DNA of 64,000 nucleotides from an uncultured Acidobacteriota bacterium (GCA_963695655.1 CAVOHG010000008.1:13380-77379), one strand, 5' to 3'; positions 1 to 64,000 are shown, counted from the first letter of the stretch. The notes: generated by a model not told the origin, from the sequence alone. Translations and numbers: made by a program.

Positions 1-1810
1 CTGGACCTCGCGAGCGGCGCTGAAATCGCCGTTGCTGGCCGCAACCCGGAGAACGCTGCCGAGCGCAGGCGCCTTCATGCGCGCGGCAAGAGTCTGATTG
101 ACGATCGCCACGCGAGGCGGTTCCTGGGTCTCCGATTCGTTGAACACGCGACCTGCCGCCAGGCGCAAGCCAATCGCCTGAAACAGGTCGCCCGCGATCA
201 TCCCGCCGATGGTGTCGTTGCCACCGTCCGCACGATCGCCGGGCTCCCACACACGGATCGAGCCGCCGTTGGCGGCCCGACCGAATGTCCACACCGACGA
301 GTGGCGCGACAGTCCCGCAGCTTCCACACCCGGCAGGTGCCGCACGTCGTCGAGTAGCCGGCGGTAGAAATCATCCACGTCAGCGCCCGGGCGTTTCAAC
401 GGTCTGAGGTCGAACTGCGCTACCAGGATCCGGTCCGGCGGCGTACCGCCGGAGAACGATTGCGACTGCAATGTGTCCACCAGTTGCGACGCCGTCGCGA
501 GCAGCGCAAGGGACAGGCTCACCTGGGCGACGATGAGCACGCGTCGCATCCGCGACTGACGGGGGACCGCGTCGCTGCCCGCGCTGACGGGTCCGAGTGC
601 GGCGGAAGGCTGCCGGGCGGTCGCTCTCATCGCTGGCGCCAGGCCGAAGGCGAGTGTCGTCACCGCTGTCGTCAGAAGGGTCAAACCCAGGACGGTTCCA
701 TCGATGGGAATCGGCACGCGCAGCGGGTTGCTCGCCAGGCGCAGCGCCCACCAGGCAATCGGTACTCCTGCCGCCGCCGCGAGAAGCGCCAGGTACTGCG
801 CTCTCAATGAGCAACTGACGTATGACGCGGCCCCGTGATGCGCCGATGGCGAGCCGAACCGCAATCTCCCGGAGCCGGCGTGAGCCTCGGGCCAGCAGCA
901 GATTCGCGGCGTTCACGCATGCGAGGGCCAGGACCACGACCGGGATCGGCAGCACGATCGCTGACGTGAGGTACCAGTATTCGGGCCGTGTCCTCCAGAC
1001 CCGACTCACGTCCGCTCTCGCGGGCGATGCCGGTGCGCCCCGTGTCGCAGCCAACCGTGCCGCCACCACGTCGGACTCCGCCCGGACCTGCGCCAGTGCA
1101 ACTCCGTGCTGCAGCCGGCCGACGAAGGACAGATTGTCGTCCGTCGGCGCACCCCGTGACCCGGGCAGCACACGATCGCCAACCCACAAGGGAAGCCACA
1201 CGGCTGGCGCGGGATCGCCAGGCCTCATGTCGATACCAGCAAAGAACGGCGGGGCAACGCCAACGATCTGAACGTCAATCCCTCCGACGCGCAGTGAGCG
1301 CTCGGTGACGGCCGGGTCGCCGGCGAAGTCGCCCGCCCAGAGGCTGTATGAGATGACCGCGACCGCGGACCGACCGGCCTCGTCCCTGGAGTCGAATGCG
1401 CGGCCGATGATCGGCCTCGTGCCCAGCACCTCGAAATAATCCGGGGAGGTCAGGAACCCCGGCGCGGTCCGGACTTCCGGCAGCGCGAGACTGAACTCAT
1501 GCTGGCTGTATCCGGCAAGCCCCTGCAGACCGGCGAACGTGGCACGCATCGCGACGTAGTCCTCGGCTGAAGCCATGCGCCGCCAGCAGTCAGGCCTGCC
1601 GCAGCCCTGACTCACCGAGAGCCGGACCAGTTGCTCCTGCTGTGCAACGCCGGGGAACGGCCGGAACAGCAGCGCATTCAGGAAGGCGAACGCCGCAATG
1701 GTGACGGCCATCCCGATTGCCAGGCTTGCCACCACCGCCAGGGTGAATCCGCGGGCATGCCGGAGCGCTCGCAGCGCCTGACGGACGTCACGGCCGAGAC
1801 CGTCCAGCAC
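1..1810 (-). CDS. ADOP-type (MacB/FtsX-like) ABC permease, 3' end beyond window edge, one frameshift near 775
   Basis: The ORF 380..1810 starts MLDGLGRDVRQALRALRHARGFTLAVVASLAIG and reaches REIAVRLAIGASRGRVIRQLLIES. Hand translation of the minus strand from about 775 to 1 in the adjacent frame continues YLALLAAAAGVPIAWWALRLAS..VLIVAQVSLSLALL..RVAIVNQTLAARM. Confidence 0.85.
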
Positions 1811-1816
1811 CCCTTG

Positions 1817-2599
1817 CTACTTTCCTGGTCGCTCAGTGTTGTTGGCCGGCGATTCGCCCAGCGCGCGGTCGATCTGGGGCAGCACCTGATCGTAGATGGC
1901 GAGGAGCCGCGGCTCCATGAGGACGCAGTCGCCGAAGTATGTGGCGAGGCCGTTGCGCAGGAACGCTTCGGGGCTTGCCGTCGCGTACATCGCCTGGGTC
2001 ACGCCACGCGTTGACCCATCGAGCTGCTGCTGCGCGGCATAGACGTGCGAGATGGCGAACGCCAGGTCCGAGTCGATGTAGGCCAGCGATTGCGTCGCCA
2101 ATGCCAGCTCCCAGGCAGAATATTCGAGGAATGCCGGATCGGTTGCGTCGTCGAAATCCACCACCTTCTGCCTCGCTGCCGCGTCCAGGCTGAAATACGC
2201 CTGCACGCTCTTCAACTTGGCCACATGCTTGTCCTTCACTGCCGCGACCGCGTCCCGATTCGCCTGAAGCTCCATCCGGAAACGGCGCAAGGACGTCTCG
2301 GCAAGCTCGCGGTGGTGGACGTGTTCCCGCCACTGCTCTCCCATGAGCCCGAGGAAGACGCCGGCGCTGATCAGCAGGACCTCGAGACCAAGCTTGACGA
2401 AGGATCTCGACCGATGGGGTGGCTCGACGACAGGCGGTGTGGTCCCCTGGGCTCGTTCGGCGGGAAGGGGCGTTGCCGGGCCGGGCTCGTCTTCATCGTC
2501 GAGGTGGGGCAGGTGAACCTCTGGCACCGGGCAAACTCCTGTGACTGATCCAGTCGCATCCCCCCACCTTGCGCGGCAGAGGGCAGTAGCGTGCCTCAC
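1817..2599 (-). CDS. hypothetical membrane-anchored protein (single TM segment LGLEVLLISAGVFLGLMG); true start probably internal
   Basis: 260-aa ORF with non-shadow composition, ending 7 nt upstream of the permease start. I recognised no family. Confidence 0.5.
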   Translation of the reverse strand: MRHATALCRARWGDATGSVTGVCPVPEVHLPHLDDEDEPGPATPLPAERAQGTTPPVVEPPHRSRSFVKLGLEVLLISAGVFLGLMGEQWREHVHHRELAETSLRRFRMELQANRDAVAAVKDKHVAKLKSVQAYFSLDAAARQKVVDFDDATDPAFLEYSAWELALATQSLAYIDSDLAFAISHVYAAQQQLDGSTRGVTQAMYATASPEAFLRNGLATYFGDCVLMEPRLLAIYDQVLPQIDRALGESPANNTERPGK

Positions 2600-2629
2600 C
2601 GGCAGCCGGTGCGAAGGATACCGCAGGAT

Positions 2630-5118
2630 TCATTCGCCGGCACGCAGCGCGACCATCGGATCGATGCGCGAGGCCCGGCGCGCAGGCACGTACCCGGCGA
2701 GCAGCCCGACGGCCGTGAGAATCGCCACCATCGCGGCAAACGTTGCCGGGTCGGTAGCGGTCACACCGAAAAGAAATCCGCTCAGCACGCGAGCGAGCAC
2801 CCACGACGACAGCGTGCCCAGTGCGACGCCGCACGCGGCCAGCGCAAGCGTCTGCAGGAGAATCCGCCGCTGCACACCGGCCGCCGACGCGCCAAGCGCC
2901 ATGCGGATACCAATCTCCTGGGTACGCTGGCTGACCGAATACGAGATCAGCGCGTAAATGCCCAGCGACGCAAGCAGCAGCGCAAAGGCAGCAAAGCCGC
3001 CAAGCAACAGCGCGACGAAACGCCGCGGCGAGACGGCCTTGTCCACCAGCTGTTGCAACGGCTTGAATTCGCTGGCGCCGATGTTCGGCTCAACCGGCGC
3101 AATCGCGGCGCGAAGGCCCGGTGCAATCGACGCCACCGGCATGCTGGTGCGAACCACGAGATCGACAGAGGCGTAGTCCGGGCTCTGCCGAATCGGCAGG
3201 TAGACTTCCAACCCGCGCCCTGCTCGAGCGCGAGATGCCGGACGTCGGCGACAACGCCGACGATCCGCCGCTCCCGATCGGGGCGGATGATCTTTCCAAT
3301 CGCGTCTTCGCCGGGCCACAGGCGTCGCGCCATGGTCTCGTTGATGACGACCACGGGTTCGCTGCCGTCACGGTCCTCGGCCGACGACTCCCGTCCCGCG
3401 AGAACGCGAATCCCCATCGCCGCGATGTAGCCGTCACTCACGACGCGGACGAACGCCGTCGGATTCTGCCCGCGTTCGAACACCTTGCCTTTGACCTGTA
3501 TGCCCCAGCTGCGATTCCGGCCGAGGGGAAGCGCATCGGTCAGTCCCGCGCCGACGACGCCGGGGACATCGCGAACACGCCGCAACACCTCGTCGAAGTA
3601 GGCGTTCCGTGTCTCCGGCGTGTCGAGGCGTGCGTCCGGATCGACCCGCATGGCGGCGGTCTGCTCCGGGCGGAATCCCATGTCGACATCGAGTACCCGC
3701 AGCAGGCTTCGAATCAGCAGGCCCGCACCCACGAGCAGCACGCACGCGAACGTGATTTCGGTTACGACCAGCAGGTTGCGGATCCACTTGCGGCCGTGCG
3801 GCTCGCTGGAGCCGCGCGCCGATCCCTTCAGCGACTCCTGCGGCGCCGGGACGGCACTCTGAAGCGCCGGCGCCATCCCGAAGGCGAGCCCGGCGACGAG
3901 CGCCATCGCGACCGTGAATACGAGCGCCGTCGTATCCAGCCGGACGCTTTGAAGGAGGGGAATACTGACCGCGTCGAGGTGCGCGAGCGCCCGGGTACCG
4001 GCGAACGCGACGGCGACACCGAGCATCGCTCCGCAGCAGGACAGCACGACGCTCTCCGTCAACATCTGGCGCAGGAGACGACCACGTCCCGCGCCGAGCG
4101 CGGCTCGAATCGCCATCTCCTTCTGCCGCGTCGCCGATCGCGCCAGCAGCAGGCTCGACAGGTTTGCACACACGATCAGCATGACGACGCCAACGGCACA
4201 GCCGAGTACGACGACCGCCGGCCGCGTCCCGCCGCTGACATGCGCGGCAAGCGGCACGAGGTTCCCCTCGAAGCTGTTGCGATCGAGGGATGCTCACGGG
4301 TGATCTGCTGCCCGAGGGCACGCACTTCCGTCGCGGCTCGCTCGACTGGAACTCCCGGCTTCATCCGCGCGACGATCGCGAGCGTGTTCCCCATGCGGCT
4401 CGTCTCGGGCGTGAGCGGAAACGGAACGAACAGGTCGATGTGGCTCGCAGGCGCGAACACTGACGAGAAATCAAAGGTCGGCGGCAGCACGGCGACGACG
4501 GTGACCGCCTGATCGTTCAATGTGAGCGGTCGGCCGACGATCGAGGGATCGGACGCGAAGCGCCGCTGCCACACGTTGTGGCTCAACATGACGACCCTGG
4601 GTCCGTTGTTTCGACACTCGTCCGCGGTGAACTGCCTGCCAATCATCGGCTCCACGCCGAGCAGCGGAAAGAAATTCTGAGAGACCGGGACGGCGCTCAG
4701 ACGCTCCGGCGGACCGGTTCCGGTGAGCTTGCTGTCGCCAACGCCGTAGAAGGCGAAATACCCGGCGACATCCGAAAACGACGCGTTCCGCTCGCGCAGG
4801 TCCTGGAAGTTTGCCACCTGCGTCGTCTGACCCGACAACCCGCTGCTGTTCCGATTGGTGATCCACACGAGCTGAGCCAGGGTCGCGAAAGGGCAGCGGG
4901 CGGATGAGGACGGCGTTGGCAACGCTGAAGACGGTGGCGCTGGCGCCGATACCAAGACCGACGATCAGCGTGGCAAACCAGGTGAAGGCGGCATCGCGCC
5001 GGAGGGTTCGCGCCGCGTAGCGAAGGTCCTGCCGGAGCCCGTCGAGGAGCGCCGGCCGTCCCTCGTCGCGCGGACGGACGGTTGAGGGTTGCAGCGCCCG
5101 GCTGGAGTTCACGCTCAT
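2630..5118 (-). CDS. ADOP-type MacB/FtsX-like ABC permease, three frameshifts (about 3213, 4288, 4873)
   Basis: Four overlapping minus ORFs join into one permease: MSVNSS..DLRYAARTLRRDAAFTWFATLIVGLGIGA, then LVWITNRN..VVMLSHNVWQRRF, then LIVCANLSSLLLARSATRQKEMAIRAALGAGRGRLLRQ, ending EIGIRMALGASAAGVQRRIL..ASRIDPMVALRAGE. Confidence 0.9.
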
Positions 5119-5192
5119 GCTCGCTCATGCCTGGCTTTGACGGCATCGCGGCCGGCGGGGTTTACAGGCGCTGGAGAAGATTCATCGGCAGA

Positions 5193-5450
5193 TCACTGCC
5201 ATCCTTTCGCGATCATCGCGGTTTTCCACTGCTCGGACGTGTCCAGCACTTCGTCCTGCGTGCGGCAGACCTGCGACCGCTGAAGCGATCCTTCCACGTC
5301 CAGCCGGAGTTCCCAACCGAGTGCATGCGTCACGACATGGCATGCCGCCTCGAGCTGCCGGCCGGCCCGCATCTTGTGGACGCGGAACGCGTCACCAACG
5401 ACGACCGGATCGCCGTCCCAGTCGCGCCGCTGCAGCACGTGGATGGTCAT
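5193..5450 (-). CDS. small conserved hypothetical protein (GWELRL...SQVCR...WK motif family)
   Basis: The tail of ORF 5193..5933 from MTIHVLQ reads ..AACHVVTHALGWELRLDVEGSLQRSQVCRTQDEVLDTSEQWKTAMIAKGW, resembling small proteobacterial hypotheticals I recall. The start is uncertain. Confidence 0.45.
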   Translation of the reverse strand: MTIHVLQRRDWDGDPVVVGDAFRVHKMRAGRQLEAACHVVTHALGWELRLDVEGSLQRSQVCRTQDEVLDTSEQWKTAMIAKGWQ

Positions 5451-5591
5451 CGCGTGAGTATAGACGGAGTCGTCAGCGCAGCGCGCTCGCAGAACGTGCC
5501 GGAACTCGGTGGCGAGATCGCCGCGACTGTCGAGCTGCGAAGCCGAGCCATTCTGTTGAGGACGGAAGTAAAGGCCGGTATTCTTTAGGCG

Positions 5592-5975
5592 ATGGCTTCG
5601 ACCCAGACGGTCCTCGTCGTGGAGGACGATCCGGATTTGCGGCGCCTGTATCGGGCGGCGCTGACGTTCGCCGGCTTCGACGTCCAGATCGTCGGCGACG
5701 GCCTCGATGCGCTTCGCCGCATCGATACCGACCCGCCCTCTCTCGTCGTCCTCGATCTCTCGCTCCCGGTCATCAGCGGCGTCGTCGTCCAGCAGCAAAT
5801 CGCCTCGAGCGCGTTGACCCGCGACATCCCGGTCGTGGTGGTGACGGGCAGCCCTGAAAAAGCCGACGGCCTGAGCGTCGCGTGCGTGCTGGCGAAGCCG
5901 GTCTCGCCCGGACCGGCTGATCCGCACGGTCAAGTCGTGCCTGGCGGCAGGCGCGAGCGGCGTATCCGGCGATAG
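5592..5975 (+). CDS. single-domain response regulator (CheY-like receiver); C-terminus disturbed by an extra G near 5910
   Basis: Receiver signature: MASTQTVLVVEDDPDLRRLY...LVVLDLSLPVISG...PVVVVTG...LAKPVSP. Removing one G restores the typical KPVSPDRLIRTVKSCL. The real stop is unresolved. Confidence 0.85.
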   Translation: MASTQTVLVVEDDPDLRRLYRAALTFAGFDVQIVGDGLDALRRIDTDPPSLVVLDLSLPVISGVVVQQQIASSALTRDIPVVVVTGSPEKADGLSVACVLAKPVSPGPADPHGQVVPGGRRERRIRR

Positions 5976-6058
5976 CTCTCAGCTATCAGCTATCAGCTGT
6001 CAGCTATCAGCTCTCAGCCATCAGTCAGCTATCAGCTGTCAGCAATCAGTACTCAGCC
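5973..6058. repeat. tandem heptanucleotide array, unit TCAGCTN, about 12 units
   Basis: Sequence reads tagctc tcagcta tcagcta tcagctg tcagcta tcagctc tcagcca tcag tcagcta tcagctg tcagcaa tcagtac tcagcc. Confidence 0.9.
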
Positions 6059-6187
6059 TCCCAGCACCCACTCACAGCTGTCCAGCGCCATACGGGCACC
6101 CTCCGGTCGACGCAGGGCGCCGGCTGACGACGCTCAAACGTATAATGCGGCCACCGCGCCGACCACTCCCGCGGACCGGAGACGAGC

Positions 6188-6974
6188 ATGAGCACGACCG
6201 CTACCCTCGATCGCGCCTTCGATGTCGCGTCGATCACCGAGCGTTTCTACGTCCGGATGGCGATCGCATTCCTCGCCGTGGCGTTCATCGGATTCGCGCC
6301 AACGTACTGGGTGCCGATGGTACGCGGCACGCTCGCCGTCAGGCCGATTGCGCACGTTCATGCACTGTTCTTCTATGGCTGGCTGCTGCTGTTCCTGAAG
6401 CAGTCCTCGCTTGCGGCGTCAGGCCGGCTGGTCAGGCACCGCGAAATGGGCGTGCTCGGAGTCGCCGTCGCGACCGGGATGTGCTTCGTCGGCCTGGCGA
6501 TGGCGGTCGACAGTATCCGCACGATGGATGCTGCCGGATTCGGCGATGCGGGTCGTCGGTTCGCGATCGTGCCGGTGACGGCGATTGCGCTGTTTGCGGG
6601 GATGTTCGCGGTGGCGCTGCTCAATGTGAGCAGGCCTGAGGTGCACAAGCGCGTCCTGCTCGCCGCGACCGCCTCGCTCCTGCAGGCAGCGGTCGGCCGC
6701 TGGTTCGTGCTCGCCCTTGCGCCGCCGCGCCCTGCCGGCATGATCGGCCCTGTCGAGCCCTCCGCCGGTGGCGGTCAGCATCGGGCCAGGTCTCGTCGTG
6801 GATCTCCTGATTGTCATCGCGATGGTGCACGACCGCCGGACCACGGGACGCGTGCATCGGGCGTATTGGATCGCCCTGGCGGTCATCCTGTCGGTGCAGG
6901 TGCTGCGTGTGCCGGTGAGTGCCACGAGCGCGTGGATGCACGTCCCGCAGTGGCTGCTGGCGCTGGCACCTTAG
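6188..6974 (+). CDS. hypothetical polytopic membrane protein, frameshift near 6765
   Basis: ORF 6188..7033 has multiple hydrophobic segments up to ..LAPPRPAGMIGPVEP. ORF 6768..6974 continues with GPGLVVDLLIVIAMVHDRRTTGRVHRAYWIALAVILSV. Confidence 0.6.
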
Positions 6975-7007
6975 GCATTGCACGCGCCGTGAATCGACGC
7001 CGGCGCG

Positions 7008-8904
7008 CTACCGTGGCGCGGCCTGGGGCGTGACGGCCTCCCGGTCCCACAGGGTGTTGGTCACGTAGAGCAGGACGACTCCGCTGACGACGAAGACGGC
7101 GGTCAGCGTCAGTGCTGCGCCGGTGCGGCCGTAGAGGAAGTTGCCAATCGCGAAGAGCGATGACCAGATCGTGAGACACCCCGAAATCCACCCGACTGTC
7201 GCCTTGCCCATGGCGTCGCTGTAGAGCGCCGCCTCGGCGTCGCTGACGCCAGCGTCGCGCCGAACCCTCGCCCAGCCCGGGCCCGACGGATGCACTTTCT
7301 GGTAGAACGCGATCAGCCGCTCGCGGCTGGTCGGCGGGCTCACGTAGGCGGTGATGAGCCATGCGAACGTCGTGAAGGCAACGGAGTAGAGGACGGTGTG
7401 GGCGAACGGTAACTCGTGGCCGTTCTTCTTCATCACGAAGAACACGACCGAGATCGTGAACGAACTCACCATCGCGACCACTTCGGTCCAGGCGTTGATC
7501 CGCCACCAGAACCAGCGCAGGAGGTAGAGCAGGCCGGTGCCGGCGCCAATCGAAATCAGGACCTCGAACGCCTCCTGCGCCGAGGCCAGAACGGTGCTGA
7601 GCAGCGCCGCCAGCACGTAGAGCCCGACGGTGCAGGCACGACCGACTGCCACGTAGTGCTTCTCGGGTTTGTCGGTGGCGATGAACCGCCGATACATGTC
7701 GTGGACCAGGTACGAGGAGCCCCAGTTGAGATGGGTCAGGATGGTCGAGGAGTTCGCCGCGAGCAGGCCGCCGACCATCAGCCCGACGAATCCCGGCGGG
7801 AGAAACTTGAGCATGGCCGGAAAAGCGCTGTCGTGGCCGATCAGTCTTCGGATCGGCCCCGGGGAACGCCGCCTGGATGTCCTTCAGCTCGGGGAAGATG
7901 ATGATCGAGCAGAGTGCGGTGAGGATCCAGGGCCATGGGCGCAGGACGTAGTGGGCGAGATTGAAGAACAGCGTGCCGCCGAGGGAGTCCTTTTCGGATT
8001 TCGAGGCCAGCATCCGCTGCGCGATGTAGCTGCCGCCGCCGGGCTCCGCGCCGGGATACCAGTTCGCCCACCAGCCGATGGCAATCGGTACGATGAAGAT
8101 CATCAACGCGAGCTCGCTCAGCGCGAAGTTCGGCATCACGTCGAGGATCGGCTGGCCGCTGCCGTCGATCGGCGATAGCACCGGCTGCGCCCCCGCCTGA
8201 TAGTTGACCTGCTGCGCACCGAGCACGCGCACCAGCTCGTGAAGGCCTGAGAGTGCGCTGTTGCCGACGCCTGTGTGCCGGGCGACTTCCTTCAGTGAAA
8301 AATACGCCGCGGCGATCACGGCAGTCATCTTGATGAAGAACTGCACCATGTCGATCACGAGCACGCCCCAGAGCCCCGCGTGCGCGGCAAAGACGACGTT
8401 GAATGCGCCGCAGATCAGGATCGTCTGCCACGGCGGCAGTCCGAAGAGGATGTTGGCAATCTTGCACGCCGCGAGCGTGACCATCCCCATGATGAAGCAG
8501 TTGAAGAACAGCCCGAGGTAGATCGCACGGAAGCCGCGGACGACGGAGGCTGCCGTCCCCGAATACCGCAGCTCGTAGAACTCGAGGTCGGTCATCACGC
8601 CGGAACGGCGCCACAGCCGGGCGAAGAAAAAGACCGTCGACACACCCGTCAGCACGAACGCCCACCATTGCCAGTTGCCGGCGACGCCGTACTGCCGCAC
8701 CTGCTGCGTCACCCAGTTCGGCGTGTCGCTGCTGAACGTGGTCGCGACCATCGACAGCCCCGCCAGCCACCACGGAACCGAGCGCCCGGAGGCGAAGAAC
8801 TCCGACGTGTTCTTCCCGGCGCGGCGGGCGAAGAAGAGCGCCGGGACGAAACAGATCAGCACCGTGAGCACGACGATGACCCAGTCGATGGTGTGGAGTG
8901 TCAT
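7008..8904 (-). CDS. sodium:solute symporter (SSS) family transporter, frameshift near 7845
   Basis: Starts MTLHTIDWVIVVLTVLICF..FFASGRSVPWWLAGLSMVATTFSSDTP..GGGSYIAQRMLASKSEKDS. The next frame continues LIGHDSAFPAMLKFLPPGFVGLMVGGLLAANSSTI. Confidence 0.85.
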
Positions 8905-8962
8905 GGGATCGCTGGAGTATAAGCACCGATCACAGGTCAATTGCACGCTCGGCCGGAGGCCT

Positions 8963-11902
8963 CTACCGCGGTCGGCCGGTCTCTCGCCGGGCGCCCTCCA
9001 GGGCTTCGGACGCGGCCTTGACCGCCACGGCGGTTGGCGCGACATCGGCGTCCTGGAGGTCGGTGTAGACGCGCTGGAGTGCGGCCAGGATGGGTGCCCG
9101 GACCTCCGGCGTCATGTCACGTCTGCTCACGTCATCGATCGCGTCCGACAGCTGCTTCGACAGCGAGAACTGGCGCTGCAGCGCGAGTATCGGCGTCTTG
9201 ACCCGCGGATCCATCTCGACACTCAGCGGCCGCGTCACGCTCGTGCCGTTCGCCGTCAGCCTCACCGTGTAGGTCCCGGGCATCGCCCACACTCCGTTCG
9301 GCTCGCGCGGGGTGTCGTGGAACACCGCCGCAATCGGGAACGAACGCCGCATCCCCTCCGGCGCACGGTAGTGCAGATCCCACACGAAGCGGTGCATTCC
9401 CGTCGCGGTCGAGAGTCGGAGGGTCGGCCGGATCCAGTACGCCGGCACGTTCGACTCGTCGCGCAACGGCTCGGCCGCATCCTCGCTCGAGTACTTGCGC
9501 ACGACCGCCCCGCCGGCATCGAGGATCTCCAGCGTCACCGGTCCACTCGCCGCTGACGCCAGGTAATAGTCGACCACCGCGCCGTCTGGAGGATTCTGAC
9601 CGGCCGGTTCCTCCTGGGGGAGGGGAGTGTCGGTGTTCATGTTCCAGCGCACCCGCAGCGCACGTGCGGGCGTGAAGAGATGAACGTCAGCAACAGGCGA
9701 TGCGAGCTGCCGCAGCGGCGTGATGTCGTCCAGGATCCAGAAGCCCCGGCCGTGAGTCGCGACGACGAGGTCGTCGCCCTTGATCACGAGATCCCGGATC
9801 GACGTCGCCGGCATGTTCTGCCGCAACGCCTGCCAGTGATCGCCGTCGTCGATCGAAAAATAGACCTGCTGCTCGGTACCCGCGAACAGCAGCCCCTTCC
9901 TGACCGCATCCTCTTTGACCGTGTTGACCGCCGCGCCGTCCGGGATGCCGCTGGTGATCGCGGTCCAGGTGGCGCCGGCGTCGCGGGTGCGGTAGATATG
10001 CGGGCGCAGGTCGTCGAGGCGGAACGTATTGACGGCGGCGTACGCGCCGAGCGGATTCGAATGTGATGCGTCGATGATCGAGACCTTCGACCAGGGCGTC
10101 AGCTGTGGCGGCGTGACGTCCTTCCAGGTCTTTCCCCCGTCAGCGGTGACGTGGATCAGGCCGTCGTCGGTCCCCGCCCAGATGCGGCCGATGTCGAGGT
10201 ATGACGGCGCCACCGTGTAGATGACACCGCGCTGAGTGGAGGCCGCCGCCGGGGTATCGCGGTATTTGCCGACACTCGCCGGAACTGGCCACGCCGCTCG
10301 AGTCAGATCCGGACTGACCTTGACCCACGTCTGCCCGCCGGTGATCGTCTTCCACAGCGTGTTGGAGGCGAAGTACAGGACATGCGGATCGATCGGCGAG
10401 AACACCACCGGCTGCGTCCTGACGGTGCGATACCCTGGTCCGACCGCAGCAGGCGCGACGTCCCGCACCTGTCCTGTCCGTCGATCGAAGCGGGTGATCT
10501 TGCCGCCGTAGACGATGTCCGGATCGAGCGGATCGGGCGCGACGTATCCGTACTCCTCGACGCCTACGGGCGTCCAGTCGCGAAACGTGATTTCGCCGTA
10601 GTTGCCGCGACTTGCGACACACGCCGATCCGCTTTCCTGCTGTCCTCCACAAACCCGATACGGGAAAGCGTTGTCGGTGCTCACATGGTAGAACTGCGCG
10701 GTCGGCTGGTTGTACCAGGAGCTGAAAGTCTCGCCGCCGTTCACGGTGATGATCGCGCCCTGATCCGACGCCAGCAGGATCACGTCCGGGTTGACCGGAT
10801 CGATCCAGACGCGGTGATAGTCGTCGCCGCCCGGCGCACCGCGAAATGCGCTGAACGTCCGGCCGCCGTCAGTGGATTTCCAGGTGACGATGCTGCCGGT
10901 GAAGACGATGTCAGGGTTTTTCGGATGGACTTTGACTTCGGCGAAATCCGAAGCCCGGGACGTGAAGCGCTCGTCCGTCGTCATCCGTGTCCAGTGCTCG
11001 CCGCCGTCGTCCGATCGATAAAGGCCGTTGCGGCGTCGCGCCTCGACCGTGGCAAACAGCCGCTGCGGCATGCTCGGCGCGACGGTGATACCGATGCGAC
11101 CGAGGCCGTCCTCGGCAAACGTCGGCAGCCCGTCGACGATCGGCCGCCACGTGCTGCCGCCGTCCGTCGACTTGAACACGGCACTGTTCGGGCCGGTGAA
11201 CACGCCGTTCTCCCACGGGCCCTGGCGGGACTCCCACAGCACGGCGTAGACGTTGTCGGGGTTCTCCGGATCGAGCACGACGTCGGCGCCGCCGGTGTTC
11301 TCGTCCTTGTAGAGCACCTTCTGGAACGTGCGCGCCCCGTCGGTCGATCGGAAGATCCCGCGTTCTTCGTTAGGCCCGTACGGATGTCCGAGCACCGCCA
11401 CGAACAGCCGGTTCGGATCTTTCGGATCGACCGCGATCTGCGGAATCTGCTGTCCGTCACGCAGGCCGAGGTGTGTCCATGTTCGCCCGGCGTCCGTGGA
11501 TTTGTAGATGCCATCGCCGGTCGAAAGGTCGGGACGCTGCAGCCCTTCACCGCTGCCGACGTAGATGATGTCAGGGTCGGATGGCGCAACCGCAAGGGAA
11601 CCGATCGATCCGGTGGGCTGATCGTCGAAAATCGGGGTCCAGACCCGGCCGTAGTCCGTGGTTTTCCACACACCGCCGTTGGTCACGCCGATATAGAAAA
11701 GGCCAGGTCGCGACGGAACGCCGGCCGCAGCTTTGGTGCGCCCGCCGCGAAACGGCCCGATCATGCGCCACCGCAATTCGCCGTACATCGAGGCCGGCGG
11801 CGCCTGGGCAGAAACAAAGTTCCACGACCCGCCCAGCGCCACGACGCACAGCACACCCGCCAGTCCAACCTTGACGATCGCCCTCACTGTCACCTCACGC
11901 AC
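8963..11902 (-). CDS. secreted BNR/Sortilin-Vps10-type beta-propeller protein (glycosyl hydrolase BNR-repeat-like), intact
   Basis: 979-aa uninterrupted ORF with a signal peptide and repeated S-x-D-x-G-x-T-W motifs (KSTDAGRTWTH, RSTDGARTF, KSTDGGSTW, RSDDGGEHW, KSTDGGRTF, TADGGKTW, RTRDAGATW). Confidence 0.85.
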   Translation of the reverse strand: MREVTVRAIVKVGLAGVLCVVALGGSWNFVSAQAPPASMYGELRWRMIGPFRGGRTKAAAGVPSRPGLFYIGVTNGGVWKTTDYGRVWTPIFDDQPTGSIGSLAVAPSDPDIIYVGSGEGLQRPDLSTGDGIYKSTDAGRTWTHLGLRDGQQIPQIAVDPKDPNRLFVAVLGHPYGPNEERGIFRSTDGARTFQKVLYKDENTGGADVVLDPENPDNVYAVLWESRQGPWENGVFTGPNSAVFKSTDGGSTWRPIVDGLPTFAEDGLGRIGITVAPSMPQRLFATVEARRRNGLYRSDDGGEHWTRMTTDERFTSRASDFAEVKVHPKNPDIVFTGSIVTWKSTDGGRTFSAFRGAPGGDDYHRVWIDPVNPDVILLASDQGAIITVNGGETFSSWYNQPTAQFYHVSTDNAFPYRVCGGQQESGSACVASRGNYGEITFRDWTPVGVEEYGYVAPDPLDPDIVYGGKITRFDRRTGQVRDVAPAAVGPGYRTVRTQPVVFSPIDPHVLYFASNTLWKTITGGQTWVKVSPDLTRAAWPVPASVGKYRDTPAAASTQRGVIYTVAPSYLDIGRIWAGTDDGLIHVTADGGKTWKDVTPPQLTPWSKVSIIDASHSNPLGAYAAVNTFRLDDLRPHIYRTRDAGATWTAITSGIPDGAAVNTVKEDAVRKGLLFAGTEQQVYFSIDDGDHWQALRQNMPATSIRDLVIKGDDLVVATHGRGFWILDDITPLRQLASPVADVHLFTPARALRVRWNMNTDTPLPQEEPAGQNPPDGAVVDYYLASAASGPVTLEILDAGGAVVRKYSSEDAAEPLRDESNVPAYWIRPTLRLSTATGMHRFVWDLHYRAPEGMRRSFPIAAVFHDTPREPNGVWAMPGTYTVRLTANGTSVTRPLSVEMDPRVKTPILALQRQFSLSKQLSDAIDDVSRRDMTPEVRAPILAALQRVYTDLQDADVAPTAVAVKAASEALEGARRETGRPR

Positions 11903-11948
11903 GCAGTCTACTGCGCACGCGCTCGAGGGTTCTACGGTTCGAGGGCCG

Positions 11949-12617
11949 TTACTGGACGGGGCCGACGGAAAGGTTCGCGAAGCTGCCGCCAGACCCGTTC
12001 CCGACCCAGAAGCCGACCCATCCGCGCTTGCGGTCGCTCAGCTGGTTGACGTCGAGACACGGCGTCGTCAGACCGTTGACGAAGACGCGAACCCGCGGAT
12101 GCTGGACGACGACAGCCACGTGGAACCAATCGTTCGGATCGGGCGGCGGCGACACTTCCTTCTCGAACTGGCCGGGCCGATCCGCACGCAGTTTGTCCCA
12201 CGGGAAGGCCGGGTGCGAGATGTATTGCACGCCGTGCGCCCGGCGTGCAGGGTCGGTCGACTTGAAGTTGAAGGGCCGGAAGTAGACGGCATCGAACGTC
12301 TGGGGGTCGAGGCCGTGGAATGCAACGCCGACGAAACTCTGTCCCTGCGCGTCCTTGCCGCGCACATCGAACTCGATCTTGCCATCCGCGAACATCAGAT
12401 CCGGCCACCACGCGAGGCCGTCTCCCTCGCGTTCGTCGAGGCGAAGGCCGGCACGGTTACCCTCCTTGAAACTCGTCAGGGTGCGGTTATGCGATTTCGC
12501 AGCCTCGAAGGTCGCCCGCGGAGTGGGTGGGGGCTGCTGTGAAGCTGGTGCCTGCGGGGCCGCCCACAAAGCCAGTCCGCACGAGAGCGCGACGCACATC
12601 GATGTCCAGAGCGACAT
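11949..12617 (-). CDS. secreted DUF1080-type (3-keto-disaccharide hydrolase-like, ConA/LamG jelly-roll) protein
   Basis: Signal peptide MSLWTSMCVALSCGLALWAA, then ..FADGKIEFDVRG..GVAFH..WFHVAVVV..VRVFVNG..GWVGFWVGNGSGGSFANL. Confidence 0.65.
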   Translation of the reverse strand: MSLWTSMCVALSCGLALWAAPQAPASQQPPPTPRATFEAAKSHNRTLTSFKEGNRAGLRLDEREGDGLAWWPDLMFADGKIEFDVRGKDAQGQSFVGVAFHGLDPQTFDAVYFRPFNFKSTDPARRAHGVQYISHPAFPWDKLRADRPGQFEKEVSPPPDPNDWFHVAVVVQHPRVRVFVNGLTTPCLDVNQLSDRKRGWVGFWVGNGSGGSFANLSVGPVQ

Positions 12618-12635
12618 GATTCCTCCTTGCGCGGG

Positions 12636-15280
12636 TTATTCATTCCGCAGCGCCGCGATTGGGTTCGAACGCCCTGCGTCCCACGCCGGCACGAGGCAAG
12701 CGGCGATCGCCACGAGCACCATCAACGCCGTCGTCACCGCCACGACCACCGGGTCGGCACTGCCGACGCGGAACAACTGACTGCTGAGCAGCCGTCCCGC
12801 CAGCATCGCACCACCCAGCCCCACCACGAGGCCGACGATCGTCAGTCGGAGTCCGTCGCGGACAACTCCGCGTACCAGGTCGCGGCTCGCCGCGCCGAGC
12901 GCCAGCCGGATGCACAACTCGCGACGACGGGTCGCGACAGCATACGCCATCACCCCGTACATTCCGACCGAGGCGAGAAGGAGTGCGCCGAGGGCGAACG
13001 CCGCGAAGAGAGTGAGCGTCATTCGCTGTTGTGCCATCGAGCGGGTGAGACTCTGGTCCAGCGTCCGGACGTTCGCGAGGGCGACACCGGAACCGGCCTG
13101 TTTGAGCTGCTCGCGAATGGCTGGCACCAGTCCACCGGGCGTCACCGACGTGCGCAGCACGATGGCAAAGGAGTACGGATTGAACGCCTGGGGCAGATAT
13201 GCAAACGCGCGCGCGGGCAGGTCGACGCGGCGATCGACGACGTCGGCGATGACGCCAATCACCTGCCACGTGTTTCCGCTGATTGCGAGTTGCCGCCCAA
13301 TCGGATTCTCGCCCGGGAACACCGTCCGCGCCGCGGTCGCGTTGATCACGGCGACACGCGGACCGTCCGGGCGATTGTCGGATGCGTCGAATCGCCTGCC
13401 TCTGACCAGCGTGGTCCCGAGCGCTTCGAGATATCCCTCGGACGCGTAGTCGACGCGGCCGAGAATATAGTCCGTGTCAGCTGGCTTGCCCGGAGTACTC
13501 GAGTACTCACCGAATCCACCCCCGCTCGTCGGTACGGCCATTCCCGCACCGGCGGCTTCCACACCCGGCAAGGCGCGCAGCCGGCGAAGCAAGTCGTTGG
13601 AAAACATGAGCCGTGCTTCGGGGGTGGGATAGCTCGCGGGCGGAAGGGAGAGATCGAACGCGAGCGCCCGGTGCGCATCGAATCCCGGATCCACGGCTGC
13701 GGCGTTCGCCAGGCTGCGCAGGAGTAATCCCGCACCGCTCAGCAGCACGACCGTCAACGCCACCTGGGCGACGACCAGCAGCGACTGCGTCCGCCGCTGG
13801 CCTGCTGGCGTTGCGCTCCTGCCGCCGTTTTTGAGCGCGGCCTCGTTGCCCGGCTTTGCGGCACGCCAGGCGGGAACCATTCCGAAGAGGAGAGCGGTAA
13901 ACCCGCTCAGGCCGACGGCAAACGCCACGACGCGTGCGTCGAGGTGCGGGGTCATGGCCTGCGGCACCACGTCGGTCATGAGCACGCGCAGGACCGTCAC
14001 ACCCCACGATGCCAGCACGAGGCCGCCGGCCGCCGCCGAGGCAGGCGAGGATCGCCGCTTCGGTGAGTAGCTGGCGCATCAGCCTGGCACTCGTCGCGCC
14101 AAGGGCCCGGCGCAGGGCCATCTCCTGCTGGCGACGGCAGGCGCGGGCGAGCAGGAGGTTCGCGACGTTGGCGCAGGCGATGAGGAGGACGAGTGCTACC
14201 GCCCCGAGCAGCGTCCACAGGACAGGTCGACGATCGACCGAAAGCACATCGTGCAGCGGCTCCACCCGCACATTCCACTTCAGCTTGAATGCGGGGTACT
14301 CCGCCGCAAGCTGCTGCTTGACCGTCTTCAACTCCGCATCGGCGCGCATCGCCGTCGTCCCTCCTTTCAGCCTGCCGTAGACCTCCGCCCAATGCGGCGA
14401 CCGCCGCGATCTCGATGTTCCCGGCGCCAGCACGGCGGGCACCAGGAACTGCGCCTCGCGAAAGATCCAGGCGCCGTTCGGCAGGATGCCGAGGACCGTT
14501 CGCGGCACCTCGTCGAGGACAATGGTTCTGCCTACGAGTGACGGCTCGCCGCCGAAGCGCGAACGCCACAGCTCCTCGGTGAGGATCACGACGGTGTTGT
14601 TCCCTCCGGGCCGATCGTGCTCGGGGAGAAAACCCGAGCCCAGAATCGGGCTCACGCCGAACACGCGGAGAAAGTCGTGCGACACCTCCAGCCCGGTGAG
14701 CCGCTCGGGAGTCGCCGCGCCGCGCAGATTCGCAGTGACAGGGCTGACGAGTGTCAGGCTGTCGAACTCGGTCTGATGCTCGCGCCAATCGAGGAACGCA
14801 CCGCCGGACACCGAATTGCGTCTCCCCGTGTCATTCGTTTCGAACACCTCGACGAGGCGTTCAGCCGCCGGGTAAGGCAGTGAGCGCAGCAGCACGGCAT
14901 CGAGCGCACTGAAAATTGCGGCGGTGGCGCCAATCCCGAGGGCGAGGGTCAGGATTGCGACGATGGCGAAGCCGGGCCCTGCGGCAAGCTGCCGCAGGGC
15001 GACGGTGGTGTCCTGGCGCAGCTCGCCGGCGAGCCGCGCTGCCCGCCGCTGTCGCTCGAGATGCTCGCCGTGCACGGCGCAGGCGCTGACGCCGGGATGC
15101 GGGTCGCCGAATTCCTGTCAGCGCCTGCACGCGGGCAGCCGCGGCATCGAGGCCAGCGCGTGTCAGCTCGTCGACGCGCATGTCGAGGTGGAACCTGAAC
15201 TCCTCCTCGATTTCGCCTCGAACATCATCCCGGCTCCGCGAGGGGAATCCGAACAGCCGTTTCACGTCACGTGGCTTCAT
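12636..15280 (-). CDS. ADOP-type MacB/FtsX-like ABC permease, frameshifts near 15105 and 14020
   Basis: N-terminal leader [44 protein letters not shown] (ORF 14861..15280), then [51 protein letters not shown], then a C-terminal FtsX half ending [11 protein letters not shown]. Confidence 0.9.
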
Positions 15281-15289
15281 CGATTGACC

Positions 15290-15697
15290 TCACGCAGGTT
15301 CGATCACCTTGAACACCGCCGCTGCGTACCGCTTCCAGGTCTCGACCTCTGCCCGGAGCTGCCGGCGCCCGGCCGGCGTGAGCGCGTAGTACTTCGCGCG
15401 CCTGTTGTTTTCCGAGAGTCCCCACTCGGACGAGATCCAGCCTTTTGCTTCGAGCCGGTGCAGCGCCTGGTAGAGGGCTGCGTCTTCCATCGCGATGACC
15501 CCGTCCGTCCGTTCCCGAACCCATCGCGTGACGGTATACCCGTGGGCCGGGCCCTGCTGCAGTGCCCGCAGTATCAAGAGATCGACGGTCCCCTGGAGGA
15601 GTGTCAGCGTCGTGTGACTCACAATGTCTGCCCCCGAATTGGACGGCGCGGACGCCGCGCATGTTCCACTCATTACGTGAGGGGAGTAATCATACAC
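15290..15697 (-). CDS. PadR-family transcriptional regulator (Acidobacteria-type, upstream of an ADOP permease); start probably 15673 (ATG) or 15622 (GTG)
   Basis: TLLQGTVDLLILRALQQGPAHGYTVTRWVRERTDGVIAMEDAALYQALHRLEAKGWISSEWGLSENNRRAKYYALTPAGRRQL. The stop lies 10 nt before the permease start. Confidence 0.9.
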   Translation of the reverse strand: MYDYSPHVMSGTCAASAPSNSGADIVSHTTLTLLQGTVDLLILRALQQGPAHGYTVTRWVRERTDGVIAMEDAALYQALHRLEAKGWISSEWGLSENNRRAKYYALTPAGRRQLRAEVETWKRYAAAVFKVIEPA

Positions 15698-15747
15698 GGG
15701 GACGGGGATCGGGATTAGGGATTCGGGATTCGGGACTCGGGACTCGC
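15697..15747. repeat. tandem heptanucleotide array, unit GGGATTC/GGGACTC
   Basis: Sequence reads cggggac ggggatc gggatta gggattc gggattc gggactc gggactc gcc. Confidence 0.85.
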
Positions 15748-15836
15748 CTTCCGGGCTCGAAAGCTCGCGGGGTCAAACGGAGCAGGGTCCGCGGCTCGGG
15801 GCGTTCACCGCGTTATGCTGAGCCGGAGGAGCATTC

Positions 15837-16352
15837 GTGAGTGCATGGACAATCCGGACCGCCGCGTCGGCCGATCTCGCGCAGCTGACGGCGATCTACA
15901 ACCACTACATCGAGCACACCAGCGTCACGTTCGATTTGCGCCCCTTTACGCCCGAGGAGCGGCAGGGCTGGTTCGACGAGCACGCGACTGCAGGCGGCCG
16001 GATTCGTCTCCTCGTGGCCGCGGACGCCAACGGGCAGGTGGCTGGATACGCCACGACCAGCCGCTTCCGGCCAAAGGCGGCATACGACACCACCGTCGAG
16101 GCGAGCGTCTACTGCAGCCCGACTCACGTCGGCCAGGGTATCGGCACCCGTCTCTACAGCGAGCTCTTTCGAGTCATTGCCGGCGAAGACATCAACCGGA
16201 TCGTGGCGGGGGTGACGATGCCGAATGCGGCGTCACTCGCGCTGCATCGACGCTTTGGCTTCACCGAGGTGGGAGTTTTCTCCAGTGTGGGCCGGAAGTT
16301 CGATCGCTACTGGGACGTCATCTGGCTCGAGCGGGGACTCGATGGGGATTAG
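15837..16352 (+). CDS. GNAT N-acetyltransferase, phosphinothricin-acetyltransferase-like
   Basis: 171-aa intact ORF: IRTAASADLAQLTAIYNHYIEHTSVTFDLRPFTPEERQGWF..VYCSPTHVGQGIGTRLYSELF..NAASLALHRRFGFTEVGVF. Confidence 0.85.
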   Translation: MSAWTIRTAASADLAQLTAIYNHYIEHTSVTFDLRPFTPEERQGWFDEHATAGGRIRLLVAADANGQVAGYATTSRFRPKAAYDTTVEASVYCSPTHVGQGIGTRLYSELFRVIAGEDINRIVAGVTMPNAASLALHRRFGFTEVGVFSSVGRKFDRYWDVIWLERGLDGD

Positions 16353-16554
16353 GGATTGGGGATTGGGATTCGGGATCCGGGGCTCGGGATTCGGCGCTCG
16401 CGGTTCGGAGCGCGGGACTCGCCTGCCGCGCCGAAGCTCGCGGGGTCGACGGAGCGAAGGCGGGGGATTCGGGGCTCGGGACTCGGGAGAAGAGCTGGAA
16501 GCCGGGAGCTGAAAGCTGCAGCTGAAAGCTGAAAGCCGGCGAGCTGGAGCTGAA
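16350..16554. repeat. composite heptanucleotide arrays (GGGATTN family, then AGCTGAA family) enclosing a 47-bp element also found at 15739..15786
   Basis: First part reads gggattggggattgggattcgggatccggggctcgggattcgg. The second part reads gctggaagccgggagctgaaagctgcagctgaaagctgaaagccggcgagctggagctgaagctg. Confidence 0.85.
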
Positions 16555-16593
16555 GCTGACAGCGACCCGGGATCGAGCCGGGTCGCTGTCAGC
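16555..16593. terminator. perfect 16-bp stem / 7-nt loop hairpin between convergent genes (putative bidirectional terminator, no U-tract)
   Basis: GCTGACAGCGACCCGG gatcgag CCGGGTCGCTGTCAGC, 14 nt past the stop of the minus-strand gene. Confidence 0.5.
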
Positions 16594-16606
16594 TTACGCG
16601 CGCCGC

Positions 16607-17312
16607 TCAGTTCTTCGTCATCGTGAAGCCGCTGACAACCGCCTCGGTGTTGTGGGCCATGCGGAGGCCGTAGATGCCGTCGGTTGATTTCAGCTTGCCC
16701 TCCGCGACGAGCGCGGGCTTGTCGTAGCCGGCGACGACGGTGCCGTTGATGGAGCATTCGACGCGGTCGCCCTTGACCGAGACGGCAATCTCCTGCGTTA
16801 CCGGCTCGCCCGGGCGCCGAGGCCTTCTTCACCGCCGCGTTCGCCTCACCGCGCCGGCCGTTCATCGCGAACGGCTCGGGACCGAAGCCGCGGACGATGA
16901 AGTTGCCGTTGCCGTAGGCGGCGCAGTAGAGGAAGCTCTGCGTCGGCGTGCCGAGGTCGTTGCCCGCGATCATGATGCCGTATGGATGCGGGTGATCGTT
17001 GAGCCCCATGTACTTCGGCTCATTGAACGTGGCCTTGACGGTGTAGTTGCCGGCGGCCTTGTTCGCCGGATTCCAGTACGTCACCGCCGGACCCGTCGTC
17101 ACATGGAAGTTGTCGCCCTCCTTCGCGAACTTCGCGTTGTTGAGGGTCTGACCGGATTTCTCTTCGCCGGGATCGACTTTGCCCGTCCAGCCGGGCACCG
17201 TGACGCCGCCACCGGCGACCGGGCGCGCCGTTTCGGGCGCCTGCGCACCGATCATCGCGGGAACGAGCATCGCGACCGTCACTGCTACCGCCGAACCGTA
17301 TACGAGACGCAT
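16607..17312 (-). CDS. secreted ConA-like/DUF1080-type jelly-roll protein, frameshift at a GGG run near 16810
   Basis: Starts MRLVYGSAVAVTVAMLVPAMIGAQA..NFHVTTGPAVTYW..YTVKATF..YGIMIAGND..FLYCAAYGNGNFIVRGF. After removing one G it continues PGEPVTQEIAVSVKGDRVECSINGTVVAGYDK..GIYGLRMAHNTEAVVSGFTMTKN. Confidence 0.55.
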
Positions 17313-17364
17313 GTTGGTATCCTCTCCTGAAAACCGTTTCGAATCTGAGCGTACGTCCACACGG

Positions 17365-19806
17365 TCAATCTGGCAACTGGGTACGTCCGGCCCGGCCGGC
17401 GGGCAACCCTCCTCGCCGCGCAACCGTCCACGTCACCTTTCCGGCGAGCGGCGGATTCTCGAGAACGAAGGTCGAACCTCGCCTGACGAGTGCGAGCGGC
17501 TGGAGCTCGCCATCGGGAAGCGCCACGACGCCCGCCGCCCTCTGGGCCGTCGTCGCGAAGACGTCCACTTCGAGCTTCGACCAGTCCAGGAACGCGGTCG
17601 ACTGTGCCAGGGCGATGTGCGGAATGGCGGCGCCATCGCGAACGAGCATGACGACGGGGATGGCACCGGCCTCAATCGCGTGCCACCCCGCGCCGTACGC
17701 CCGGCCGGTCTGGTAGTCGATCCATTGTCCCGGCGGCAGGTAAACGTCCCGACCCGTGGTACCCGTCTCGAAGAGTGGCGCCACCAGGATGTCGCTGCCG
17801 AACAGGTATTCGTCCTCGACTGACCACGAGCCGGCGTCTTCGGGGAACTCGACAAACAGCGCGCGCAGCATCGGCAGCCCGCGAGATGACGAGTCTTTCG
17901 CCTGCGCGTAGATATACGGCATGAGCCGATAGCGCATCTCGACCGCGCGCCGGAATCCGTTCGTGAACTTTTCGCCGAACTCCCAGGGCTCTCGCGGCGG
18001 CAGCCCGTGGCTGCGGCTGTGGGAGGTCAGCATGCCGAAGGGGACCCAGCGGCTGTATAGGTCGTCGGGCGTGCGGCCCATGAAGCCGCCGATGTCGTGG
18101 CTCCAGAACGTGAAGCCGGACAGCCCGAACGAGAGCCCTCCGCGCAGCGTCGACGACATCCCGATATCGGTCGTCGCGGAATCGCCGCCCCAGTGCAGGG
18201 GATAGCGCTGGCTGCCGGCCCATGCGCTCCGCGCCCAGATCAAGTTCTCTCCGTTGACCTGACGGGTCACATCCGCAACCGCCTTGTTATAGCGAAGCGG
18301 GTAGAGGTTGTGTTCGTAGAAACCCGAGCGGCCCGACGCGTAGACGCCGTTGAACGGCGCCGCTTCGCCGAAGTCGACCTTGATGGCGCCGACCCCGAGC
18401 TTGAGCAGCGCCGACAGCTTGTCCTGGTACCACGTCACCGTCTTCGGGTTCGAGAAGTCGAGCACCGCGTCCTCGGACGGAAGGTTGCCCTTGCCGTCGC
18501 GCACCGCCAGCCCCTGCTGGACGATCTCCGGGAACAGCTTGTTCTTGGGCACGAAATACGGGAGCTGCCACAGTGAGATGTGAAAGCCGTCGCGTTTCAG
18601 GTCCGCGATCATCTGCGCCGGGTTGCGAAAGCGTGTCTTCGAGAATTCGTAGTCGGTGCGCCAGTCGGTCTCGAACCAGCCGGTATCGAGGTGGATCAAA
18701 TCGGCGGGGATGCGGTACTCGCGCAGCTTGGAGGCGACGTTCCGCACTTCCTCTTCGGAGAAGTAGCTGATGCGGCTCATCCAGAAGCCGAACGACCACA
18801 GCGGCGGCATCGGCGACTTGCCGGTGATCGTGGTGTATTCGTTCAGTACCTGTTTCGGCGTGCCGAGAAAGGCGAACAGGTCGAGCTCGTCGTCGCCGAG
18901 CAGCAGCGCGTTACTGCCGTGGAAGGTCGCGCCGATGTCGAAGGTCGCCGGAGCAGACGTGTGCGTGAAGACCCCGTAGCCACGATTGCTCATGAGGAAC
19001 GGGATCGGCTTGTACATCCGGTCGCTCTCCGCGCCGTTCGCATCGTTGACCGACAGCACCAGCTTCTGCCCGCGCTTGTCGAGACGCGTGAACGATTCTC
19101 CGCCGCCGAACAATTTTTCTCCCGCCGAAAGCGAAAACACCGCGGCGACGCTCCGCGAGTGATCGGATGCACGCCGGATGTACGCGAAGGGGAGCGCCGG
19201 GGACAGCGTCGATTCGAAGTCGACCGGGCTCTGGCTCTTCGTCAGGAGCTTGCCGGCCGCATCGCGAAGCTCGATCCGCCACGGCTTCTCGAAGATTGCG
19301 AGCGAACCACCGCTGCTGGTGTAGCGATGTCCGCCGTCGATTTTCGCGTACTGCCACGACGCATCGACTGCCGGCTCGCCGGCGAGCATCAGCGACGGCT
19401 CGGGCGCGCGCGTATCGGGGCCGGTCTTGATCCGGATGCGGGCCGTGCGCGGCGAGACGAACTGGATCGAAAACGGCCAGACCGGATCGGTGTCGTACTC
19501 CTTTTCCGGAAAAATGACGCCCTCGAACGGCCGCAGGACCCCTTCGACGTAGTTGAACGCCAGTCGCGGGTACCGGTTGTTGCGCACCCACTTGAGGGAG
19601 CCAGAGCGCGTCACCGGATCGAACGCGACGACGCTGTCGGCGACGTAATACGCGTTGGCGAAGTCACGGAAGTCCTGGCTGACATCGATCCGGTCGGCGA
19701 GCAGAGCCGGCCCGGCGGCGGACTGCGCCGCTGGCGTCGACACGGCGGCGGCGATGAAGAGGGCGATTGACGTAATGAGGGCGGCAGAGGCAGTCAGTTT
19801 ACGCAT
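17365..19806 (-). CDS. glycoside hydrolase family 31 (alpha-glucosidase/alpha-xylosidase-like), intact
   Basis: Signal peptide MRKLTASAALITSIALFIAAAV, then GGGESFTRLDKRG..KPIPFLMSNRGYGVF..PPLWSFGFWMSR..IHLDTGWF..GVGAIKVDFGE..WGGDSATT..FWSHDIGGF. Confidence 0.9.
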   Translation of the reverse strand: MRKLTASAALITSIALFIAAAVSTPAAQSAAGPALLADRIDVSQDFRDFANAYYVADSVVAFDPVTRSGSLKWVRNNRYPRLAFNYVEGVLRPFEGVIFPEKEYDTDPVWPFSIQFVSPRTARIRIKTGPDTRAPEPSLMLAGEPAVDASWQYAKIDGGHRYTSSGGSLAIFEKPWRIELRDAAGKLLTKSQSPVDFESTLSPALPFAYIRRASDHSRSVAAVFSLSAGEKLFGGGESFTRLDKRGQKLVLSVNDANGAESDRMYKPIPFLMSNRGYGVFTHTSAPATFDIGATFHGSNALLLGDDELDLFAFLGTPKQVLNEYTTITGKSPMPPLWSFGFWMSRISYFSEEEVRNVASKLREYRIPADLIHLDTGWFETDWRTDYEFSKTRFRNPAQMIADLKRDGFHISLWQLPYFVPKNKLFPEIVQQGLAVRDGKGNLPSEDAVLDFSNPKTVTWYQDKLSALLKLGVGAIKVDFGEAAPFNGVYASGRSGFYEHNLYPLRYNKAVADVTRQVNGENLIWARSAWAGSQRYPLHWGGDSATTDIGMSSTLRGGLSFGLSGFTFWSHDIGGFMGRTPDDLYSRWVPFGMLTSHSRSHGLPPREPWEFGEKFTNGFRRAVEMRYRLMPYIYAQAKDSSSRGLPMLRALFVEFPEDAGSWSVEDEYLFGSDILVAPLFETGTTGRDVYLPPGQWIDYQTGRAYGAGWHAIEAGAIPVVMLVRDGAAIPHIALAQSTAFLDWSKLEVDVFATTAQRAAGVVALPDGELQPLALVRRGSTFVLENPPLAGKVTWTVARRGGLPAGRAGRTQLPD

Positions 19807-19888
19807 GGGCACCGACTCTACCATCGGGCGACGTCGCCGTGACCGCTGGCGCTGGACCAACGCGCGCGCGTCCATCCACAATGGGACC

Positions 19889-20452
19889 ATGATCAAAGGA
19901 CTCGGCACGGTCATCTACCACGTTCGGAATCTGGACGAGGCGAAGGCGTGGTACGCGCGTGCGTTCCAGCAGGCGCCGTATTTCGATCAGCCCTTCTACG
20001 TCGGCTTCAATATCGGTGGATACGAGCTTGGACTCGACCCGAATCCCGATGGCGGGTCGCCGGGGCCGGGCGGGACCGTGGCGTACTGGCGGGTCGACAA
20101 CATCGAGGCCGCCGTCAAGGCCTTTGCCGACTGCGGCGCAACGATCGCCGTGCCGGTCCAGGAGGTTGGCGACGGCATCAAGGTCGCGACCGTGAGCGAT
20201 CCGTTCGGCAACGCGATCGGTCTCCTCGAAAATCCGCATTTCGTGCTTGCCACCGCAGTGAGCGATGAGTGCTCCTGCTGGGGCGTCGCGACTCGGGGCC
20301 CGTATATACTCGCTACAGGATCATGTCGCCTGGCTCCCGAGCCTCGCTCACTCCCACCCCGTCGCCCTCCCGGCTCGGCCCTTACGAGCTGGTGTCACTG
20401 GTTGGCCGGGGCGGAATGGGGGAGGTCTACCGCGCCCGTGACACGCGGCTGA
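19889..20452 (+). CDS. VOC/glyoxalase-family protein; 3' end uncertain (no in-frame stop until 20452, overlapping the kinase start)
   Basis: MIKGLGTVIYHVRNLDEAKAWYARAF..GGYELGLDPN..VAYWRVDNIEAAVKAFADCGATIAVPVQEVGDGIKVATVSDPFGNAIGLLENPHF. The domain ends near 20260. Confidence 0.7.
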   Translation: MIKGLGTVIYHVRNLDEAKAWYARAFQQAPYFDQPFYVGFNIGGYELGLDPNPDGGSPGPGGTVAYWRVDNIEAAVKAFADCGATIAVPVQEVGDGIKVATVSDPFGNAIGLLENPHFVLATAVSDECSCWGVATRGPYILATGSCRLAPEPRSLPPRRPPGSALTSWCHWLAGAEWGRSTAPVTRG

Positions 20453-23023
20453 CCCGTACCGTCGCGATCAAGATTCTGCCCGCCGCCCTCAGCGACAGTG
20501 AGCAGGCGCGGTCGCGCTTCGAGCGCGAGGCGCGTGCGATTGCCGCGCTCAGCCATCCCAACGTCTGCGCGGTCCATGACGTCGGCGCCGAAGGCGGCCT
20601 GCACTTCATCGTCATGGAGTACCTCGACGGTGAAACGCTTGCGGCGCGACTTGCGCGAGGTCCCGTTCCCCTCGACGAGCTCCTCGTCCGCGGCATCGAA
20701 ATCGTCAGCGGCCTCGAGCATGCCCATGCCGCCGGCATCGTGCACCGGGACGTGAAGCCCGCCAACATCGTGCTGACCAAGGGGGGCGCGAAACTGCTGG
20801 ACTTCGGCCTGGCGGGACTGCGGCCGACGCTCTTCGAGCGGGACACCGTGACCGATCGCGCGGTGACGCATGTCGGGCAGATGATGGGAACCCTGCAGTA
20901 CATGGCGCCGGAACAGGTCGAGGGAAAGGAGAGTGATGCCCGGACCGATCTGTTCGCGTGCGGGCTGGTCCTGTATGAAATGGCGACCGGGCGGCGAGCC
21001 TTCGAGGGGCCGAACAGCACCGCGATCATCGCCCGCATCCTGACCGGCGAGCCACTCTCGATTCGCGACATACAGCCGACGTACTCTTCCGATCTCGACT
21101 GGGCGATTCGGCGCTGCCTCGAGCGTGATCCGCAGGATCGGTGGCAGACCGCGACCGACCTCGCGGCGGTGCTGCGATGGATCCGCAGGCGGTCGGATGC
21201 GCCGGTGCCCGAGATCCGGTCGAAGAGCTCGCCGCCCGTCCCCTGGCGATCGGCTGCCGCGATTGCACTCGGCACACTCGCCGTCGCGGCGGTCACGTGG
21301 TTCGTAACGTCGCGCCGACCGACGCCAGCCGCCCCCGACCTCCAGGCGGTGCGCACCATCATTCCCGTCGTGGCAGACGCGATCGTCGGCGAGGATGGAA
21401 CTCCAGCCCTGGCGCTGTCCGCGGACGGCCGACGGCTGGTCTATACCGCGGCGATCAAAGGCGCGAACCGGACTGTACGTTCGCCGCCTCGACCGCCTTG
21501 ACGCGACGCGGCTGCCCGGGACGGACGGCGGGACGAATCCGTTCTTCTCGGCGGACGGCACCGCGGTCGGGTTCTTCGCCGAAGGCAAGCTGAAGACCGT
21601 TTCGCTCGATGGCAGCTCGCCACGCGTCATCTGCGATGCGCCCCGCGGACGCGGCGGCAGCTGGGAAACCGCGAACACCATCGTCTTCGCACCGTCCAGC
21701 GATACGCCGCTCTTTCGTGTCGACCCGGCCGGTGGGCCGGCCCGAACCGGTCACGACGCTCACCATGTACCCGCGCGAGCGTTCGCATCGCTGGCCGGAT
21801 GTGCTGCCTGGCGGGCGTGCCGTTCTCTACACGGCGGGAAATTCCACCGACAACAACTTCAGCGACGCGCAGGTGATCGTGCAATCGCTCGTCGATCCCA
21901 AGGATCGCCGGGTGATCGTGAGTGGCGGCCGCAATGCGCGCTACGCCGCCGGGCACCTCGTGTACCTCTCGGGAAGCTCACTCGTGGCAGCGCCTTTCGA
22001 TCCCGAGCGCGCGGAGCTGACCGGCGATCCGCTGACCATCGTCGACAGCCTGTCGACGTCGCGGTACGTCGCCGCCGCGCAGTTCGCCGTGTCCGGCGAT
22101 GGCTCACTCATTTACCTCCCGCCCGGCGGGGGAGGCACGCCGGCGTCACTCGCATGGGTCAGCAGGACCGGTGCGGTGACGCCGATCGGCGCGACCAGAG
22201 GATTCTTTACCGGAGTGCGGCTCTCACCCGATGGCCGGCGTGTCGCGATCAGCATCAGCGATGCGAATGCGGACGTCCACATCTACGACCTGGCGCGGGG
22301 CACGTTCAGCCGCATCACTCACAGCGCCGATTACGAGGGCAACGCCGTCTGGACGCCGGACGGCACGCGCATCGCGTTCGCGTCCGAGCGCGGCCCTGGT
22401 GTCCAGATGTTCTGGAAACGGTGGGACGATCCGCGCGGCGCCCCCGGGGCGCTCGCCCAGGCCAACGGGCCCGACGAGCCGCTCGCCCCGGGGTCTATGC
22501 GCGGATTCCGCACGCGTGGACGATGGACGGGAAGTACCTGGCGTTCACGGAAAATCATCCGGACACGCGGCGTGACATCTGGATCCTGCCGGTCGCCCCG
22601 GCGGGGAAGCCCTACCCGATCGTCACCACGCCATTCGAGGACAGCCAGCCGGTGTTCTCACCCGACGGCAAGTGGCTCGCGTACCAGTCGAACGAGTCAG
22701 GCGACGACGAGGTCTACGCCCGCGCGTTCCAGCAGCCGGCCGGACGGATCCGTATCTCCACGTCCGGCGGCATCGTGCCGCGATGGGGAAGAAATGGTGA
22801 GCTGTTCTACTGGCACGGCGACACGATGATGTCGGTCCCGGTCACCACTGCCGGGAACACCCTGCGGGTGGGCGCCGCACGAACGCTGTTCCAGCTCGAA
22901 CACGGGAGCACGTACGACGTGACTCCGGACGGAGAGCGATTCCTCATGCTTCGGCCGGACTACTCGCAGTACCCAAAACACCTCGTGCTCGTCCACCAGT
23001 GGCCGGCAGAGATCCGGCGCTAG
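20323..23023 (+). CDS. Ser/Thr protein kinase with TM segment and C-terminal TolB-like beta-propeller, frameshifts near 21470, 21750, 22490
   Basis: Kinase part: GPYELVSLVGRGGMGEVYRARD..VAIKIL..HRDVKPANIVL..DFGLA..GTLQYMAPEQ. Propeller part: FFSADGTAVGFFAEGKLKTVSL, RLSPDGRRVAISI, WTPDGTRIAFASER, VFSPDGKWLAYQSNESGDDEVYARAF. Confidence 0.9.
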
Positions 23024-23400
23024 CTACCGCGCAATCGCCACCTGCACGTTCGCGGCATACCCGGCGGCCGGGTCCCCGGTCGGTATGACCAGCTCTGACG
23101 ACAGGCTGTCGGCGAAGATTCCGTCCGATGCATTGGCCATCGGGTTCGTTCCCCGTGCGGCGTAGACGCCGGAACCGTACACGGTGTTGTTGACGCTCTC
23201 CGGAAACGCAATCTGCGTCACCTTTCGCGACGTCCCGCCGATTGTCACCTCGATATGGATGTGCGTCGCCCGTCCCTGATACCACCCGGGAAAGATCGTG
23301 GTGAACGACACATCACCGCTGCCGTTCGTCGTCTGAATGCCGCGGAGGAAGTTCTGCGTCGTCTGCGAGCCGTACTCCGAGTGGCATCCATGTTCCTGGT
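23024..23400 (-). pseudogene. 5'-truncated intradiol ring-cleavage dioxygenase-like gene (C-terminal ~125 codons only)
   Basis: The in-frame minus reading ..HGCHSEYGSQTTQNFLRGIQTTNGSGDVSFTTIFPGWYQGRATHIHIEV.. matches the C-terminal half of the family. I found no N-terminal half, signal peptide or start. The reading frame runs straight into the tandem array at 23404. Confidence 0.6.
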
Positions 23401-23403
23401 TCT

Positions 23404-23645
23404 CTGTTCGTCGGTTCCCTCTGCGTTCGTAGCTTCCGCCTGCGTTCGTAGCGTTCCGCCTGCGTTCGTAGCTTCCGCCTGCGTTCGTAGGTTCGGCCCG
23501 CGTTTGTGGCTTCGCGCCCGCGTTCGTAGCTTCCGCCCCGCGTTTGTAGCTTCCGCCCCGCGTTCGTAGCTTCCGCCCCGCGTTCGTAGCTTCCGCCTTT
23601 AGGCGGAAGAAGCCTGCGTTTCGTAGCTTCCGCCTTCAGCGGAAG
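23404..23645. repeat. tandem array of about 11 units of 19-20 bp (consensus CYGCGTTCGTAGCTTCCGCC) ending in two hairpin elements
   Basis: Units read ctgcgttcgtagcttccgc / ctgcgttcgtagcgttccgc / .. / ccgcgttcgtagcttccgcc x3, then gtagCTTCCGCCtttaGGCGGAAG and gtagCTTCCGCCttcaGCGGAAG. Confidence 0.9.
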
Positions 23646-23807
23646 AAGGATCCCCCTGCGCGCGGAAGAAGGATCCGCCGGTGACTTTCCCGATTGGACG
23701 GGGAAGATGTGGCGACAAGGTGACGGAGTTGTGAACACCTTCCCGCCTCAGGCGAGAGGCCGTGACGTTGCGGTTCGGCAGGCGCGAAAGTAGACTCGTC
23801 ACGAAAG

Positions 23808-24203
23808 GTGGGAATGCTTATGAATGTCCGGCTTTGGTTTGCAGCGCTCGCACTGGCGGTCATGACGGGATCTGTCGGCCGCGCCGCCGCAACCGACATT
23901 TCAGGTACGTGGACGGCATCGTTCGACACGCAGATCGGTCGCCAGAACTACACCTACGACTTCACGGTCAAGGACTCGACGCTCACCGGGAAGGCCAAGT
24001 CGGACAATGGAGAGACCGAGCTGACCGACGGCAAGGTGGACGGCGACACGGTGAGCTTCGTCGAGATGCTGAACTTCCAGGGCACGGCGATCCGCATTCA
24101 ATACACCGGAAAGATCACCTCGGCGGACGAGATCAAGTTCACGCGCCAGGTCGCGGACTTTGCGACCGAGGAACTGGTCGCGACCCGAGTGAAGGCGAAG
24201 TAG
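23808..24203 (+). CDS. small secreted hypothetical protein (beta-rich; SGTW..TYDFTVKDSTLTGKA..GKVDGDTVSF..YTGKI pattern)
   Basis: 131-aa intact ORF with a signal peptide (NVRLWFAALALAVMTGSVGRAAA). The start may instead be at one of the two in-frame ATG codons a few codons downstream. Confidence 0.6.
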   Translation: MGMLMNVRLWFAALALAVMTGSVGRAAATDISGTWTASFDTQIGRQNYTYDFTVKDSTLTGKAKSDNGETELTDGKVDGDTVSFVEMLNFQGTAIRIQYTGKITSADEIKFTRQVADFATEELVATRVKAK

Positions 24204-24208
24204 CCCTC

Positions 24209-24263
24209 CACGTGCTACGGGCCACGTGCTACGTGCAACGTTCAACACGTGCAACGTGCAACT
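24209..24263. repeat. tandem heptanucleotide array with constant ACGT core (ACGTGCT/ACGTGCA), contains CACGTG palindromes
   Basis: Sequence reads ccacgtgctacgggccacgtgctacgtgcaacgttcaacacgtgcaacgtgcaact. Confidence 0.85.
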
Positions 24264-24284
24264 GGACACAGTAGCCAGCTTCCG

Positions 24285-25445
24285 ATGCACGCTCCGACAT
24301 TGCAACCAAAGCGTCTCGTGGCGCCGCTTGCCGCCCTCGCCTTCGTCAGCCTGGGTCTGCCCGACGGACTGCTCGGCGTCGCGTGGCCGTCGATGCGCGT
24401 GTTTTTCGGCGTCGACCTGCAGGCGCTTGGCGGGCTGCTGGTGGCGACAACGGCCGGCTACGTCGCTTCGAGTTTCTCGAGCGGACGACTTCTTCGCCAC
24501 TTGAACCTCGGTACGGTGCTCGCCGCCAGCTGCCTGCTGACTGCGAGCGGCCTCCTCGGGTACGCCGCGGCCTCACACTGGCCGGTGGTGCTGGCGCTCG
24601 GTGTCCTGCTCGGCGTCGGCGCCGGCGCCATCGACGCCGCGCTGAATACGTATGTCGCCACGCACCACGGCGCTCGCACGCTGAACTGGCTCCACGCCTG
24701 CTTCGGGGTCGGTGCCGCCTCCGGTCCGCTGATGATGACGGCGGTGCTCCAGCGTGGCTCGACGTGGCAGCGCGGGTATGTGATTGTCGGCGTCGCGCAG
24801 ATTGCGCTCGCGACCTGCTTTGCGCTGACGTTCCGCGCCTGGCCGCGAAGCGACGGATTGGCGCCTTCGGCAGATCGCAGCGCCGGTGCAACGATGGGCG
24901 AGACGCTGCGCGTGCCGGCCGCGTGGCTCGGGATGGCGGTGTTCGTCGCATACGCCGGCGTCGAAGCGTCGATCGGTGCGTGGACGTTCACACTGCTGAC
25001 CGTGGGCCGCCACATCGACATCGTCGAGGCGGGACTTCTCGCCAGTCTGTACTGGGGTGGAATCACGGCCGGGCGACTGCTCGCCGCAGTCGGCGGCGGC
25101 GTCGTGCCTGTGCGCGTCCTGCTGACCGGCGCGGTGTTCGCAGTCGTCGTCGGGGCTGGACTGGTGTGGGCGAACCTGTCCGCCGGGCTGACCGCAGCGG
25201 GCCTCCTGCTCGCGGGCGTCGCGTGCGGCCCGATCTTTCCATCGCTGATTGCCGTGACACCGGCGCGAGTCGGGCTCGCGCACGCCGCAAACGCCGTCGG
25301 CTTCCAGATTGCGGCGTCCGCCCTCGGACTCTCGGTCGTGCCCGGACTCGTCGGAGTGGCCGGGGCCAGGTTTGGAGTGGAGGCGATCGCGCGGCTGATT
25401 CTCCTTCTCGCAGCTGCTGCTCGCGGTCGTCTACCAGCTGCTTGA
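24285..25445 (+). CDS. MFS transporter
   Basis: About 12 hydrophobic segments: ..LAFVSLGLPDGLLGVAWPSM..GRLLRHLNLGTVLA..GAGAIDAALNTYVA..ACGPIFPSLIAVTP. Confidence 0.75.
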   Translation: MHAPTLQPKRLVAPLAALAFVSLGLPDGLLGVAWPSMRVFFGVDLQALGGLLVATTAGYVASSFSSGRLLRHLNLGTVLAASCLLTASGLLGYAAASHWPVVLALGVLLGVGAGAIDAALNTYVATHHGARTLNWLHACFGVGAASGPLMMTAVLQRGSTWQRGYVIVGVAQIALATCFALTFRAWPRSDGLAPSADRSAGATMGETLRVPAAWLGMAVFVAYAGVEASIGAWTFTLLTVGRHIDIVEAGLLASLYWGGITAGRLLAAVGGGVVPVRVLLTGAVFAVVVGAGLVWANLSAGLTAAGLLLAGVACGPIFPSLIAVTPARVGLAHAANAVGFQIAASALGLSVVPGLVGVAGARFGVEAIARLILLLAAAARGRLPAA

Positions 25446-25514
25446 TAGGACGGCGCCGGCAGTCGGCGCGAAGTAACCTCACCCGAGTCATCTGTAGCGC
25501 CGATCGCATCCGCT

Positions 25515-27094
25515 GTGCTTGACAGTGCGCGCGCGGCCCCCCACACTCGAATCCCTTCGTCTCCGTCATTTCAACCCCAAACGATCGGGTGCTTTCTGAA
25601 AGACCTCTGGTTCGCCCTCGTCCTGGGTCTCACTGTGGGCGGCATCATGCCGTCAGCGCAGTCGCCTGCTCGCACGGCCGATCGCAACCACACTGCCCGC
25701 GCGTTTCGTCAGGTACCTGGCGGAGAGTGGCACCGGCCGGGCGTTTCAGACCCGCATCGCTCTCACCAATCCGGGACCACGCGCCGCGCACATTCTCCTC
25801 ACGTTCTTGAAATCCGAAGGAGCGCCGGTACATAAGTCCCTTCAACTCGGCCCCACTTCGCGGACGACGATCTACCCGGAAACCATCGCCGGACTCAGCC
25901 GCGACCGAGTTCAGCACCACGATTGAGTCGGATGAACAGGTGCTCGTGGATCGAACCACGTCGCGGGATGGGCGGACTTACGCGAGTCACGCCGAAAGCA
26001 GTGTCCCGGCCGAGTCGAAGACCTGGTATTTCGCCGAAGGGGCGACGCACTCGGGCTCGAACCTGTTCTACGTGATTCAGAACCAGTCCGCGACAGCGGC
26101 GGACGTGGTGGTGCGGTATCTTCTCGACGTCCCACGAACACCGGTCTCGAAAACCTACAGCGTCCCGGCGATGGGCCGCCGCACCATCTGGGTGAACGCC
26201 GAGGCGCGCACGGATCCCGATCTCGGCGGGCTGGCCGCCGTCGATGTGTCTGCGGCGATGACGTCGACCGTGCCGGTCACCATCGAACGTCAGATGTTCG
26301 TCGATCACAACGGACAATCGTTTGCCGTCGGGCACGGCAGCCCGGGTGCGCCAGCAGCGGCGCCGGACTGGTTCTTCGCCGAAGGCGCCACCGGTTCGTT
26401 CTACGACATGTGGCTGTCGATTGCGAACCCTTCGCCAGCGGCGGCCACGATCCAGGCGGACTTCCGAATTCCATCGGGCGAGATCGTCTCGCGCCTCTAC
26501 ACCGTGCCGGCAAACGCGCGCACGGCCGTCATGGTCGACGACGTCGACCCTCGTCTGGCTGACAACGCCGTCAGCGCATCGCTGCGGTCGACGAACGGAG
26601 TCGCATTCGTGGCGGAGCGGTCGATGCGATGGGTGAGTGCCGCCTCTCCCGGAGGTCAGGAGACTCACACCAGCGCCGGCACGAGCGCAACGGCGACAGA
26701 GTGGGGCATCGCAGAAGGGGAAGTTGGCGGACCTGGCAACACCGATACGTTCCTGGCCATTTCGAACCGCTCCACCAGCGCGGCGACCGCGCGGATTACG
26801 CTGCTCTTCGAGGACGGCACAACCGCCGAGCGCGTGGTCGACGTACCGGCAGGCGGCCGCGCTCCCGTCAGCATCGCCCAGGAATTCCCCGCGGCTGACG
26901 GCAGGAAATTCGGGGTCGTCGTCTCCAGCCTCGGAGATCCGGCGACCGACCTCATGGTCGAATGGGCGATGTACTCGACAGCGAGCGGACCCGGATGGAT
27001 TCCGGCGACCAATGCGCTGGCACAGCCTCTGTCGGCGCCGTCCTCGACCACACGCGCAGCCGCAAGCGCTCCTATGATCGCCGGCGGCTCCTGA
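25515..27094 (+). CDS. secreted protein with four DUF5719-like repeats (W-[YF]-F-A-E-G-A-T modules), frameshifts near 25680 and 25900
   Basis: Signal-like LWFALVLGLTVGGIMPSAQSPA, then four repeats: RYLAESGTGRAFQTRIALTNPG, WYFAEGATHSGSNLFYVIQNQS, WFFAEGATGSFYDMWLSIANPS, WGIAEGEVGGPGNTDTFLAISNRS. It ends at TGA 27092..27094, in frame with the next ORF. Confidence 0.6.
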
Positions 27095-30000
27095 CTCCCG
27101 CCTCGCGGCGTCCGCCGCTCGACGTCGTCCGCCGAGGTCGTCTCCAGCGCTGATGGATCGGCCGTCGCGACAGTCGCGTCACAGGCGACGCCGGGCGCTG
27201 CGGCCTTCAACATCAAGGTCGTATCGAACGCATCTCCGGACCTGACCGATCTGCAGAGCCTGGTCGACAGCACGACGTCGCTGTGGGTCGAGAAACGCGA
27301 GAAGGTGTGGGCACTGTTCTACTGGAGCCACATCCTCAAACGGCAGACCACGCCAATCGTGCTCCACGGAACCGAACTGACCGATCCGATCCGCAACCTG
27401 ACCGACTACGGCTACACGATGTGCAGCACGGTCACCGGGATCAACCAGTCGCTGTACGAGGCCATCGGGCTCCGCCACCAGTACTGGGACATCTGTAACC
27501 ACACCGTCTCGGCGGTCGAGTACGACGGCAAGTTCCACATGGTCGACAGCTCGATGTCGAACCTGGTGACGAACGACGATGGCGTGACGCTGGCGACGGT
27601 GCAGGAGGCGGCTGCGGACTCGGCGCGGCTCGTCAAGGAACGCAGCTTGTACTGCGACCAGCCCGAACGGGTTCCTCACCGGCACCGATGCAATCCGCAA
27701 CCTTCCGGATGTTGTCAACCCGACCGACGGGTCGGTGACGGCCGGCTTTGCCGCCGATTTCTGTTCCGCGAGCCTGAAGTATCGGGACTACTACTACAAC
27801 TGGAACTCCGGCCACCGGTATGTCCTGAACCTGCGCGAGGACGAGACGTATACGCGGTATTACCGTCCGCTCGGCACGACGTCGGACTACTGGATCGCGA
27901 GCGAGAAGATTGCACTTCCGGATCCGGGACAGACGTTCCAGATCGATTCCACGAATCGATTCGGCATGCGCGGCAATGGCAGCTGGACCTTCACGCCGAA
28001 GCTGACGGTGGACGGCTGGGCCCGCGCCGCGTATCGATCGATCAACATCGTCGCTGACGGCGGTGGACTCCGGCCGGATGTCCCGGCACAGCCGTCCGAG
28101 GTGGTTTACAAGGTCCAGGCCGCGAACGTGATCGCGTCGCAGAAAATCGAGGCCCAGTTCGCGCGCTCGGATCCGCTGGCGACGGCAGCGCTGGCGGTCA
28201 GCGTGAATCACGGGACGACCTGGACCGACGTCGCGACGATCGGTGCGACAACCGGTTCGGCCGTGCCCGTCAACGCCGTCCTGCACAGCCGAGGTGACTG
28301 GCAGTTACGAGACGTTGCTGCGGGTCCGGATGGCGTCTGACGCCGCGACCCCTGACGGCGTCATCCTGACGGGCTTGACCGTCACGACGCTGACGCAGGT
28401 GAACATCAAGGCGCTTCCGCGGCTGAATCTCGGCAGGAACGAGATGTACGTGACGCTCGGCGATCAGTCCGACACGATGGTGCTGTGGCCGGATCTCCGC
28501 GCCGACCTGTGGAAGAAAGACGCGTACGACTCGCGCAACATCACGGCGCAGCCCGCCTCGGTGCCTCGCACATACACGGCAGTCGCCTATCCGGCGGTGC
28601 TCAACCAGGACGCGTACCTGACATACCGGATGGATGCACCGACCGATATCACCCGGTTCGTGTACGGCGGACGGCTGCACAACTACCAGACCGGGTCCTA
28701 CATCGACTATCTGCACTCGCTCGACGGCGGGGTCACCTGGACGCGGTCCTATCACTTCACCAGTGTCAGCAAGCCGTATGACGTCATTCACTACGAAACC
28801 GTCACCGGAATCCCGGCGGGCGTCAGAACGGTGCTCTTCAAGTACCTGATCCACAACACCAACACGACGGCAACGCGGGCGAGCGGGCTCTACTCGGTCC
28901 GGATGGAAGTCAATCATCGCCCGGCGAACGATACGCCGGCACCGCTGGACGTCACATTGCGCTGGAGCGAGGTCCGCGCCGATCGCACCACCGTGGCGCG
29001 AAGCCATCACCAGAGGATCACCGAGTTCCCGTCCAAGTACGTCGTGAATGTCGGCGGCAGCGATCATCCCGTCATGGACTCGCTCTCGGTGAAACTTGCG
29101 CAGCGCCGATGATCAGACACCGGATGGTTACGGTGACGGCGTCGACCCGGGCGGCGAGCGATATCTCTACCGGAAGCAGACCGTCGGCACCAACTTCGCC
29201 CTCAAGCAGCCGTACACGTTCTCGCGGGCGCCATCCGGCTTCCAGTCGTCGGCGCCGGCGACGAACACCACCATTCTGACGGACGGCGTCGTCGGATCGC
29301 CGGTGACCGGGAGCTTCGCGTACTGGCTCGGGCAGTGCTGGTCGTCCGGGGCGAACGTCGACCTTCGCGTCGACCTCGGCCAGCTGCGAACAACGGGGGC
29401 CTTCCGCGCTCATCTCTTCGGCTCTCCGGGATGGGACGCGCTCAAGGGGCAGGTCCTCGATCGAATCGAAGTCCTCACGTCGCCTGACGGCGTCGCGTAC
29501 ACCAGCCGGGGACTCCTGGGAACGTCGCTGTGGAAGAAGGACATTCCGATCAACTACATGCTGCCGGACGACGAGAAGGCGACGGCATGGAACTTCGAGC
29601 TCGTGCTGCCGGTGCCCGTCGAGGCCCGGTACGTCACGTATCACATCACGCCCAAGCGGATCCTCTGCGCGAGCGAGTTGCAGGTCCTCGATCGCATCGG
29701 CTACGACCCGTTCGACATCCGGATTGCACCGCCATCGCCGTTTACCGCACCGCCGATTGAACCGGTGAACGCATCGCCGTCCGTGACCTTGACGAGCCCG
29801 GGCGCGGCGGACACGTTCGTGGCGCCTGCGACCGTGGCGGTCACGGCGGCGGCGCAGGATTCCGACGGCACGATTCAGCAGGTGGAGTTCTTCTCCGGAT
29901 CGAACTCGATCGGGATCGCGACCTCGAGCCCGTTCACCGTCACGATGTCGAATGTTCCGTCGGGGCAGTACGTGCTGATTGCGCGGGCCACCGACGACGC

Positions 30001-31833
30001 CGGGGCGCAGACGACATCGCAGCCGGTGGTCATCACCGTCACGTCGGTGGGCGATGTCGCCGTCCCCGCCGTTGTCGGTCTGACGCAGGCGGACGCAAGC
30101 GCGGCAATCGCAGCGGCCGGGCTCGCCGTCGGCACGGTGTCGAGTGCGAACAGCGGATCTGTGGCGGCGGGGAGGATCATCAGCGAGAGTCCGGTCGCCG
30201 GAGCCATGGTGGCCGCCGGCAGTTCCGTCGCGCTGGTCGTGTCGCTCGGTCCTGCAGGCGTGACCGTTCCGAACGTCGTCGGACAGACACAAGCGTCGGC
30301 GACCGCGGCACTCACAGGCGCTGGACTGACCGCTAGGTGCTGTCTCGACCGCGACGAGCACCACGATCGCAAGTGGCAGTGTCATCAGCCAGACGCCGGC
30401 AGCGGGCACGAGTGTGGCGTCTGGGACCAGCGTCGCACTGGTCGTGTCGCTCGGGCCACCGGTCACGCTGCCGACCCCGTGGTTGTCGCAGGACATCGGG
30501 GCAGTCGGTCGAGCGGGTACTGCGAGCTTTGCGAACGCGACCGGAACGTACTCGGTGACCGGCGCCGGGGCCGACATCTGGGGCACTGCCGATGCGTTCA
30601 GGTTCGTCTACCAGCCGTTCTCGGGCGACGGCCAGATCGTCGCGCGCGTGGCGTCGGTCCAGAATACGAATGCATGGGTCAAGGCCGGCGTCATGATCCG
30701 TGGCGACCTCACGCCAGGGTCGGCCCAGGCGATGATGATGGTCACTCCCGGGAAGGGCAACAACTTCCAGCGCCGACTCACGAATGGCGGCGTGTCGACG
30801 GGCACGGCGGGAGCTCTTGTCACGGCGCCGTACTGGGTGAAGCTGACCCGTGCCGGCAACACGGTCACCGCGTCTCAGTCAGCAGATGGCGCAACCTGGT
30901 CAACCGTGGGTACGGCGACGATGACGATGGGCGCGGACGCCCTGGTCGGGCTTGCGGTCTCGAGTCATTCCACAACCGTGGTTGCAACGGCGACGTTCGA
31001 TCAGGTGTCCGTCAGCGCTGGACCTCCGCCGGTAGACCCGCCTCCCGTCGTGGGAGTCACCGTGCCGAACGTCGTGGGTCAGCCGCAAGCGGATGCGGTC
31101 GCGGCACTCGTGGGCGCCGGCCTGTCCGCGGGAGCGGTGACGACGGCCACCAGCACGACCGTCGGGGCTGGAAGGGTGATCAGCCAGAACCCGCCGGCGG
31201 CGACCGTGGTCGCGCCCGGAGCGTCCGTGTCGCTGGTTGTGTCGAGCGGTTCCGGGACCGTGCCCGATCCGGGTCTGCCTGCACCCTGGCTGACACAGGA
31301 CGTTGGTACTGTAGGTCTCGCCGGGTCCGCGACATTCCAGGCGGGCACCGGCACCTATTCGGTGACCGGTGCGGGCGCGGACATCTGGGGAACGGCCGAT
31401 GCGTTTCGCTTCGTGTATCAGCCCCTCTCCGGCGACGGACAGATCGTGGCGCGCGTCGCCACGGTTCAGAACACGAATGCGTGGGTCAAGGCCGGGGTCA
31501 TGATCCGCACCGCTCTCACCTCCGATTCGGCGCAGGCGATGATGATGGTCACGCCCGGAAAAGGGAACAATTTCCAGCGTCGAAGCGCCGCCGGGGGAGT
31601 GTCCACGAGTACCGCCGGCGCCCTTGGTGACGGCGCCGTATTGGGTGAAGCTGACGCGGGCCGGCACGACAATCACCGCGTATCAGTCAGCCGACGGCGT
31701 TACCTGGTCACTCGTTGGTACCGCAACTGTTGCGCTGCCGACGCAGGTACTCGTCGGCCTGGCCGTGTCGAGCCACTCGACCACGACCCGCGCGACGGCC
31801 ACCTTCGATCAGGTATCGATCAACTTCCCATAA
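27095..31833 (+). CDS. giant multidomain secreted protein: transglutaminase-like Cys-His-Asp core, beta-rich region, F5/8-type-C-like domain, Ig-like domain, 3 PASTA domains, 2 ConA-like (DUF1349-type) modules; frameshifts near 27663, 28285, 29102, 30335, 31625; no start codon or signal peptide of its own
   Basis: TGase-like core: GYTMCSTVTG...CNHTVSAVEYDGKFHMVDSS. PASTA: VAVPAVVGLTQADASAAIAAAGLAVGTVSS..GRIISESPVAGAMVAAGSSVALVVSLG, plus two more. ConA-like x2: WLSQDIGAVG..YSVTGAGADIWGTADAFRFVYQP..NAWVKAGVMIR..YWVKLTRAGNTVTASQSADGATWS. Confidence 0.7.
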
Positions 31834-31883
31834 CGGCGGCCTGTCTTTTGCTCTGGCCCGAAGCGCTGCGTCAAAGGAGGGCC

Positions 31884-32183
31884 ATGGCTGACCACGAGGA
31901 TATCGATCCGTTGACCGCCTGCATGGAGACGGTGCAACGCCTTGAGGAAGAAAATGACCATCTTCGGAAAGCCGCCGGGGCTTTTGGTCAACTTGCGGAA
32001 CGGTTGAATCACACTCTCCAGGAGGAGCGACGGAACGGCGCGGATCGCCGCCATGCCGCCGCATCGCCGACGACCGCCGCGGCCCGAGCCGCTGACAACA
32101 AGGGCGCTGCCCGAACGCTCGAGCAACGGCGCACCACATCCAGCTCACACCGGGAGGCCGGCCATCCGGCCTCCGCATGCTGA
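31884..32183 (+). CDS. small hypothetical coiled-coil protein
   Basis: AAGGAGG lies 3 nt before the ATG. The product reads MADHEDIDPLTACMETVQRLEEENDHLRKAAGAFGQLAERLNHTLQEERRNGADRR. The C-terminal half is low-complexity. Confidence 0.5.
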   Translation: MADHEDIDPLTACMETVQRLEEENDHLRKAAGAFGQLAERLNHTLQEERRNGADRRHAAASPTTAAARAADNKGAARTLEQRRTTSSSHREAGHPASAC

Positions 32184-32251
32184 AGTTACAATCTTGTCCT
32201 GAGGTCCCGGGAACGCCCGGGCCACGTCTGCTTGACGTAAGGATCAACCAC

Positions 32252-33277
32252 ATGCACTGCGTGCGCTGGGGAATCATCGGCTGTGGCGACGTCACCGAAG
32301 TGAAGAGCGGGCCCGGCTTCCAGAAGGCGGACGGCTCCGCGCTCGTTGCGGTCATGCGCCGCGACGGCGCCAGGGCGCGAGACTATGCGCGGCGCCACGG
32401 CGTCCCGCGCGCCTACGACCGCGCCGACCACTTGATTGCCGACCAGGAAGTTGACGCCGTCTACATTGCCACGCCCCCCTCGAGCCATCGTGACCTTGCG
32501 ATCAGGGTCGCCGAGGCGGGGAAGCCGTGCCTGGTCGAAAAACCGATGGCGGCTACCCACGCCGAATGTCTCGAGATGGTCGACGCATTCCGCGAGCGCG
32601 GCGTCCCCTTGTGGGTGGCGTACTACCGCCGGGCGCTGCCGCGATTTCTGCGCGTCCGCGACCTGTTGCAGAACGGCGCGATCGGTCGCGTCACGTCGGT
32701 GCATGTCGAGGTGACCGCGCCGCTGATGACTGGCGAAGCCATCTGGCGCCTGGATCCGGCGATTGCCGGTGGCGGCCTGTTCTTCGACCTTGGCTCGCAC
32801 TGCGTTGACCTGATCGACTTCCTCTGCGGGCCGATGACGAGCGTCGCTGGTTTCGCGCTGAATACCGGAGGCGCCTACGCGGTCGAGGACGTCACCGCCG
32901 CAGCGTTCACCAGCGCGAACACGATTGCCGGGACCGGCATCTGGAACTTCAATGCCGCCGCCAAGACCGACGTGATGACGTTCGTCGGCTCCGAAGGGAC
33001 GCTCCGCACGCCGATCTTCAGCGATACGGATGTGGTCGTCAGCGCGCGGTACCGACAACCGCGTGTACGACATCCGGAACCCGGCCGCACGTGCACCAGC
33101 CACTCGATCCAGTCAATCGTGAACGAGCTGCGCGGCGAGGGACGCTGCGAGTCGACGGCCGAGAGCGGCGCGCGGGCGTCGTCGGTGCTCGAGCAGTGTG
33201 TCGCGGGTTATTACGGCACTCGTCGCCTGTCTGCGGCAGCGACGGCAAGAGGTGGGCATGCACCAGGTCAAGGATAA
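32252..33277 (+). CDS. Gfo/Idh/MocA-family NAD(P)-dependent oxidoreductase; cluster of three indels at 33045..33110
   Basis: MHCVRWGIIGCGDVTEVKSGPGF..VDAVYIATPPSSHRDLAIRVAEAGKPCLVEKPMA..GGLFFDLGSHCVDLIDF, and a tail IQSIVNELRGEGRCESTAESGAR. Confidence 0.85.
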   Translation: MHCVRWGIIGCGDVTEVKSGPGFQKADGSALVAVMRRDGARARDYARRHGVPRAYDRADHLIADQEVDAVYIATPPSSHRDLAIRVAEAGKPCLVEKPMAATHAECLEMVDAFRERGVPLWVAYYRRALPRFLRVRDLLQNGAIGRVTSVHVEVTAPLMTGEAIWRLDPAIAGGGLFFDLGSHCVDLIDFLCGPMTSVAGFALNTGGAYAVEDVTAAAFTSANTIAGTGIWNFNAAAKTDVMTFVGSEGTLRTPIFSDTDVVVSARYRQPRVRHPEPGRTCTSHSIQSIVNELRGEGRCESTAESGARASSVLEQCVAGYYGTRRLSAAATARGGHAPGQG

Positions 33278-33884
33278 GAACGCGGATCTGCACGGGAACG
33301 TTCCCGAGAGCTCGCCGGTCGCGCTGCTCCTGATCGATGTCATCAACGACATGGACTTCGACGGCGCAGAAACGCTCGTCACGCAGGCCGAGGCCATGGC
33401 CCCCCGCATCGCACGGCTGAAACAGCGCGCGCGCGAGGCCCGCATTCCCGCTGTTTACATCAACGACAACTTCGGCCGCTGGCAGTCGGACTTCAGAAAG
33501 CTGATCGAGCATTGCCTCAACGACAACGTACCGGGGGAACAGGTCGCCAGGCAGCTGCGGCCGGCAGACGACGATTACTTCGTGCTCAAACCGAAACACT
33601 CGGCCTTCTTCGAGACGACGCTCGACACGCTGCTCGCGTACCTTGGCGCAACCACCCTGATCATGACCGGCATCGCCGGCAACATCTGCATCCTCTTCAG
33701 CGCCAACGACGCGTACATGCGCGACTACAACATCATCGTCCCGTCCGACTGCGTCGTCTCGAACACCAGGCGTGAGAACGACAATGCGCTCGACCAGATC
33801 GAGCGCGTGCTCAAGGGTACGGTGACGCCGTCCGACCAGCTCGACCTGGCGGAGCTCGTCGCGCGCGCGCACCGTCGGCGGTAA
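33258..33884 (+). CDS. isochorismatase-family cysteine hydrolase
   Basis: VALLLIDVINDMDF..IPAVYINDNFG..DYFVLKPKHSAFFETTLDTLLAYLGATTLIMTGIAGNICILFSANDAYMRDY. Confidence 0.85.
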   Translation: MHQVKDKNADLHGNVPESSPVALLLIDVINDMDFDGAETLVTQAEAMAPRIARLKQRAREARIPAVYINDNFGRWQSDFRKLIEHCLNDNVPGEQVARQLRPADDDYFVLKPKHSAFFETTLDTLLAYLGATTLIMTGIAGNICILFSANDAYMRDYNIIVPSDCVVSNTRRENDNALDQIERVLKGTVTPSDQLDLAELVARAHRRR

Positions 33885-33930
33885 GCGACCGTTGCCGATC
33901 AGGCGCTGTCTCGCCAACCGACATTGATAA

Positions 33931-33984
33931 CCGGGACTGGTGACTGGGAACTGGTGACTGGAAACTGGTGACTGGAAACTGTGA
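33931..33984. repeat. tandem heptanucleotide array, unit ACTGGNN
   Basis: Sequence reads ccggg actggtg actggga actggtg actggaa actggtg actggaa actgtg. Confidence 0.85.
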
Positions 33985-33993
33985 GAAATACGG

Positions 33994-34657
33994 TCAGCGC
34001 GGCGCTGAAACGATCAGCGCCGTGAGCGAACCGTCGGGCGCTCGCAGCGCCCGAACCGCGCGCAGGTCGTCGACCAGGAAATCGCACGGTTCGACCGACG
34101 CGAACGTGGTGCGCAAACCGATGACCGTCGCGCCGGCAGCGCGGCCGGCCAGCGCGCCGGCCGGCGTGTCCTCGAGCACCACGCAGCGCTCGGGAGCGAA
34201 CGCCCAGTGCGGCGGCCGCCTTGAGATAACCGTCCGGCGCCGGCTTACCCTCCGCGACATCGTCCGCTCCAACCAGGACCAGCGGACGCGGTAAGCCGAC
34301 TGAGGCGAGGCGCGCCAGCGCCAGCTCGTGGCCGGCAGATGTCACGACCGCCCACCGATCGGCGGGCAGCGTCTCGAGCAGCGCCTTGGCGCCGGCGATC
34401 GCGGCCTGGTTGCTTTCTTCACTCGCCTCGAGCGCATCGAGGCGCGCAGCTTCCTCGGGGGTCGCGAGGTGCGGCGCCACGATCGCCATGGTCTCGAGCG
34501 TTCTCCGACCATGCGCAACCGCGAGCACGGCGTCGGCAGAGAGGCCGTGCTCGGCCGCCCATTGGAGCCACATCCGTTCGACCAGCTCGCGCGAGTCGAC
34601 CAGCGTCCCATCCATGTCGAAGAGCACGGCGTCGCACGCGATGACTGCCTCACTCAT
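33994..34657 (-). CDS. HAD-IA family phosphatase (beta-phosphoglucomutase-like), frameshift near 34215
   Basis: MSEAVIACDAVLFDMDGTLVDS..WAVVTSAGHELALARL..GKPAPDGYLKAAAALG. The next frame continues CVVLEDTPAGALAGRAAGATVIGL. Confidence 0.85.
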
Positions 34658-34799
34658 GCGAGGCCGCCGAGTCGCGGTTCGCCTGACGACGTGTGGATTG
34701 AGGGATTCAAGCGACCGGCTGCTCACGACGCTGCCAGCGCCTGCACTGCGCTCATGGCAGCGGTCACAATCCGGCCGCCAGCGCCACACCGGCTGGAGC

Positions 34800-35588
34800 T
34801 CACCTGAAGCCCACCGTCGCACCCGGTAGAGAGTGGCGAACGAGAAGTCGGGCGCGGCGCCGCCCTGACCACCAACCAGTTCCCCGCCGCGACGGACGTT
34901 GTCCTGCATCCACGGGGGAACGAGAAGGTGATACGGGTTACGCTGGACTTCGCCGACATGGAACGAGAGCGCGGTAATCATCCGGGTGACGTCCTCGACC
35001 GACAATTCGACCATCAGATTGGGCGACGGCATCGCGCCCCAGAACTCGGTCTCGATCGACCAGCGGCGAGTAGCCGGCCGGCTGTGTGCGCAGCGCATCG
35101 AGGAGCAGCAGGTGAGTGCCGACGTGCGTACTGTTCCAGTCGGTGTCATGAGGAAAGAACATCACCGCAGGCCGCTGTTCGGCAATGATCCCCGCGACTC
35201 GTTCGACCGAACGTGACCAGTGCTCCGGCTCGTTCGTCCGCGTCGTCGGATTGACACGCTCCAATCCTCTGGGCGCGGTCGCAACGAGATCGAAACCGAG
35301 GTACTCGCAAGCCGCTTGCAGCTCGTTCCAGCGCGCGTCCTGCCGATCGGCTCGACTGCCCTGGGTCACGGCCACGTTGACAACGCGCATCCCGGCTTCG
35401 CGGACCAGGCGGAGCGCAAGCCCGCCGATGATGCACTCGTCGTCCGGGTGCGGGGAAAAGATCAGCGCGCGCGGCGCATCAGCCGGCAGCAGCGGACGCT
35501 GTGGCGCCGGAAATCCACCCAGAGGATAGTGCTTGCCCTCCCGGAGCAGTCGATCGAGTTGAGTGACAAAGTCGTGATACGGGTTCAT
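34800..35588 (-). CDS. PIG-L/LmbE-family deacetylase, frameshift near 35055; 3' end unresolved (as assembled the frame runs stop-free into the HAD gene)
   Basis: ALIFSPHPDDECIIGG..VAVTQG.. and FFPHDTDWNSTHVGTH, then LVIETEFWGAMPSPNLMVELSVEDV..FHVGEVQRNPYHLL. Confidence 0.7.
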
Positions 35589-35591
35589 TCG

Positions 35592-36999
35592 CTACCGCGC
35601 AATCTCAGGAAGGCTTGCGGCCGCAATCGCCTGGCCGTGGCGTTTGTCGTGTTCGTCAGGTACGTGGAACGCGATCTGCCGTCCGAGCTCCGGAAACTCG
35701 GCCTCGAGCACGCCGCGGGCGCCATCGACGATGTCGTCACCGCCGGGCCCTGAGGTCACCCGGCCGAGAACGAGCACGTGCTGCAGGTCGTAGAAGGCAG
35801 AGAAGTGGGCCACGCCATAACCGAGGTAGGTCCCGATCGTCTGGTAAATCTGCCTGGCGCGCGGATCGCCGTCGGCCATGAGCGCCTGCACGATCTTCAG
35901 CTTCTCCGGAAACGGCATGTCGCGCGGCGCCTCGATTCCGGCCGGCCCGATCAGCCGCGCAACACACTGCTGCGAAAAGTACTGGGATCCGACGCCGTAG
36001 TCTTCTGACCACTCGTCGACCGGGGCATCGGGGCTGTAGTCCACGGGAACGAATGCGAGTTCGTTCAACCACGTGGTGATGTTGCCGTCCCGTGTCACGT
36101 AGCCGCCGGCAGTACTCGTTCCGAGCGCAATGCCGAGAATGGCATGCGCGCCAAGAGACATCGATCCGGCGAGCGCCGTCACCTCGCCGTCGTTGACGAC
36201 TTCGAACGGCACGTCGTTCCACGCCCTGCGCACCTCGAGGAAGAGGTCCTTGACGCGGGCGTCGAAGACATCGGCCGGCACCCCGCGGAAGAGGGAACCT
36301 GCCTTGACCCTGTTGTTGACGTAAACGCCGGCGGCGCTGCCGCCAATCGCGTCGACCCTGGGCAGATGCGCCGCAGCCTTCCGGAGCGAGTCCATGATGC
36401 CGTCGAAGTGATACTGGGGATCGGGCTTGTGGTACGGATCCCACACCGTTTCGTCGCTGAAGACCACGCGTCCATCGATCACCGCGGCCGCCTTGCGATC
36501 GCTGCCGCCGAGATCGAATCCGATCCGGCAGCCATCCAGGTGGCGGCCGAGTGGCCGGGTCACGGAGCGTTCCGGCGGCAGTTCGCGTGCGGCGACGACC
36601 TCGACCGGATGATCGAAAACCCGTCTGCCGACGAAGTCGGCATCGAACCGGCCCGGGGCTGTCGCGACATAGTGCGACGCGAGCGTGGCGGCCAGTTCCG
36701 GAGGGCCGTCGACGTAAATCCGCCATCCGCCCCTGCGACCAGAGGAGAAACTTCACCAGTCGTTCGATGTGCGTGTGGTTCGCCGCGGCATGCGGATGCG
36801 ACGCCGGCAGTACGGCGGTTTCGAAATGGAAGACCGAGCCATCGGTCTGTTCGAGTCCGAGCCGGACGGGAACCGCGGCGCCGCTCGCGGCGACGAGCCG
36901 TGCGAACGCACGCGTGGCGAGCACGGCCGGGCGAAATCCAGGATCGAGGGCCGCGGGCACGCGCGGCGCGGGAAGAGGGAAGTCACTGATCGTGTTCAT
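35592..36999 (-). CDS. ROK-family protein (sugar kinase-like) with ~140-aa N-terminal extension, frameshift near 36725
   Basis: IGFDLGGSDRKAAAVIDGRVV..AIGGSAAGVYVNN..VVNDGEVTALAG..GIALGTSTAGGYV. The N-terminal ORF 35737..36999 reads well only up to ..HIERLVKFLLWS. Confidence 0.75.
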
Positions 37000-37111
37000 G
37001 GCTGGCGTCTGACCTGCACTCTCAGTGTTTCACGCGGATTCCGCCGCCAGTCCAGAGCGCTCTCGCATCCCATGCAGTCTGGAATCGCTTCGGGCGAAGG
37101 AACGTTCCAGG

Positions 37112-38438
37112 CTAAAGCCGGAAGCCACCGCCTCGGGCATCTGGCGGAAAGACAATCGAATCGTGTCGTCCGACAGTGAAGAACAGGATGGCGACACCGA
37201 CGAGCGGCATCAGCGCGGCCATGAAGAAGACCGGCACGTAGCTGTAGCGATCGACGATGACGCCCGTGAGGTACGGGAACAGAATGCCGCTCAGCCCGCT
37301 GGCCACGCCGGTCAGGCCGGTCACGCGCGCCACGGCCGAATCAGGGAATACGTCCGAAACCGTCGCAAACATGTTCGCCGAGAGAAACGTGTGCCCGAGA
37401 AGTACGACCGAGATCGCGGCGATCGCGAGCGGAATGCTGTTGAGCAGGGGAACGGCAAAGCTGAGCAGGCACAGTCCGGCGCCGGTCAGCAACGTCGAGC
37501 GTCGTGCCGCGCCAACCGAAAAGCCGCGAGTGATGAGCCAGCCGGCGGCGAGGCCACCGCCAATGCTGCCGATGTCGCCGAACAGGAATGTGACCGAATT
37601 GAAATACGAACTGTTGGCGACACTGAGATGCCTGACGTCCCTGAAATAGTTCGGCATCCAGTAGATGTAGAACTGGACCACCGGCCCGACCCAGAAGCGG
37701 CAGAGCATGAGGCCCCATGTCTGTTTCAGCCGGAGCAACTGCCTGTTCGTCGGGGCGGGCGCGCCGGAGGCGCCTGACCGGCCGGCAGCGATGTACGCCG
37801 CTTCCGCGGATGACAGACGCGGGTGCTCATCGGGATGCCGGTAGAACACCCACCACGCGGCGACCCACAGCAGCGCCGAGCGAGCTCGGGACAAGAAACC
37901 CGATGCGCCAGCCGTAACGAGTCGCGATCGGGATGACGAGGAATGGCGCGATGAAGGATCCAATCATCGACGCGCTGTTGAAGACGCCAATCGCCAGCGC
38001 CCGCTCGCGCATTGGAAACCACTGCGCAACGACCTTGTTGCCGCCGGAGTAGTTCGCACACTCGCCGGTGCCGAGCCAGAAACGAAACAGGCGGAAGCTC
38101 CACAGCGAGCCCGCCACCGCGTGCATCGCATTCCCCAGCGACCACCAGACGACCGCCGCGGTCAGGCCGACTCTGACCCCGACCCGATCCATCAGCCAAC
38201 CCATCGGAAACTCGCCGACCACCATTCCGAACTGGAACCAGGACACGATGGTGCCGTACTGAGTATTGGAAAGATGGAACGTATCCCGGATGATCGGGGC
38301 GAGAACGGAGAGCGTCTGCCGATCGACGAAATTGATGACCGTGACGCCGAAAAGGAGGGTCAGGATCACCCAGCGCACGTGCCCCGTCGCCGGCAGGGAC
38401 CGAGGCGGCTCGAGTGTGGGGCTGGCTCGCTGGCTCAC
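37112..38438 (-). CDS. MFS transporter, ACS/hexuronate-transporter-like, frameshift near 37890
   Basis: WVILTLLFGVTVINFVDRQTLSVLAPIIRDTFHLSNTQYG..RFWLGTGECANYSGGNKVVAQWFPMRERALAIGVFNSASMIG.., then a second half in ORF 37112..37963. Confidence 0.85.
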
Positions 38439-38561
38439 GCGTGCACGCCCGTCACGAGCCGCACGCGTACCCGGCGCCGGCTCGTGGAATCACTGCGGGG
38501 GAGCATGGCAGGTGGCGATCATACGCACCGCCGAGGAGGGGCGCAACCGGTCGCCGCCGCT

Positions 38562-40979
38562 TCAGTCGCCGCGCAGTGCCTCGAGCGGCGCGATGCGCGA
38601 TGCGCGGAGTGCAGGCAGCGCGCACGCGATCAGGGCGACGGCGCCGAGCAGCAGCGGCACGCTCGCGAAAGTGACCGGATCCGTCGGTGAGATGTCGAAC
38701 AGAAGGCTGCGCATGACGCGCCCCGCAGCCGCGGCACCCGCCAGGCCCAGGACGATCCCGGCGGCCGTGAGCGCTGCGCCATGACGGACCACGAGGGCGA
38801 AGACCGACCCCGGTCGTGCGCCGAGCGCGAGGCGCACGCCGATTTCGCGCGTTCGCCGAACCACCATGTACGCCATCACGCCGTAGATTCCCAGCGCGGC
38901 AAGGAGCGCCGCCGCGGACGCGAACAGTCCGAGGAGCAGTCCCGCGAAGCGCTGCGTGGCGATACTCGCGGCCGCTTGAGTCGAGAGCGTGGCGACCTGG
39001 CCGACGGCGACGTCGCGATCGAGACGCGCGACTTCACGACGCAAGGGCTCCGCCAGAGCCGCCGGGTTCCCGGCGGCTCGCACGACGACGATCATGAGCC
39101 CCCAGGGATTCTGGCGGTGCGGCACATAGACGAGCGACCTGGCCTCGTCGGCGAGGCCGTCGTATTTCACGTCCGCGACAACTCCGACGATCTGTCGCAG
39201 GACATTCTCGTCGCGCCACGACCGCATGCGCCGGCCGATCGGATCTTCGGTGCCGAACACTCGTCGCGCCATGGTTTCGTTGATGATCATGACTGGCACC
39301 GACTCGGCCTGGTCGCTCTCGGCGAAGGCCCGCCCGCGAACGACGCGCATGCCGACGGTATCGAAGAAGCCCGGCGTGACGACATTCCAGTTGGCGGGGA
39401 AGTCGCTCGACCCCGGCGGCTCGGGCTGACCGTCACGCAGGAACACCCGGCCAAGACCAAATCCGCGCGCACCGGCCGGCACATACGATGCGGCGGCTGC
39501 ACCTTCCACTCCCGGCACCGCGCGCAGATTGTCGGTGAGCTGGGTGAAGAAACGGACGCGATCTGCGTCGACCGAGTAGCGGGGACCGCGCAGGGCGACG
39601 CGTCCGGTGATCACGCGATCGACATCGACCCCGGGATTGACGTGTATGAGGCGTGACACGCTGCGCAGCATCAGCCCCGCTCCGGCGAGGAGCAGAACGG
39701 CCAGCGCAGTTTCGGCAATCACCAGGACGTCACGAAGCCGCCCCGAGCGGACGCTCGCCCCGGCGCCGTGGCCTTCGCTTCTCAACGTCTGTGCGGAATC
39801 GTTGCCCGATGCCGAGAGCGCCGGCATGAGGCCGAAGAGGAGCGCCGTCGTCAGGGTCAGCAGGGCCGCGGCGACGATCGACGGCGCGTCGATGCGGATC
39901 GCGTCCGCAAAGGGCAGCGTTTCTGGCGCCGCCGCGATCAACGCGCGCACGAGCGAGAACGCGAGCGCGAGTCCCGCGGCGCCGCCACCGGCGGCGAGAA
40001 GGAGGCTCTCGATCATCAACTGGCGCACAATCCGTCCCCGGCTCGCGCCGAGTGCCGCCCGCAATGCCACTTCGCGGGCGCGGTCCGCGCCCCGGGCGAG
40101 CAGCAGGTTGGCCAGGTTCACGCACGCGATGAGCAGCACCAGCCCGACGCCACCCAGCAGCACGAGCAGGCCGGTGCGGACTTCCGGATCGACGATGTCA
40201 TCGCGGAGCTCGATGAGATTGCTGCTCCACCCGGCCCGTGACTCGGGATGCTCCTGCGCCACCCGGGCCGCAATCGCTCTTACCCGGGCGCGTCCCTGTT
40301 CGAGGCTCACGCCGGGGTGCAGCCGTGCGACGGACTGGAAGATCATGTTGTCGCGCCGCGTCTTCGAATCGGCGTCGAGGCTCGCCGCCAGCAACGGCAA
40401 CCAGAGATCGACCTCGAGTGGCCACGCCCGCTGGGAGTCCATCACCCCGGCGACAACGAAAGTGACTCCGCCAATGCGCACGCTTCGGCCGGCGATGTTC
40501 GGATCCGCGCCGAAGTGCGTCCGCCACAGCCGATCCGAGATGACCACCGCGCGTGCGGCATCGGCCCGGTAGTCGGCCTCCAACAGCAGCCGCCCGGCAA
40601 CGGGAGCGACGGCCATGGTCCGGAAGTAACCATCCGACACCTGCAGCCCGGTGACCCGCTCGGGCGCCTCGGTCCCGGAAAGGTCGAGCGGCAGCTGCCG
40701 GTACACCGCGACCTCCTCGAACACGTCGCGCTGCACGCGCCAGTCTTCGTAGTCGGCGTACGGCACGCTGGCGCGGTCGAAGCCGCGCGCCGCGTTGGTG
40801 CTGACCGGAACCGTCACCCGCCCGGGCTCGACCAGTGGGAGAGGTCTGTACAGGATCGCGTAAACGGCGCTGAAGATCGCGATCGTCGATCCAAGACCGA
40901 CGGCGAGCGCGGCAATCGCAGTCAGGGTGTGAGCAGGGGCGCGGCGGAGCAGTCGGAGGGCATAGGTGATGTCATTCAT
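38562..40979 (-). CDS. ADOP-type MacB/FtsX-like ABC permease, intact
   Basis: Uninterrupted ORF. From MNDITYALRLLRRAPAHTLTAIAALAVGLG.. it shows LIACVNLANLLLARGADRAREVALRAALGAS.. and ends TREIGVRLALGARPGSVFALVV..ASRIAPLEALRGD. Confidence 0.9.
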   Translation of the reverse strand: MNDITYALRLLRRAPAHTLTAIAALAVGLGSTIAIFSAVYAILYRPLPLVEPGRVTVPVSTNAARGFDRASVPYADYEDWRVQRDVFEEVAVYRQLPLDLSGTEAPERVTGLQVSDGYFRTMAVAPVAGRLLLEADYRADAARAVVISDRLWRTHFGADPNIAGRSVRIGGVTFVVAGVMDSQRAWPLEVDLWLPLLAASLDADSKTRRDNMIFQSVARLHPGVSLEQGRARVRAIAARVAQEHPESRAGWSSNLIELRDDIVDPEVRTGLLVLLGGVGLVLLIACVNLANLLLARGADRAREVALRAALGASRGRIVRQLMIESLLLAAGGGAAGLALAFSLVRALIAAAPETLPFADAIRIDAPSIVAAALLTLTTALLFGLMPALSASGNDSAQTLRSEGHGAGASVRSGRLRDVLVIAETALAVLLLAGAGLMLRSVSRLIHVNPGVDVDRVITGRVALRGPRYSVDADRVRFFTQLTDNLRAVPGVEGAAAASYVPAGARGFGLGRVFLRDGQPEPPGSSDFPANWNVVTPGFFDTVGMRVVRGRAFAESDQAESVPVMIINETMARRVFGTEDPIGRRMRSWRDENVLRQIVGVVADVKYDGLADEARSLVYVPHRQNPWGLMIVVVRAAGNPAALAEPLRREVARLDRDVAVGQVATLSTQAAASIATQRFAGLLLGLFASAAALLAALGIYGVMAYMVVRRTREIGVRLALGARPGSVFALVVRHGAALTAAGIVLGLAGAAAAGRVMRSLLFDISPTDPVTFASVPLLLGAVALIACALPALRASRIAPLEALRGD

Positions 40980-41067
40980 GGGCTCGGTCCGCTGCCTTGG
41001 ACGGGACGACCTCGCAAAAGGTTGGCGACCGCTACCGCCAATCACGCCGGCGTAACGGCCGAACTCA

Positions 41068-42099
41068 TCAGCGGCGTCGGCGTGCCACCAGTGCGCTCCT
41101 CCCGGCGCCACTCGGAATTTCGGAGGGCTCGTCGAACCCCGCGCGGCTGAGCCACCGCGACATTTCGGCGGTCGAGTAGCATCGTCCCTGCGTGACGTGC
41201 ATCAGCAGCACGGAGTACGCGGCGATGTTGAGCGGCCCGTCCTTCTGTGCATTCAGGAAGGCGTCGTGGACGATGAGGAGCCCTCCTGGCGCCAGCGCCT
41301 CCGCTGACGCCTGCAGCAGCTGTTCGACGACAGGCTCGTCCCAGTCGTGCAGCACGTTGGAGAACAGATGGACATCGTACCCGCCCGGCAGCGGCTCGTT
41401 CAGCATGTCCCCGGGAACGACGCCGACGCGGTCGGTAAAACCGCGTTTCGCAATCGCGCGCGTCGAGATCCGATCCACCGGCGGCTTCTCCAGCACCGCC
41501 GCCTCGAGGTGGGCGAACTGCGCCGCCATCGCACAGGCGTACACGCCGGAGCCACCGGCGATATCCAGCAGCCGGGAGGATCCCGACAAGTCGAGTCGCT
41601 TCGCCAGCGCGGGACCCAGCCAGAGGCCGCGGCAGTCCATCGCGGCCGTGAACTCTTCGGCGAATGACTCGGTCTCCATCGCGCGGTGCCAGTCCGCCTC
41701 GTTCTTCCGGCTGGCAAAATTGGCCGGCTGCCCCGAACGCAGGATTTCAATCAGATCGCGCGCGATCGGACGATCCGCGGGCTTCGGAAAGTACGGGCCC
41801 AGGAACCAGGGCGACGACGCGACGAGATGTTCGCGGCCGCGCCCGGTCAGTTCCAGCACGTCACCGCTGCGCTGCAGCAGTTCCATCGCCACAAACAGGG
41901 TCGTCATCACGTCCACAGGCCGGTGGTGGAAGCCGAATCGACTGGCGATCTCCGCGACGGTGCCGGGGTGAGTGTCGAGCCACGAGAAGAAATCAAGCCC
42001 GGTGAGCGCCGCGATCAGCATGTCGTCGGCGTAGAGCTGGTCCCGGCTGCGGTAGATCGAGCCGGGATCGGTGTGCGGCAGGCTGGTCAGATCGTGCAT
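41068..42099 (-). CDS. class I SAM-dependent O-methyltransferase (Methyltransf_2 / dimerisation-domain type)
   Basis: 343-aa intact ORF with SRLLDIAGGSGVYACAMAA (SAM motif I), VVPGDMLNEPLPGGYDVHLFSNVLHDW and GGLLIVHDAFL. Confidence 0.8.
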   Translation of the reverse strand: MHDLTSLPHTDPGSIYRSRDQLYADDMLIAALTGLDFFSWLDTHPGTVAEIASRFGFHHRPVDVMTTLFVAMELLQRSGDVLELTGRGREHLVASSPWFLGPYFPKPADRPIARDLIEILRSGQPANFASRKNEADWHRAMETESFAEEFTAAMDCRGLWLGPALAKRLDLSGSSRLLDIAGGSGVYACAMAAQFAHLEAAVLEKPPVDRISTRAIAKRGFTDRVGVVPGDMLNEPLPGGYDVHLFSNVLHDWDEPVVEQLLQASAEALAPGGLLIVHDAFLNAQKDGPLNIAAYSVLLMHVTQGRCYSTAEMSRWLSRAGFDEPSEIPSGAGRSALVARRRR

Positions 42100-42158
42100 C
42101 GGGTCCTCGAGATGGGAACGGCGGCCAAGGATACCTTGTCGCGATCCACAATGGTGTC

Positions 42159-42990
42159 GTGAACGAACCGATCCTGGAGTTGAGCGGGGCCACCGTCGTC
42201 AAGGACGGGCGCCGCGTGCTGGACGACGTGAGCCTGACGATTCGAGCGGGAGAGCACACCGCGATCCTGGGCCCCAATGGTGCAGGCAAGTCGATCCTGG
42301 TCCGTCTGCTGACGCATGACGAACGGCCGCTGGCACCGGCGAACGGAACAGCCCCGGTGCGGGTGTTCGGCGAACAGACGTGGAACATCTTCGACCTGCG
42401 ATCGCAGCTGGGCATCGTGTCGTCGGCCCTGCATCATCATTTCGTGAACGGGAACAGCGAAGGCTCGATCAGCGGCGAGGCCGCCGTGCTGTCGGCGTTC
42501 CTGAATTCGTACGGCATCCTGCGGTATGGCGAAGTCACGGATGGGATGCGGGAGAAGACGGCCGCCGCGCTCGCGGCGGCGGGCGCGTCGCACCTCGCCG
42601 GGCGGATGCTGGACGAGATGTCGAGCGGCGAAGCCCGCCGGGTGCTGCTGGCGCGGGCGTTTGCCACCGCGCCGCGGGCGCTCCTCCTCGACGAACCCAC
42701 GACCGGACTCGACATGGTGGCGCGGCACGCGTTCATGGAGGCGGTTCGGCGCCTCGCTCGTGCCGGGACGACGCTCGTGCTCGTCACGCATCATGTCGAG
42801 GAGATTGTTCCCGAGATCGAGCGGGTCGTGCTCCTCCGCGACGGCAAGGTCGCTGCGCACGGGCGCACGACAATCGGTGCTGACGCCATCGCGGCTGGGC
42901 AGTCTCTTCGGCCGTCCGATTGTGATCGAGGACTCGGGCGGATACCAGTATGCGAGACCCGCCGCCTCATCCTCGAGCGACGTCGCGTGA
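42159..42990 (+). CDS. ABC transporter ATP-binding protein (ModF/YlmA-like, stand-alone ATPase), frameshift at a GGG run near 42862
   Basis: Walker A GPNGAGKS, signature MSSGEARRVLLARA, Walker B LLLDEPTTGLD, H-loop VTHH. The tail in the next frame reads SVLTPSRLGSLFGRPIVIEDSGGYQYA. Confidence 0.85.
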
Positions 42991-44395
42991 CCTCGAGAAC
43001 GCTGACGCCGCTCAATCTCGCGTTGATCGCGTTCGGGGCCGTCGTGCTCGGGCACGCACTCCAGATTCGTGACGGCTTCTACGATGCCGTCGCGCTCCGA
43101 TGGGCACTGCTTGCGGCCGCGTGCGTTCTCGCCGGCGCGGCGCGCCTCGGCGGCGCCGCGCAGGATGAGAGCGTCGGAGCCCGTGGTTGCCGGCGTCCTG
43201 CTCGCCGGACTGCTGTCGAACCTGCTCGCGCTCGCGACGATGCCGGTCGGCATGTACCTGGTCCATCCGGAACCGGCACGTCACCCGGAGTTCCTCGCGG
43301 GCACTGCGGTTGCTGCCGTTCTGATCGTGCTCATGGCATCGGACCGGGAGCGCGCGCGATCGCTGTGGTTCCCGGCACTGCTGGCGATGTACGCCGAGCT
43401 CGGGGTGTGGCTGATTCGCGTGTCGCCGCGGCCACACATCGACGTGATGACAGTGTTCCAGGAAGGCCTCGCGGCACTCGGAACACTCAAGAGTCCGTAT
43501 TCGATCACCTTCCCGAACATTTACGAAAACGCCGACCTCTATGGCGCTGGCCTGGTCGTCAACGGCCAGGTTCAATTCGGCTTTCCGTATCCGCCGCTCA
43601 GCCTGTTGATGGCGGCACCGGCGTATCTCCTCGGCGGGGACGTCCGCTACGCGGAGCTCACGGCGCTCGTGGCCGGGGCCGCGTGCATTGGATACTGCGG
43701 CCGTGGCCGGATCGGGCCGCTGGCGGCCGCCGCGCTTCTGTTCACGCCGCGGACCTTCTTCGTGCTCGAGCAGGCGTGGACCGAATCACTCGTCATCTGC
43801 TGGGCGGGTCTGACAGTGTTCGCGGCGACGAGAGTGCCTGTCATTCGCCGAAGTGTCGGCCGCGCCGGGACACTGCGAGGTGTGGCTCTCGGACTCCTGG
43901 TAGCGGTCAAGCAGCACCTCGCGATTGCGCTGATGCTGACGGCGTGGCTTCGCCGGCCCAGAAGAAGATCGTCGCACGGCATTGACGATCTTCATCGTTG
44001 CGTGCGCGACCGCGGCGGCGGTGACGCTCCCATTTGCTTTCTGGGATCCCGGCGGCGTGTGGCGGTCGGTCGTGATCCTGCAGCTGCGGGAGCCGTTCCG
44101 GGCCGACTCGCTCAGCGTCCTCAGTTATTACGCCAGCCACGGCTGGCAGCCGACGCAGGGTATCTTGCTGGCTGCACCGCTCTGTGCGCTCGCCGCAGGG
44201 CTGGGATTGTCGTGGTGGCGCCTGCCGCGGACGCCCGCGGGGTTCGCGATCGGCCTCGGCACAACCTTCCTGCTCCTGTTCCTCGTCAGCAAAAAGGCGT
44301 TCTGCAATTACTACTTTCTCGTGATCGCGCTGCTGATGGCGGGTGTTGCGGCCGCGAGTGCGGACTTGACGGAGACGGATGGGGGGAGCGGATGA
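42987..44395 (+). CDS. polytopic membrane protein, DUF2029/GT87-like (GT-C glycosyltransferase fold), frameshifts near 43170 and 43965
   Basis: The GTG start overlaps the ATPase stop (GTGA). Many TM segments; [60 protein letters not shown]. Confidence 0.45.
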
Positions 44396-44396
44396 A

Positions 44397-44490
44397 CGGT
44401 TCCGGGTTCCGGGTTCCGGGTTCCGGGTTCAAGGTTCCGCGTTCGTTTCGGAGCGCCGAGCCCCGAATCCCGAGCCCCGAGTCCCGCCGC
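44397..44490. repeat. tandem heptanucleotide arrays (GGGTTCC x4-5, then CCCGARN)
   Basis: Sequence reads cggttcc gggttcc gggttcc gggttcc gggttca aggttcc gcgttcg tttcgga gcgccga gccccga atcccga gccccga gtcccgc. Confidence 0.9.
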
Positions 44491-44497
44491 TACGGGC

Positions 44498-45876
44498 CAG
44501 ACGGCGCCGGATTGTGCCACTCGCGGCTTCCGTTCGTCAGCTGGCTCTCCTGTGAGGGGTCCCCACGATCCGGGCGCGTACTCGTAGACCGGCGTCACGT
44601 TGCCAAGCACGTTGTCGACCACGGCCCACGCCGCTTCGACGCCGTCCTGACGGGCGAACAGCGTCTGATCGCCATCCATCGCATCGTCCAGCAGTCGCTC
44701 GTAAGCATCGAGGTCGTCACCATTGGGCTGGTGGACGACACTCAATTCGGTCTGGTCGCCAACCATCTCGTCCCCTGGCCGCTTGACCCGCGCGCCGAGC
44801 GCAATCGTCACGTCGGGGCTCAGGCGGAAGCGCACGTAGTTCGTCTCGCCCGGGCACAGGCTGCTGAGGGGTGGCGGCCTGAGCGTCACCATCACCTCGG
44901 TCGTGGTCGTCGCCATCGACTTGCCGGCGCGCACGAGAAACGGCACGCCGTCCCAGCGCCACGAATCGATGTGGATGCGCGCGGCGACAAACGTCTCGAC
45001 CTGCGAATCTGGCGCGACTCCGTGCTCCTTGCGGTATCCGCGGAACTGGCCGCGGACGACGTCGGTTGGCCCGAGCGGCCGCATCGTCTTCAGGATCTTC
45101 ACCTGCTCGTCGCGCATCGATTGCTGCACCGCCTTGGCCGGCGGCTCCATTGCCAGGAAGCCAATCACCTGCAGCATGTGATTCTGCAGGACGTCACGGA
45201 TGGCGCCGGACTCCTCGTAGAAACCGCCGCGGCCTTCCACGCCGAACCTCTCCGCCATCGTGATCTGCACGCTTTCGATGTAGTGGCGGTTCCAAATTGG
45301 CTCGAGGAACGTGTTCGCGAATCTGAACAACAGCAGGTTGAGCACCGCCTCCTTGCCGAGGTAGTGATCGATCCGGAAGACTCGTGATTCGTCGAATACG
45401 GTGTGCAGCGTGGCGCTGAGCTCGCGGGCTGATGCGAGATCGCGGCCGAACGGCTTTTCGACGACGACGCGGCCATTGGTCGCGCAGCCGGAACGTCCAA
45501 GGCCTTCGACGATGGTGCCGAATTGGCTCGGTGGAATGGCGAGGTAGTGGAGCGGACGCGTGGCGCCGCCGAGCTCCTTGCGAAGTGTCTCGTACGTCCC
45601 CGGATCGGCGTAGTCGCCGCGCATGTAGCGCAGCCGTCCCATCAGCGCGGCGAGGGCGCGGTCGTCGACTGGCCCATGCTGCGCGACGCTCTCGCGCGCG
45701 CGCGCCTGGAACTGCTCGAGCGTCCAGTCGGATCGGGCGACGCCCACGACCGGGACGTCGAGGTGGCCGCGACGCGCCATGGCAAGCAGGGCGGGGAAGA
45801 TCTTCTTGTAGACGAGGTCGCCGGTCGCGCCAAAGAAAACAAGCGCGTCGGACCGTCCAGTGGTGTCAGCCATCAT
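44498..45876 (-). CDS. zwf: glucose-6-phosphate 1-dehydrogenase, frameshift in a C/G run near 44557
   Basis: [28 protein letters not shown] and EKPFG motifs. After removing one C the tail reads [26 protein letters not shown] with a stop at 44498..44500. Confidence 0.95.
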
Positions 45877-45892
45877 CAAAGCTTAGACGCAA

Positions 45893-45952
45893 ACGTGCTA
45901 CGTTCCACGTCCAACGTGGAACGTGGTACGTTCCCACGTGCTACGTGCGAAA
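45893..45952. repeat. tandem heptanucleotide array with constant ACGT core (same family as 24209..24263)
   Basis: Sequence reads acgtgct acgttcc acgtcca acgtgga acgtggt acgttcc cacgtgct acgtgcg. Confidence 0.85.
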
Positions 45953-45979
45953 CGATAACTGACTTCGAAGGGTTATATA

Positions 45980-46803
45980 TGGACAGGCGAGAATTTGTGA
46001 GCGCGGCGCTGGCCACCGGTGGCTCATTTCTGCCCATGGCGGCGGCCGCCGCAGAGCGTCAGGGCGCCGGACAGGGACGTTCGATGGACAAGACTTCTGA
46101 ATACTACGAACTGCGCCGCTACCAGCTCCGCCGCGGCCCGGGTCAGCAGATCGTCGACGCGTATCTGAAGGACGCCGCGGTGCCGGCATGGCAGCGCGCG
46201 GGAGCCGGGCCTGTCGGCGTGTTCACCGTGATGATCGGCCCCAGTAGCCCCAGCTTCTACGTGGTGATCCCGCACAAGAGCCTGGACGCCTTTGCGGCGT
46301 TGCCTGAGCGGCTTGCGGCTGACGCCGACTACCAGAAAGCCGGGGCCGCATACCTGGGGGCAGCCGCAACCGAACCTGCGTTCGTCCGCATCGAAACCAG
46401 CCTCGCCCGAGCCTTTGACGGGATGCCGCATCTCGAGCTGCCCTTCGGCGGCGGCGAGAACGGCAAGCGGACGCGCATCTTCGAGCTGCGGAGGTACGAG
46501 AGCCACAGCGAAAAGGCGGCGAAGAAAAAGATCGAAATGTTCAATACCGGAGAAATCGCGATCTTCAGGCGCGCCGGGCTGCAGCCGGTGTTCTTTGGCG
46601 AAACGGTTGCCGGGCCCGACATGCCCAACCTGACCTACATGCTGGTGTACGAAGACATGGCCGCACACGATAAGCAGTGGGGTGCGTTTTCCGCCGATCC
46701 TGAGTGGAAGAAGTTGTCCACGACGCCAGGGTTCACCGACCCGGAAATCGTGTCGAACATCAGCAACATGTATCTGAGGCCGACCGCGTACTCGCAGATC
46801 TGA
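45980..46803 (+). CDS. NIPSNAP-domain protein (two domains) with Tat-like signal
   Basis: MDRREFVSAALATGGSFLPMAAAAA; YYELRRYQL..AVPAWQRAG.. and IFELRRYESHS..IEMFNTGEIAIFRRAGL. Confidence 0.75.
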
Positions 46804-46812
46804 CGCCGGCCG

Positions 46813-47163
46813 TTACCGCACCCGAATGACTCCCTTCATCGTCGGGTGGAGGGTGCACGCGTACGCGATGTCGCCCTGAGCCTGTGCGGTGTAGGTCCAC
46901 GACTTGTCCGGCGCAATCTCCTTCGAGTCGAACGTGCCATCGTTCGCAGTCGCGGTGTGGGGGAACGGATCGTGGTTCGCCCACACGACGGAGTCGCCGA
47001 CATTGATCGTGATGTCGCCTGGCTGGAATTGCGTGCCGTCGACCGTCACCGTGTGAACCACGGGTGGAGGGACGGCCGCGGACGGGTGGCGGGGCATGCC
47101 CGAGAGCACCCCCGCCACGATCGCGGCGCAGACCACAAATCCGCAGACGCCGAGTCTCATCAC
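46813..47163 (-). CDS. cupredoxin (type-1 blue copper protein, plastocyanin/amicyanin-like)
   Basis: Signal/anchor, then VVWANHDPFPHT (His ligand) and YACTLHPTMKG (Cys-x2-His-x2-Met ligands). Confidence 0.8.
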   Translation of the reverse strand: MMRLGVCGFVVCAAIVAGVLSGMPRHPSAAVPPPVVHTVTVDGTQFQPGDITINVGDSVVWANHDPFPHTATANDGTFDSKEIAPDKSWTYTAQAQGDIAYACTLHPTMKGVIRVR

Positions 47164-47170
47164 GTCCAGC

Positions 47171-47695
47171 CTACTTCGAGAGTGTGGCCTGCAGGTGCTT
47201 CGCGTGCTCGAGATGAGCGACGAACGCCGGCCGGACCTTGACCAGGAGCGCCTTGAGCTCCTCGTTCTTCGCCGACGGAATCAGTGTCTTGTCAATGGCG
47301 TCGAGGACCTGCTGGTGATACGCCACCTCGTGGTCGATGTATGCCTTGTCGAAGGCGGCTCCTTTGAGCGTCTTGAGCTCGGTAATGTTTTTCTGCCCGC
47401 CCTCCTGGAGACTCTTGCTGGTCTCGTTGTCCTGTGGCGTGACCTTGAGCTTTGTCACCAGGTCGGTAGCGGACTTGTTCACGCCCGTATGGTCGGTCAC
47501 CATCGTCTGCGCGAACTTCTTCACTTCATCATTCTTCGAGGTCGACTTCGCGAGGTTGCCGGCATCGATGTCGACCTGGTTGGCGGTGACGACAATCGAG
47601 GCTATCTGCGCGTCGTTGATCCCCTGGGCCGAGACGACGGCGGCAGGAGCGAACAGCGAAGTGGCCATCACGAGAGCTGAGAGTTGCATGAGCAT
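47171..47695 (-). CDS. DUF4142-domain periplasmic protein
   Basis: Signal MLMQLSALVMATSLFAPAAVVSAQG, then ..IASIVVTANQVDIDAGNLA..KKFAQTMVTDHT..FDKAYIDHEVAYHQQVLD. Confidence 0.7.
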   Translation of the reverse strand: MLMQLSALVMATSLFAPAAVVSAQGINDAQIASIVVTANQVDIDAGNLAKSTSKNDEVKKFAQTMVTDHTGVNKSATDLVTKLKVTPQDNETSKSLQEGGQKNITELKTLKGAAFDKAYIDHEVAYHQQVLDAIDKTLIPSAKNEELKALLVKVRPAFVAHLEHAKHLQATLSK

Positions 47696-47806
47696 CCATC
47701 CTTGAATCGTTGGAAAACCGAGGAATACCGGCACGAGGCCGCGGAAGCGGCCGACCCAGGACAGACAGTGGAGCACCTGGCGTGCGGGCGATTTCGACGA
47801 ACATGT

Positions 47807-47837
47807 ATTCGATGCACGAACGCGCCGTCGCGTTCCC
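47807..47837 (-). promoter_or_regulatory. putative ECF-type promoter GGGAAC-N17-CATCGAAT upstream of DUF4142-cupredoxin
   Basis: The minus strand reads GGGAACGCGACGGCGCGTTCGTGCATCGAAT. It matches the site at 48601..48635 in the -35 hexamer, the spacing and the GTGCATCsAAT block. Confidence 0.45.
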
Positions 47838-47849
47838 GGCGGCAAAGAC

Positions 47850-48581
47850 TCAGGCGGTACAGGGACCTGGAGCATCGGGAACGGGCGCGTCGCTCTCAGC
47901 CTGCACTCGGGCCAGGACCTCGGCGACGATCCGGTCGCATCGCGCGCCGGCAAACCCGAATACGTTCAGCGTTGCGGTATCGAAGTCGCGCGCCAGGGCT
48001 TCGCGCAGGAGTGCGCGCGCGCGGAAGAGACGCGTGCGGACGGTTGCTGGCGGAACGCTGAGGATATCGGCGACCTCCTGGACCGTCATGTCCTCGACCT
48101 CGCGCATCACGAACACGGTTCGAAACGCGAGTGGCAGATCATCGATGCGCCGCTCGATAAGGCGGCGCATTTCCGCCCGGAGGAGGCCCTCGGGCGCAGA
48201 TTCCGTCGTGCGATCCGGCACCTGTACCTCCGGCGCGTCGCTCCCGCGTTCAGGATCGTGAAAGGGAAGCACGACCCGTTCGCGCTTCTGGCGCCGCAGG
48301 CGCATCAGCGCCTGGTTCACCACGATACGCGTCAACCATGTTCCGAGCTGTGCGTCGCCTTTGAAAGCACTCATATGCCGGAACGCGTCGAGATACGCAT
48401 CCTGCAAGGCATCTTCGGCGTCCCCATCGTCCTTGAGAATGGCGCGAGCGACCCGGAACAGCCGGCCGTTGTAGCGACGCATCAGCGCCTCGAACGCCGA
48501 GTCGTCGCGAAGGACGATCCGGCGAACCAGGTCGGCATCATCTACCGGCAGCCGCGCCGAATCAGCAAATCCTGCGTGCAT
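47850..48581 (-). CDS. ECF (group 4) RNA polymerase sigma factor with ~45-aa C-terminal extension
   Basis: Region 2: FEALMRRYNGRLFRVARAILKDDGDAEDALQDAYLDAFRH. Region 4: FRTVFVMREVEDMTVQEVADILSVPPATVRTRLFRARALLREAL. Extension: FGFAGARCDRIVAEVLARV. Confidence 0.9.
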   Translation of the reverse strand: MHAGFADSARLPVDDADLVRRIVLRDDSAFEALMRRYNGRLFRVARAILKDDGDAEDALQDAYLDAFRHMSAFKGDAQLGTWLTRIVVNQALMRLRRQKRERVVLPFHDPERGSDAPEVQVPDRTTESAPEGLLRAEMRRLIERRIDDLPLAFRTVFVMREVEDMTVQEVADILSVPPATVRTRLFRARALLREALARDFDTATLNVFGFAGARCDRIVAEVLARVQAESDAPVPDAPGPCTA

Positions 48582-48600
48582 GAGGTCTCCGCTCAGTCTT

Positions 48601-48635
48601 GCACATTGGATGCACAGGAGGCGCCGGATGTTCCC
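48601..48635 (-). promoter_or_regulatory. putative autoregulated ECF-type promoter GGGAAC-N17-CATCCAAT upstream of the sigma gene
   Basis: The minus strand reads GGGAACATCCGGCGCCTCCTGTGCATCCAATGTGC. The CATCCAAT block ends about 25 nt before the ATG at 48581. Confidence 0.45.
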
Positions 48636-48716
48636 AGCCCCGCGACTCTGGCATATCCTTCTAAATATCGGGGCGCGTAGCCCCTTCGAAAAGCAGGGCT
48701 CTTTCTGGAGTTTGTT

Positions 48717-50366
48717 TTGACGAAGCGTTTCCTGATTGTTGTCGTACTGGTCGGACTCGCAGCGGCGGGCCGCCCAGCCGCCCTCCCGGCGCAGCGACCC
48801 TCGGCGCCATCGGCGGATATCAAGCTCGTGCTGCTCATCGCCGTGGACCAGTTCCGGGCTGACTACCTGACGCGATTCGACCCGGAATACAAGGAAGGAT
48901 TCAGGCGTCTCCTGAACGACGGTGCCGTGTTCACGAGCGCGAAGCTGGAGCATTACCCGACCGTGACCGCCATCGGGCACTCGACGATGCTTAGCGGCGC
49001 GATCCCGGCCGACAGCGGGATCATCGGCAACGACTGGTACGACCGGCAGTCGGCGACGACGGTGACGAGTGTTTCCGACACGTCGGTTCAGGTCGTTGGC
49101 GGGAGCACGGCCGCCGGGACGGGAGCATCCCCCAGGCGCCTGCTGGTAAGTACTGTTGCCGATGAGCTGAAAATGGCTCGCACCAGGCCGGGCGGGCAGT
49201 CGCCGCGCGTCATTGGCATTTCGCTGAAGGACCGTGCCGCCATCCTGCCCGCCGGCCGAGGCGCCAATGCTGCCTACTGGCTGGACATGACGTCCGGTGC
49301 CTTCATCACCAGCACCTACTATCAGCCGGAGCTGCCCCGGTGGCTCGTCGCCTTCAACCAGCGGAAACTCCCCGATTCGTATGCGGGGAAGACGTGGACG
49401 CTTGCGGAAGGAAAGCCGACCGAACCGCACACCATGCCGGAAAAGATCGGTGGACCACTCTATACCGCGGTATTTGGCAGCCCGTTCGGCAACGAACTGC
49501 TCCTCGCGCTTGCGACCGAAACGCTGGCGCAGGAAAAGCTTGGACAGCGTGGAGTCACCGATCTCTTCACCGTCAGTTTCTCCGCGAACGACTCTGTCGG
49601 CCACAAATACGGGCCCGAGTCGCCTGAGGTGCGCGACATCGCGGTCAAGACGGACGCGGTGATCGGCAGGCTGCTCGCAGAGGTCGACAAGAGTGTCGGG
49701 CTCGCTCACACGCTCGTGATGTTCACTTCGGACCACGGTGTTGCGCCGATGCCCGAGACGATGGCAGAACGGCATATGCCGGGCGGGCGGGCCGACGGAC
49801 CGGCGCTGTTCGATGCCATCCAGCGCGCGCTCGAAGCCCGCTTCGGTGCGGGCAAGTGGCTTCTCGCCACCGCCGGCACGGCCCCGTATCTGAACTACGC
49901 GCTGATGACCGAGAAGAAGGCCGATCCTGCAGAGGTCCGGCGCGTCGCGGCGGACGCCGCTCGCGCCTTAACGGCCGCTCACGTCTCGCGTGTCTACACG
50001 CGCGACCAGCTCCTCCGCGCAGAAGTCGCGGACGACGTGATCGGGCGACGGGTGCTGCGGGGATTCAACCCCTCGCGCTCAGGTGATCTGGAAATCGTCC
50101 TCGAGCCGTACTGGATTCGCGGGGCCACAGGTACGACGCACGGAACGCCCTACAACTACGATGCCGCCATACCGCTCATCCTGATGGGGCCCGGCGTGGT
50201 GCCGGGGCGATACGCCGCCGCCGTCGCACTGAACGACGCCGCACCGACGCTCTCGACCATTCTGAACATTCCGATGCCCAGCGCGTCGGCCGGCCGGGTG
50301 CTCATCGAAGCGCTTCAGCCGATGCATGCCGGGTCGAACACATCGGCCGCTCCGCACCATCCTTAG
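48717..50366 (+). CDS. alkaline phosphatase-superfamily enzyme, PafA/NPP-like phosphatase, intact
   Basis: Signal peptide, then LIAVDQFRADYL, HYPTVTAIGHSTMLSG, IGNDWYD, FSANDSVGHKYGP, FTSDHG, THGTPYNYD. Confidence 0.85.
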   Translation: MTKRFLIVVVLVGLAAAGRPAALPAQRPSAPSADIKLVLLIAVDQFRADYLTRFDPEYKEGFRRLLNDGAVFTSAKLEHYPTVTAIGHSTMLSGAIPADSGIIGNDWYDRQSATTVTSVSDTSVQVVGGSTAAGTGASPRRLLVSTVADELKMARTRPGGQSPRVIGISLKDRAAILPAGRGANAAYWLDMTSGAFITSTYYQPELPRWLVAFNQRKLPDSYAGKTWTLAEGKPTEPHTMPEKIGGPLYTAVFGSPFGNELLLALATETLAQEKLGQRGVTDLFTVSFSANDSVGHKYGPESPEVRDIAVKTDAVIGRLLAEVDKSVGLAHTLVMFTSDHGVAPMPETMAERHMPGGRADGPALFDAIQRALEARFGAGKWLLATAGTAPYLNYALMTEKKADPAEVRRVAADAARALTAAHVSRVYTRDQLLRAEVADDVIGRRVLRGFNPSRSGDLEIVLEPYWIRGATGTTHGTPYNYDAAIPLILMGPGVVPGRYAAAVALNDAAPTLSTILNIPMPSASAGRVLIEALQPMHAGSNTSAAPHHP

Positions 50367-50437
50367 CGTTTGTGTCTCGCCATTCTCGGGGGCGGGGAAG
50401 TCAATGGTAGAAACCGAAGTGTCACGACGACCGCAGG

Positions 50438-51715
50438 ATGCCGCGCACCGGGGTGAACTCACCGGCCCAGGTCCTCTTTGCGAGTCTCATTGGCACCACC
50501 ATCGAGTTCTTCGATTTCTACATCTATGCGACGGCCGCGGTGCTGGTGTTTCCAAGGCTGTTCTTCCCGGCGTCCGACCCTGCCTCGGCCACGCTCGCCT
50601 CGCTCGCCACTTTTGCGATTGCATTTCTCGCACGACCGGTGGGATCCGCCGTGTTCGGTCACTTCGGCGATCGGGTCGGCCGCAAGACAACGCTCGTGGC
50701 CGCGTTGTTGACGATGGGGATTTCGACGGTGACGATCGGCGCGCTGCCGACCTACGCGTCGATCGGTGTGGCCGCGCCGCTGCTGCTGGCACTGTGCCGC
50801 TTCGGACAGGGGCTCGGGCTCGGAGGCGAGTGGGGCGGAGCCGTTCTCCTCGCGATTGAGAATGCCCCTCCGGGCCGGCGGGCGTGGTACGGCATGTTCC
50901 CGCAGCTCGGCGCGCCGCTCGGATTCTTCTGCTCGGGCGGGATCTTTCTCCTCCTGTCGTCGCGGCTGACTGACGATCAGTTCTTCAGGTTCGGCTGGCG
51001 CATCCCGTTCCTCGCCAGCGCACTGCTCGTCATCGTCGGGCTCTACGTGCGGCTGACGATCACCGAAACGCCAGTGTTCCAGGAGGCGGTGACGCGGAGC
51101 GCACGCGTCAAGCTGCCGATGGGCGTGGTGTTCCGGCATCACGGCCGGGCTCTCGCACTCGGAACGCTCATCGCGCTCGCAACCTTCGTGCTGTTTTATC
51201 TGATGACAGTGTTCGCGCTGGCATGGGGAACGTCGGCGCTCGGATACAGCCGGCAGCAGTTTCTGCTCATCCAGTTGTTCGGGATCCTGTTCTTCGCCGC
51301 GACGATTCCGCTCTCCGCGCTCCTGGCCGATCGCTTCGGCCGGAGACGCACGCTCCTGGTCGTCACCGCGGCGATCGGGATCTTCGGCTTCGTGCTTTCA
51401 CCGCTGCTGCTGGCGGGCACGGCCGGTGCCGTCATCATGATCGCGCTCGGGCTGTCGCTGATGGGCCTGACGTATGGGCCGCTCGGCACGGCACTCTCCG
51501 AGCTGTTCCCGACGACGGTCCGTTACACCGGCAGTTCGCTGACGTTCAACCTGGCCGGCGTGTTCGGCGCCTCGCTGGCGCCGTACATCGCGACATGGCT
51601 GGCGAAGACGTATGGATTGCCCTACGTCGGGTTCTATCTCACCCTTGCCGCGGCCCTGACCTTTGTCGGTCTCCTCGCCTCGAGGGAGACGAAGGATCAG
51701 GACCTCACCCAGTAG
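50438..51715 (+). CDS. MFS transporter, metabolite:H+ symporter (MHS) family
   Basis: [72 protein letters not shown]. Confidence 0.85.
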
Positions 51716-51721
51716 AACCTT

Positions 51722-52285
51722 TCACTCGCGTCCCACTCCGAGCGCATCTGCGACGCGATTGATGTAGTTGAACCATGAGGCGATGAGCGTGATTTGCAGG
51801 ATGCCGCGATCGTCGAAGCCTTCGGCTCGAAGCCGATCGTGGAACTCCGGTCCGATCATCGTCGCGTCACGCGTGATCTGCTCGACATACTCGAGCATGA
51901 CCCGATCCTGGCTGGAGATTGGGGCCGACCGGTAGTCGCGCTTCAGCGCCTCCACGAACTCGTCGTCCAGCGTCACTCTACGCAGAAACTCTGCGTGGGA
52001 CTCCAGTCAATACTGGCACCGGTTGATCGACGACACGACGGTCGTGATCATCTCGTGCTGCCGGCGGGTGAGGGGCAGGTCGGTCGACATCAGCGCGCCG
52101 AACGCGGCGAAGGCATGATGCAGCGCGTCCGGTATCAGCGAGTGCGAGCCGACGATTCCATCGGTGTCCTTGTGATGCGGATGTGTCGGCTGCGCGTACT
52201 CAATCGGGTAGAGCGCATGCTGGGCCGCGCGCGCCTCGCGCAGCCGCTCGTCGTCTTCGAAGGGTACCGTGCGAATCCATGTCAT
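51722..52285 (-). CDS. AhpD/carboxymuconolactone-decarboxylase-family peroxidase-related protein with in-frame TGA at 52007..52009 (candidate selenocysteine; otherwise a split gene)
   Basis: [93 protein letters not shown]. The two ORFs are in the same frame, and the TGA sits at Cys2 of the CxxC motif. Confidence 0.7.
51980..51996 (-). promoter_or_regulatory. SECIS-like stem-loop 10 nt downstream of the in-frame UGA
   Basis: mRNA reads UGA CUGGAGUCCC ACGCAG AGUUU CUGCGU: a perfect 6-bp stem and a 5-nt loop with G at loop position 2. A bulged lower stem is possible. Confidence 0.4.
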
Positions 52286-53622
52286 CGCGAAACCTCTGGA
52301 GCAACAGCGGAGGAGGCGGCAGGAACACCGCGGGTCAGGTGGAACACAGGAATGCCGGCAGCGACGAGCCCAACGCCGAGCGCCGCCTGTAACGGGTTGT
52401 TGAGCGCCAGCAGTCCGAGCAGGCCGGCAACCATGAGCAAGAATATCAGCGCGGTCCAGGGATGTCCCGGCACGCTGAAGCCGGGGTCCCGGCGGGCGAG
52501 CACGAAGACGGCGGCCACGGTCGCCGCGATGAAGGCCACGGTGATGAAGATGAAGTAGGCGACGATGGTATCGAACGTCCCCAGTCCGACGAGAATCGAC
52601 GCGAGGACCGCCTGCGCCGCGATCGCGCGCGCGGGCGTTCCGAAGCGCGGATGAATCGCGGCTGCCGCGGCGGGGAACACACCGTCCTGCGCCATGGCGA
52701 AGTAGACCCGCGGGCCGAGCATCAACACCGCCGCCAGGCTGCCGAGGACGCAGACCACGACAATTCCCGCCACCGCGACGCCTCCCGACCGTCCCAGCAG
52801 GACGGCCCCGACCTGTGCCACGAACGCATCGCCCGACCCGATCCCTGCGATCGGGATGATGTAGATGAACGCCAGCGTCGTCAGGATGTAGACGAGCGTG
52901 ACAATCGCGAGCCCCATCAGAAGCGCGCGCGGCATCGTTCGCGACGGGTCGCGGACTTCGCCCGCGATCTTGGTGACCTCCCACCAGCCCCCAAATGAAA
53001 AGAACGCTCCGATGAGGGCGCCGACGGCAGCCGGGCCAAAGGGCGGCGCGGCGGGCGGCCGCGACGTGAACGGCACGAAGTGGCGCCAGTCGCCTGACTG
53101 GCTCGCCGCAGCGAGAACGAGCAACGCGGCGATGAGGGCCAGTTTCAGGACGGCAAGGCCCGTCAACAGCCGGGTGCCCGGGCGAACCCCCACGACGTGG
53201 ACGAGTGCGAGTGCAACGATGGCGCCGATTGCGACGAGGCGCTGCGCACCACCTCCGAGCGGGACGATGTAGGCGATGTAGGAGGCGAGGCCAGTCGCGA
53301 GCGCCGCGGTAATCCCCGGGTCCATGATGAGGAAGCACTTCCACCCATACAGGAACGCCACACGTCGGCCGTAGGCCTCACGGAGGTAGACATATCCACC
53401 GCCGGCGTGTGGATAACGGGCGGCAAGAGCGCCGTAACACACCGCACCGCACATCGCCATCCCGCCGATGAGGCCCCAGGCGACGAGCACCCAGAAAGGA
53501 GACGCCAGCGCGCGGATCATCGACCCTGGGGTGAGAAAGATCCCAACCGCGATCACCTGGCCGACCACGAGCGCAGTCGCGGCCGGGAGCGTCAGCTCGC
53601 GGGTCAGGCTACGGGTAGACAT
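52282..53622 (-). CDS. APC-superfamily amino acid permease, intact
   Basis: LTLPAATALVVGQVIAVGIFLTPG..GGYVYLREAYG..FSFGGWWEVTKIAGEVRDPSRTMPRA. The stop overlaps the AhpD-like ATG (ATGA). Confidence 0.85.
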   Translation of the reverse strand: MSTRSLTRELTLPAATALVVGQVIAVGIFLTPGSMIRALASPFWVLVAWGLIGGMAMCGAVCYGALAARYPHAGGGYVYLREAYGRRVAFLYGWKCFLIMDPGITAALATGLASYIAYIVPLGGGAQRLVAIGAIVALALVHVVGVRPGTRLLTGLAVLKLALIAALLVLAAASQSGDWRHFVPFTSRPPAAPPFGPAAVGALIGAFFSFGGWWEVTKIAGEVRDPSRTMPRALLMGLAIVTLVYILTTLAFIYIIPIAGIGSGDAFVAQVGAVLLGRSGGVAVAGIVVVCVLGSLAAVLMLGPRVYFAMAQDGVFPAAAAAIHPRFGTPARAIAAQAVLASILVGLGTFDTIVAYFIFITVAFIAATVAAVFVLARRDPGFSVPGHPWTALIFLLMVAGLLGLLALNNPLQAALGVGLVAAGIPVFHLTRGVPAASSAVAPEVSR

Positions 53623-53626
53623 CGAT

Positions 53627-56593
53627 TCAGAACGTCGTGCGTATGGCGAGTTGCAGGGCGCGGGGGCCGCCCGATCCGAAGACACCACCGGCGGTCGTCA
53701 CCGGCTGTCCGAACGACGACGACCGGAGATAACCAGGCTGGCCTGGATCGCTGCTGTCGCGAACCAGGACGTTGGCATATCCGGAGTAGTTCTTGACCGA
53801 GACGCCGAGAATGTTCGTCACGTTGAACAGATTGAACACTTCGAGCGTCGGTTCAATCCTGAAGTGGCGGAGGTTGAACGGACGCGACACCCGGAAGTCG
53901 AACGAATTGAACGAGTCGCCGAATCTCGCCGAGTCGCTGACCAGCGGCAGTGGGTCTCCGGCGATGCCTCCACCGGCGTTGATGTCACCGATCGCGCGGT
54001 TGAGATCGGCCGCCGAGTGGAACAGGCGCCCGCCGGCATTGCGCTGGAACACGGGGACGCGCGACTGCGCGTCAGGCATGAGAATGTCCATGGGGACGGC
54101 CGACGCAATCGTCCAGAGCGGTGCGACGAGAATGCCCTCCAGGGACCTCGCCCCACGCGGCCAACGTGAGCCGGTGGCGCTGGTCGTTCGGCGTCGGCCC
54201 GAACTCGCGCCGGAGGTTCCGCGGATCGATCGGACCGTTCGAGAACGGAATCTGATCGTCGTTGGCGTAGTTGAACGCCTTGGCGAACGCATAGCCAACC
54301 CGGAACCCGGAACGGCTACCCCGCTGCTCGGCGCTCACGAGCAGCGCGTCGTACAGCGTGTTCACGCTCGACTCGAGGTTGAGGACCCGATCGAGCCCGC
54401 CGACGACGGGGTTGAACACCGTCCCGATCGCCCGGCCGATGATGAAGTGGGTGCCGAGATTGTGCACACCGTCGACGCGAACCACCACGTTCCGGGGCAG
54501 CGCGTGCTGCACGCCCAGGTTGAACTGCTGGACGGTCGGATTCTCCATGCCGTTGTCGATGATGTTGATTCCGGATGCGCCGGCGCCGGGAAGCGTGAAC
54601 CCGGTGAACGGGTTTGCGAGTGACGGCGCAAAGGGCGGGAACTGTCCCGTCGCCGGATCGACGAAGAATGTGTTGCCGGCCCTCACTTCGATTGGCAGTG
54701 CGCGCCCGTCGAGACCGCGCTCGAGCGACTGCAGCTCGAGCGTCATCCTGTCGTAGTAGATGCCATATCCACCGTGAACGCTGGTCCGCGCGCGACCCGG
54801 CGCCCAGTTGAACCCGATCCTCGGGCCGATGTTGTTCACGTCTTTTCCGCGCGTGCCGGTCAGGAACGGCTGGACGATCGGATTGATCTCCGAGACACGG
54901 CTGATGTTCTTCACGTCCGTGTCGAGCTCGTAGCGGACGCCGACGTTGAGCGTCAGGTCGGGCCGGACCCGCCAGTCGTCCTGTACGAACAACGCGATGT
55001 AGTTGTTGTTCGCGTCCGGAATATTCAGGCCCTGATCGGGCTTGCCGCTTCGGAGCGTCACGGCAAACAGGAGATCCTGGTCATCCACTCGGCCATCGCC
55101 GTTGTGATCGAAATCGGCGAAGTCTTCGACCAGCTCGACGCGACCCTGGCGGAACACATCCAGGTCGAAGTCGCCGAGGACGCGCTGCCACTCGCCGCCC
55201 GCCTTTGATCGTGTGAGCGCCACGGACGAGAGTTGCCGAGTCGCTCAACTGGAAGCGCTTCTGGGTCGTGCCCTGCGGCACACGGAACGACGCACCATCG
55301 GCCAGACTCGGGAATGTCAGCTGCGGCTCGGCCGTGACCGGATCGATCCGGTTGTGGTAAGTGCTGAACGAGGTGGAGAGCGCGTTCACCATCGTCGGCG
55401 ACAGGATGCGCGTCCACGATCCGACGACAGACTGGTAGCGGTTGACACTGGCCTGACGGTACGACGCCGAGCCGATCGACCGGTCGAGCGTGCTCGCGCC
55501 GGTGTCCTCGGCGTGCTCGCCGGCATAGCGCACCATCACCGAGTCCGGCCCCTTCGCGCGCCAGTCGAACCGTGCCGATCCAAGCAGGTCGTCGAGGGGA
55601 GCGGGCGCAAACGTGCGCCGGATGATCCGCTGCGCGACGTCTCTCGTGCCAACCAGCGTTCCGCCATCCTGGTTCCGGTATTCGATAGCCCCGAACCAGA
55701 ACGTTCCGGGCGCCAGCGGACCACCGGCCGACCCGGCCACCTGCTGCCGGTCGAACGGCGGCTTGAGGCCGGCGATTGCGTCGTACGTCGCGGGAAGCGA
55801 CTGCCAGCGTTGGTCGCGGGCGAAGAGTGACGCAGACCCGCGCAGCCGGTCCGTGCCCGACTTGGTCACGACGTTGATCGCGGACCCGGCCGAGCGGCCG
55901 GTCTCGGCGCTGAATCGGTTGGTGGCAATCTGGAACTCCTGCACCGACTCCTCGGTCACGTTGAGCAGCGGCCCGCCAACCACATCGTCGTTGTTGTCGG
56001 AGCCGTCAATCATGATGTTGCCGCCGCGACCGAGCTGGCCGGCGGACGAAATCACGACCGAGTTCGACTTCGTCGGATCGAAATTCGGGGCGGGCGTGTT
56101 TCCGGGCACGAGGAGTGCGAGCTCGAGAAAGTTGCGGCCGTTCAGCGGCAGCACGTCGATCAGGGCAGACCGTATGACCGCATCCACGACCGAACGACTG
56201 GTGTCGACCGCGATCACGCCGATGCCACCCTCGACGTTCACATTGACGCGCACGCTGTCGAGCGTCAGTTCGACAACAACGGACGCCGCCTGCCCGACTT
56301 CGAGCGCGACGCCCTCCTCTTTTGACGTCGCGGAACCCCGGCGCCGCTACGTCGACGTTCACCATCCCCGGTGCCAGATTCGCGGCAACGAATGAGCCGT
56401 CCGCGCCGGTCACGACTCTCCGCGTTTGCGCAGTATCTGGCGCCGTGATCGTGACGACAGCCGCCGGCACCGGCGCGCCCTGCGGATCGTGCACACGGCC
56501 GCGCAGCGTGGCCGTTGCGGTCTGGGCGTCGCTGCCCGAGGCGAACGCAAGTGTGAACAATGCGGCGACAACGAGCCGTGACAGTAACTTCAT
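53627..56593 (-). CDS. TonB-dependent receptor-like outer-membrane protein with N-terminal CarboxypepD_reg domain, frameshifts near 56320, 55205, 54140
   Basis: MKLLSRLVVAALFTLAFASGSDAQTATATLRGRVHDPQGAPVPAAVVTI..GSFVAANLAPG; plug part LPLNGRNFLELALLVPG..GGNIMIDGSDNND; barrel part ending ..FGSGGPRALQLAIRTTF. Confidence 0.85.
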
Positions 56594-56714
56594 GACGTCC
56601 AGTGATTCTCCTGAGGAGCAGTCGAGGTGGGCCGCAAGAGTACGACAGCGCCACGCGCGCGGCAATAATCTGTATGTGCTAGGGAGAGCTTCGCTGGAGA
56701 GAGCGCTCGCTCAG

Positions 56715-56897
56715 GAGTTCTATTAGGTTCTACCGGGTTCTACCAGGTTCTACGGGTTCTGCCAGGTTCTACGGGTTCGAGGGATCGAACCCAGCGGAAC
56801 CTTCTGAACCTCGTAGAACCCTGGTAGGTGTAGCTTCCGCCTTCAGGCGGAAGTAAGGGCGAAAACCCCGTAGAACCTTGCGAACCCTGCAGAACCC
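56715..56897. repeat. composite intergenic structure: GGTTCTAC direct repeats, central palindrome, inverted GTAGAACC repeats and an embedded hairpin element
   Basis: Left arm: ggttctaccgggttctaccaggttctacgggttctgccaggttctac. Centre: GGGTTCGAgggaTCGAACCC (56773..56792). Right arm: ..cgtagaaccctggtag, gtagCTTCCGCCttcaGGCGGAAG, ..ccgtagaaccttgcgaaccctgcagaaccc. Confidence 0.85.
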
Positions 56898-58668
56898 TCA
56901 GTAGAGCGTGTACGTGTAGAGCGTGTCGCCGACGGCGACGATGACGTACTGGTGCCCGTCGATCATGTAGGTCTGGGGCGCGTTCGAGATCGTGCCGATG
57001 CGCGAGTGCCACAACGGTTTGCCGTTTGCGGGATCGTGAGCGACGAGGTTGCCTCCCTTGTCGCCGGCGAAGAGCAGCTTGCCGGCGGTCGCAAGCAGGC
57101 CGGCGCCGCCGCCGCCCGAGTTGCCCGGGTACTCGATGCCGCCAGGCGATGTTGCCGGTCTTGGGATCGATCGCCGTCAGGTAACTGGGGTACGAACCGA
57201 CCGCTACGGTCTGCTTGCCGCCGAGCCCCATCGAGCCACGCGGATCAGGATCGGTCAGGTAGATCAGCTGGAACCCGTTGTTCTCCTGCGTGTAGAACAG
57301 ACCGGTGTCCGGCGAATACGCCGGCGGCGGCCAGTTGGTGACGCCGCCTTCGACCGGCGACACGAGTGACCCCGGTACGGTGGCTTCCTTCTCCGGGTTC
57401 GGCTCGGGCGCACCATTCTTCCGCAGTCCCTTGGACCAGTTCGTCGTCGTCCCGTACTTGCTCGTCGCGATGTTTTCCCCCGTGACCCGGTCCACGGTGA
57501 AGAAGTAGCCGTTGCGAGCGGCAGTCGAGACCATCTTGCGCTGCCGTCCGGCAATGACGCCGTCGATGAGCACCGGCGTCTGGGCGGAGTCCCAGTCGTG
57601 CGTGTCGTGAGGGGAGGTCTGGTAGTACCACGCCATCTTGCCGGTCTCGACGTTGACGGCGACGAGGGAGCAGGTGAACAGGTTGTCACCCTTCCGCGCG
57701 ACGCCCGTGTAGCCCGGCGTCGGGTTGCCGGTGCCGAAGATGTACAGCTTCGTTTCGGCATCGTAGACGCCGGGGATCCAGACCTGGCCACCGCCGTGGC
57801 GTGCGGCCTCGAGGCTCGGCCACGTGTCGAGGCCGGGGTCACCGGGATTCATCGGGACGGTATAGAACTTCCACTGGAGCTTACCCGTCTCGGGATCGAA
57901 GGACTGCAGGAAGCCGGGCGCATCGAGGTCGTTTCCGGTTCCGGCGAGCACGTGGTTGCCGATGACCATCGGCGCCATGGTCGAGAAGTACTGCTGGTTG
58001 AAATCGGCGATTTCGACGTGCCAGCGCTCCTTGCCGGTACGCGCATCGAGCGAGACCAGGTAGTTGTCCGGCGTTTCGAAGTACAGGTAGTTGTTCCACA
58101 TCCCCATGCCGCGGCTGCCGATGTGGGTGCCTCCCTTCGTCTTCCAGTAGTAGTGCCAGAGCTCGCGGCCATCGCGCGCGTCGATCGCCCACGCATTGTC
58201 CGGCGCCGAGATGTAGAGCACGCCGCCGACCTGCAGGATCGCTCCCTTGATGTTGGCGTTGCCGCCAGCCGCGAACTCGCCGCTGCCTTCACCACCGACG
58301 ATCACCGGCGCCGCGCCGCCGAACCCACCGCGTCCGCCGCCGAATCCGCCGCCGCCACCGGCATTCCCCGCACCGGCGGTGAGCTTCGACACCCATGCGA
58401 GCGTGAGGTTCTTGACGTTCGTCTGGTTGACCTGCGTCAGTGTGCTGTAGCGCCGGCCGGTGTAGTCGCCTGAGTAGCTCGTCCACTCCTCGGCGAGTGG
58501 TTTCAGCATCGCCGCGGGATCGAGGCCGCCCTGGCCCTGAGGCTGTGCCGCGGGAGCAGGTGCTGCCTGCGCAGCCGGAGCTGCCTGGCCCTGCGGCTGA
58601 CCCTGCGCGGCGAGGAGCACCGGGACCACGGCGACCGCGGTCGTGAGCAATATCTTTTTCAATGTCAT
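56898..58668 (-). CDS. PQQ-dependent dehydrogenase (methanol/ethanol-family 8-bladed propeller) with Gly-rich insertion, frameshift near 57136
   Basis: YSGDYTGRRYSTLTQVN..LAWV..GGVLYISAPDNAWAIDARDGRELW..GNPTPG..GDNLFTCSLVAVNVETGKMAWYYQTSPHDTHDWD. The corrected tail reads LLFAGDKGGNLVAHDPANGKPLW..YVIVAVGDTLYTYTLY. Confidence 0.85.
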
Positions 58669-59640
58669 TTCAGCGTCACCAGGTAGGCGGTCACATCGTG
58701 GATGTCTTTATCCGTGTACACCGTCAGCAGCTGCCGATGGCCTTCGAGCGGATCGTTGATTTCGACCTTCGGCACCGCGCCGTCGCGGCGAATCGCGCGT
58801 GCCGGGCCGTCGCCTTGCTTCACGACGACAACGAAATCGTCAATCCGGTCGAGCGGCGCCTTCGATCTTCTGACCTGACGGCATCGTCACGGTCACCGTC
58901 ACCGGCTTGCCGCCACCTCCACCACCGCCACGGCCGCCCCGGCCAGCGCCGCCGCCCGAGACCCAGGTCGTCTGGAGCTGCGTCGGATCGGTGATTCGTC
59001 CGGCGAGCCCCTGCAAATCACCGGTGGCCGAGTGACAGGAGGCGCACTTCGCGGTGAAGAACGCCTTGCCCGCCGCGGCATCGCCAACGACGATGTTCAG
59101 TGCGGCGGGCTCGGACCCGGGCGGGGGATTGCCCTGCCCGCGCATCGTTGCGGCCACGCTGTGGATGTACTCGGCAATCGCCCTGACGTCGTCGTCCGGC
59201 AGACCCGGGAAGGGAGGCATCGGCGGCATGCCGGGATTCTGCCGGCCGTTGTGGACGACGGGCAGAATGAGCTCGCCCTTCTGATCGTTGAGCACGAGTT
59301 GTGAGCGGAGCAGGTTGACGCCGCCCATGTCGCCGCCCCTGAGATCCGCGCCGTGGCAGATCCGGCAGTTCACGCCAAAAAGAGTCTGGCCGCGCGCGAT
59401 GAGCGCGGGATCTCCCGGGGGACGCTGTTGGGCGGGGAAGGTCGCGGGATTGCCTCGTCCGCGTCCACCTTGCACCGGCACCGGGGCCTGTGCGCCACCC
59501 GGTGGCGCATTCGGCGCCGGCGGCGCCTGACCGGCGGGCGGGGCCTGGGGCGGCGGCGGCTGCTGCGCCGCGGGCCGGACCGCAAAGGACGCCAGCAGCA
59601 ACAGCGCCGCGGCAGCCACACTCGTATTTGGTCGCATCAA
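58665..59640 (-). CDS. dihaem c-type cytochrome, frameshift near 58855; stop overlaps the PQQ dehydrogenase ATG
   Basis: Signal peptide, a Pro/Gly-rich linker, then CRICH and CASCH haem motifs. The corrected tail reads LDRIDDFVVVVKQGDG..DIHDVTAYLVTLK. Confidence 0.8.
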
Positions 59641-59834
59641 TTACCCCATCAAGGAATCAGGGCCTGTCCCGGCGGACGGGCTTCATACCGACGATAGATC
59701 AGCACGACGCATTCGCGTAAAGCCGCGATGGACCGCCGCTCCGGACACCCGCACGTCCGGACGCATTTCTCCACAGACATTACGCGCCCCATATGGTAAA
59801 CGTTTCGGCGTGCGCATGCTGCTTTCATTGGTGA

Positions 59835-61613
59835 ATGTCTTCACTCCTCGATGCCACAGGTCACTCGAGGACACGAGCGACGGCGGCCGCGGCGATGGTG
59901 TTGTCGACCGCGCTCCTCGCCTCGGATGCCGTTGTCCCTGGCCAGGCCCCGGCCAGCCGGAATTTTCCAACCGTCGGTGGCAACCTCGCCAACCAGCGGC
60001 ACTCGTCGCTCACCCGAATCACGAAGACGAACGTCAGCCATCTTGGCGGCGCCTGGATGATTCACCTCGAGGACGGCCAGCCGGCGGGCACGATGCAGGC
60101 GACGCCAGTTGTCGTCGACGGCGTCATTTACATCGCGACAGGCATCGGAAATGTCTTCGCTGTCGATGGAGCGACCGGCGCGATCAAGTGGAAGTACCGG
60201 TCAGGAGGTCGTCCCGGGAGCAATCGCGGAGTCGCCGTCGGAGGCGGCCGCGTCTTCGCCGGTCAGCGCGACAACTCGCTCGTCGCGCTCGATCAGAAGA
60301 CCGGCTCGCGGCTGTGGCGCAGCGAGCTGGCCACGACTGGCCCGGGCACGACGAGCGCGCCAGCGACCTACCACGACGGCCTGGTTTACATCGGCATCGG
60401 CGGCGGCGAGCTGGGGGTTCGGGGACAGTTCGGGGCGTACGATGCGGCGACCGGCAAAGAGGTGTGGAAGTTCTGGACCATCCCGGCGCCGGGAGAACGC
60501 GGCAGCGAGACCTGGGAAGGAGAGTCGTGGCGCTACGGCGGCGCTCCGGTATGGACGCAGCCCGCGATCGATCCGGCGCTCAATACCGTTTACGTCGCAG
60601 TCGGCAACGCGGGACCTGACAACGACGGCACCGCGCGTGCCGGTGACAACCTGTTCACCGTGTCGATCGTGGCGCTCGATGCGAAAACGGGCGCGTACAA
60701 GTGGCACTTCCAGGAGGTGCACCACGATTTGTGGGACTACGACAACGCCGCCGCGCCAGTGCTCGCCGACATCCGGTTCAACGGTCGCAAGCGGCAGATC
60801 CTGATGCACGGCGGCAAGACGGGGATGATGTACATCCTGGACCGCGTCACCGGTAAGCCACTCATCGGCATCGAGGAGCGCGCGGTGGCGCAGGAACCGC
60901 GGATGAAGACCGCGCCGACGCAGCCGTTTCCCATCGGTGATTCGTTCGTGCCGACCTGTCCCGAGCCTGGCAGCGTTGATCCGAAGTATCCGACGAGTTG
61001 CATCTTCGGCGGTTACTGGACCGAACCCGTCGTCATGGCGCCGGGCACGCAGGGAGGGCTCTCGTGGGCACCGATGGCGTTCAACCCGCAGACCGGTTTG
61101 ATCTACGTGCCGGGCAGTATCATCAATTCGGGTTTTTCCCTGCGGCGGCAGGAATGGGATGAAAGCACGCGGAGTTTCCGTGCCGTCGGCACCGGGGCAG
61201 GATTCTTTCGTCCTCCGGGCGAACCGCGCAGCGGCACCCTGACAGCGATCAATCCCACGACGAACAAGATCGTGTGGCAGAAGCGGACGAAGTTCCCGAT
61301 CGGAACGGGGAGCGGACTCCTGAGCACGGCGACCGGGCTGCTCTTCCACGGCGAGTCGGATGGCAGAATGCTCGCCTACGACATCACCACTGGCGAGCCA
61401 CTGTGGAACTTCCAGACCGGCGCCGGCGCGGACGCGCCCGCCGTGACCTACGAGATCGGCGGCGAGCAGTACGTCGCGATTCTCGCGGGCGGCAACACGT
61501 TTCAACTATCGGAACGCGGAGACAATCTCTGGGCGTTCAAACTCGGCGGCAAAGTGCCGCCCGCTCCCGCGCCGCCCGAGCCCCCGACGACGCAGCCGGG
61601 CCCGCCGAAGTAA
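59835..61613 (+). CDS. PQQ-dependent dehydrogenase (soluble quinoprotein propeller), intact
   Basis: QATPVVVDGVIYIATGIGNVFAVDGATGAIKW..LVALDQKTGSRLW..GDNLFTVSIVALDAKTGAYKWHFQEVHHDLWDYD..YVAILAGGNT. Confidence 0.85.
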   Translation: MSSLLDATGHSRTRATAAAAMVLSTALLASDAVVPGQAPASRNFPTVGGNLANQRHSSLTRITKTNVSHLGGAWMIHLEDGQPAGTMQATPVVVDGVIYIATGIGNVFAVDGATGAIKWKYRSGGRPGSNRGVAVGGGRVFAGQRDNSLVALDQKTGSRLWRSELATTGPGTTSAPATYHDGLVYIGIGGGELGVRGQFGAYDAATGKEVWKFWTIPAPGERGSETWEGESWRYGGAPVWTQPAIDPALNTVYVAVGNAGPDNDGTARAGDNLFTVSIVALDAKTGAYKWHFQEVHHDLWDYDNAAAPVLADIRFNGRKRQILMHGGKTGMMYILDRVTGKPLIGIEERAVAQEPRMKTAPTQPFPIGDSFVPTCPEPGSVDPKYPTSCIFGGYWTEPVVMAPGTQGGLSWAPMAFNPQTGLIYVPGSIINSGFSLRRQEWDESTRSFRAVGTGAGFFRPPGEPRSGTLTAINPTTNKIVWQKRTKFPIGTGSGLLSTATGLLFHGESDGRMLAYDITTGEPLWNFQTGAGADAPAVTYEIGGEQYVAILAGGNTFQLSERGDNLWAFKLGGKVPPAPAPPEPPTTQPGPPK

Positions 61614-61690
61614 GCTGACGGGATCGGCGGTACACTTCGGGGTGAGGCTCGGCCGAACCGATCGCGAGCCCAGGCCCCCGACTGACTGTT

Positions 61691-61736
61691 CCGAGATCCC
61701 GAGTCCCGAATCCCGAGTCCCGAGTCCCGAGTCCCG
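61691..61736. repeat. tandem heptanucleotide array CCCGAGT (reverse complement of the GGGACTC family) ending 1 nt before a start codon
   Basis: Sequence reads ccgagat cccgagt cccgaat cccgagt cccgagt cccgagt cccgt ATG. Confidence 0.9.
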
Positions 61737-61737
61737 T

Positions 61738-62382
61738 ATGATCGCCAACCCCCACGCAGGCCAGAAACCCCTTTGGCGAGGTCCGGCGACGTCCGCGGCG
61801 CGCCTTGCCGTCATCCTCGTACACGGACGTGGTGGTTCGGCGAGTGAGATGCTGACCCTTGCCGACGAGCTCGGGATTTCGGACATCGCCTGGGTGGCGC
61901 CACAGGCAGCGGGGCACACCTGGTATCCGTATTCGTTCCTCGCGCCGATCGAACAGAATGAGCCGGGGATCTCGTCAGGGCTGGGCGTGCTCGCTGGACT
62001 TGTGGAGGACCTCGGTCGAGGCGGCATCCCGGCGAGCCGTGTCGGAGTGCTCGGCTTCTCCCAGGGCGCCTGCCTGTCGCTCGAATTCGCCGCCCGCCAT
62101 GCCGATCGCTATGCTGCGGTCGTGGGATTGAGCGGCGGCCTGATTGGCCCCCCGGGTACGCCTCGAGACTACGCGGGATCGCTCGCGGGCACGCCTGTGT
62201 TTCTCGGCTGCAGCGATGTCGACGCGCACATTCCGGTTGAACGCGTGCGCGAGTCGGCAACGGTTTTCCGCCGCCTCGAAGCCAGCGTCGACGAGCGCAT
62301 CTATCCACGGATGGGTCACACCATCAACCAGGACGAGCTCGACGCCGTGCGCACCTTGCTCTCGGCAGGAAAGAAGGCGTGA
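61738..62382 (+). CDS. alpha/beta hydrolase, phospholipase/carboxylesterase family (MhqD-like)
   Basis: LAVILVHGRGGSASEM..VGVLGFSQGACLSLEF (nucleophile elbow GFSQG)..VFLGCSDVDAHIP..YPRMGHTI. Confidence 0.8.
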   Translation: MIANPHAGQKPLWRGPATSAARLAVILVHGRGGSASEMLTLADELGISDIAWVAPQAAGHTWYPYSFLAPIEQNEPGISSGLGVLAGLVEDLGRGGIPASRVGVLGFSQGACLSLEFAARHADRYAAVVGLSGGLIGPPGTPRDYAGSLAGTPVFLGCSDVDAHIPVERVRESATVFRRLEASVDERIYPRMGHTINQDELDAVRTLLSAGKKA

Positions 62383-62408
62383 GAGCTAGCCGGGAGCAGA
62401 AAGCGCCG

Positions 62409-62528
62409 GTCAGTAGCCAGTAACCAGTAGCCAGTTGCTGAGAACTGATTGCTGACAACTGATTGCTGAGAACTGATTGCTGAGAACTGATTGCTGATAA
62501 CTGAGAGCTGATCGCTGATAGCTGTCAG
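62409..62528. repeat. tandem heptanucleotide array, about 17 units (GCCAGTA, then alternating CTGATTG/CTGAGAA, then GCTGATA)
   Basis: Sequence reads gtcagta gccagta accagta gccagtt gctgaga actgatt gctgaca actgatt gctgaga actgatt gctgaga actgatt gctgata actgaga gctgatc gctgata gctgtca. Confidence 0.9.
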
Positions 62529-63467
62529 CTAGTAAGCCACCTCCGCCAGCCCTCCTTCAATTTCCCGCCGGTTCGCTTCCTCCCACGGCGGCAGTTTGAG
62601 GGCGCGGCCGAGCGCGGCCAGCGGCTCGTCGACGGTAAAGCCGGGTCGCACGGTGGCGATTTCGAGCAGGACGCCGCCCGGCTCCCGGAAGTAGATCGAT
62701 TGGAAGTATTGCCGGTCGAGAACGTCGGTCACGCCGTAGCCGAGCGTGAGCAGTTCCTCCCTGGCGCGCACCTGTTCCTCCGCGCTGCCGATGGCCAGTG
62801 CGACATGATGAACGGTCCCGAGGCCATTCAGGGCCGGCGGCGCGTCGGATCGGTAGGCGACGTCCATCAGCTTGCCCGCTCCGTCCCCGTTCACTCCCAG
62901 CCGAATCCGCCCTTCGGTTTCAGTCACGATTCGAAAGCCGAGGAAGTCCGTCAGCAGTTGCACCGTCCGCTCCGGCGAACGGACCAGGAGGGTGACGCTG
63001 TGCAGCCCGCGGATCGCGCAGGCTGCCGGAATGCCGCCGCCCGTCCAGCCCTTGCGGTCGTCCACGGACTCGACGAGCTCGATCGCGAGCCCGGACGGAT
63101 CCGTCACCATCAGCGTGCGATCGTCGAACGGCCGCTCGACCTGCTCGACGTTCATACCGAGTCGCGTCAGCCTGTCCCGCCAGAACTCGAGTGACGACGG
63201 CGGGACGGAAAAGGAGGTGACGGCGATCTGACCGGCCCCCTTCACGCCGACCCGCACACCGCGACCGTGATACGGGAACGTCGTCCAGATAGTCCCGGGT
63301 GTCCCGCCCTCGTTACCGTAATAGAAGTGGTAGACGTGATGGTTGTCGAAGTTGACGGTCTTCTTCACCAGCCGCAGCCCGAGGCCGCCGATGCAGAAGT
63401 CGACGTCCGGCTGGGCCTCGTCGACAGTGGCGGTCACGTGGTGGAGTCCGAGGATGTGATGGGTCAT
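62529..63467 (-). CDS. two-domain VOC-family ring-cleaving dioxygenase (MhqO/YfiE-like), intact
   Basis: MTHHILGLHHVTATVDEAQPDVDFCIGGLGLRLVKKTVNFDNHHVYHFYYGNEGGTPGTIWTTFPY..GLHSVTL..GTVHHVALAI..QYFQSIYFREPGGVLLEIAT. Confidence 0.85.
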   Translation of the reverse strand: MTHHILGLHHVTATVDEAQPDVDFCIGGLGLRLVKKTVNFDNHHVYHFYYGNEGGTPGTIWTTFPYHGRGVRVGVKGAGQIAVTSFSVPPSSLEFWRDRLTRLGMNVEQVERPFDDRTLMVTDPSGLAIELVESVDDRKGWTGGGIPAACAIRGLHSVTLLVRSPERTVQLLTDFLGFRIVTETEGRIRLGVNGDGAGKLMDVAYRSDAPPALNGLGTVHHVALAIGSAEEQVRAREELLTLGYGVTDVLDRQYFQSIYFREPGGVLLEIATVRPGFTVDEPLAALGRALKLPPWEEANRREIEGGLAEVAY

Positions 63468-63490
63468 AGCGTTGCCGATCGATTTCAGGG

Positions 63491-63892
63491 CTAATGGACG
63501 TCCGACTCATGGACGGACCGGTGCAAGGACGATCGCAGGAAGCGCAATCTTTCCCTGTGGCGCCGCAGGTTCTGCAAATGGGCCTCGACCACGTCCGGAT
63601 CGTACGGGGCGGCACACAAGGTCGTGTAGTCGCGGCTCAGCTGGAACCACTGCTCCCTGAGTTCACGGAACGCGGCCGCGATGTCGGAGTCCACACCCCA
63701 TCGTAACAAAGCGGGATCCGGAAAGTAGTTGACCGCTGCTCGCTCATCACCGTACAAACACTCGCGCGGAGAACCGCGTTCATGGTCGAAGGAGTCCCGG
63801 ATGAGAAGAGTAGTCCTGTGCGCGGTCACCCTCGCGGTGGCGGTCGCGCCATCGAGATGGGTGCCATCGTTCGCGCAAGGCAAACAGGCCAA
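63491..63892 (-). CDS. hypothetical protein; start probably internal because the 5' part overlaps the plus-strand gene at 63801
   Basis: The C-terminal ~90 aa (NYFPDPALLRWGVDSDIAAAFRELREQWFQLSRDYTTLCAAPYDPDVVEAHLQNLRRHRERL) has protein-like composition. No family recognised. Confidence 0.3.
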   Translation of the reverse strand: MACLPCANDGTHLDGATATARVTAHRTTLLIRDSFDHERGSPRECLYGDERAAVNYFPDPALLRWGVDSDIAAAFRELREQWFQLSRDYTTLCAAPYDPDVVEAHLQNLRRHRERLRFLRSSLHRSVHESDVH

Positions 63893-64000
63893 CTGGTTCG
63901 CCGATGGCGGCGACCCTCAGCGAAGCTCCTGGCAGCGTGACGAGACCCAGATCACGCCGGAGACCGTCAAGGGGATGAAGCTGCTCTGGACACTGCAGAC
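63801..64000 (+). CDS. N-terminus of a secreted PQQ-like/BamB-like beta-propeller repeat protein, runs off the window
   Basis: Hand translation gives MRRVVLCAVTLAVAVAPSRWVPSFAQGKQANWFADGGDPQRSSWQRDETQITPETVKGMKLLWTLQ. This is a signal peptide followed by the typical GGD..RS.W...E..I....V..L.L.W opening. Confidence 0.55.
   Translation, partial: MRRVVLCAVTLAVAVAPSRWVPSFAQGKQANWFADGGDPQRSSWQRDETQITPETVKGMKLLWTLQ

Follow-up and report, generated by a model that had tools for sequence, protein, structure and literature searches.

The STRR heptanucleotides of heterocystous cyanobacteria were reportedly described by Mazel et al. in 1990. STRR are defined by cyanobacterial unit sequences, the unit of STRR1 being CCCCAGT. 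Rehm et al. (2015; PMC4692102), in a paper that also mentions STRR, dealt with the GGGAATC arrays of Xanthomonas and the GGGGA(C/T)T (GGGGAYT) arrays of Nostoc PCC 7120; that work concerned one G-rich family per genome, with ~185 arrays, and read a preference for four units as a G-quadruplex signature of G-rich repeats. In the survey of long SSRs (LSSRs) by Mrazek, Guo and Shah (2007; PNAS 104:8472), as relayed by PMC4679880 and PMC4692102, heptamers were the most abundant LSSR class in most genomes surveyed, and slippage was proposed as the origin of LSSRs (summarised in PMC4679880). TAACTGA direct repeats are known from marine Beggiatoaceae, some cyanobacteria and Bacteroidetes (MacGregor 2015, PMC4679880), and in Beggiatoa they comprise a single unit, whose sets of 2-6 copies lie shortly (a few nucleotides) before start codons.

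The arrays presented here are a new-lineage case of this known heptanucleotide long-SSR class (Xanthomonas, cyanobacteria, Beggiatoa). A sequence-only reading of the DNA had offered STRR as the sole parallel; the class was right (tandem intergenic heptamers in several unit families), but other parallels have been described. The same reading knew of no account for Acidobacteria, and our full-text literature search, which found no report of such arrays in Acidobacteriota, is consistent with this.

Heptamer arrays in the window and the genome

In the window, by which we mean the whole 64,000-nucleotide stretch of DNA analysed, Tandem Repeats Finder (TRF) returned a period-7 array at every heptamer position proposed from sequence alone and recovered the same unit families. 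The 9-10-bp form proposed near 56715 is present (TRF 10/19-bp form, 56717-56778) but belongs to a separate repeat family, the GGTTCTAC foldback repeats, with at least 20 loci in the genome. The arrays, and the other repeats that lie among them, are as follows.

5974-6049, unstranded: heptamer array of ~11 units CAGCTAT/CAGCTGT/CAGCTCT (TRF, 11 copies of AGCTATC; sequence); its first unit includes the TAG that ends the response-regulator gene 5592-5975 (Pfam Response_reg), and a conserved -10-like TATAAT box lies downstream, near 6141
15705-15746, plus strand: GGGATTC/GGGACTC array of 6 units, G-rich on this strand (TRF, sequence), with no hairpin potential (fold z 0.49)
15747-15790, plus strand: degenerate GWA/GRA hairpin module directly after the preceding array (module search)
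16341-16421, plus strand: GGGATTN/GGGGCTC array of ~11 units, downstream of the GNAT gene 15837-16352 (TRF)
16429-16462, plus strand: hairpin module CGCC-GAA-GCTCGCGGGGTCGACGGAGC-GAA-GGCG between G-rich heptamers, a separate repeat family (module search)
16464-16488, plus strand: short GGGACTC array (TRF)
16493-16563, plus strand: AGCTGAA-type array of ~9 units with a 34-bp higher-order repeat (TRF, 16507-16536)
16553-16595, unstranded: perfect 18-bp stem hairpin, terminator-like, immediately beyond the stop codon that ends the convergent minus-strand gene (fold z -6.8)
23423-23609, plus strand: 20-bp tandem array, 8.9 copies of GCGTTCGTAGCTTCCGCCC, derived from the REP hairpin's left half and not heptameric (TRF, sequence); it terminates in a complete REP hairpin, 23586-23609
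24210-24262, unstranded: ACGTGCN array of ~7 units (TRF unit ACGTGCA; fold z -1.3), filling the short spacer from gene 23808-24203 to an MFS transporter gene (Pfam MFS_1), a 5' leader position
33935-33981, unstranded: ACTGGTG/ACTGGAA (ACTGGNN) array, a 14-mer in 3.3 copies at 96% match, in the 3' tail of a HAD-hydrolase ORF (TRF, translation)
44398-44444 and 44451-44486, unstranded: two adjoining arrays, (GGTTCCG)x6.7 and (CCCGAGC/CCCGAAT)x5 (TRF), between convergent genes and read through by the tail of a G6PD ORF; no hairpin (z 0.86)
45893-45948, unstranded: ACGTNNN array as an inverted pair, giving a perfect 19-bp hairpin (TRF; fold -22.5 kcal/mol, z -5.3)
56717-56898, unstranded: 9-10-bp GGTTCTAC units, a REP hairpin and complementary GTAGAACC units, laid out as a long foldback hairpin (56740-56827), the REP hairpin (56830-56853) and the GTAGAACC units (56864-56898) (TRF; fold z -6.3)
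61691-61736, minus strand: CCCGAGT/CCCGAAT array of 6.4 units between co-directional genes, G-rich on this strand (TRF, CCGAGTC)
62411-62524, unstranded: composite array in one register, CCAGTAG x4, then the 14-mer (TGAGAAC TGATTGC) x5 at 94% match, then TGATAGC (TRF, sequence); between convergent genes, ending at the TAG stop of gene 62529-63467

Enrichment of period 7, which was checked as a possible point of refutation, extends over the whole genome of this soil acidobacterium (6.2 Mb, 66% GC). At a threshold of at least 3.5 copies, TRF gave 919 rows of period 7, compared with 158 of period 6, 84 of period 8, 112 of period 9 and 61 of period 10; the 919 rows resolve into 823 arrays, a density of ~132 arrays/Mb. 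Exact 16-nt self-matches numbered 247, 180, 96 and 48 at lags of 7, 14, 21 and 28, and only 7 and 5 at lags of 6 and 8. The period-7 excess is far above chance, and the specificity for this period is a direct observation. Core-phased four-copy patterns (overlapping hits: CTGA 474, CGGG 321, ACTGG 269, ACGT 105, AGCT 76) are essentially confined to period 7. The repertoire comprises 76 abundant units around at least five cores, and 68 of these units are joined in one single-substitution network (maximum in random sets, 52). About half of the arrays consist of the top 10 units, and the same few unit types recur at hundreds of loci. G-rich units make up only about one-third of the arrays, the CTGA, ACTGG, ACGT and AGCT families together being the majority, and a shoulder at 3-4 units followed by a drop at 5 is common to the GGG, CTGA, ACTGG and ACGT cores.

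The arrays are long SSRs with a 7-bp unit and fit the LSSR class of Mrazek et al. (2007) on the four features examined: head-to-tail 7-nt units in runs beyond chance, an excess of period 7 over other unit lengths, a mainly non-coding location and a copy number that varies between related genomes. The likeness to LSSRs, as that survey is summarised in later papers, includes tandem 7-bp units with period 7 dominant, intergenic placement, phylogenetically scattered occurrence and a large, high-G+C, free-living genome; Acidobacteriota, by contrast, are not among the lineages highlighted in the survey as so summarised, and the present genome is unusually rich in units and cores as well as unusually dense in arrays. 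The most frequent units here (GGGATTC, GGGACTC, GGGGATT) are 0-1 base away from those of the Xanthomonas and Nostoc arrays (PMC4692102), and the two sets share intergenic location, depletion between divergent genes, proximity to stop codons, inverted pairs, positions kept while length varies between related species, and neighbours of all functional classes. They differ in that G-rich units are a minority here and in that the four-unit preference is found in non-G-rich cores too. The TAACTGA repeats are likewise intergenic heptamer direct repeats, and CTGA is the most numerous phased core here (units CTGATAA, CTGAGAA, CTGATTG and CTGATAG), whereas our arrays are mostly 3'-proximal and have many units.

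STRR also combine several tandem intergenic heptamer families in one genome, and the ACTGGNN group here includes a minor STRR1-like family, CCCCAGT/ACTGGGG (9 TRF arrays). Membership in STRR was nevertheless ruled out, as the best protein matches of the organism are Acidobacteriota, a different phylum, and most units, including the dominant ones, differ. Because STRR are defined by cyanobacterial units, the present arrays belong to the same class without being STRR. CRISPR arrays, with repeats of 23-50 bp and unique spacers of similar length, were also rejected, the units here being 7 bp, head-to-tail and without spacers.

Position relative to genes

By the rough gene calls made for this analysis, from which all coding and spacer figures here derive, the overlap with coding sequence is below 10% for ~80% of arrays, in a genome that is ~81% coding and ~19% non-coding. 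The intergenic placement given in the sequence-only reading is upheld for these arrays, but some lie inside the 3' ends of ORFs: by translation, the minus-strand ORFs for G6PD (44311-45879) and the HAD-hydrolase (33899-35149) read through their arrays. A 7-nt unit within an ORF would shift the frame, and the arrays are depleted from coding DNA. Among spacers of at least 100 bp, the share with an array is 26% for convergent, 15-16% for co-directional and 9% for divergent ones. Array densities per kb are 1.22 in convergent, 0.53-0.63 in co-directional and 0.30 in divergent spacers. It had been claimed that arrays fill most longer intergenic regions; this was an overstatement given such percentages, although ~10 of the ~25 window spacers of at least 100 bp do carry one. 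A single array fills a median of 23% of its own spacer. Arrays abut stop codons (median 6 nt in convergent spacers) and lie at a larger distance from starts, a positional bias that we observed directly. The array neighbours in the window (response regulator, PadR, GNAT, MFS, isochorismatase, HAD and G6PD, by Pfam) are functionally unrelated. Phase-variation SSRs of contingency loci were ruled out, since the arrays are mostly 3'-proximal and their neighbours are not a surface or virulence set.

The enrichment between convergent genes and beside stop codons would also be expected if the arrays were selected cis-elements at transcription-unit ends, terminating or insulating transcription or protecting mRNA 3' ends. 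They might act through hairpins (from inverted pairs or from palindromic AGCT, ACGT and CCGG cores), through G-quadruplexes or i-motifs of GGG-type arrays, or as multivalent protein sites with a 7-nt footprint. We regard this explanation as unlikely. When pairs of one unit were counted, inverted pairs outnumbered direct pairs by 42 to 15, and clusters of at least two arrays fold far better than shuffled sequences (median z -3.1; 65% below -2), the perfect hairpin at 45893 being one example; single arrays, which make up about three-quarters of clusters, fold like array-free spacers (median z -0.4 versus -0.2). GGG-type arrays fit a predicted G3N4 quadruplex motif of at least four G3 tracts with loops of at most 7 nt (for example, 15705-15746 and 16341-16376), and GGGAATC is known to fold in vitro (PMC4692102). 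This motif was not found in the CTGA, ACTGG, ACGT and AGCT families of the genome, however, and the 3-4-unit shoulder appears in every core and not in GGG alone. Finally, no consistent sense or antisense bias of arrays relative to transcription was seen genome-wide, which also speaks against such a role.

Array turnover among relatives

Nothing was found to favor errors of one assembly as the source of the arrays; repeats do break short-read assemblies, and several of the relatives' arrays lie at contig ends. We give this explanation practically no credence, and it is refuted by independent assemblies with orthologous arrays at the same spacers. Every one of the 24 same-genus genomes searched contains arrays, as do 113 of the 251 Acidobacteriota genomes and JGI soil-metagenome contigs that were assembled independently. 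Period 7 is dominant in four relatives (G010, G015, G037 and G033) as well as in 80 metagenome loci (18 versus at most 3). The distribution is phylum-wide but patchy; presence is consistent within genera, all-or-nothing at this level, and genome size does not account for it.

A comparison of copy number between strains had been suggested from the sequence alone; among related genomes, we found variation at four orthologous spacers and in one 95%-identical duplicate. Of the spacers orthologous to that of the 6.4-unit array at 61691-61736, the one in G010 carries ~14 units and the one in G013 none; L158 and G020 have degenerate units there, 5 and 3 in number, respectively. The counterpart of 16341-16421 is (AGGGATC)x10 in G013, with none in G010, G003, G017 or G020, and that of 16493-16563 in G013 has ~19 AGCTGAA-type units. 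The array at 62411-62524 is represented in L158, an 88%-identical relative, without the block of five 14-mers. The array at 5974-6049 is unique to this genome, being absent from the orthologous spacer in G013 and G020, where the -10 box is conserved; a second, 95.4% identical copy of the region, on C3, has a near-perfect promoter and leader, but its array, though similar in length, shows an alignment of only ~60%. Copy number and unit sequence are directly seen to change rapidly between orthologous spacers. Taken together, spacers with 0, 3, 5, 6 and 14 units, the ~60% duplicate array and the extra 14-mer block fit slippage or unequal exchange in place under weak constraint.

These comparisons also bear on a cis-element role. 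Some arrays are kept at orthologous spacers across species whose flanking proteins are only ~76-88% identical, which favors such a role, and this persistence could reflect selection as well as self-renewal. Against it, presence, copy number and unit sequence vary freely among close relatives. At the GNAT junction, arrays are present in this genome (G000) and G013 and absent from four other same-genus genomes, while a separate terminator-like hairpin is conserved in position across all six genomes, with a different sequence in the relatives; at this junction the arrays are optional extras.

We also considered whether mobile or copy-paste elements, such as array-hairpin-array composites, foldbacks or REP/RAYT, contain or spread the arrays, which would then not have originated separately site by site, and judge this to be very unlikely. 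A heptamer array lies within 40 nt of 42% of the 52 non-coding GWA/GRA modules, compared with 6.6% of random non-coding positions; GGG units flanking a module share its orientation, and two similar array-plus-module composites flank the GNAT gene 15837-16352. Yet the module is abundant in array-free genomes (18 copies in G026, for example), and at the arrays themselves we saw no conserved termini or target-site duplications. The recurrence of a few unit types at hundreds of loci, and the presence in the genome of a RAYT with cognate REPs and of foldback elements of short tandem units, could likewise suggest copying. Array flanks, however, form no families once repeat content is discounted (a confounded test), and orthologous arrays differ by internal block expansion and not in whether a defined element is present.

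REP/RAYT (REPIN) repeats resemble the arrays as abundant extragenic repeats concentrated at gene 3' ends. The heptamer arrays are instead direct repeats without a palindrome, with a variable unit and no link to RAYT, and are not palindromic REPs; with single arrays folding like array-free spacers, they were not assigned to this class. The repeat in this genome that does belong to it is the GTAGCTTCCGSC hairpin flanking the RAYT. That gene (G000:C7:407071-407574) is bordered on both sides by GTAGCTTCCGSC-TTCA-GSCGGAAG hairpins, and REP hairpin copies in the window lie at 23586-23609 and 56830-56853. The hairpin with the conserved GWA/GRA internal loop is found order-wide.

Origin of the arrays

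We think it probable that the arrays are long heptamer SSRs, born and turned over in place by slippage or unequal exchange and surviving where constraint is weak, and that DNA slippage rather than a dedicated system is most likely their maker. Both slippage as the generating process and near-neutrality are what we infer from the comparisons above. The arrays would be generated by slippage during replication, by unequal exchange or by both, in registers of 7, 14, 21 and 28 bp, and mutation of a unit followed by re-amplification would yield the network of related unit families. Arrays would last only in weakly constrained DNA, just past stop codons and chiefly between convergent genes, and would be removed from coding, promoter and leader DNA. 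Support for slippage comes from the 14-mer higher-order blocks, directly visible inside arrays at 94-96% match, and from the switching of "families" in register within one array (62411-62524). Individual arrays are probably needed for no function. Because some inverted pairs form hairpins and G-rich arrays have G-quadruplex potential, the arrays may have local side-effects on termination or on the 3' ends of mRNAs.

Slippage alone leaves unexplained the period of 7 with the near-absence of 6- and 8-bp units, the dominance of a few unit types, and the occurrence of similar units in distant phyla (GGGAWTC, CTGA-containing and ACTGG/CCCCAGT-like). The patchy, genus-consistent distribution, unrelated to genome size, points to a lineage-specific determinant rather than to a property that all polymerases have; within this one phylum, array-rich and array-free genomes each number more than 100. 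We therefore advance, quite tentatively and as a minority prospect, the proposal that both the recurring units and the exact 7-nt period reflect a heritable, lineage-specific determinant that is gained and lost among bacterial lineages. Candidates would be a variant component of the replisome or of repair, or a dedicated protein binding or extending heptamer arrays. If true, such a determinant would explain why arrays are all-or-nothing at the genus level within Acidobacteriota independently of genome size, why 6- and 8-bp arrays are absent, and why distant phyla have converged on GGGAWTC-, CTGA- and ACTGG-type units.

Heptamer arrays in the window and in the genome

The sequence-only reading of the window had reported head-to-tail 7-bp repeats at a series of intergenic sites, each of which was recovered as a period-7 array by Tandem Repeats Finder (TRF). 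The unit families that it listed were also confirmed on reading the window sequence.

Tandem arrays recovered by TRF in the window
5974-6049: period-7 array
15705-15746: period-7 array
16341-16421: period-7 array; short ones follow at 16464-16488 and 16507-16536
24210-24262: period-7 array
33935-33981: period-7 array
44398-44444 and 44451-44486: period-7 arrays
45893-45948: period-7 array
56717-56778: 10/19-bp form
61691-61736: period-7 array
62411-62524: period-7 array

For one protein of this organism, of a type prone to horizontal transfer, the best matches were Acidobacteriota metagenome-assembled genomes of Bryobacterales and Vicinamibacteria, at 68-72%; a look-up of the exact protein gave no match. 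The source genome, G000 (6.218 Mb in 9 contigs, approximately 66% G+C; the window is C8:13380-77379), yielded 919 period-7 TRF rows of at least 3.5 copies, versus 158 at period 6, 84 at period 8, and 112 at period 9; merging the period-7 rows left 823 arrays covering 42.9 kb in total. A measure that is independent of thresholds and annotation agreed with TRF: exact 16-nt self-matches numbered 247, 180, 96, and 48 at lags of 7, 14, 21, and 28, and 7 and 5 at the off-period lags of 6 and 8. Phased four-copy patterns of the CTGA, CGGG, ACTGG, ACGT, and AGCT cores were found essentially at period 7 only. By both the lag and the TRF counts, period 7 is enriched genome-wide; a lack of such enrichment had been named in the sequence-only reading as a ground for its refutation.

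Were the arrays an artefact of assembly, they would be absent from independent assemblies. Instead they are present in assemblies from the same genus, across the phylum, and from soil metagenomes, and we give an artefact next to no credence. Around one window gene, 80 soil-metagenome loci from independent assemblies contained 18 period-7 arrays and at most 3 of any other period; the best metagenome match was 88% identical.

Genes in G000 were called with a home-made codon-usage caller, which covered approximately 82% of the genome; as these calls are rough and GC3 is only about 0.72-0.80, the counts by spacer type are approximate. In the window, the caller splits 51722-52285 into ORFs at 51722-51976 and 52007-52285. 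By these calls, about 80% of the arrays are non-coding.

Arrays by spacer type in G000 (approximate)
Convergent spacers: 1.22 arrays per kb; array in 26% of spacers of at least 100 bp
Co-directional spacers: 0.53-0.63 arrays per kb; array in 15-16% of spacers of at least 100 bp
Divergent spacers: 0.30 arrays per kb; array in 9% of spacers of at least 100 bp

The statement that arrays fill most longer intergenic regions was thus too strong, since 9-26% of such spacers contain an array and one array takes up a median of 23% of its spacer. Within convergent spacers the median distance from an array to the nearest stop codon is 6 nt, and of the 354 arrays located in co-directional spacers, 107 either extend into the upstream stop or sit no more than 10 nt from it; a greater distance is kept from starts. 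In the window, the first bases of array 5974 lie within the TAG stop of a response-regulator gene, and array 62411-62524 terminates at the TAG of a convergent gene. The window genes that neighbor arrays (response regulator, PadR, GNAT, MFS, isochorismatase, HAD, and G6PD) have unrelated functions. A strand-specific RNA motif was considered and rejected, as none of the unit families has a consistent sense/antisense bias.

Translation of the ORFs for G6PD and a HAD hydrolase gave C-terminal tails encoded by arrays through which the ORFs read. Either the original stop codons were overrun by arrays or the annotated ORF ends are spurious. At 44311-44560 (minus strand), the G6PD ORF runs for approximately 70 codons beyond its conserved YAPGSWGP end, across two heptamer arrays, and the HAD-hydrolase tail (33899-34000, minus strand) is array-encoded as well.

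Anatomy and turnover of the arrays

Higher-order structure is common among the arrays: TRF describes 33936-33981 as 3.3 copies of a 14-mer (96% match) and 62435-62504 as 5 copies (94% match). Array 62411-62524 passes in one register throughout from CCAGTAG units to TGAGAAC/TGATTGC and then to TGATAGC. Three of the families that had been listed as separate are therefore variants of one another. Across G000, a network of single substitutions joins 68 of 76 abundant canonical units (3,351 of 3,637 unit copies), against a maximum of 52 in 200 random sets of equal size, a test of only moderate power; the ACGT family lies apart from this network. For every core, with or without GGG, the copy-number distribution has a shoulder at 3-4 units and falls off at 5.

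Adjacent array pairs number 232; most of them (175) combine different units, and the rest comprise 42 inverted and 15 direct pairs. Where two or more arrays cluster, they fold strongly relative to dinucleotide shuffles (median z -3.1, with 65% below -2), whereas single arrays (median z -0.4) resemble array-free spacers (-0.2). Hairpins were accordingly rejected as a general property of the arrays, and strong ones occur at only three sites in the window.

Strong hairpins in the window
16553-16595: separate 18-bp stem, z -6.8
45893: perfect 19-bp stem of inverted ACGT units, z -5.3
56717-56898: GGTTCTAC foldback, z -6.3

The G- or C-rich arrays at 15705, 16341, 44398, and 61691 showed no hairpin potential on folding. 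Those among them with GGG/CCC units match the G3N4 quadruplex motif, for which folding in vitro was shown by Rehm et al. (PMC4692102). We rejected selection for G-quadruplexes as a general cause because the shoulder at 3-4 units is not GGG-specific and most arrays lack G tracts. A search of Rfam gave no match at the gathering score across the window; at 15600-16700 the sole matches were generic ones of the 18-bp hairpin to miRNA-precursor models.

The evidence nearest to mechanism comes from comparison of orthologous spacers, made with same-genus genomes (G003, G010, G013, G017, and G020) and with L158, a soil-metagenome contig. The spacer at 61613-61738 differs in unit number from genome to genome.

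Array content of spacer 61613-61738 and its orthologs
G000: 6 near-perfect CCCGAGT units
G010: approximately 14 units, family and orientation unchanged
L158 (88% protein identity): 5 degenerate units
G020: 3 degenerate units
G013: no units

In the spacer at 16352-16637, a G-rich array is followed by an AGCTGAA-type array in both G000 and G013. The two arrays number (AGGGATC)x10 and then approximately 19 units in G013, and approximately 11 and then 9 units in G000, where a hairpin module is inserted; G010, G003, G017, and G020 contain a terminator-like hairpin only. What is conserved in this spacer is the hairpin; the arrays are optional extras. The positionally conserved, covarying hairpin at 16553-16595 is likely a terminator.

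In six genomes, a GC-rich hairpin that lacks a T-run lies just 3' of the stop codon of one and the same convergent gene; the sites are window 16553-16595 and its syntenic counterparts in L150, L151, L153, L154, and L155, and the hairpin sequence is different at each. The adjoining GNAT gene (15837-16352) is bracketed by similar composites of a GGGATT array and a hairpin module (15686-16611). This segment is absent at the syntenic junction of G010, where the flanks are approximately 104 nt apart, and just a remnant of the 3' end of the gene remains in G013; the segment may have been gained or lost through its repeats.

G013 and G020 have no counterpart of array 5974 in their orthologous spacers, and a -10-like TATAAT box downstream of its position is conserved. 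Window 1-10296 also has a second copy, reversed, at the very end of another contig (C3:1-10314, 95.4% identical), whose promoter, leader, and start hardly differ from those of the window. The arrays of the two copies have a similar number of units and align at only about 60%. The window array is homogenised (AGCTATC three times; AGCTCTC, TATCAGC, and TGTCAGC two copies each), and that of the C3 copy is heterogeneous. The 10.3-kb duplicate is either strain heterogeneity in the assembly, for which contamination is estimated at 4.95%, or a recent segmental duplication.

Array 62411-62524 begins and ends as its L158 ortholog does, and a block of five 14-mers is missing from L158. With no outgroup, this block could be a recent expansion by a two-unit register in the G000 lineage or a loss in L158. 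The L158 spacer orthologous to 62382-62529 (L158:826-1170, Ga0170475_122324530) also contains four REP hairpins, together with 8-9-bp GTGCCAAG-type arrays. Within the genus, spacers are mosaics of several repeat classes.

Slippage and unequal exchange, as proposed for heptanucleotide long simple sequence repeats (SSRs) by Mrazek et al. 2007 (as summarised in PMC4679880), probably provide the best fit to the arrays, slippage itself being a process that we infer. Arrays would be born, expanded by whole-unit registers, homogenised, decayed, and lost, all in place, changing much faster than their flanks, and would be tolerated only in weakly constrained DNA directly 3' of stop codons. The process gives no reason for a unit of 7 bp rather than 6 or 8. 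A function for the arrays themselves, as terminators, insulators, quadruplexes, or protein-binding sites, is unlikely in our judgment: it would cover the convergent-gene bias and the inverted pairs, but neither the lack of strand bias nor the free gain and loss of arrays, and what is conserved is a separate hairpin, not the array. We consider an origin from mobile elements more doubtful still. Shared flanks, which would point to such elements, were sought by all-against-all BLAST, and the degenerate heptamers and other repeats that the flanks contain confounded the comparison.

Other repeat families in the spacers

The REP element of G000 is a hairpin, GTAGCTTCCGSC-TTCA-GSCGGAAG, with window copies at 23586-23609 and 56830-56853. 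The only RAYT gene of the genome (C7:407071-407574) encodes a Y1 transposase (Pfam PF01797) with the HUH motif PDHLHLLV and the tyrosine motif YIIGNPV. It is flanked on both sides by these hairpins in inverted orientation (C7:406740-407700), with five tandem units of approximately 100 bp on one side, and gene and hairpins together constitute a classical REP/RAYT system. A 20-bp tandem array at window 23423-23597 (8.9 copies) is composed of the left half of the REP hairpin, with one complete hairpin at its end. Elsewhere, too, halves of the REP make up arrays, of 14-15-mers, one of them near C8:612894 (minus strand).

A second hairpin family has the form CGCC-G(A/T)A-GC [variable stem-loop] GC-G(A/G)A-GGCG, in which a 3x3 internal loop is conserved. 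In the window, one copy lies at 16429-16462 and a degenerate one at 15747-15790. The family occurs throughout G000, for instance at C8:777387, C9:14299, and C4:208343-208655, and has 52 strict non-coding copies there. When the outer motif alone was fixed, the inner stem reached 5 bp or more in 44 of 91 non-coding matches, versus 1.2% of shuffles; the stem-loop is variable and covarying, with 15 different inner-stem sequences. Some copies directly adjoin tRNA genes or the spacer of the rRNA operon. The hairpin has no match in Rfam, and no orientation bias was seen in G000. Order-wide there are up to 87 copies per genome, versus 0-4 for a reversed control, including in genomes free of arrays; in G000 the hairpin is six-fold enriched beside G-rich heptamers, relative to which its orientation is fixed. 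The motif may be a terminator, a processing site, or a REP-like element that has not been described before.

Distribution in the phylum and relation to known repeats

All 24 same-genus genomes searched contain CTGA-phased arrays (1 to approximately 350 matches each), as do 8 of 16 other families of the order. By TRF on DNA samples, period 7 is dominant in G010 (90 arrays per Mb, unit families as in G000), G015 (100 per Mb, units differing from those of G000), G037 (182 per Mb), and G033 (80 per Mb, again with other units), and weak in G003; the 60 kb sampled from G039 contained no period-7 arrays. An even sample of Acidobacteriota comprised 251 genomes, of which 113 carry one or more arrays of at least five units with the degenerate core CKGR. 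Matches far exceed those of G000 in G123 (approximately 2,400), G134 (855), and G086 (700), and are zero across whole genera with genomes of 5-8 Mb. The reversed pattern, run as a control, also gives matches and is not a null, because other heptamer families match it. Several genomes, among them G032, G047, G086, and G120, have hundreds of reversed-pattern matches and few forward ones; these use other cores, so unit repertoires are lineage-specific and the period is shared.

The patchiness is genus-consistent and independent of genome size, which speaks for a lineage-specific determinant rather than for a universal polymerase footprint. Ku/NHEJ was rejected for this role: of these 251 genomes, 92 have Ku, without relation to arrays, Ku being absent from the array-rich G123, G134, G057, and G064, while arrays are absent from the Ku-positive G029, G034, G143, G043, and G055.

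The arrays share all testable defining features of heptanucleotide long SSRs. The commonest G000 units are 0-1 base away from the Xanthomonas GGGAATC and Nostoc units (PMC4692102). Like the GGGAATC arrays, those of G000 are intergenic, depleted between divergent genes, and close to stops, occur as inverted pairs, and keep their position while their length changes (PMC4692102). They differ in that G-rich units make up only about one-third of arrays and that the four-unit preference is not G-specific. The parallel with the STRR repeats of cyanobacteria that had been drawn from the window is right at the level of class and overlooks the wider heptamer literature; the G000 arrays are not STRR members, being from another phylum and made for the most part of other units. 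The Beggiatoa TAACTGA repeats have a single unit and lie just upstream of start codons (PMC4679880), in contrast to those of G000, which are also neither REPs nor CRISPRs nor phase-variation loci. No published description for Acidobacteria came up in a full-text search, in line with the sequence-only reading, which was aware of none. On present evidence the arrays represent a known phenomenon that is new to this lineage, and not a new kind of system.

After 35 years, heptanucleotide arrays are, to our knowledge, still one of the most abundant classes of repeat in large bacterial genomes to lack an explanation, for their function as well as for their origin and its 7-bp unit. For practical work, they break short-read contigs in the assembly of Acidobacteriota metagenome-assembled genomes, create false C-terminal extensions where they overrun stop codons, and make intergenic alignments unreliable. 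G000 and its phylum are a useful test bed, in which many unit families occur side by side, array-rich and array-free genera are closely related, and orthologous spacers give clear cases of array birth, block expansion, and decay. The patchy distribution across the phylum offers a real chance of finding what sets the 7-bp period.
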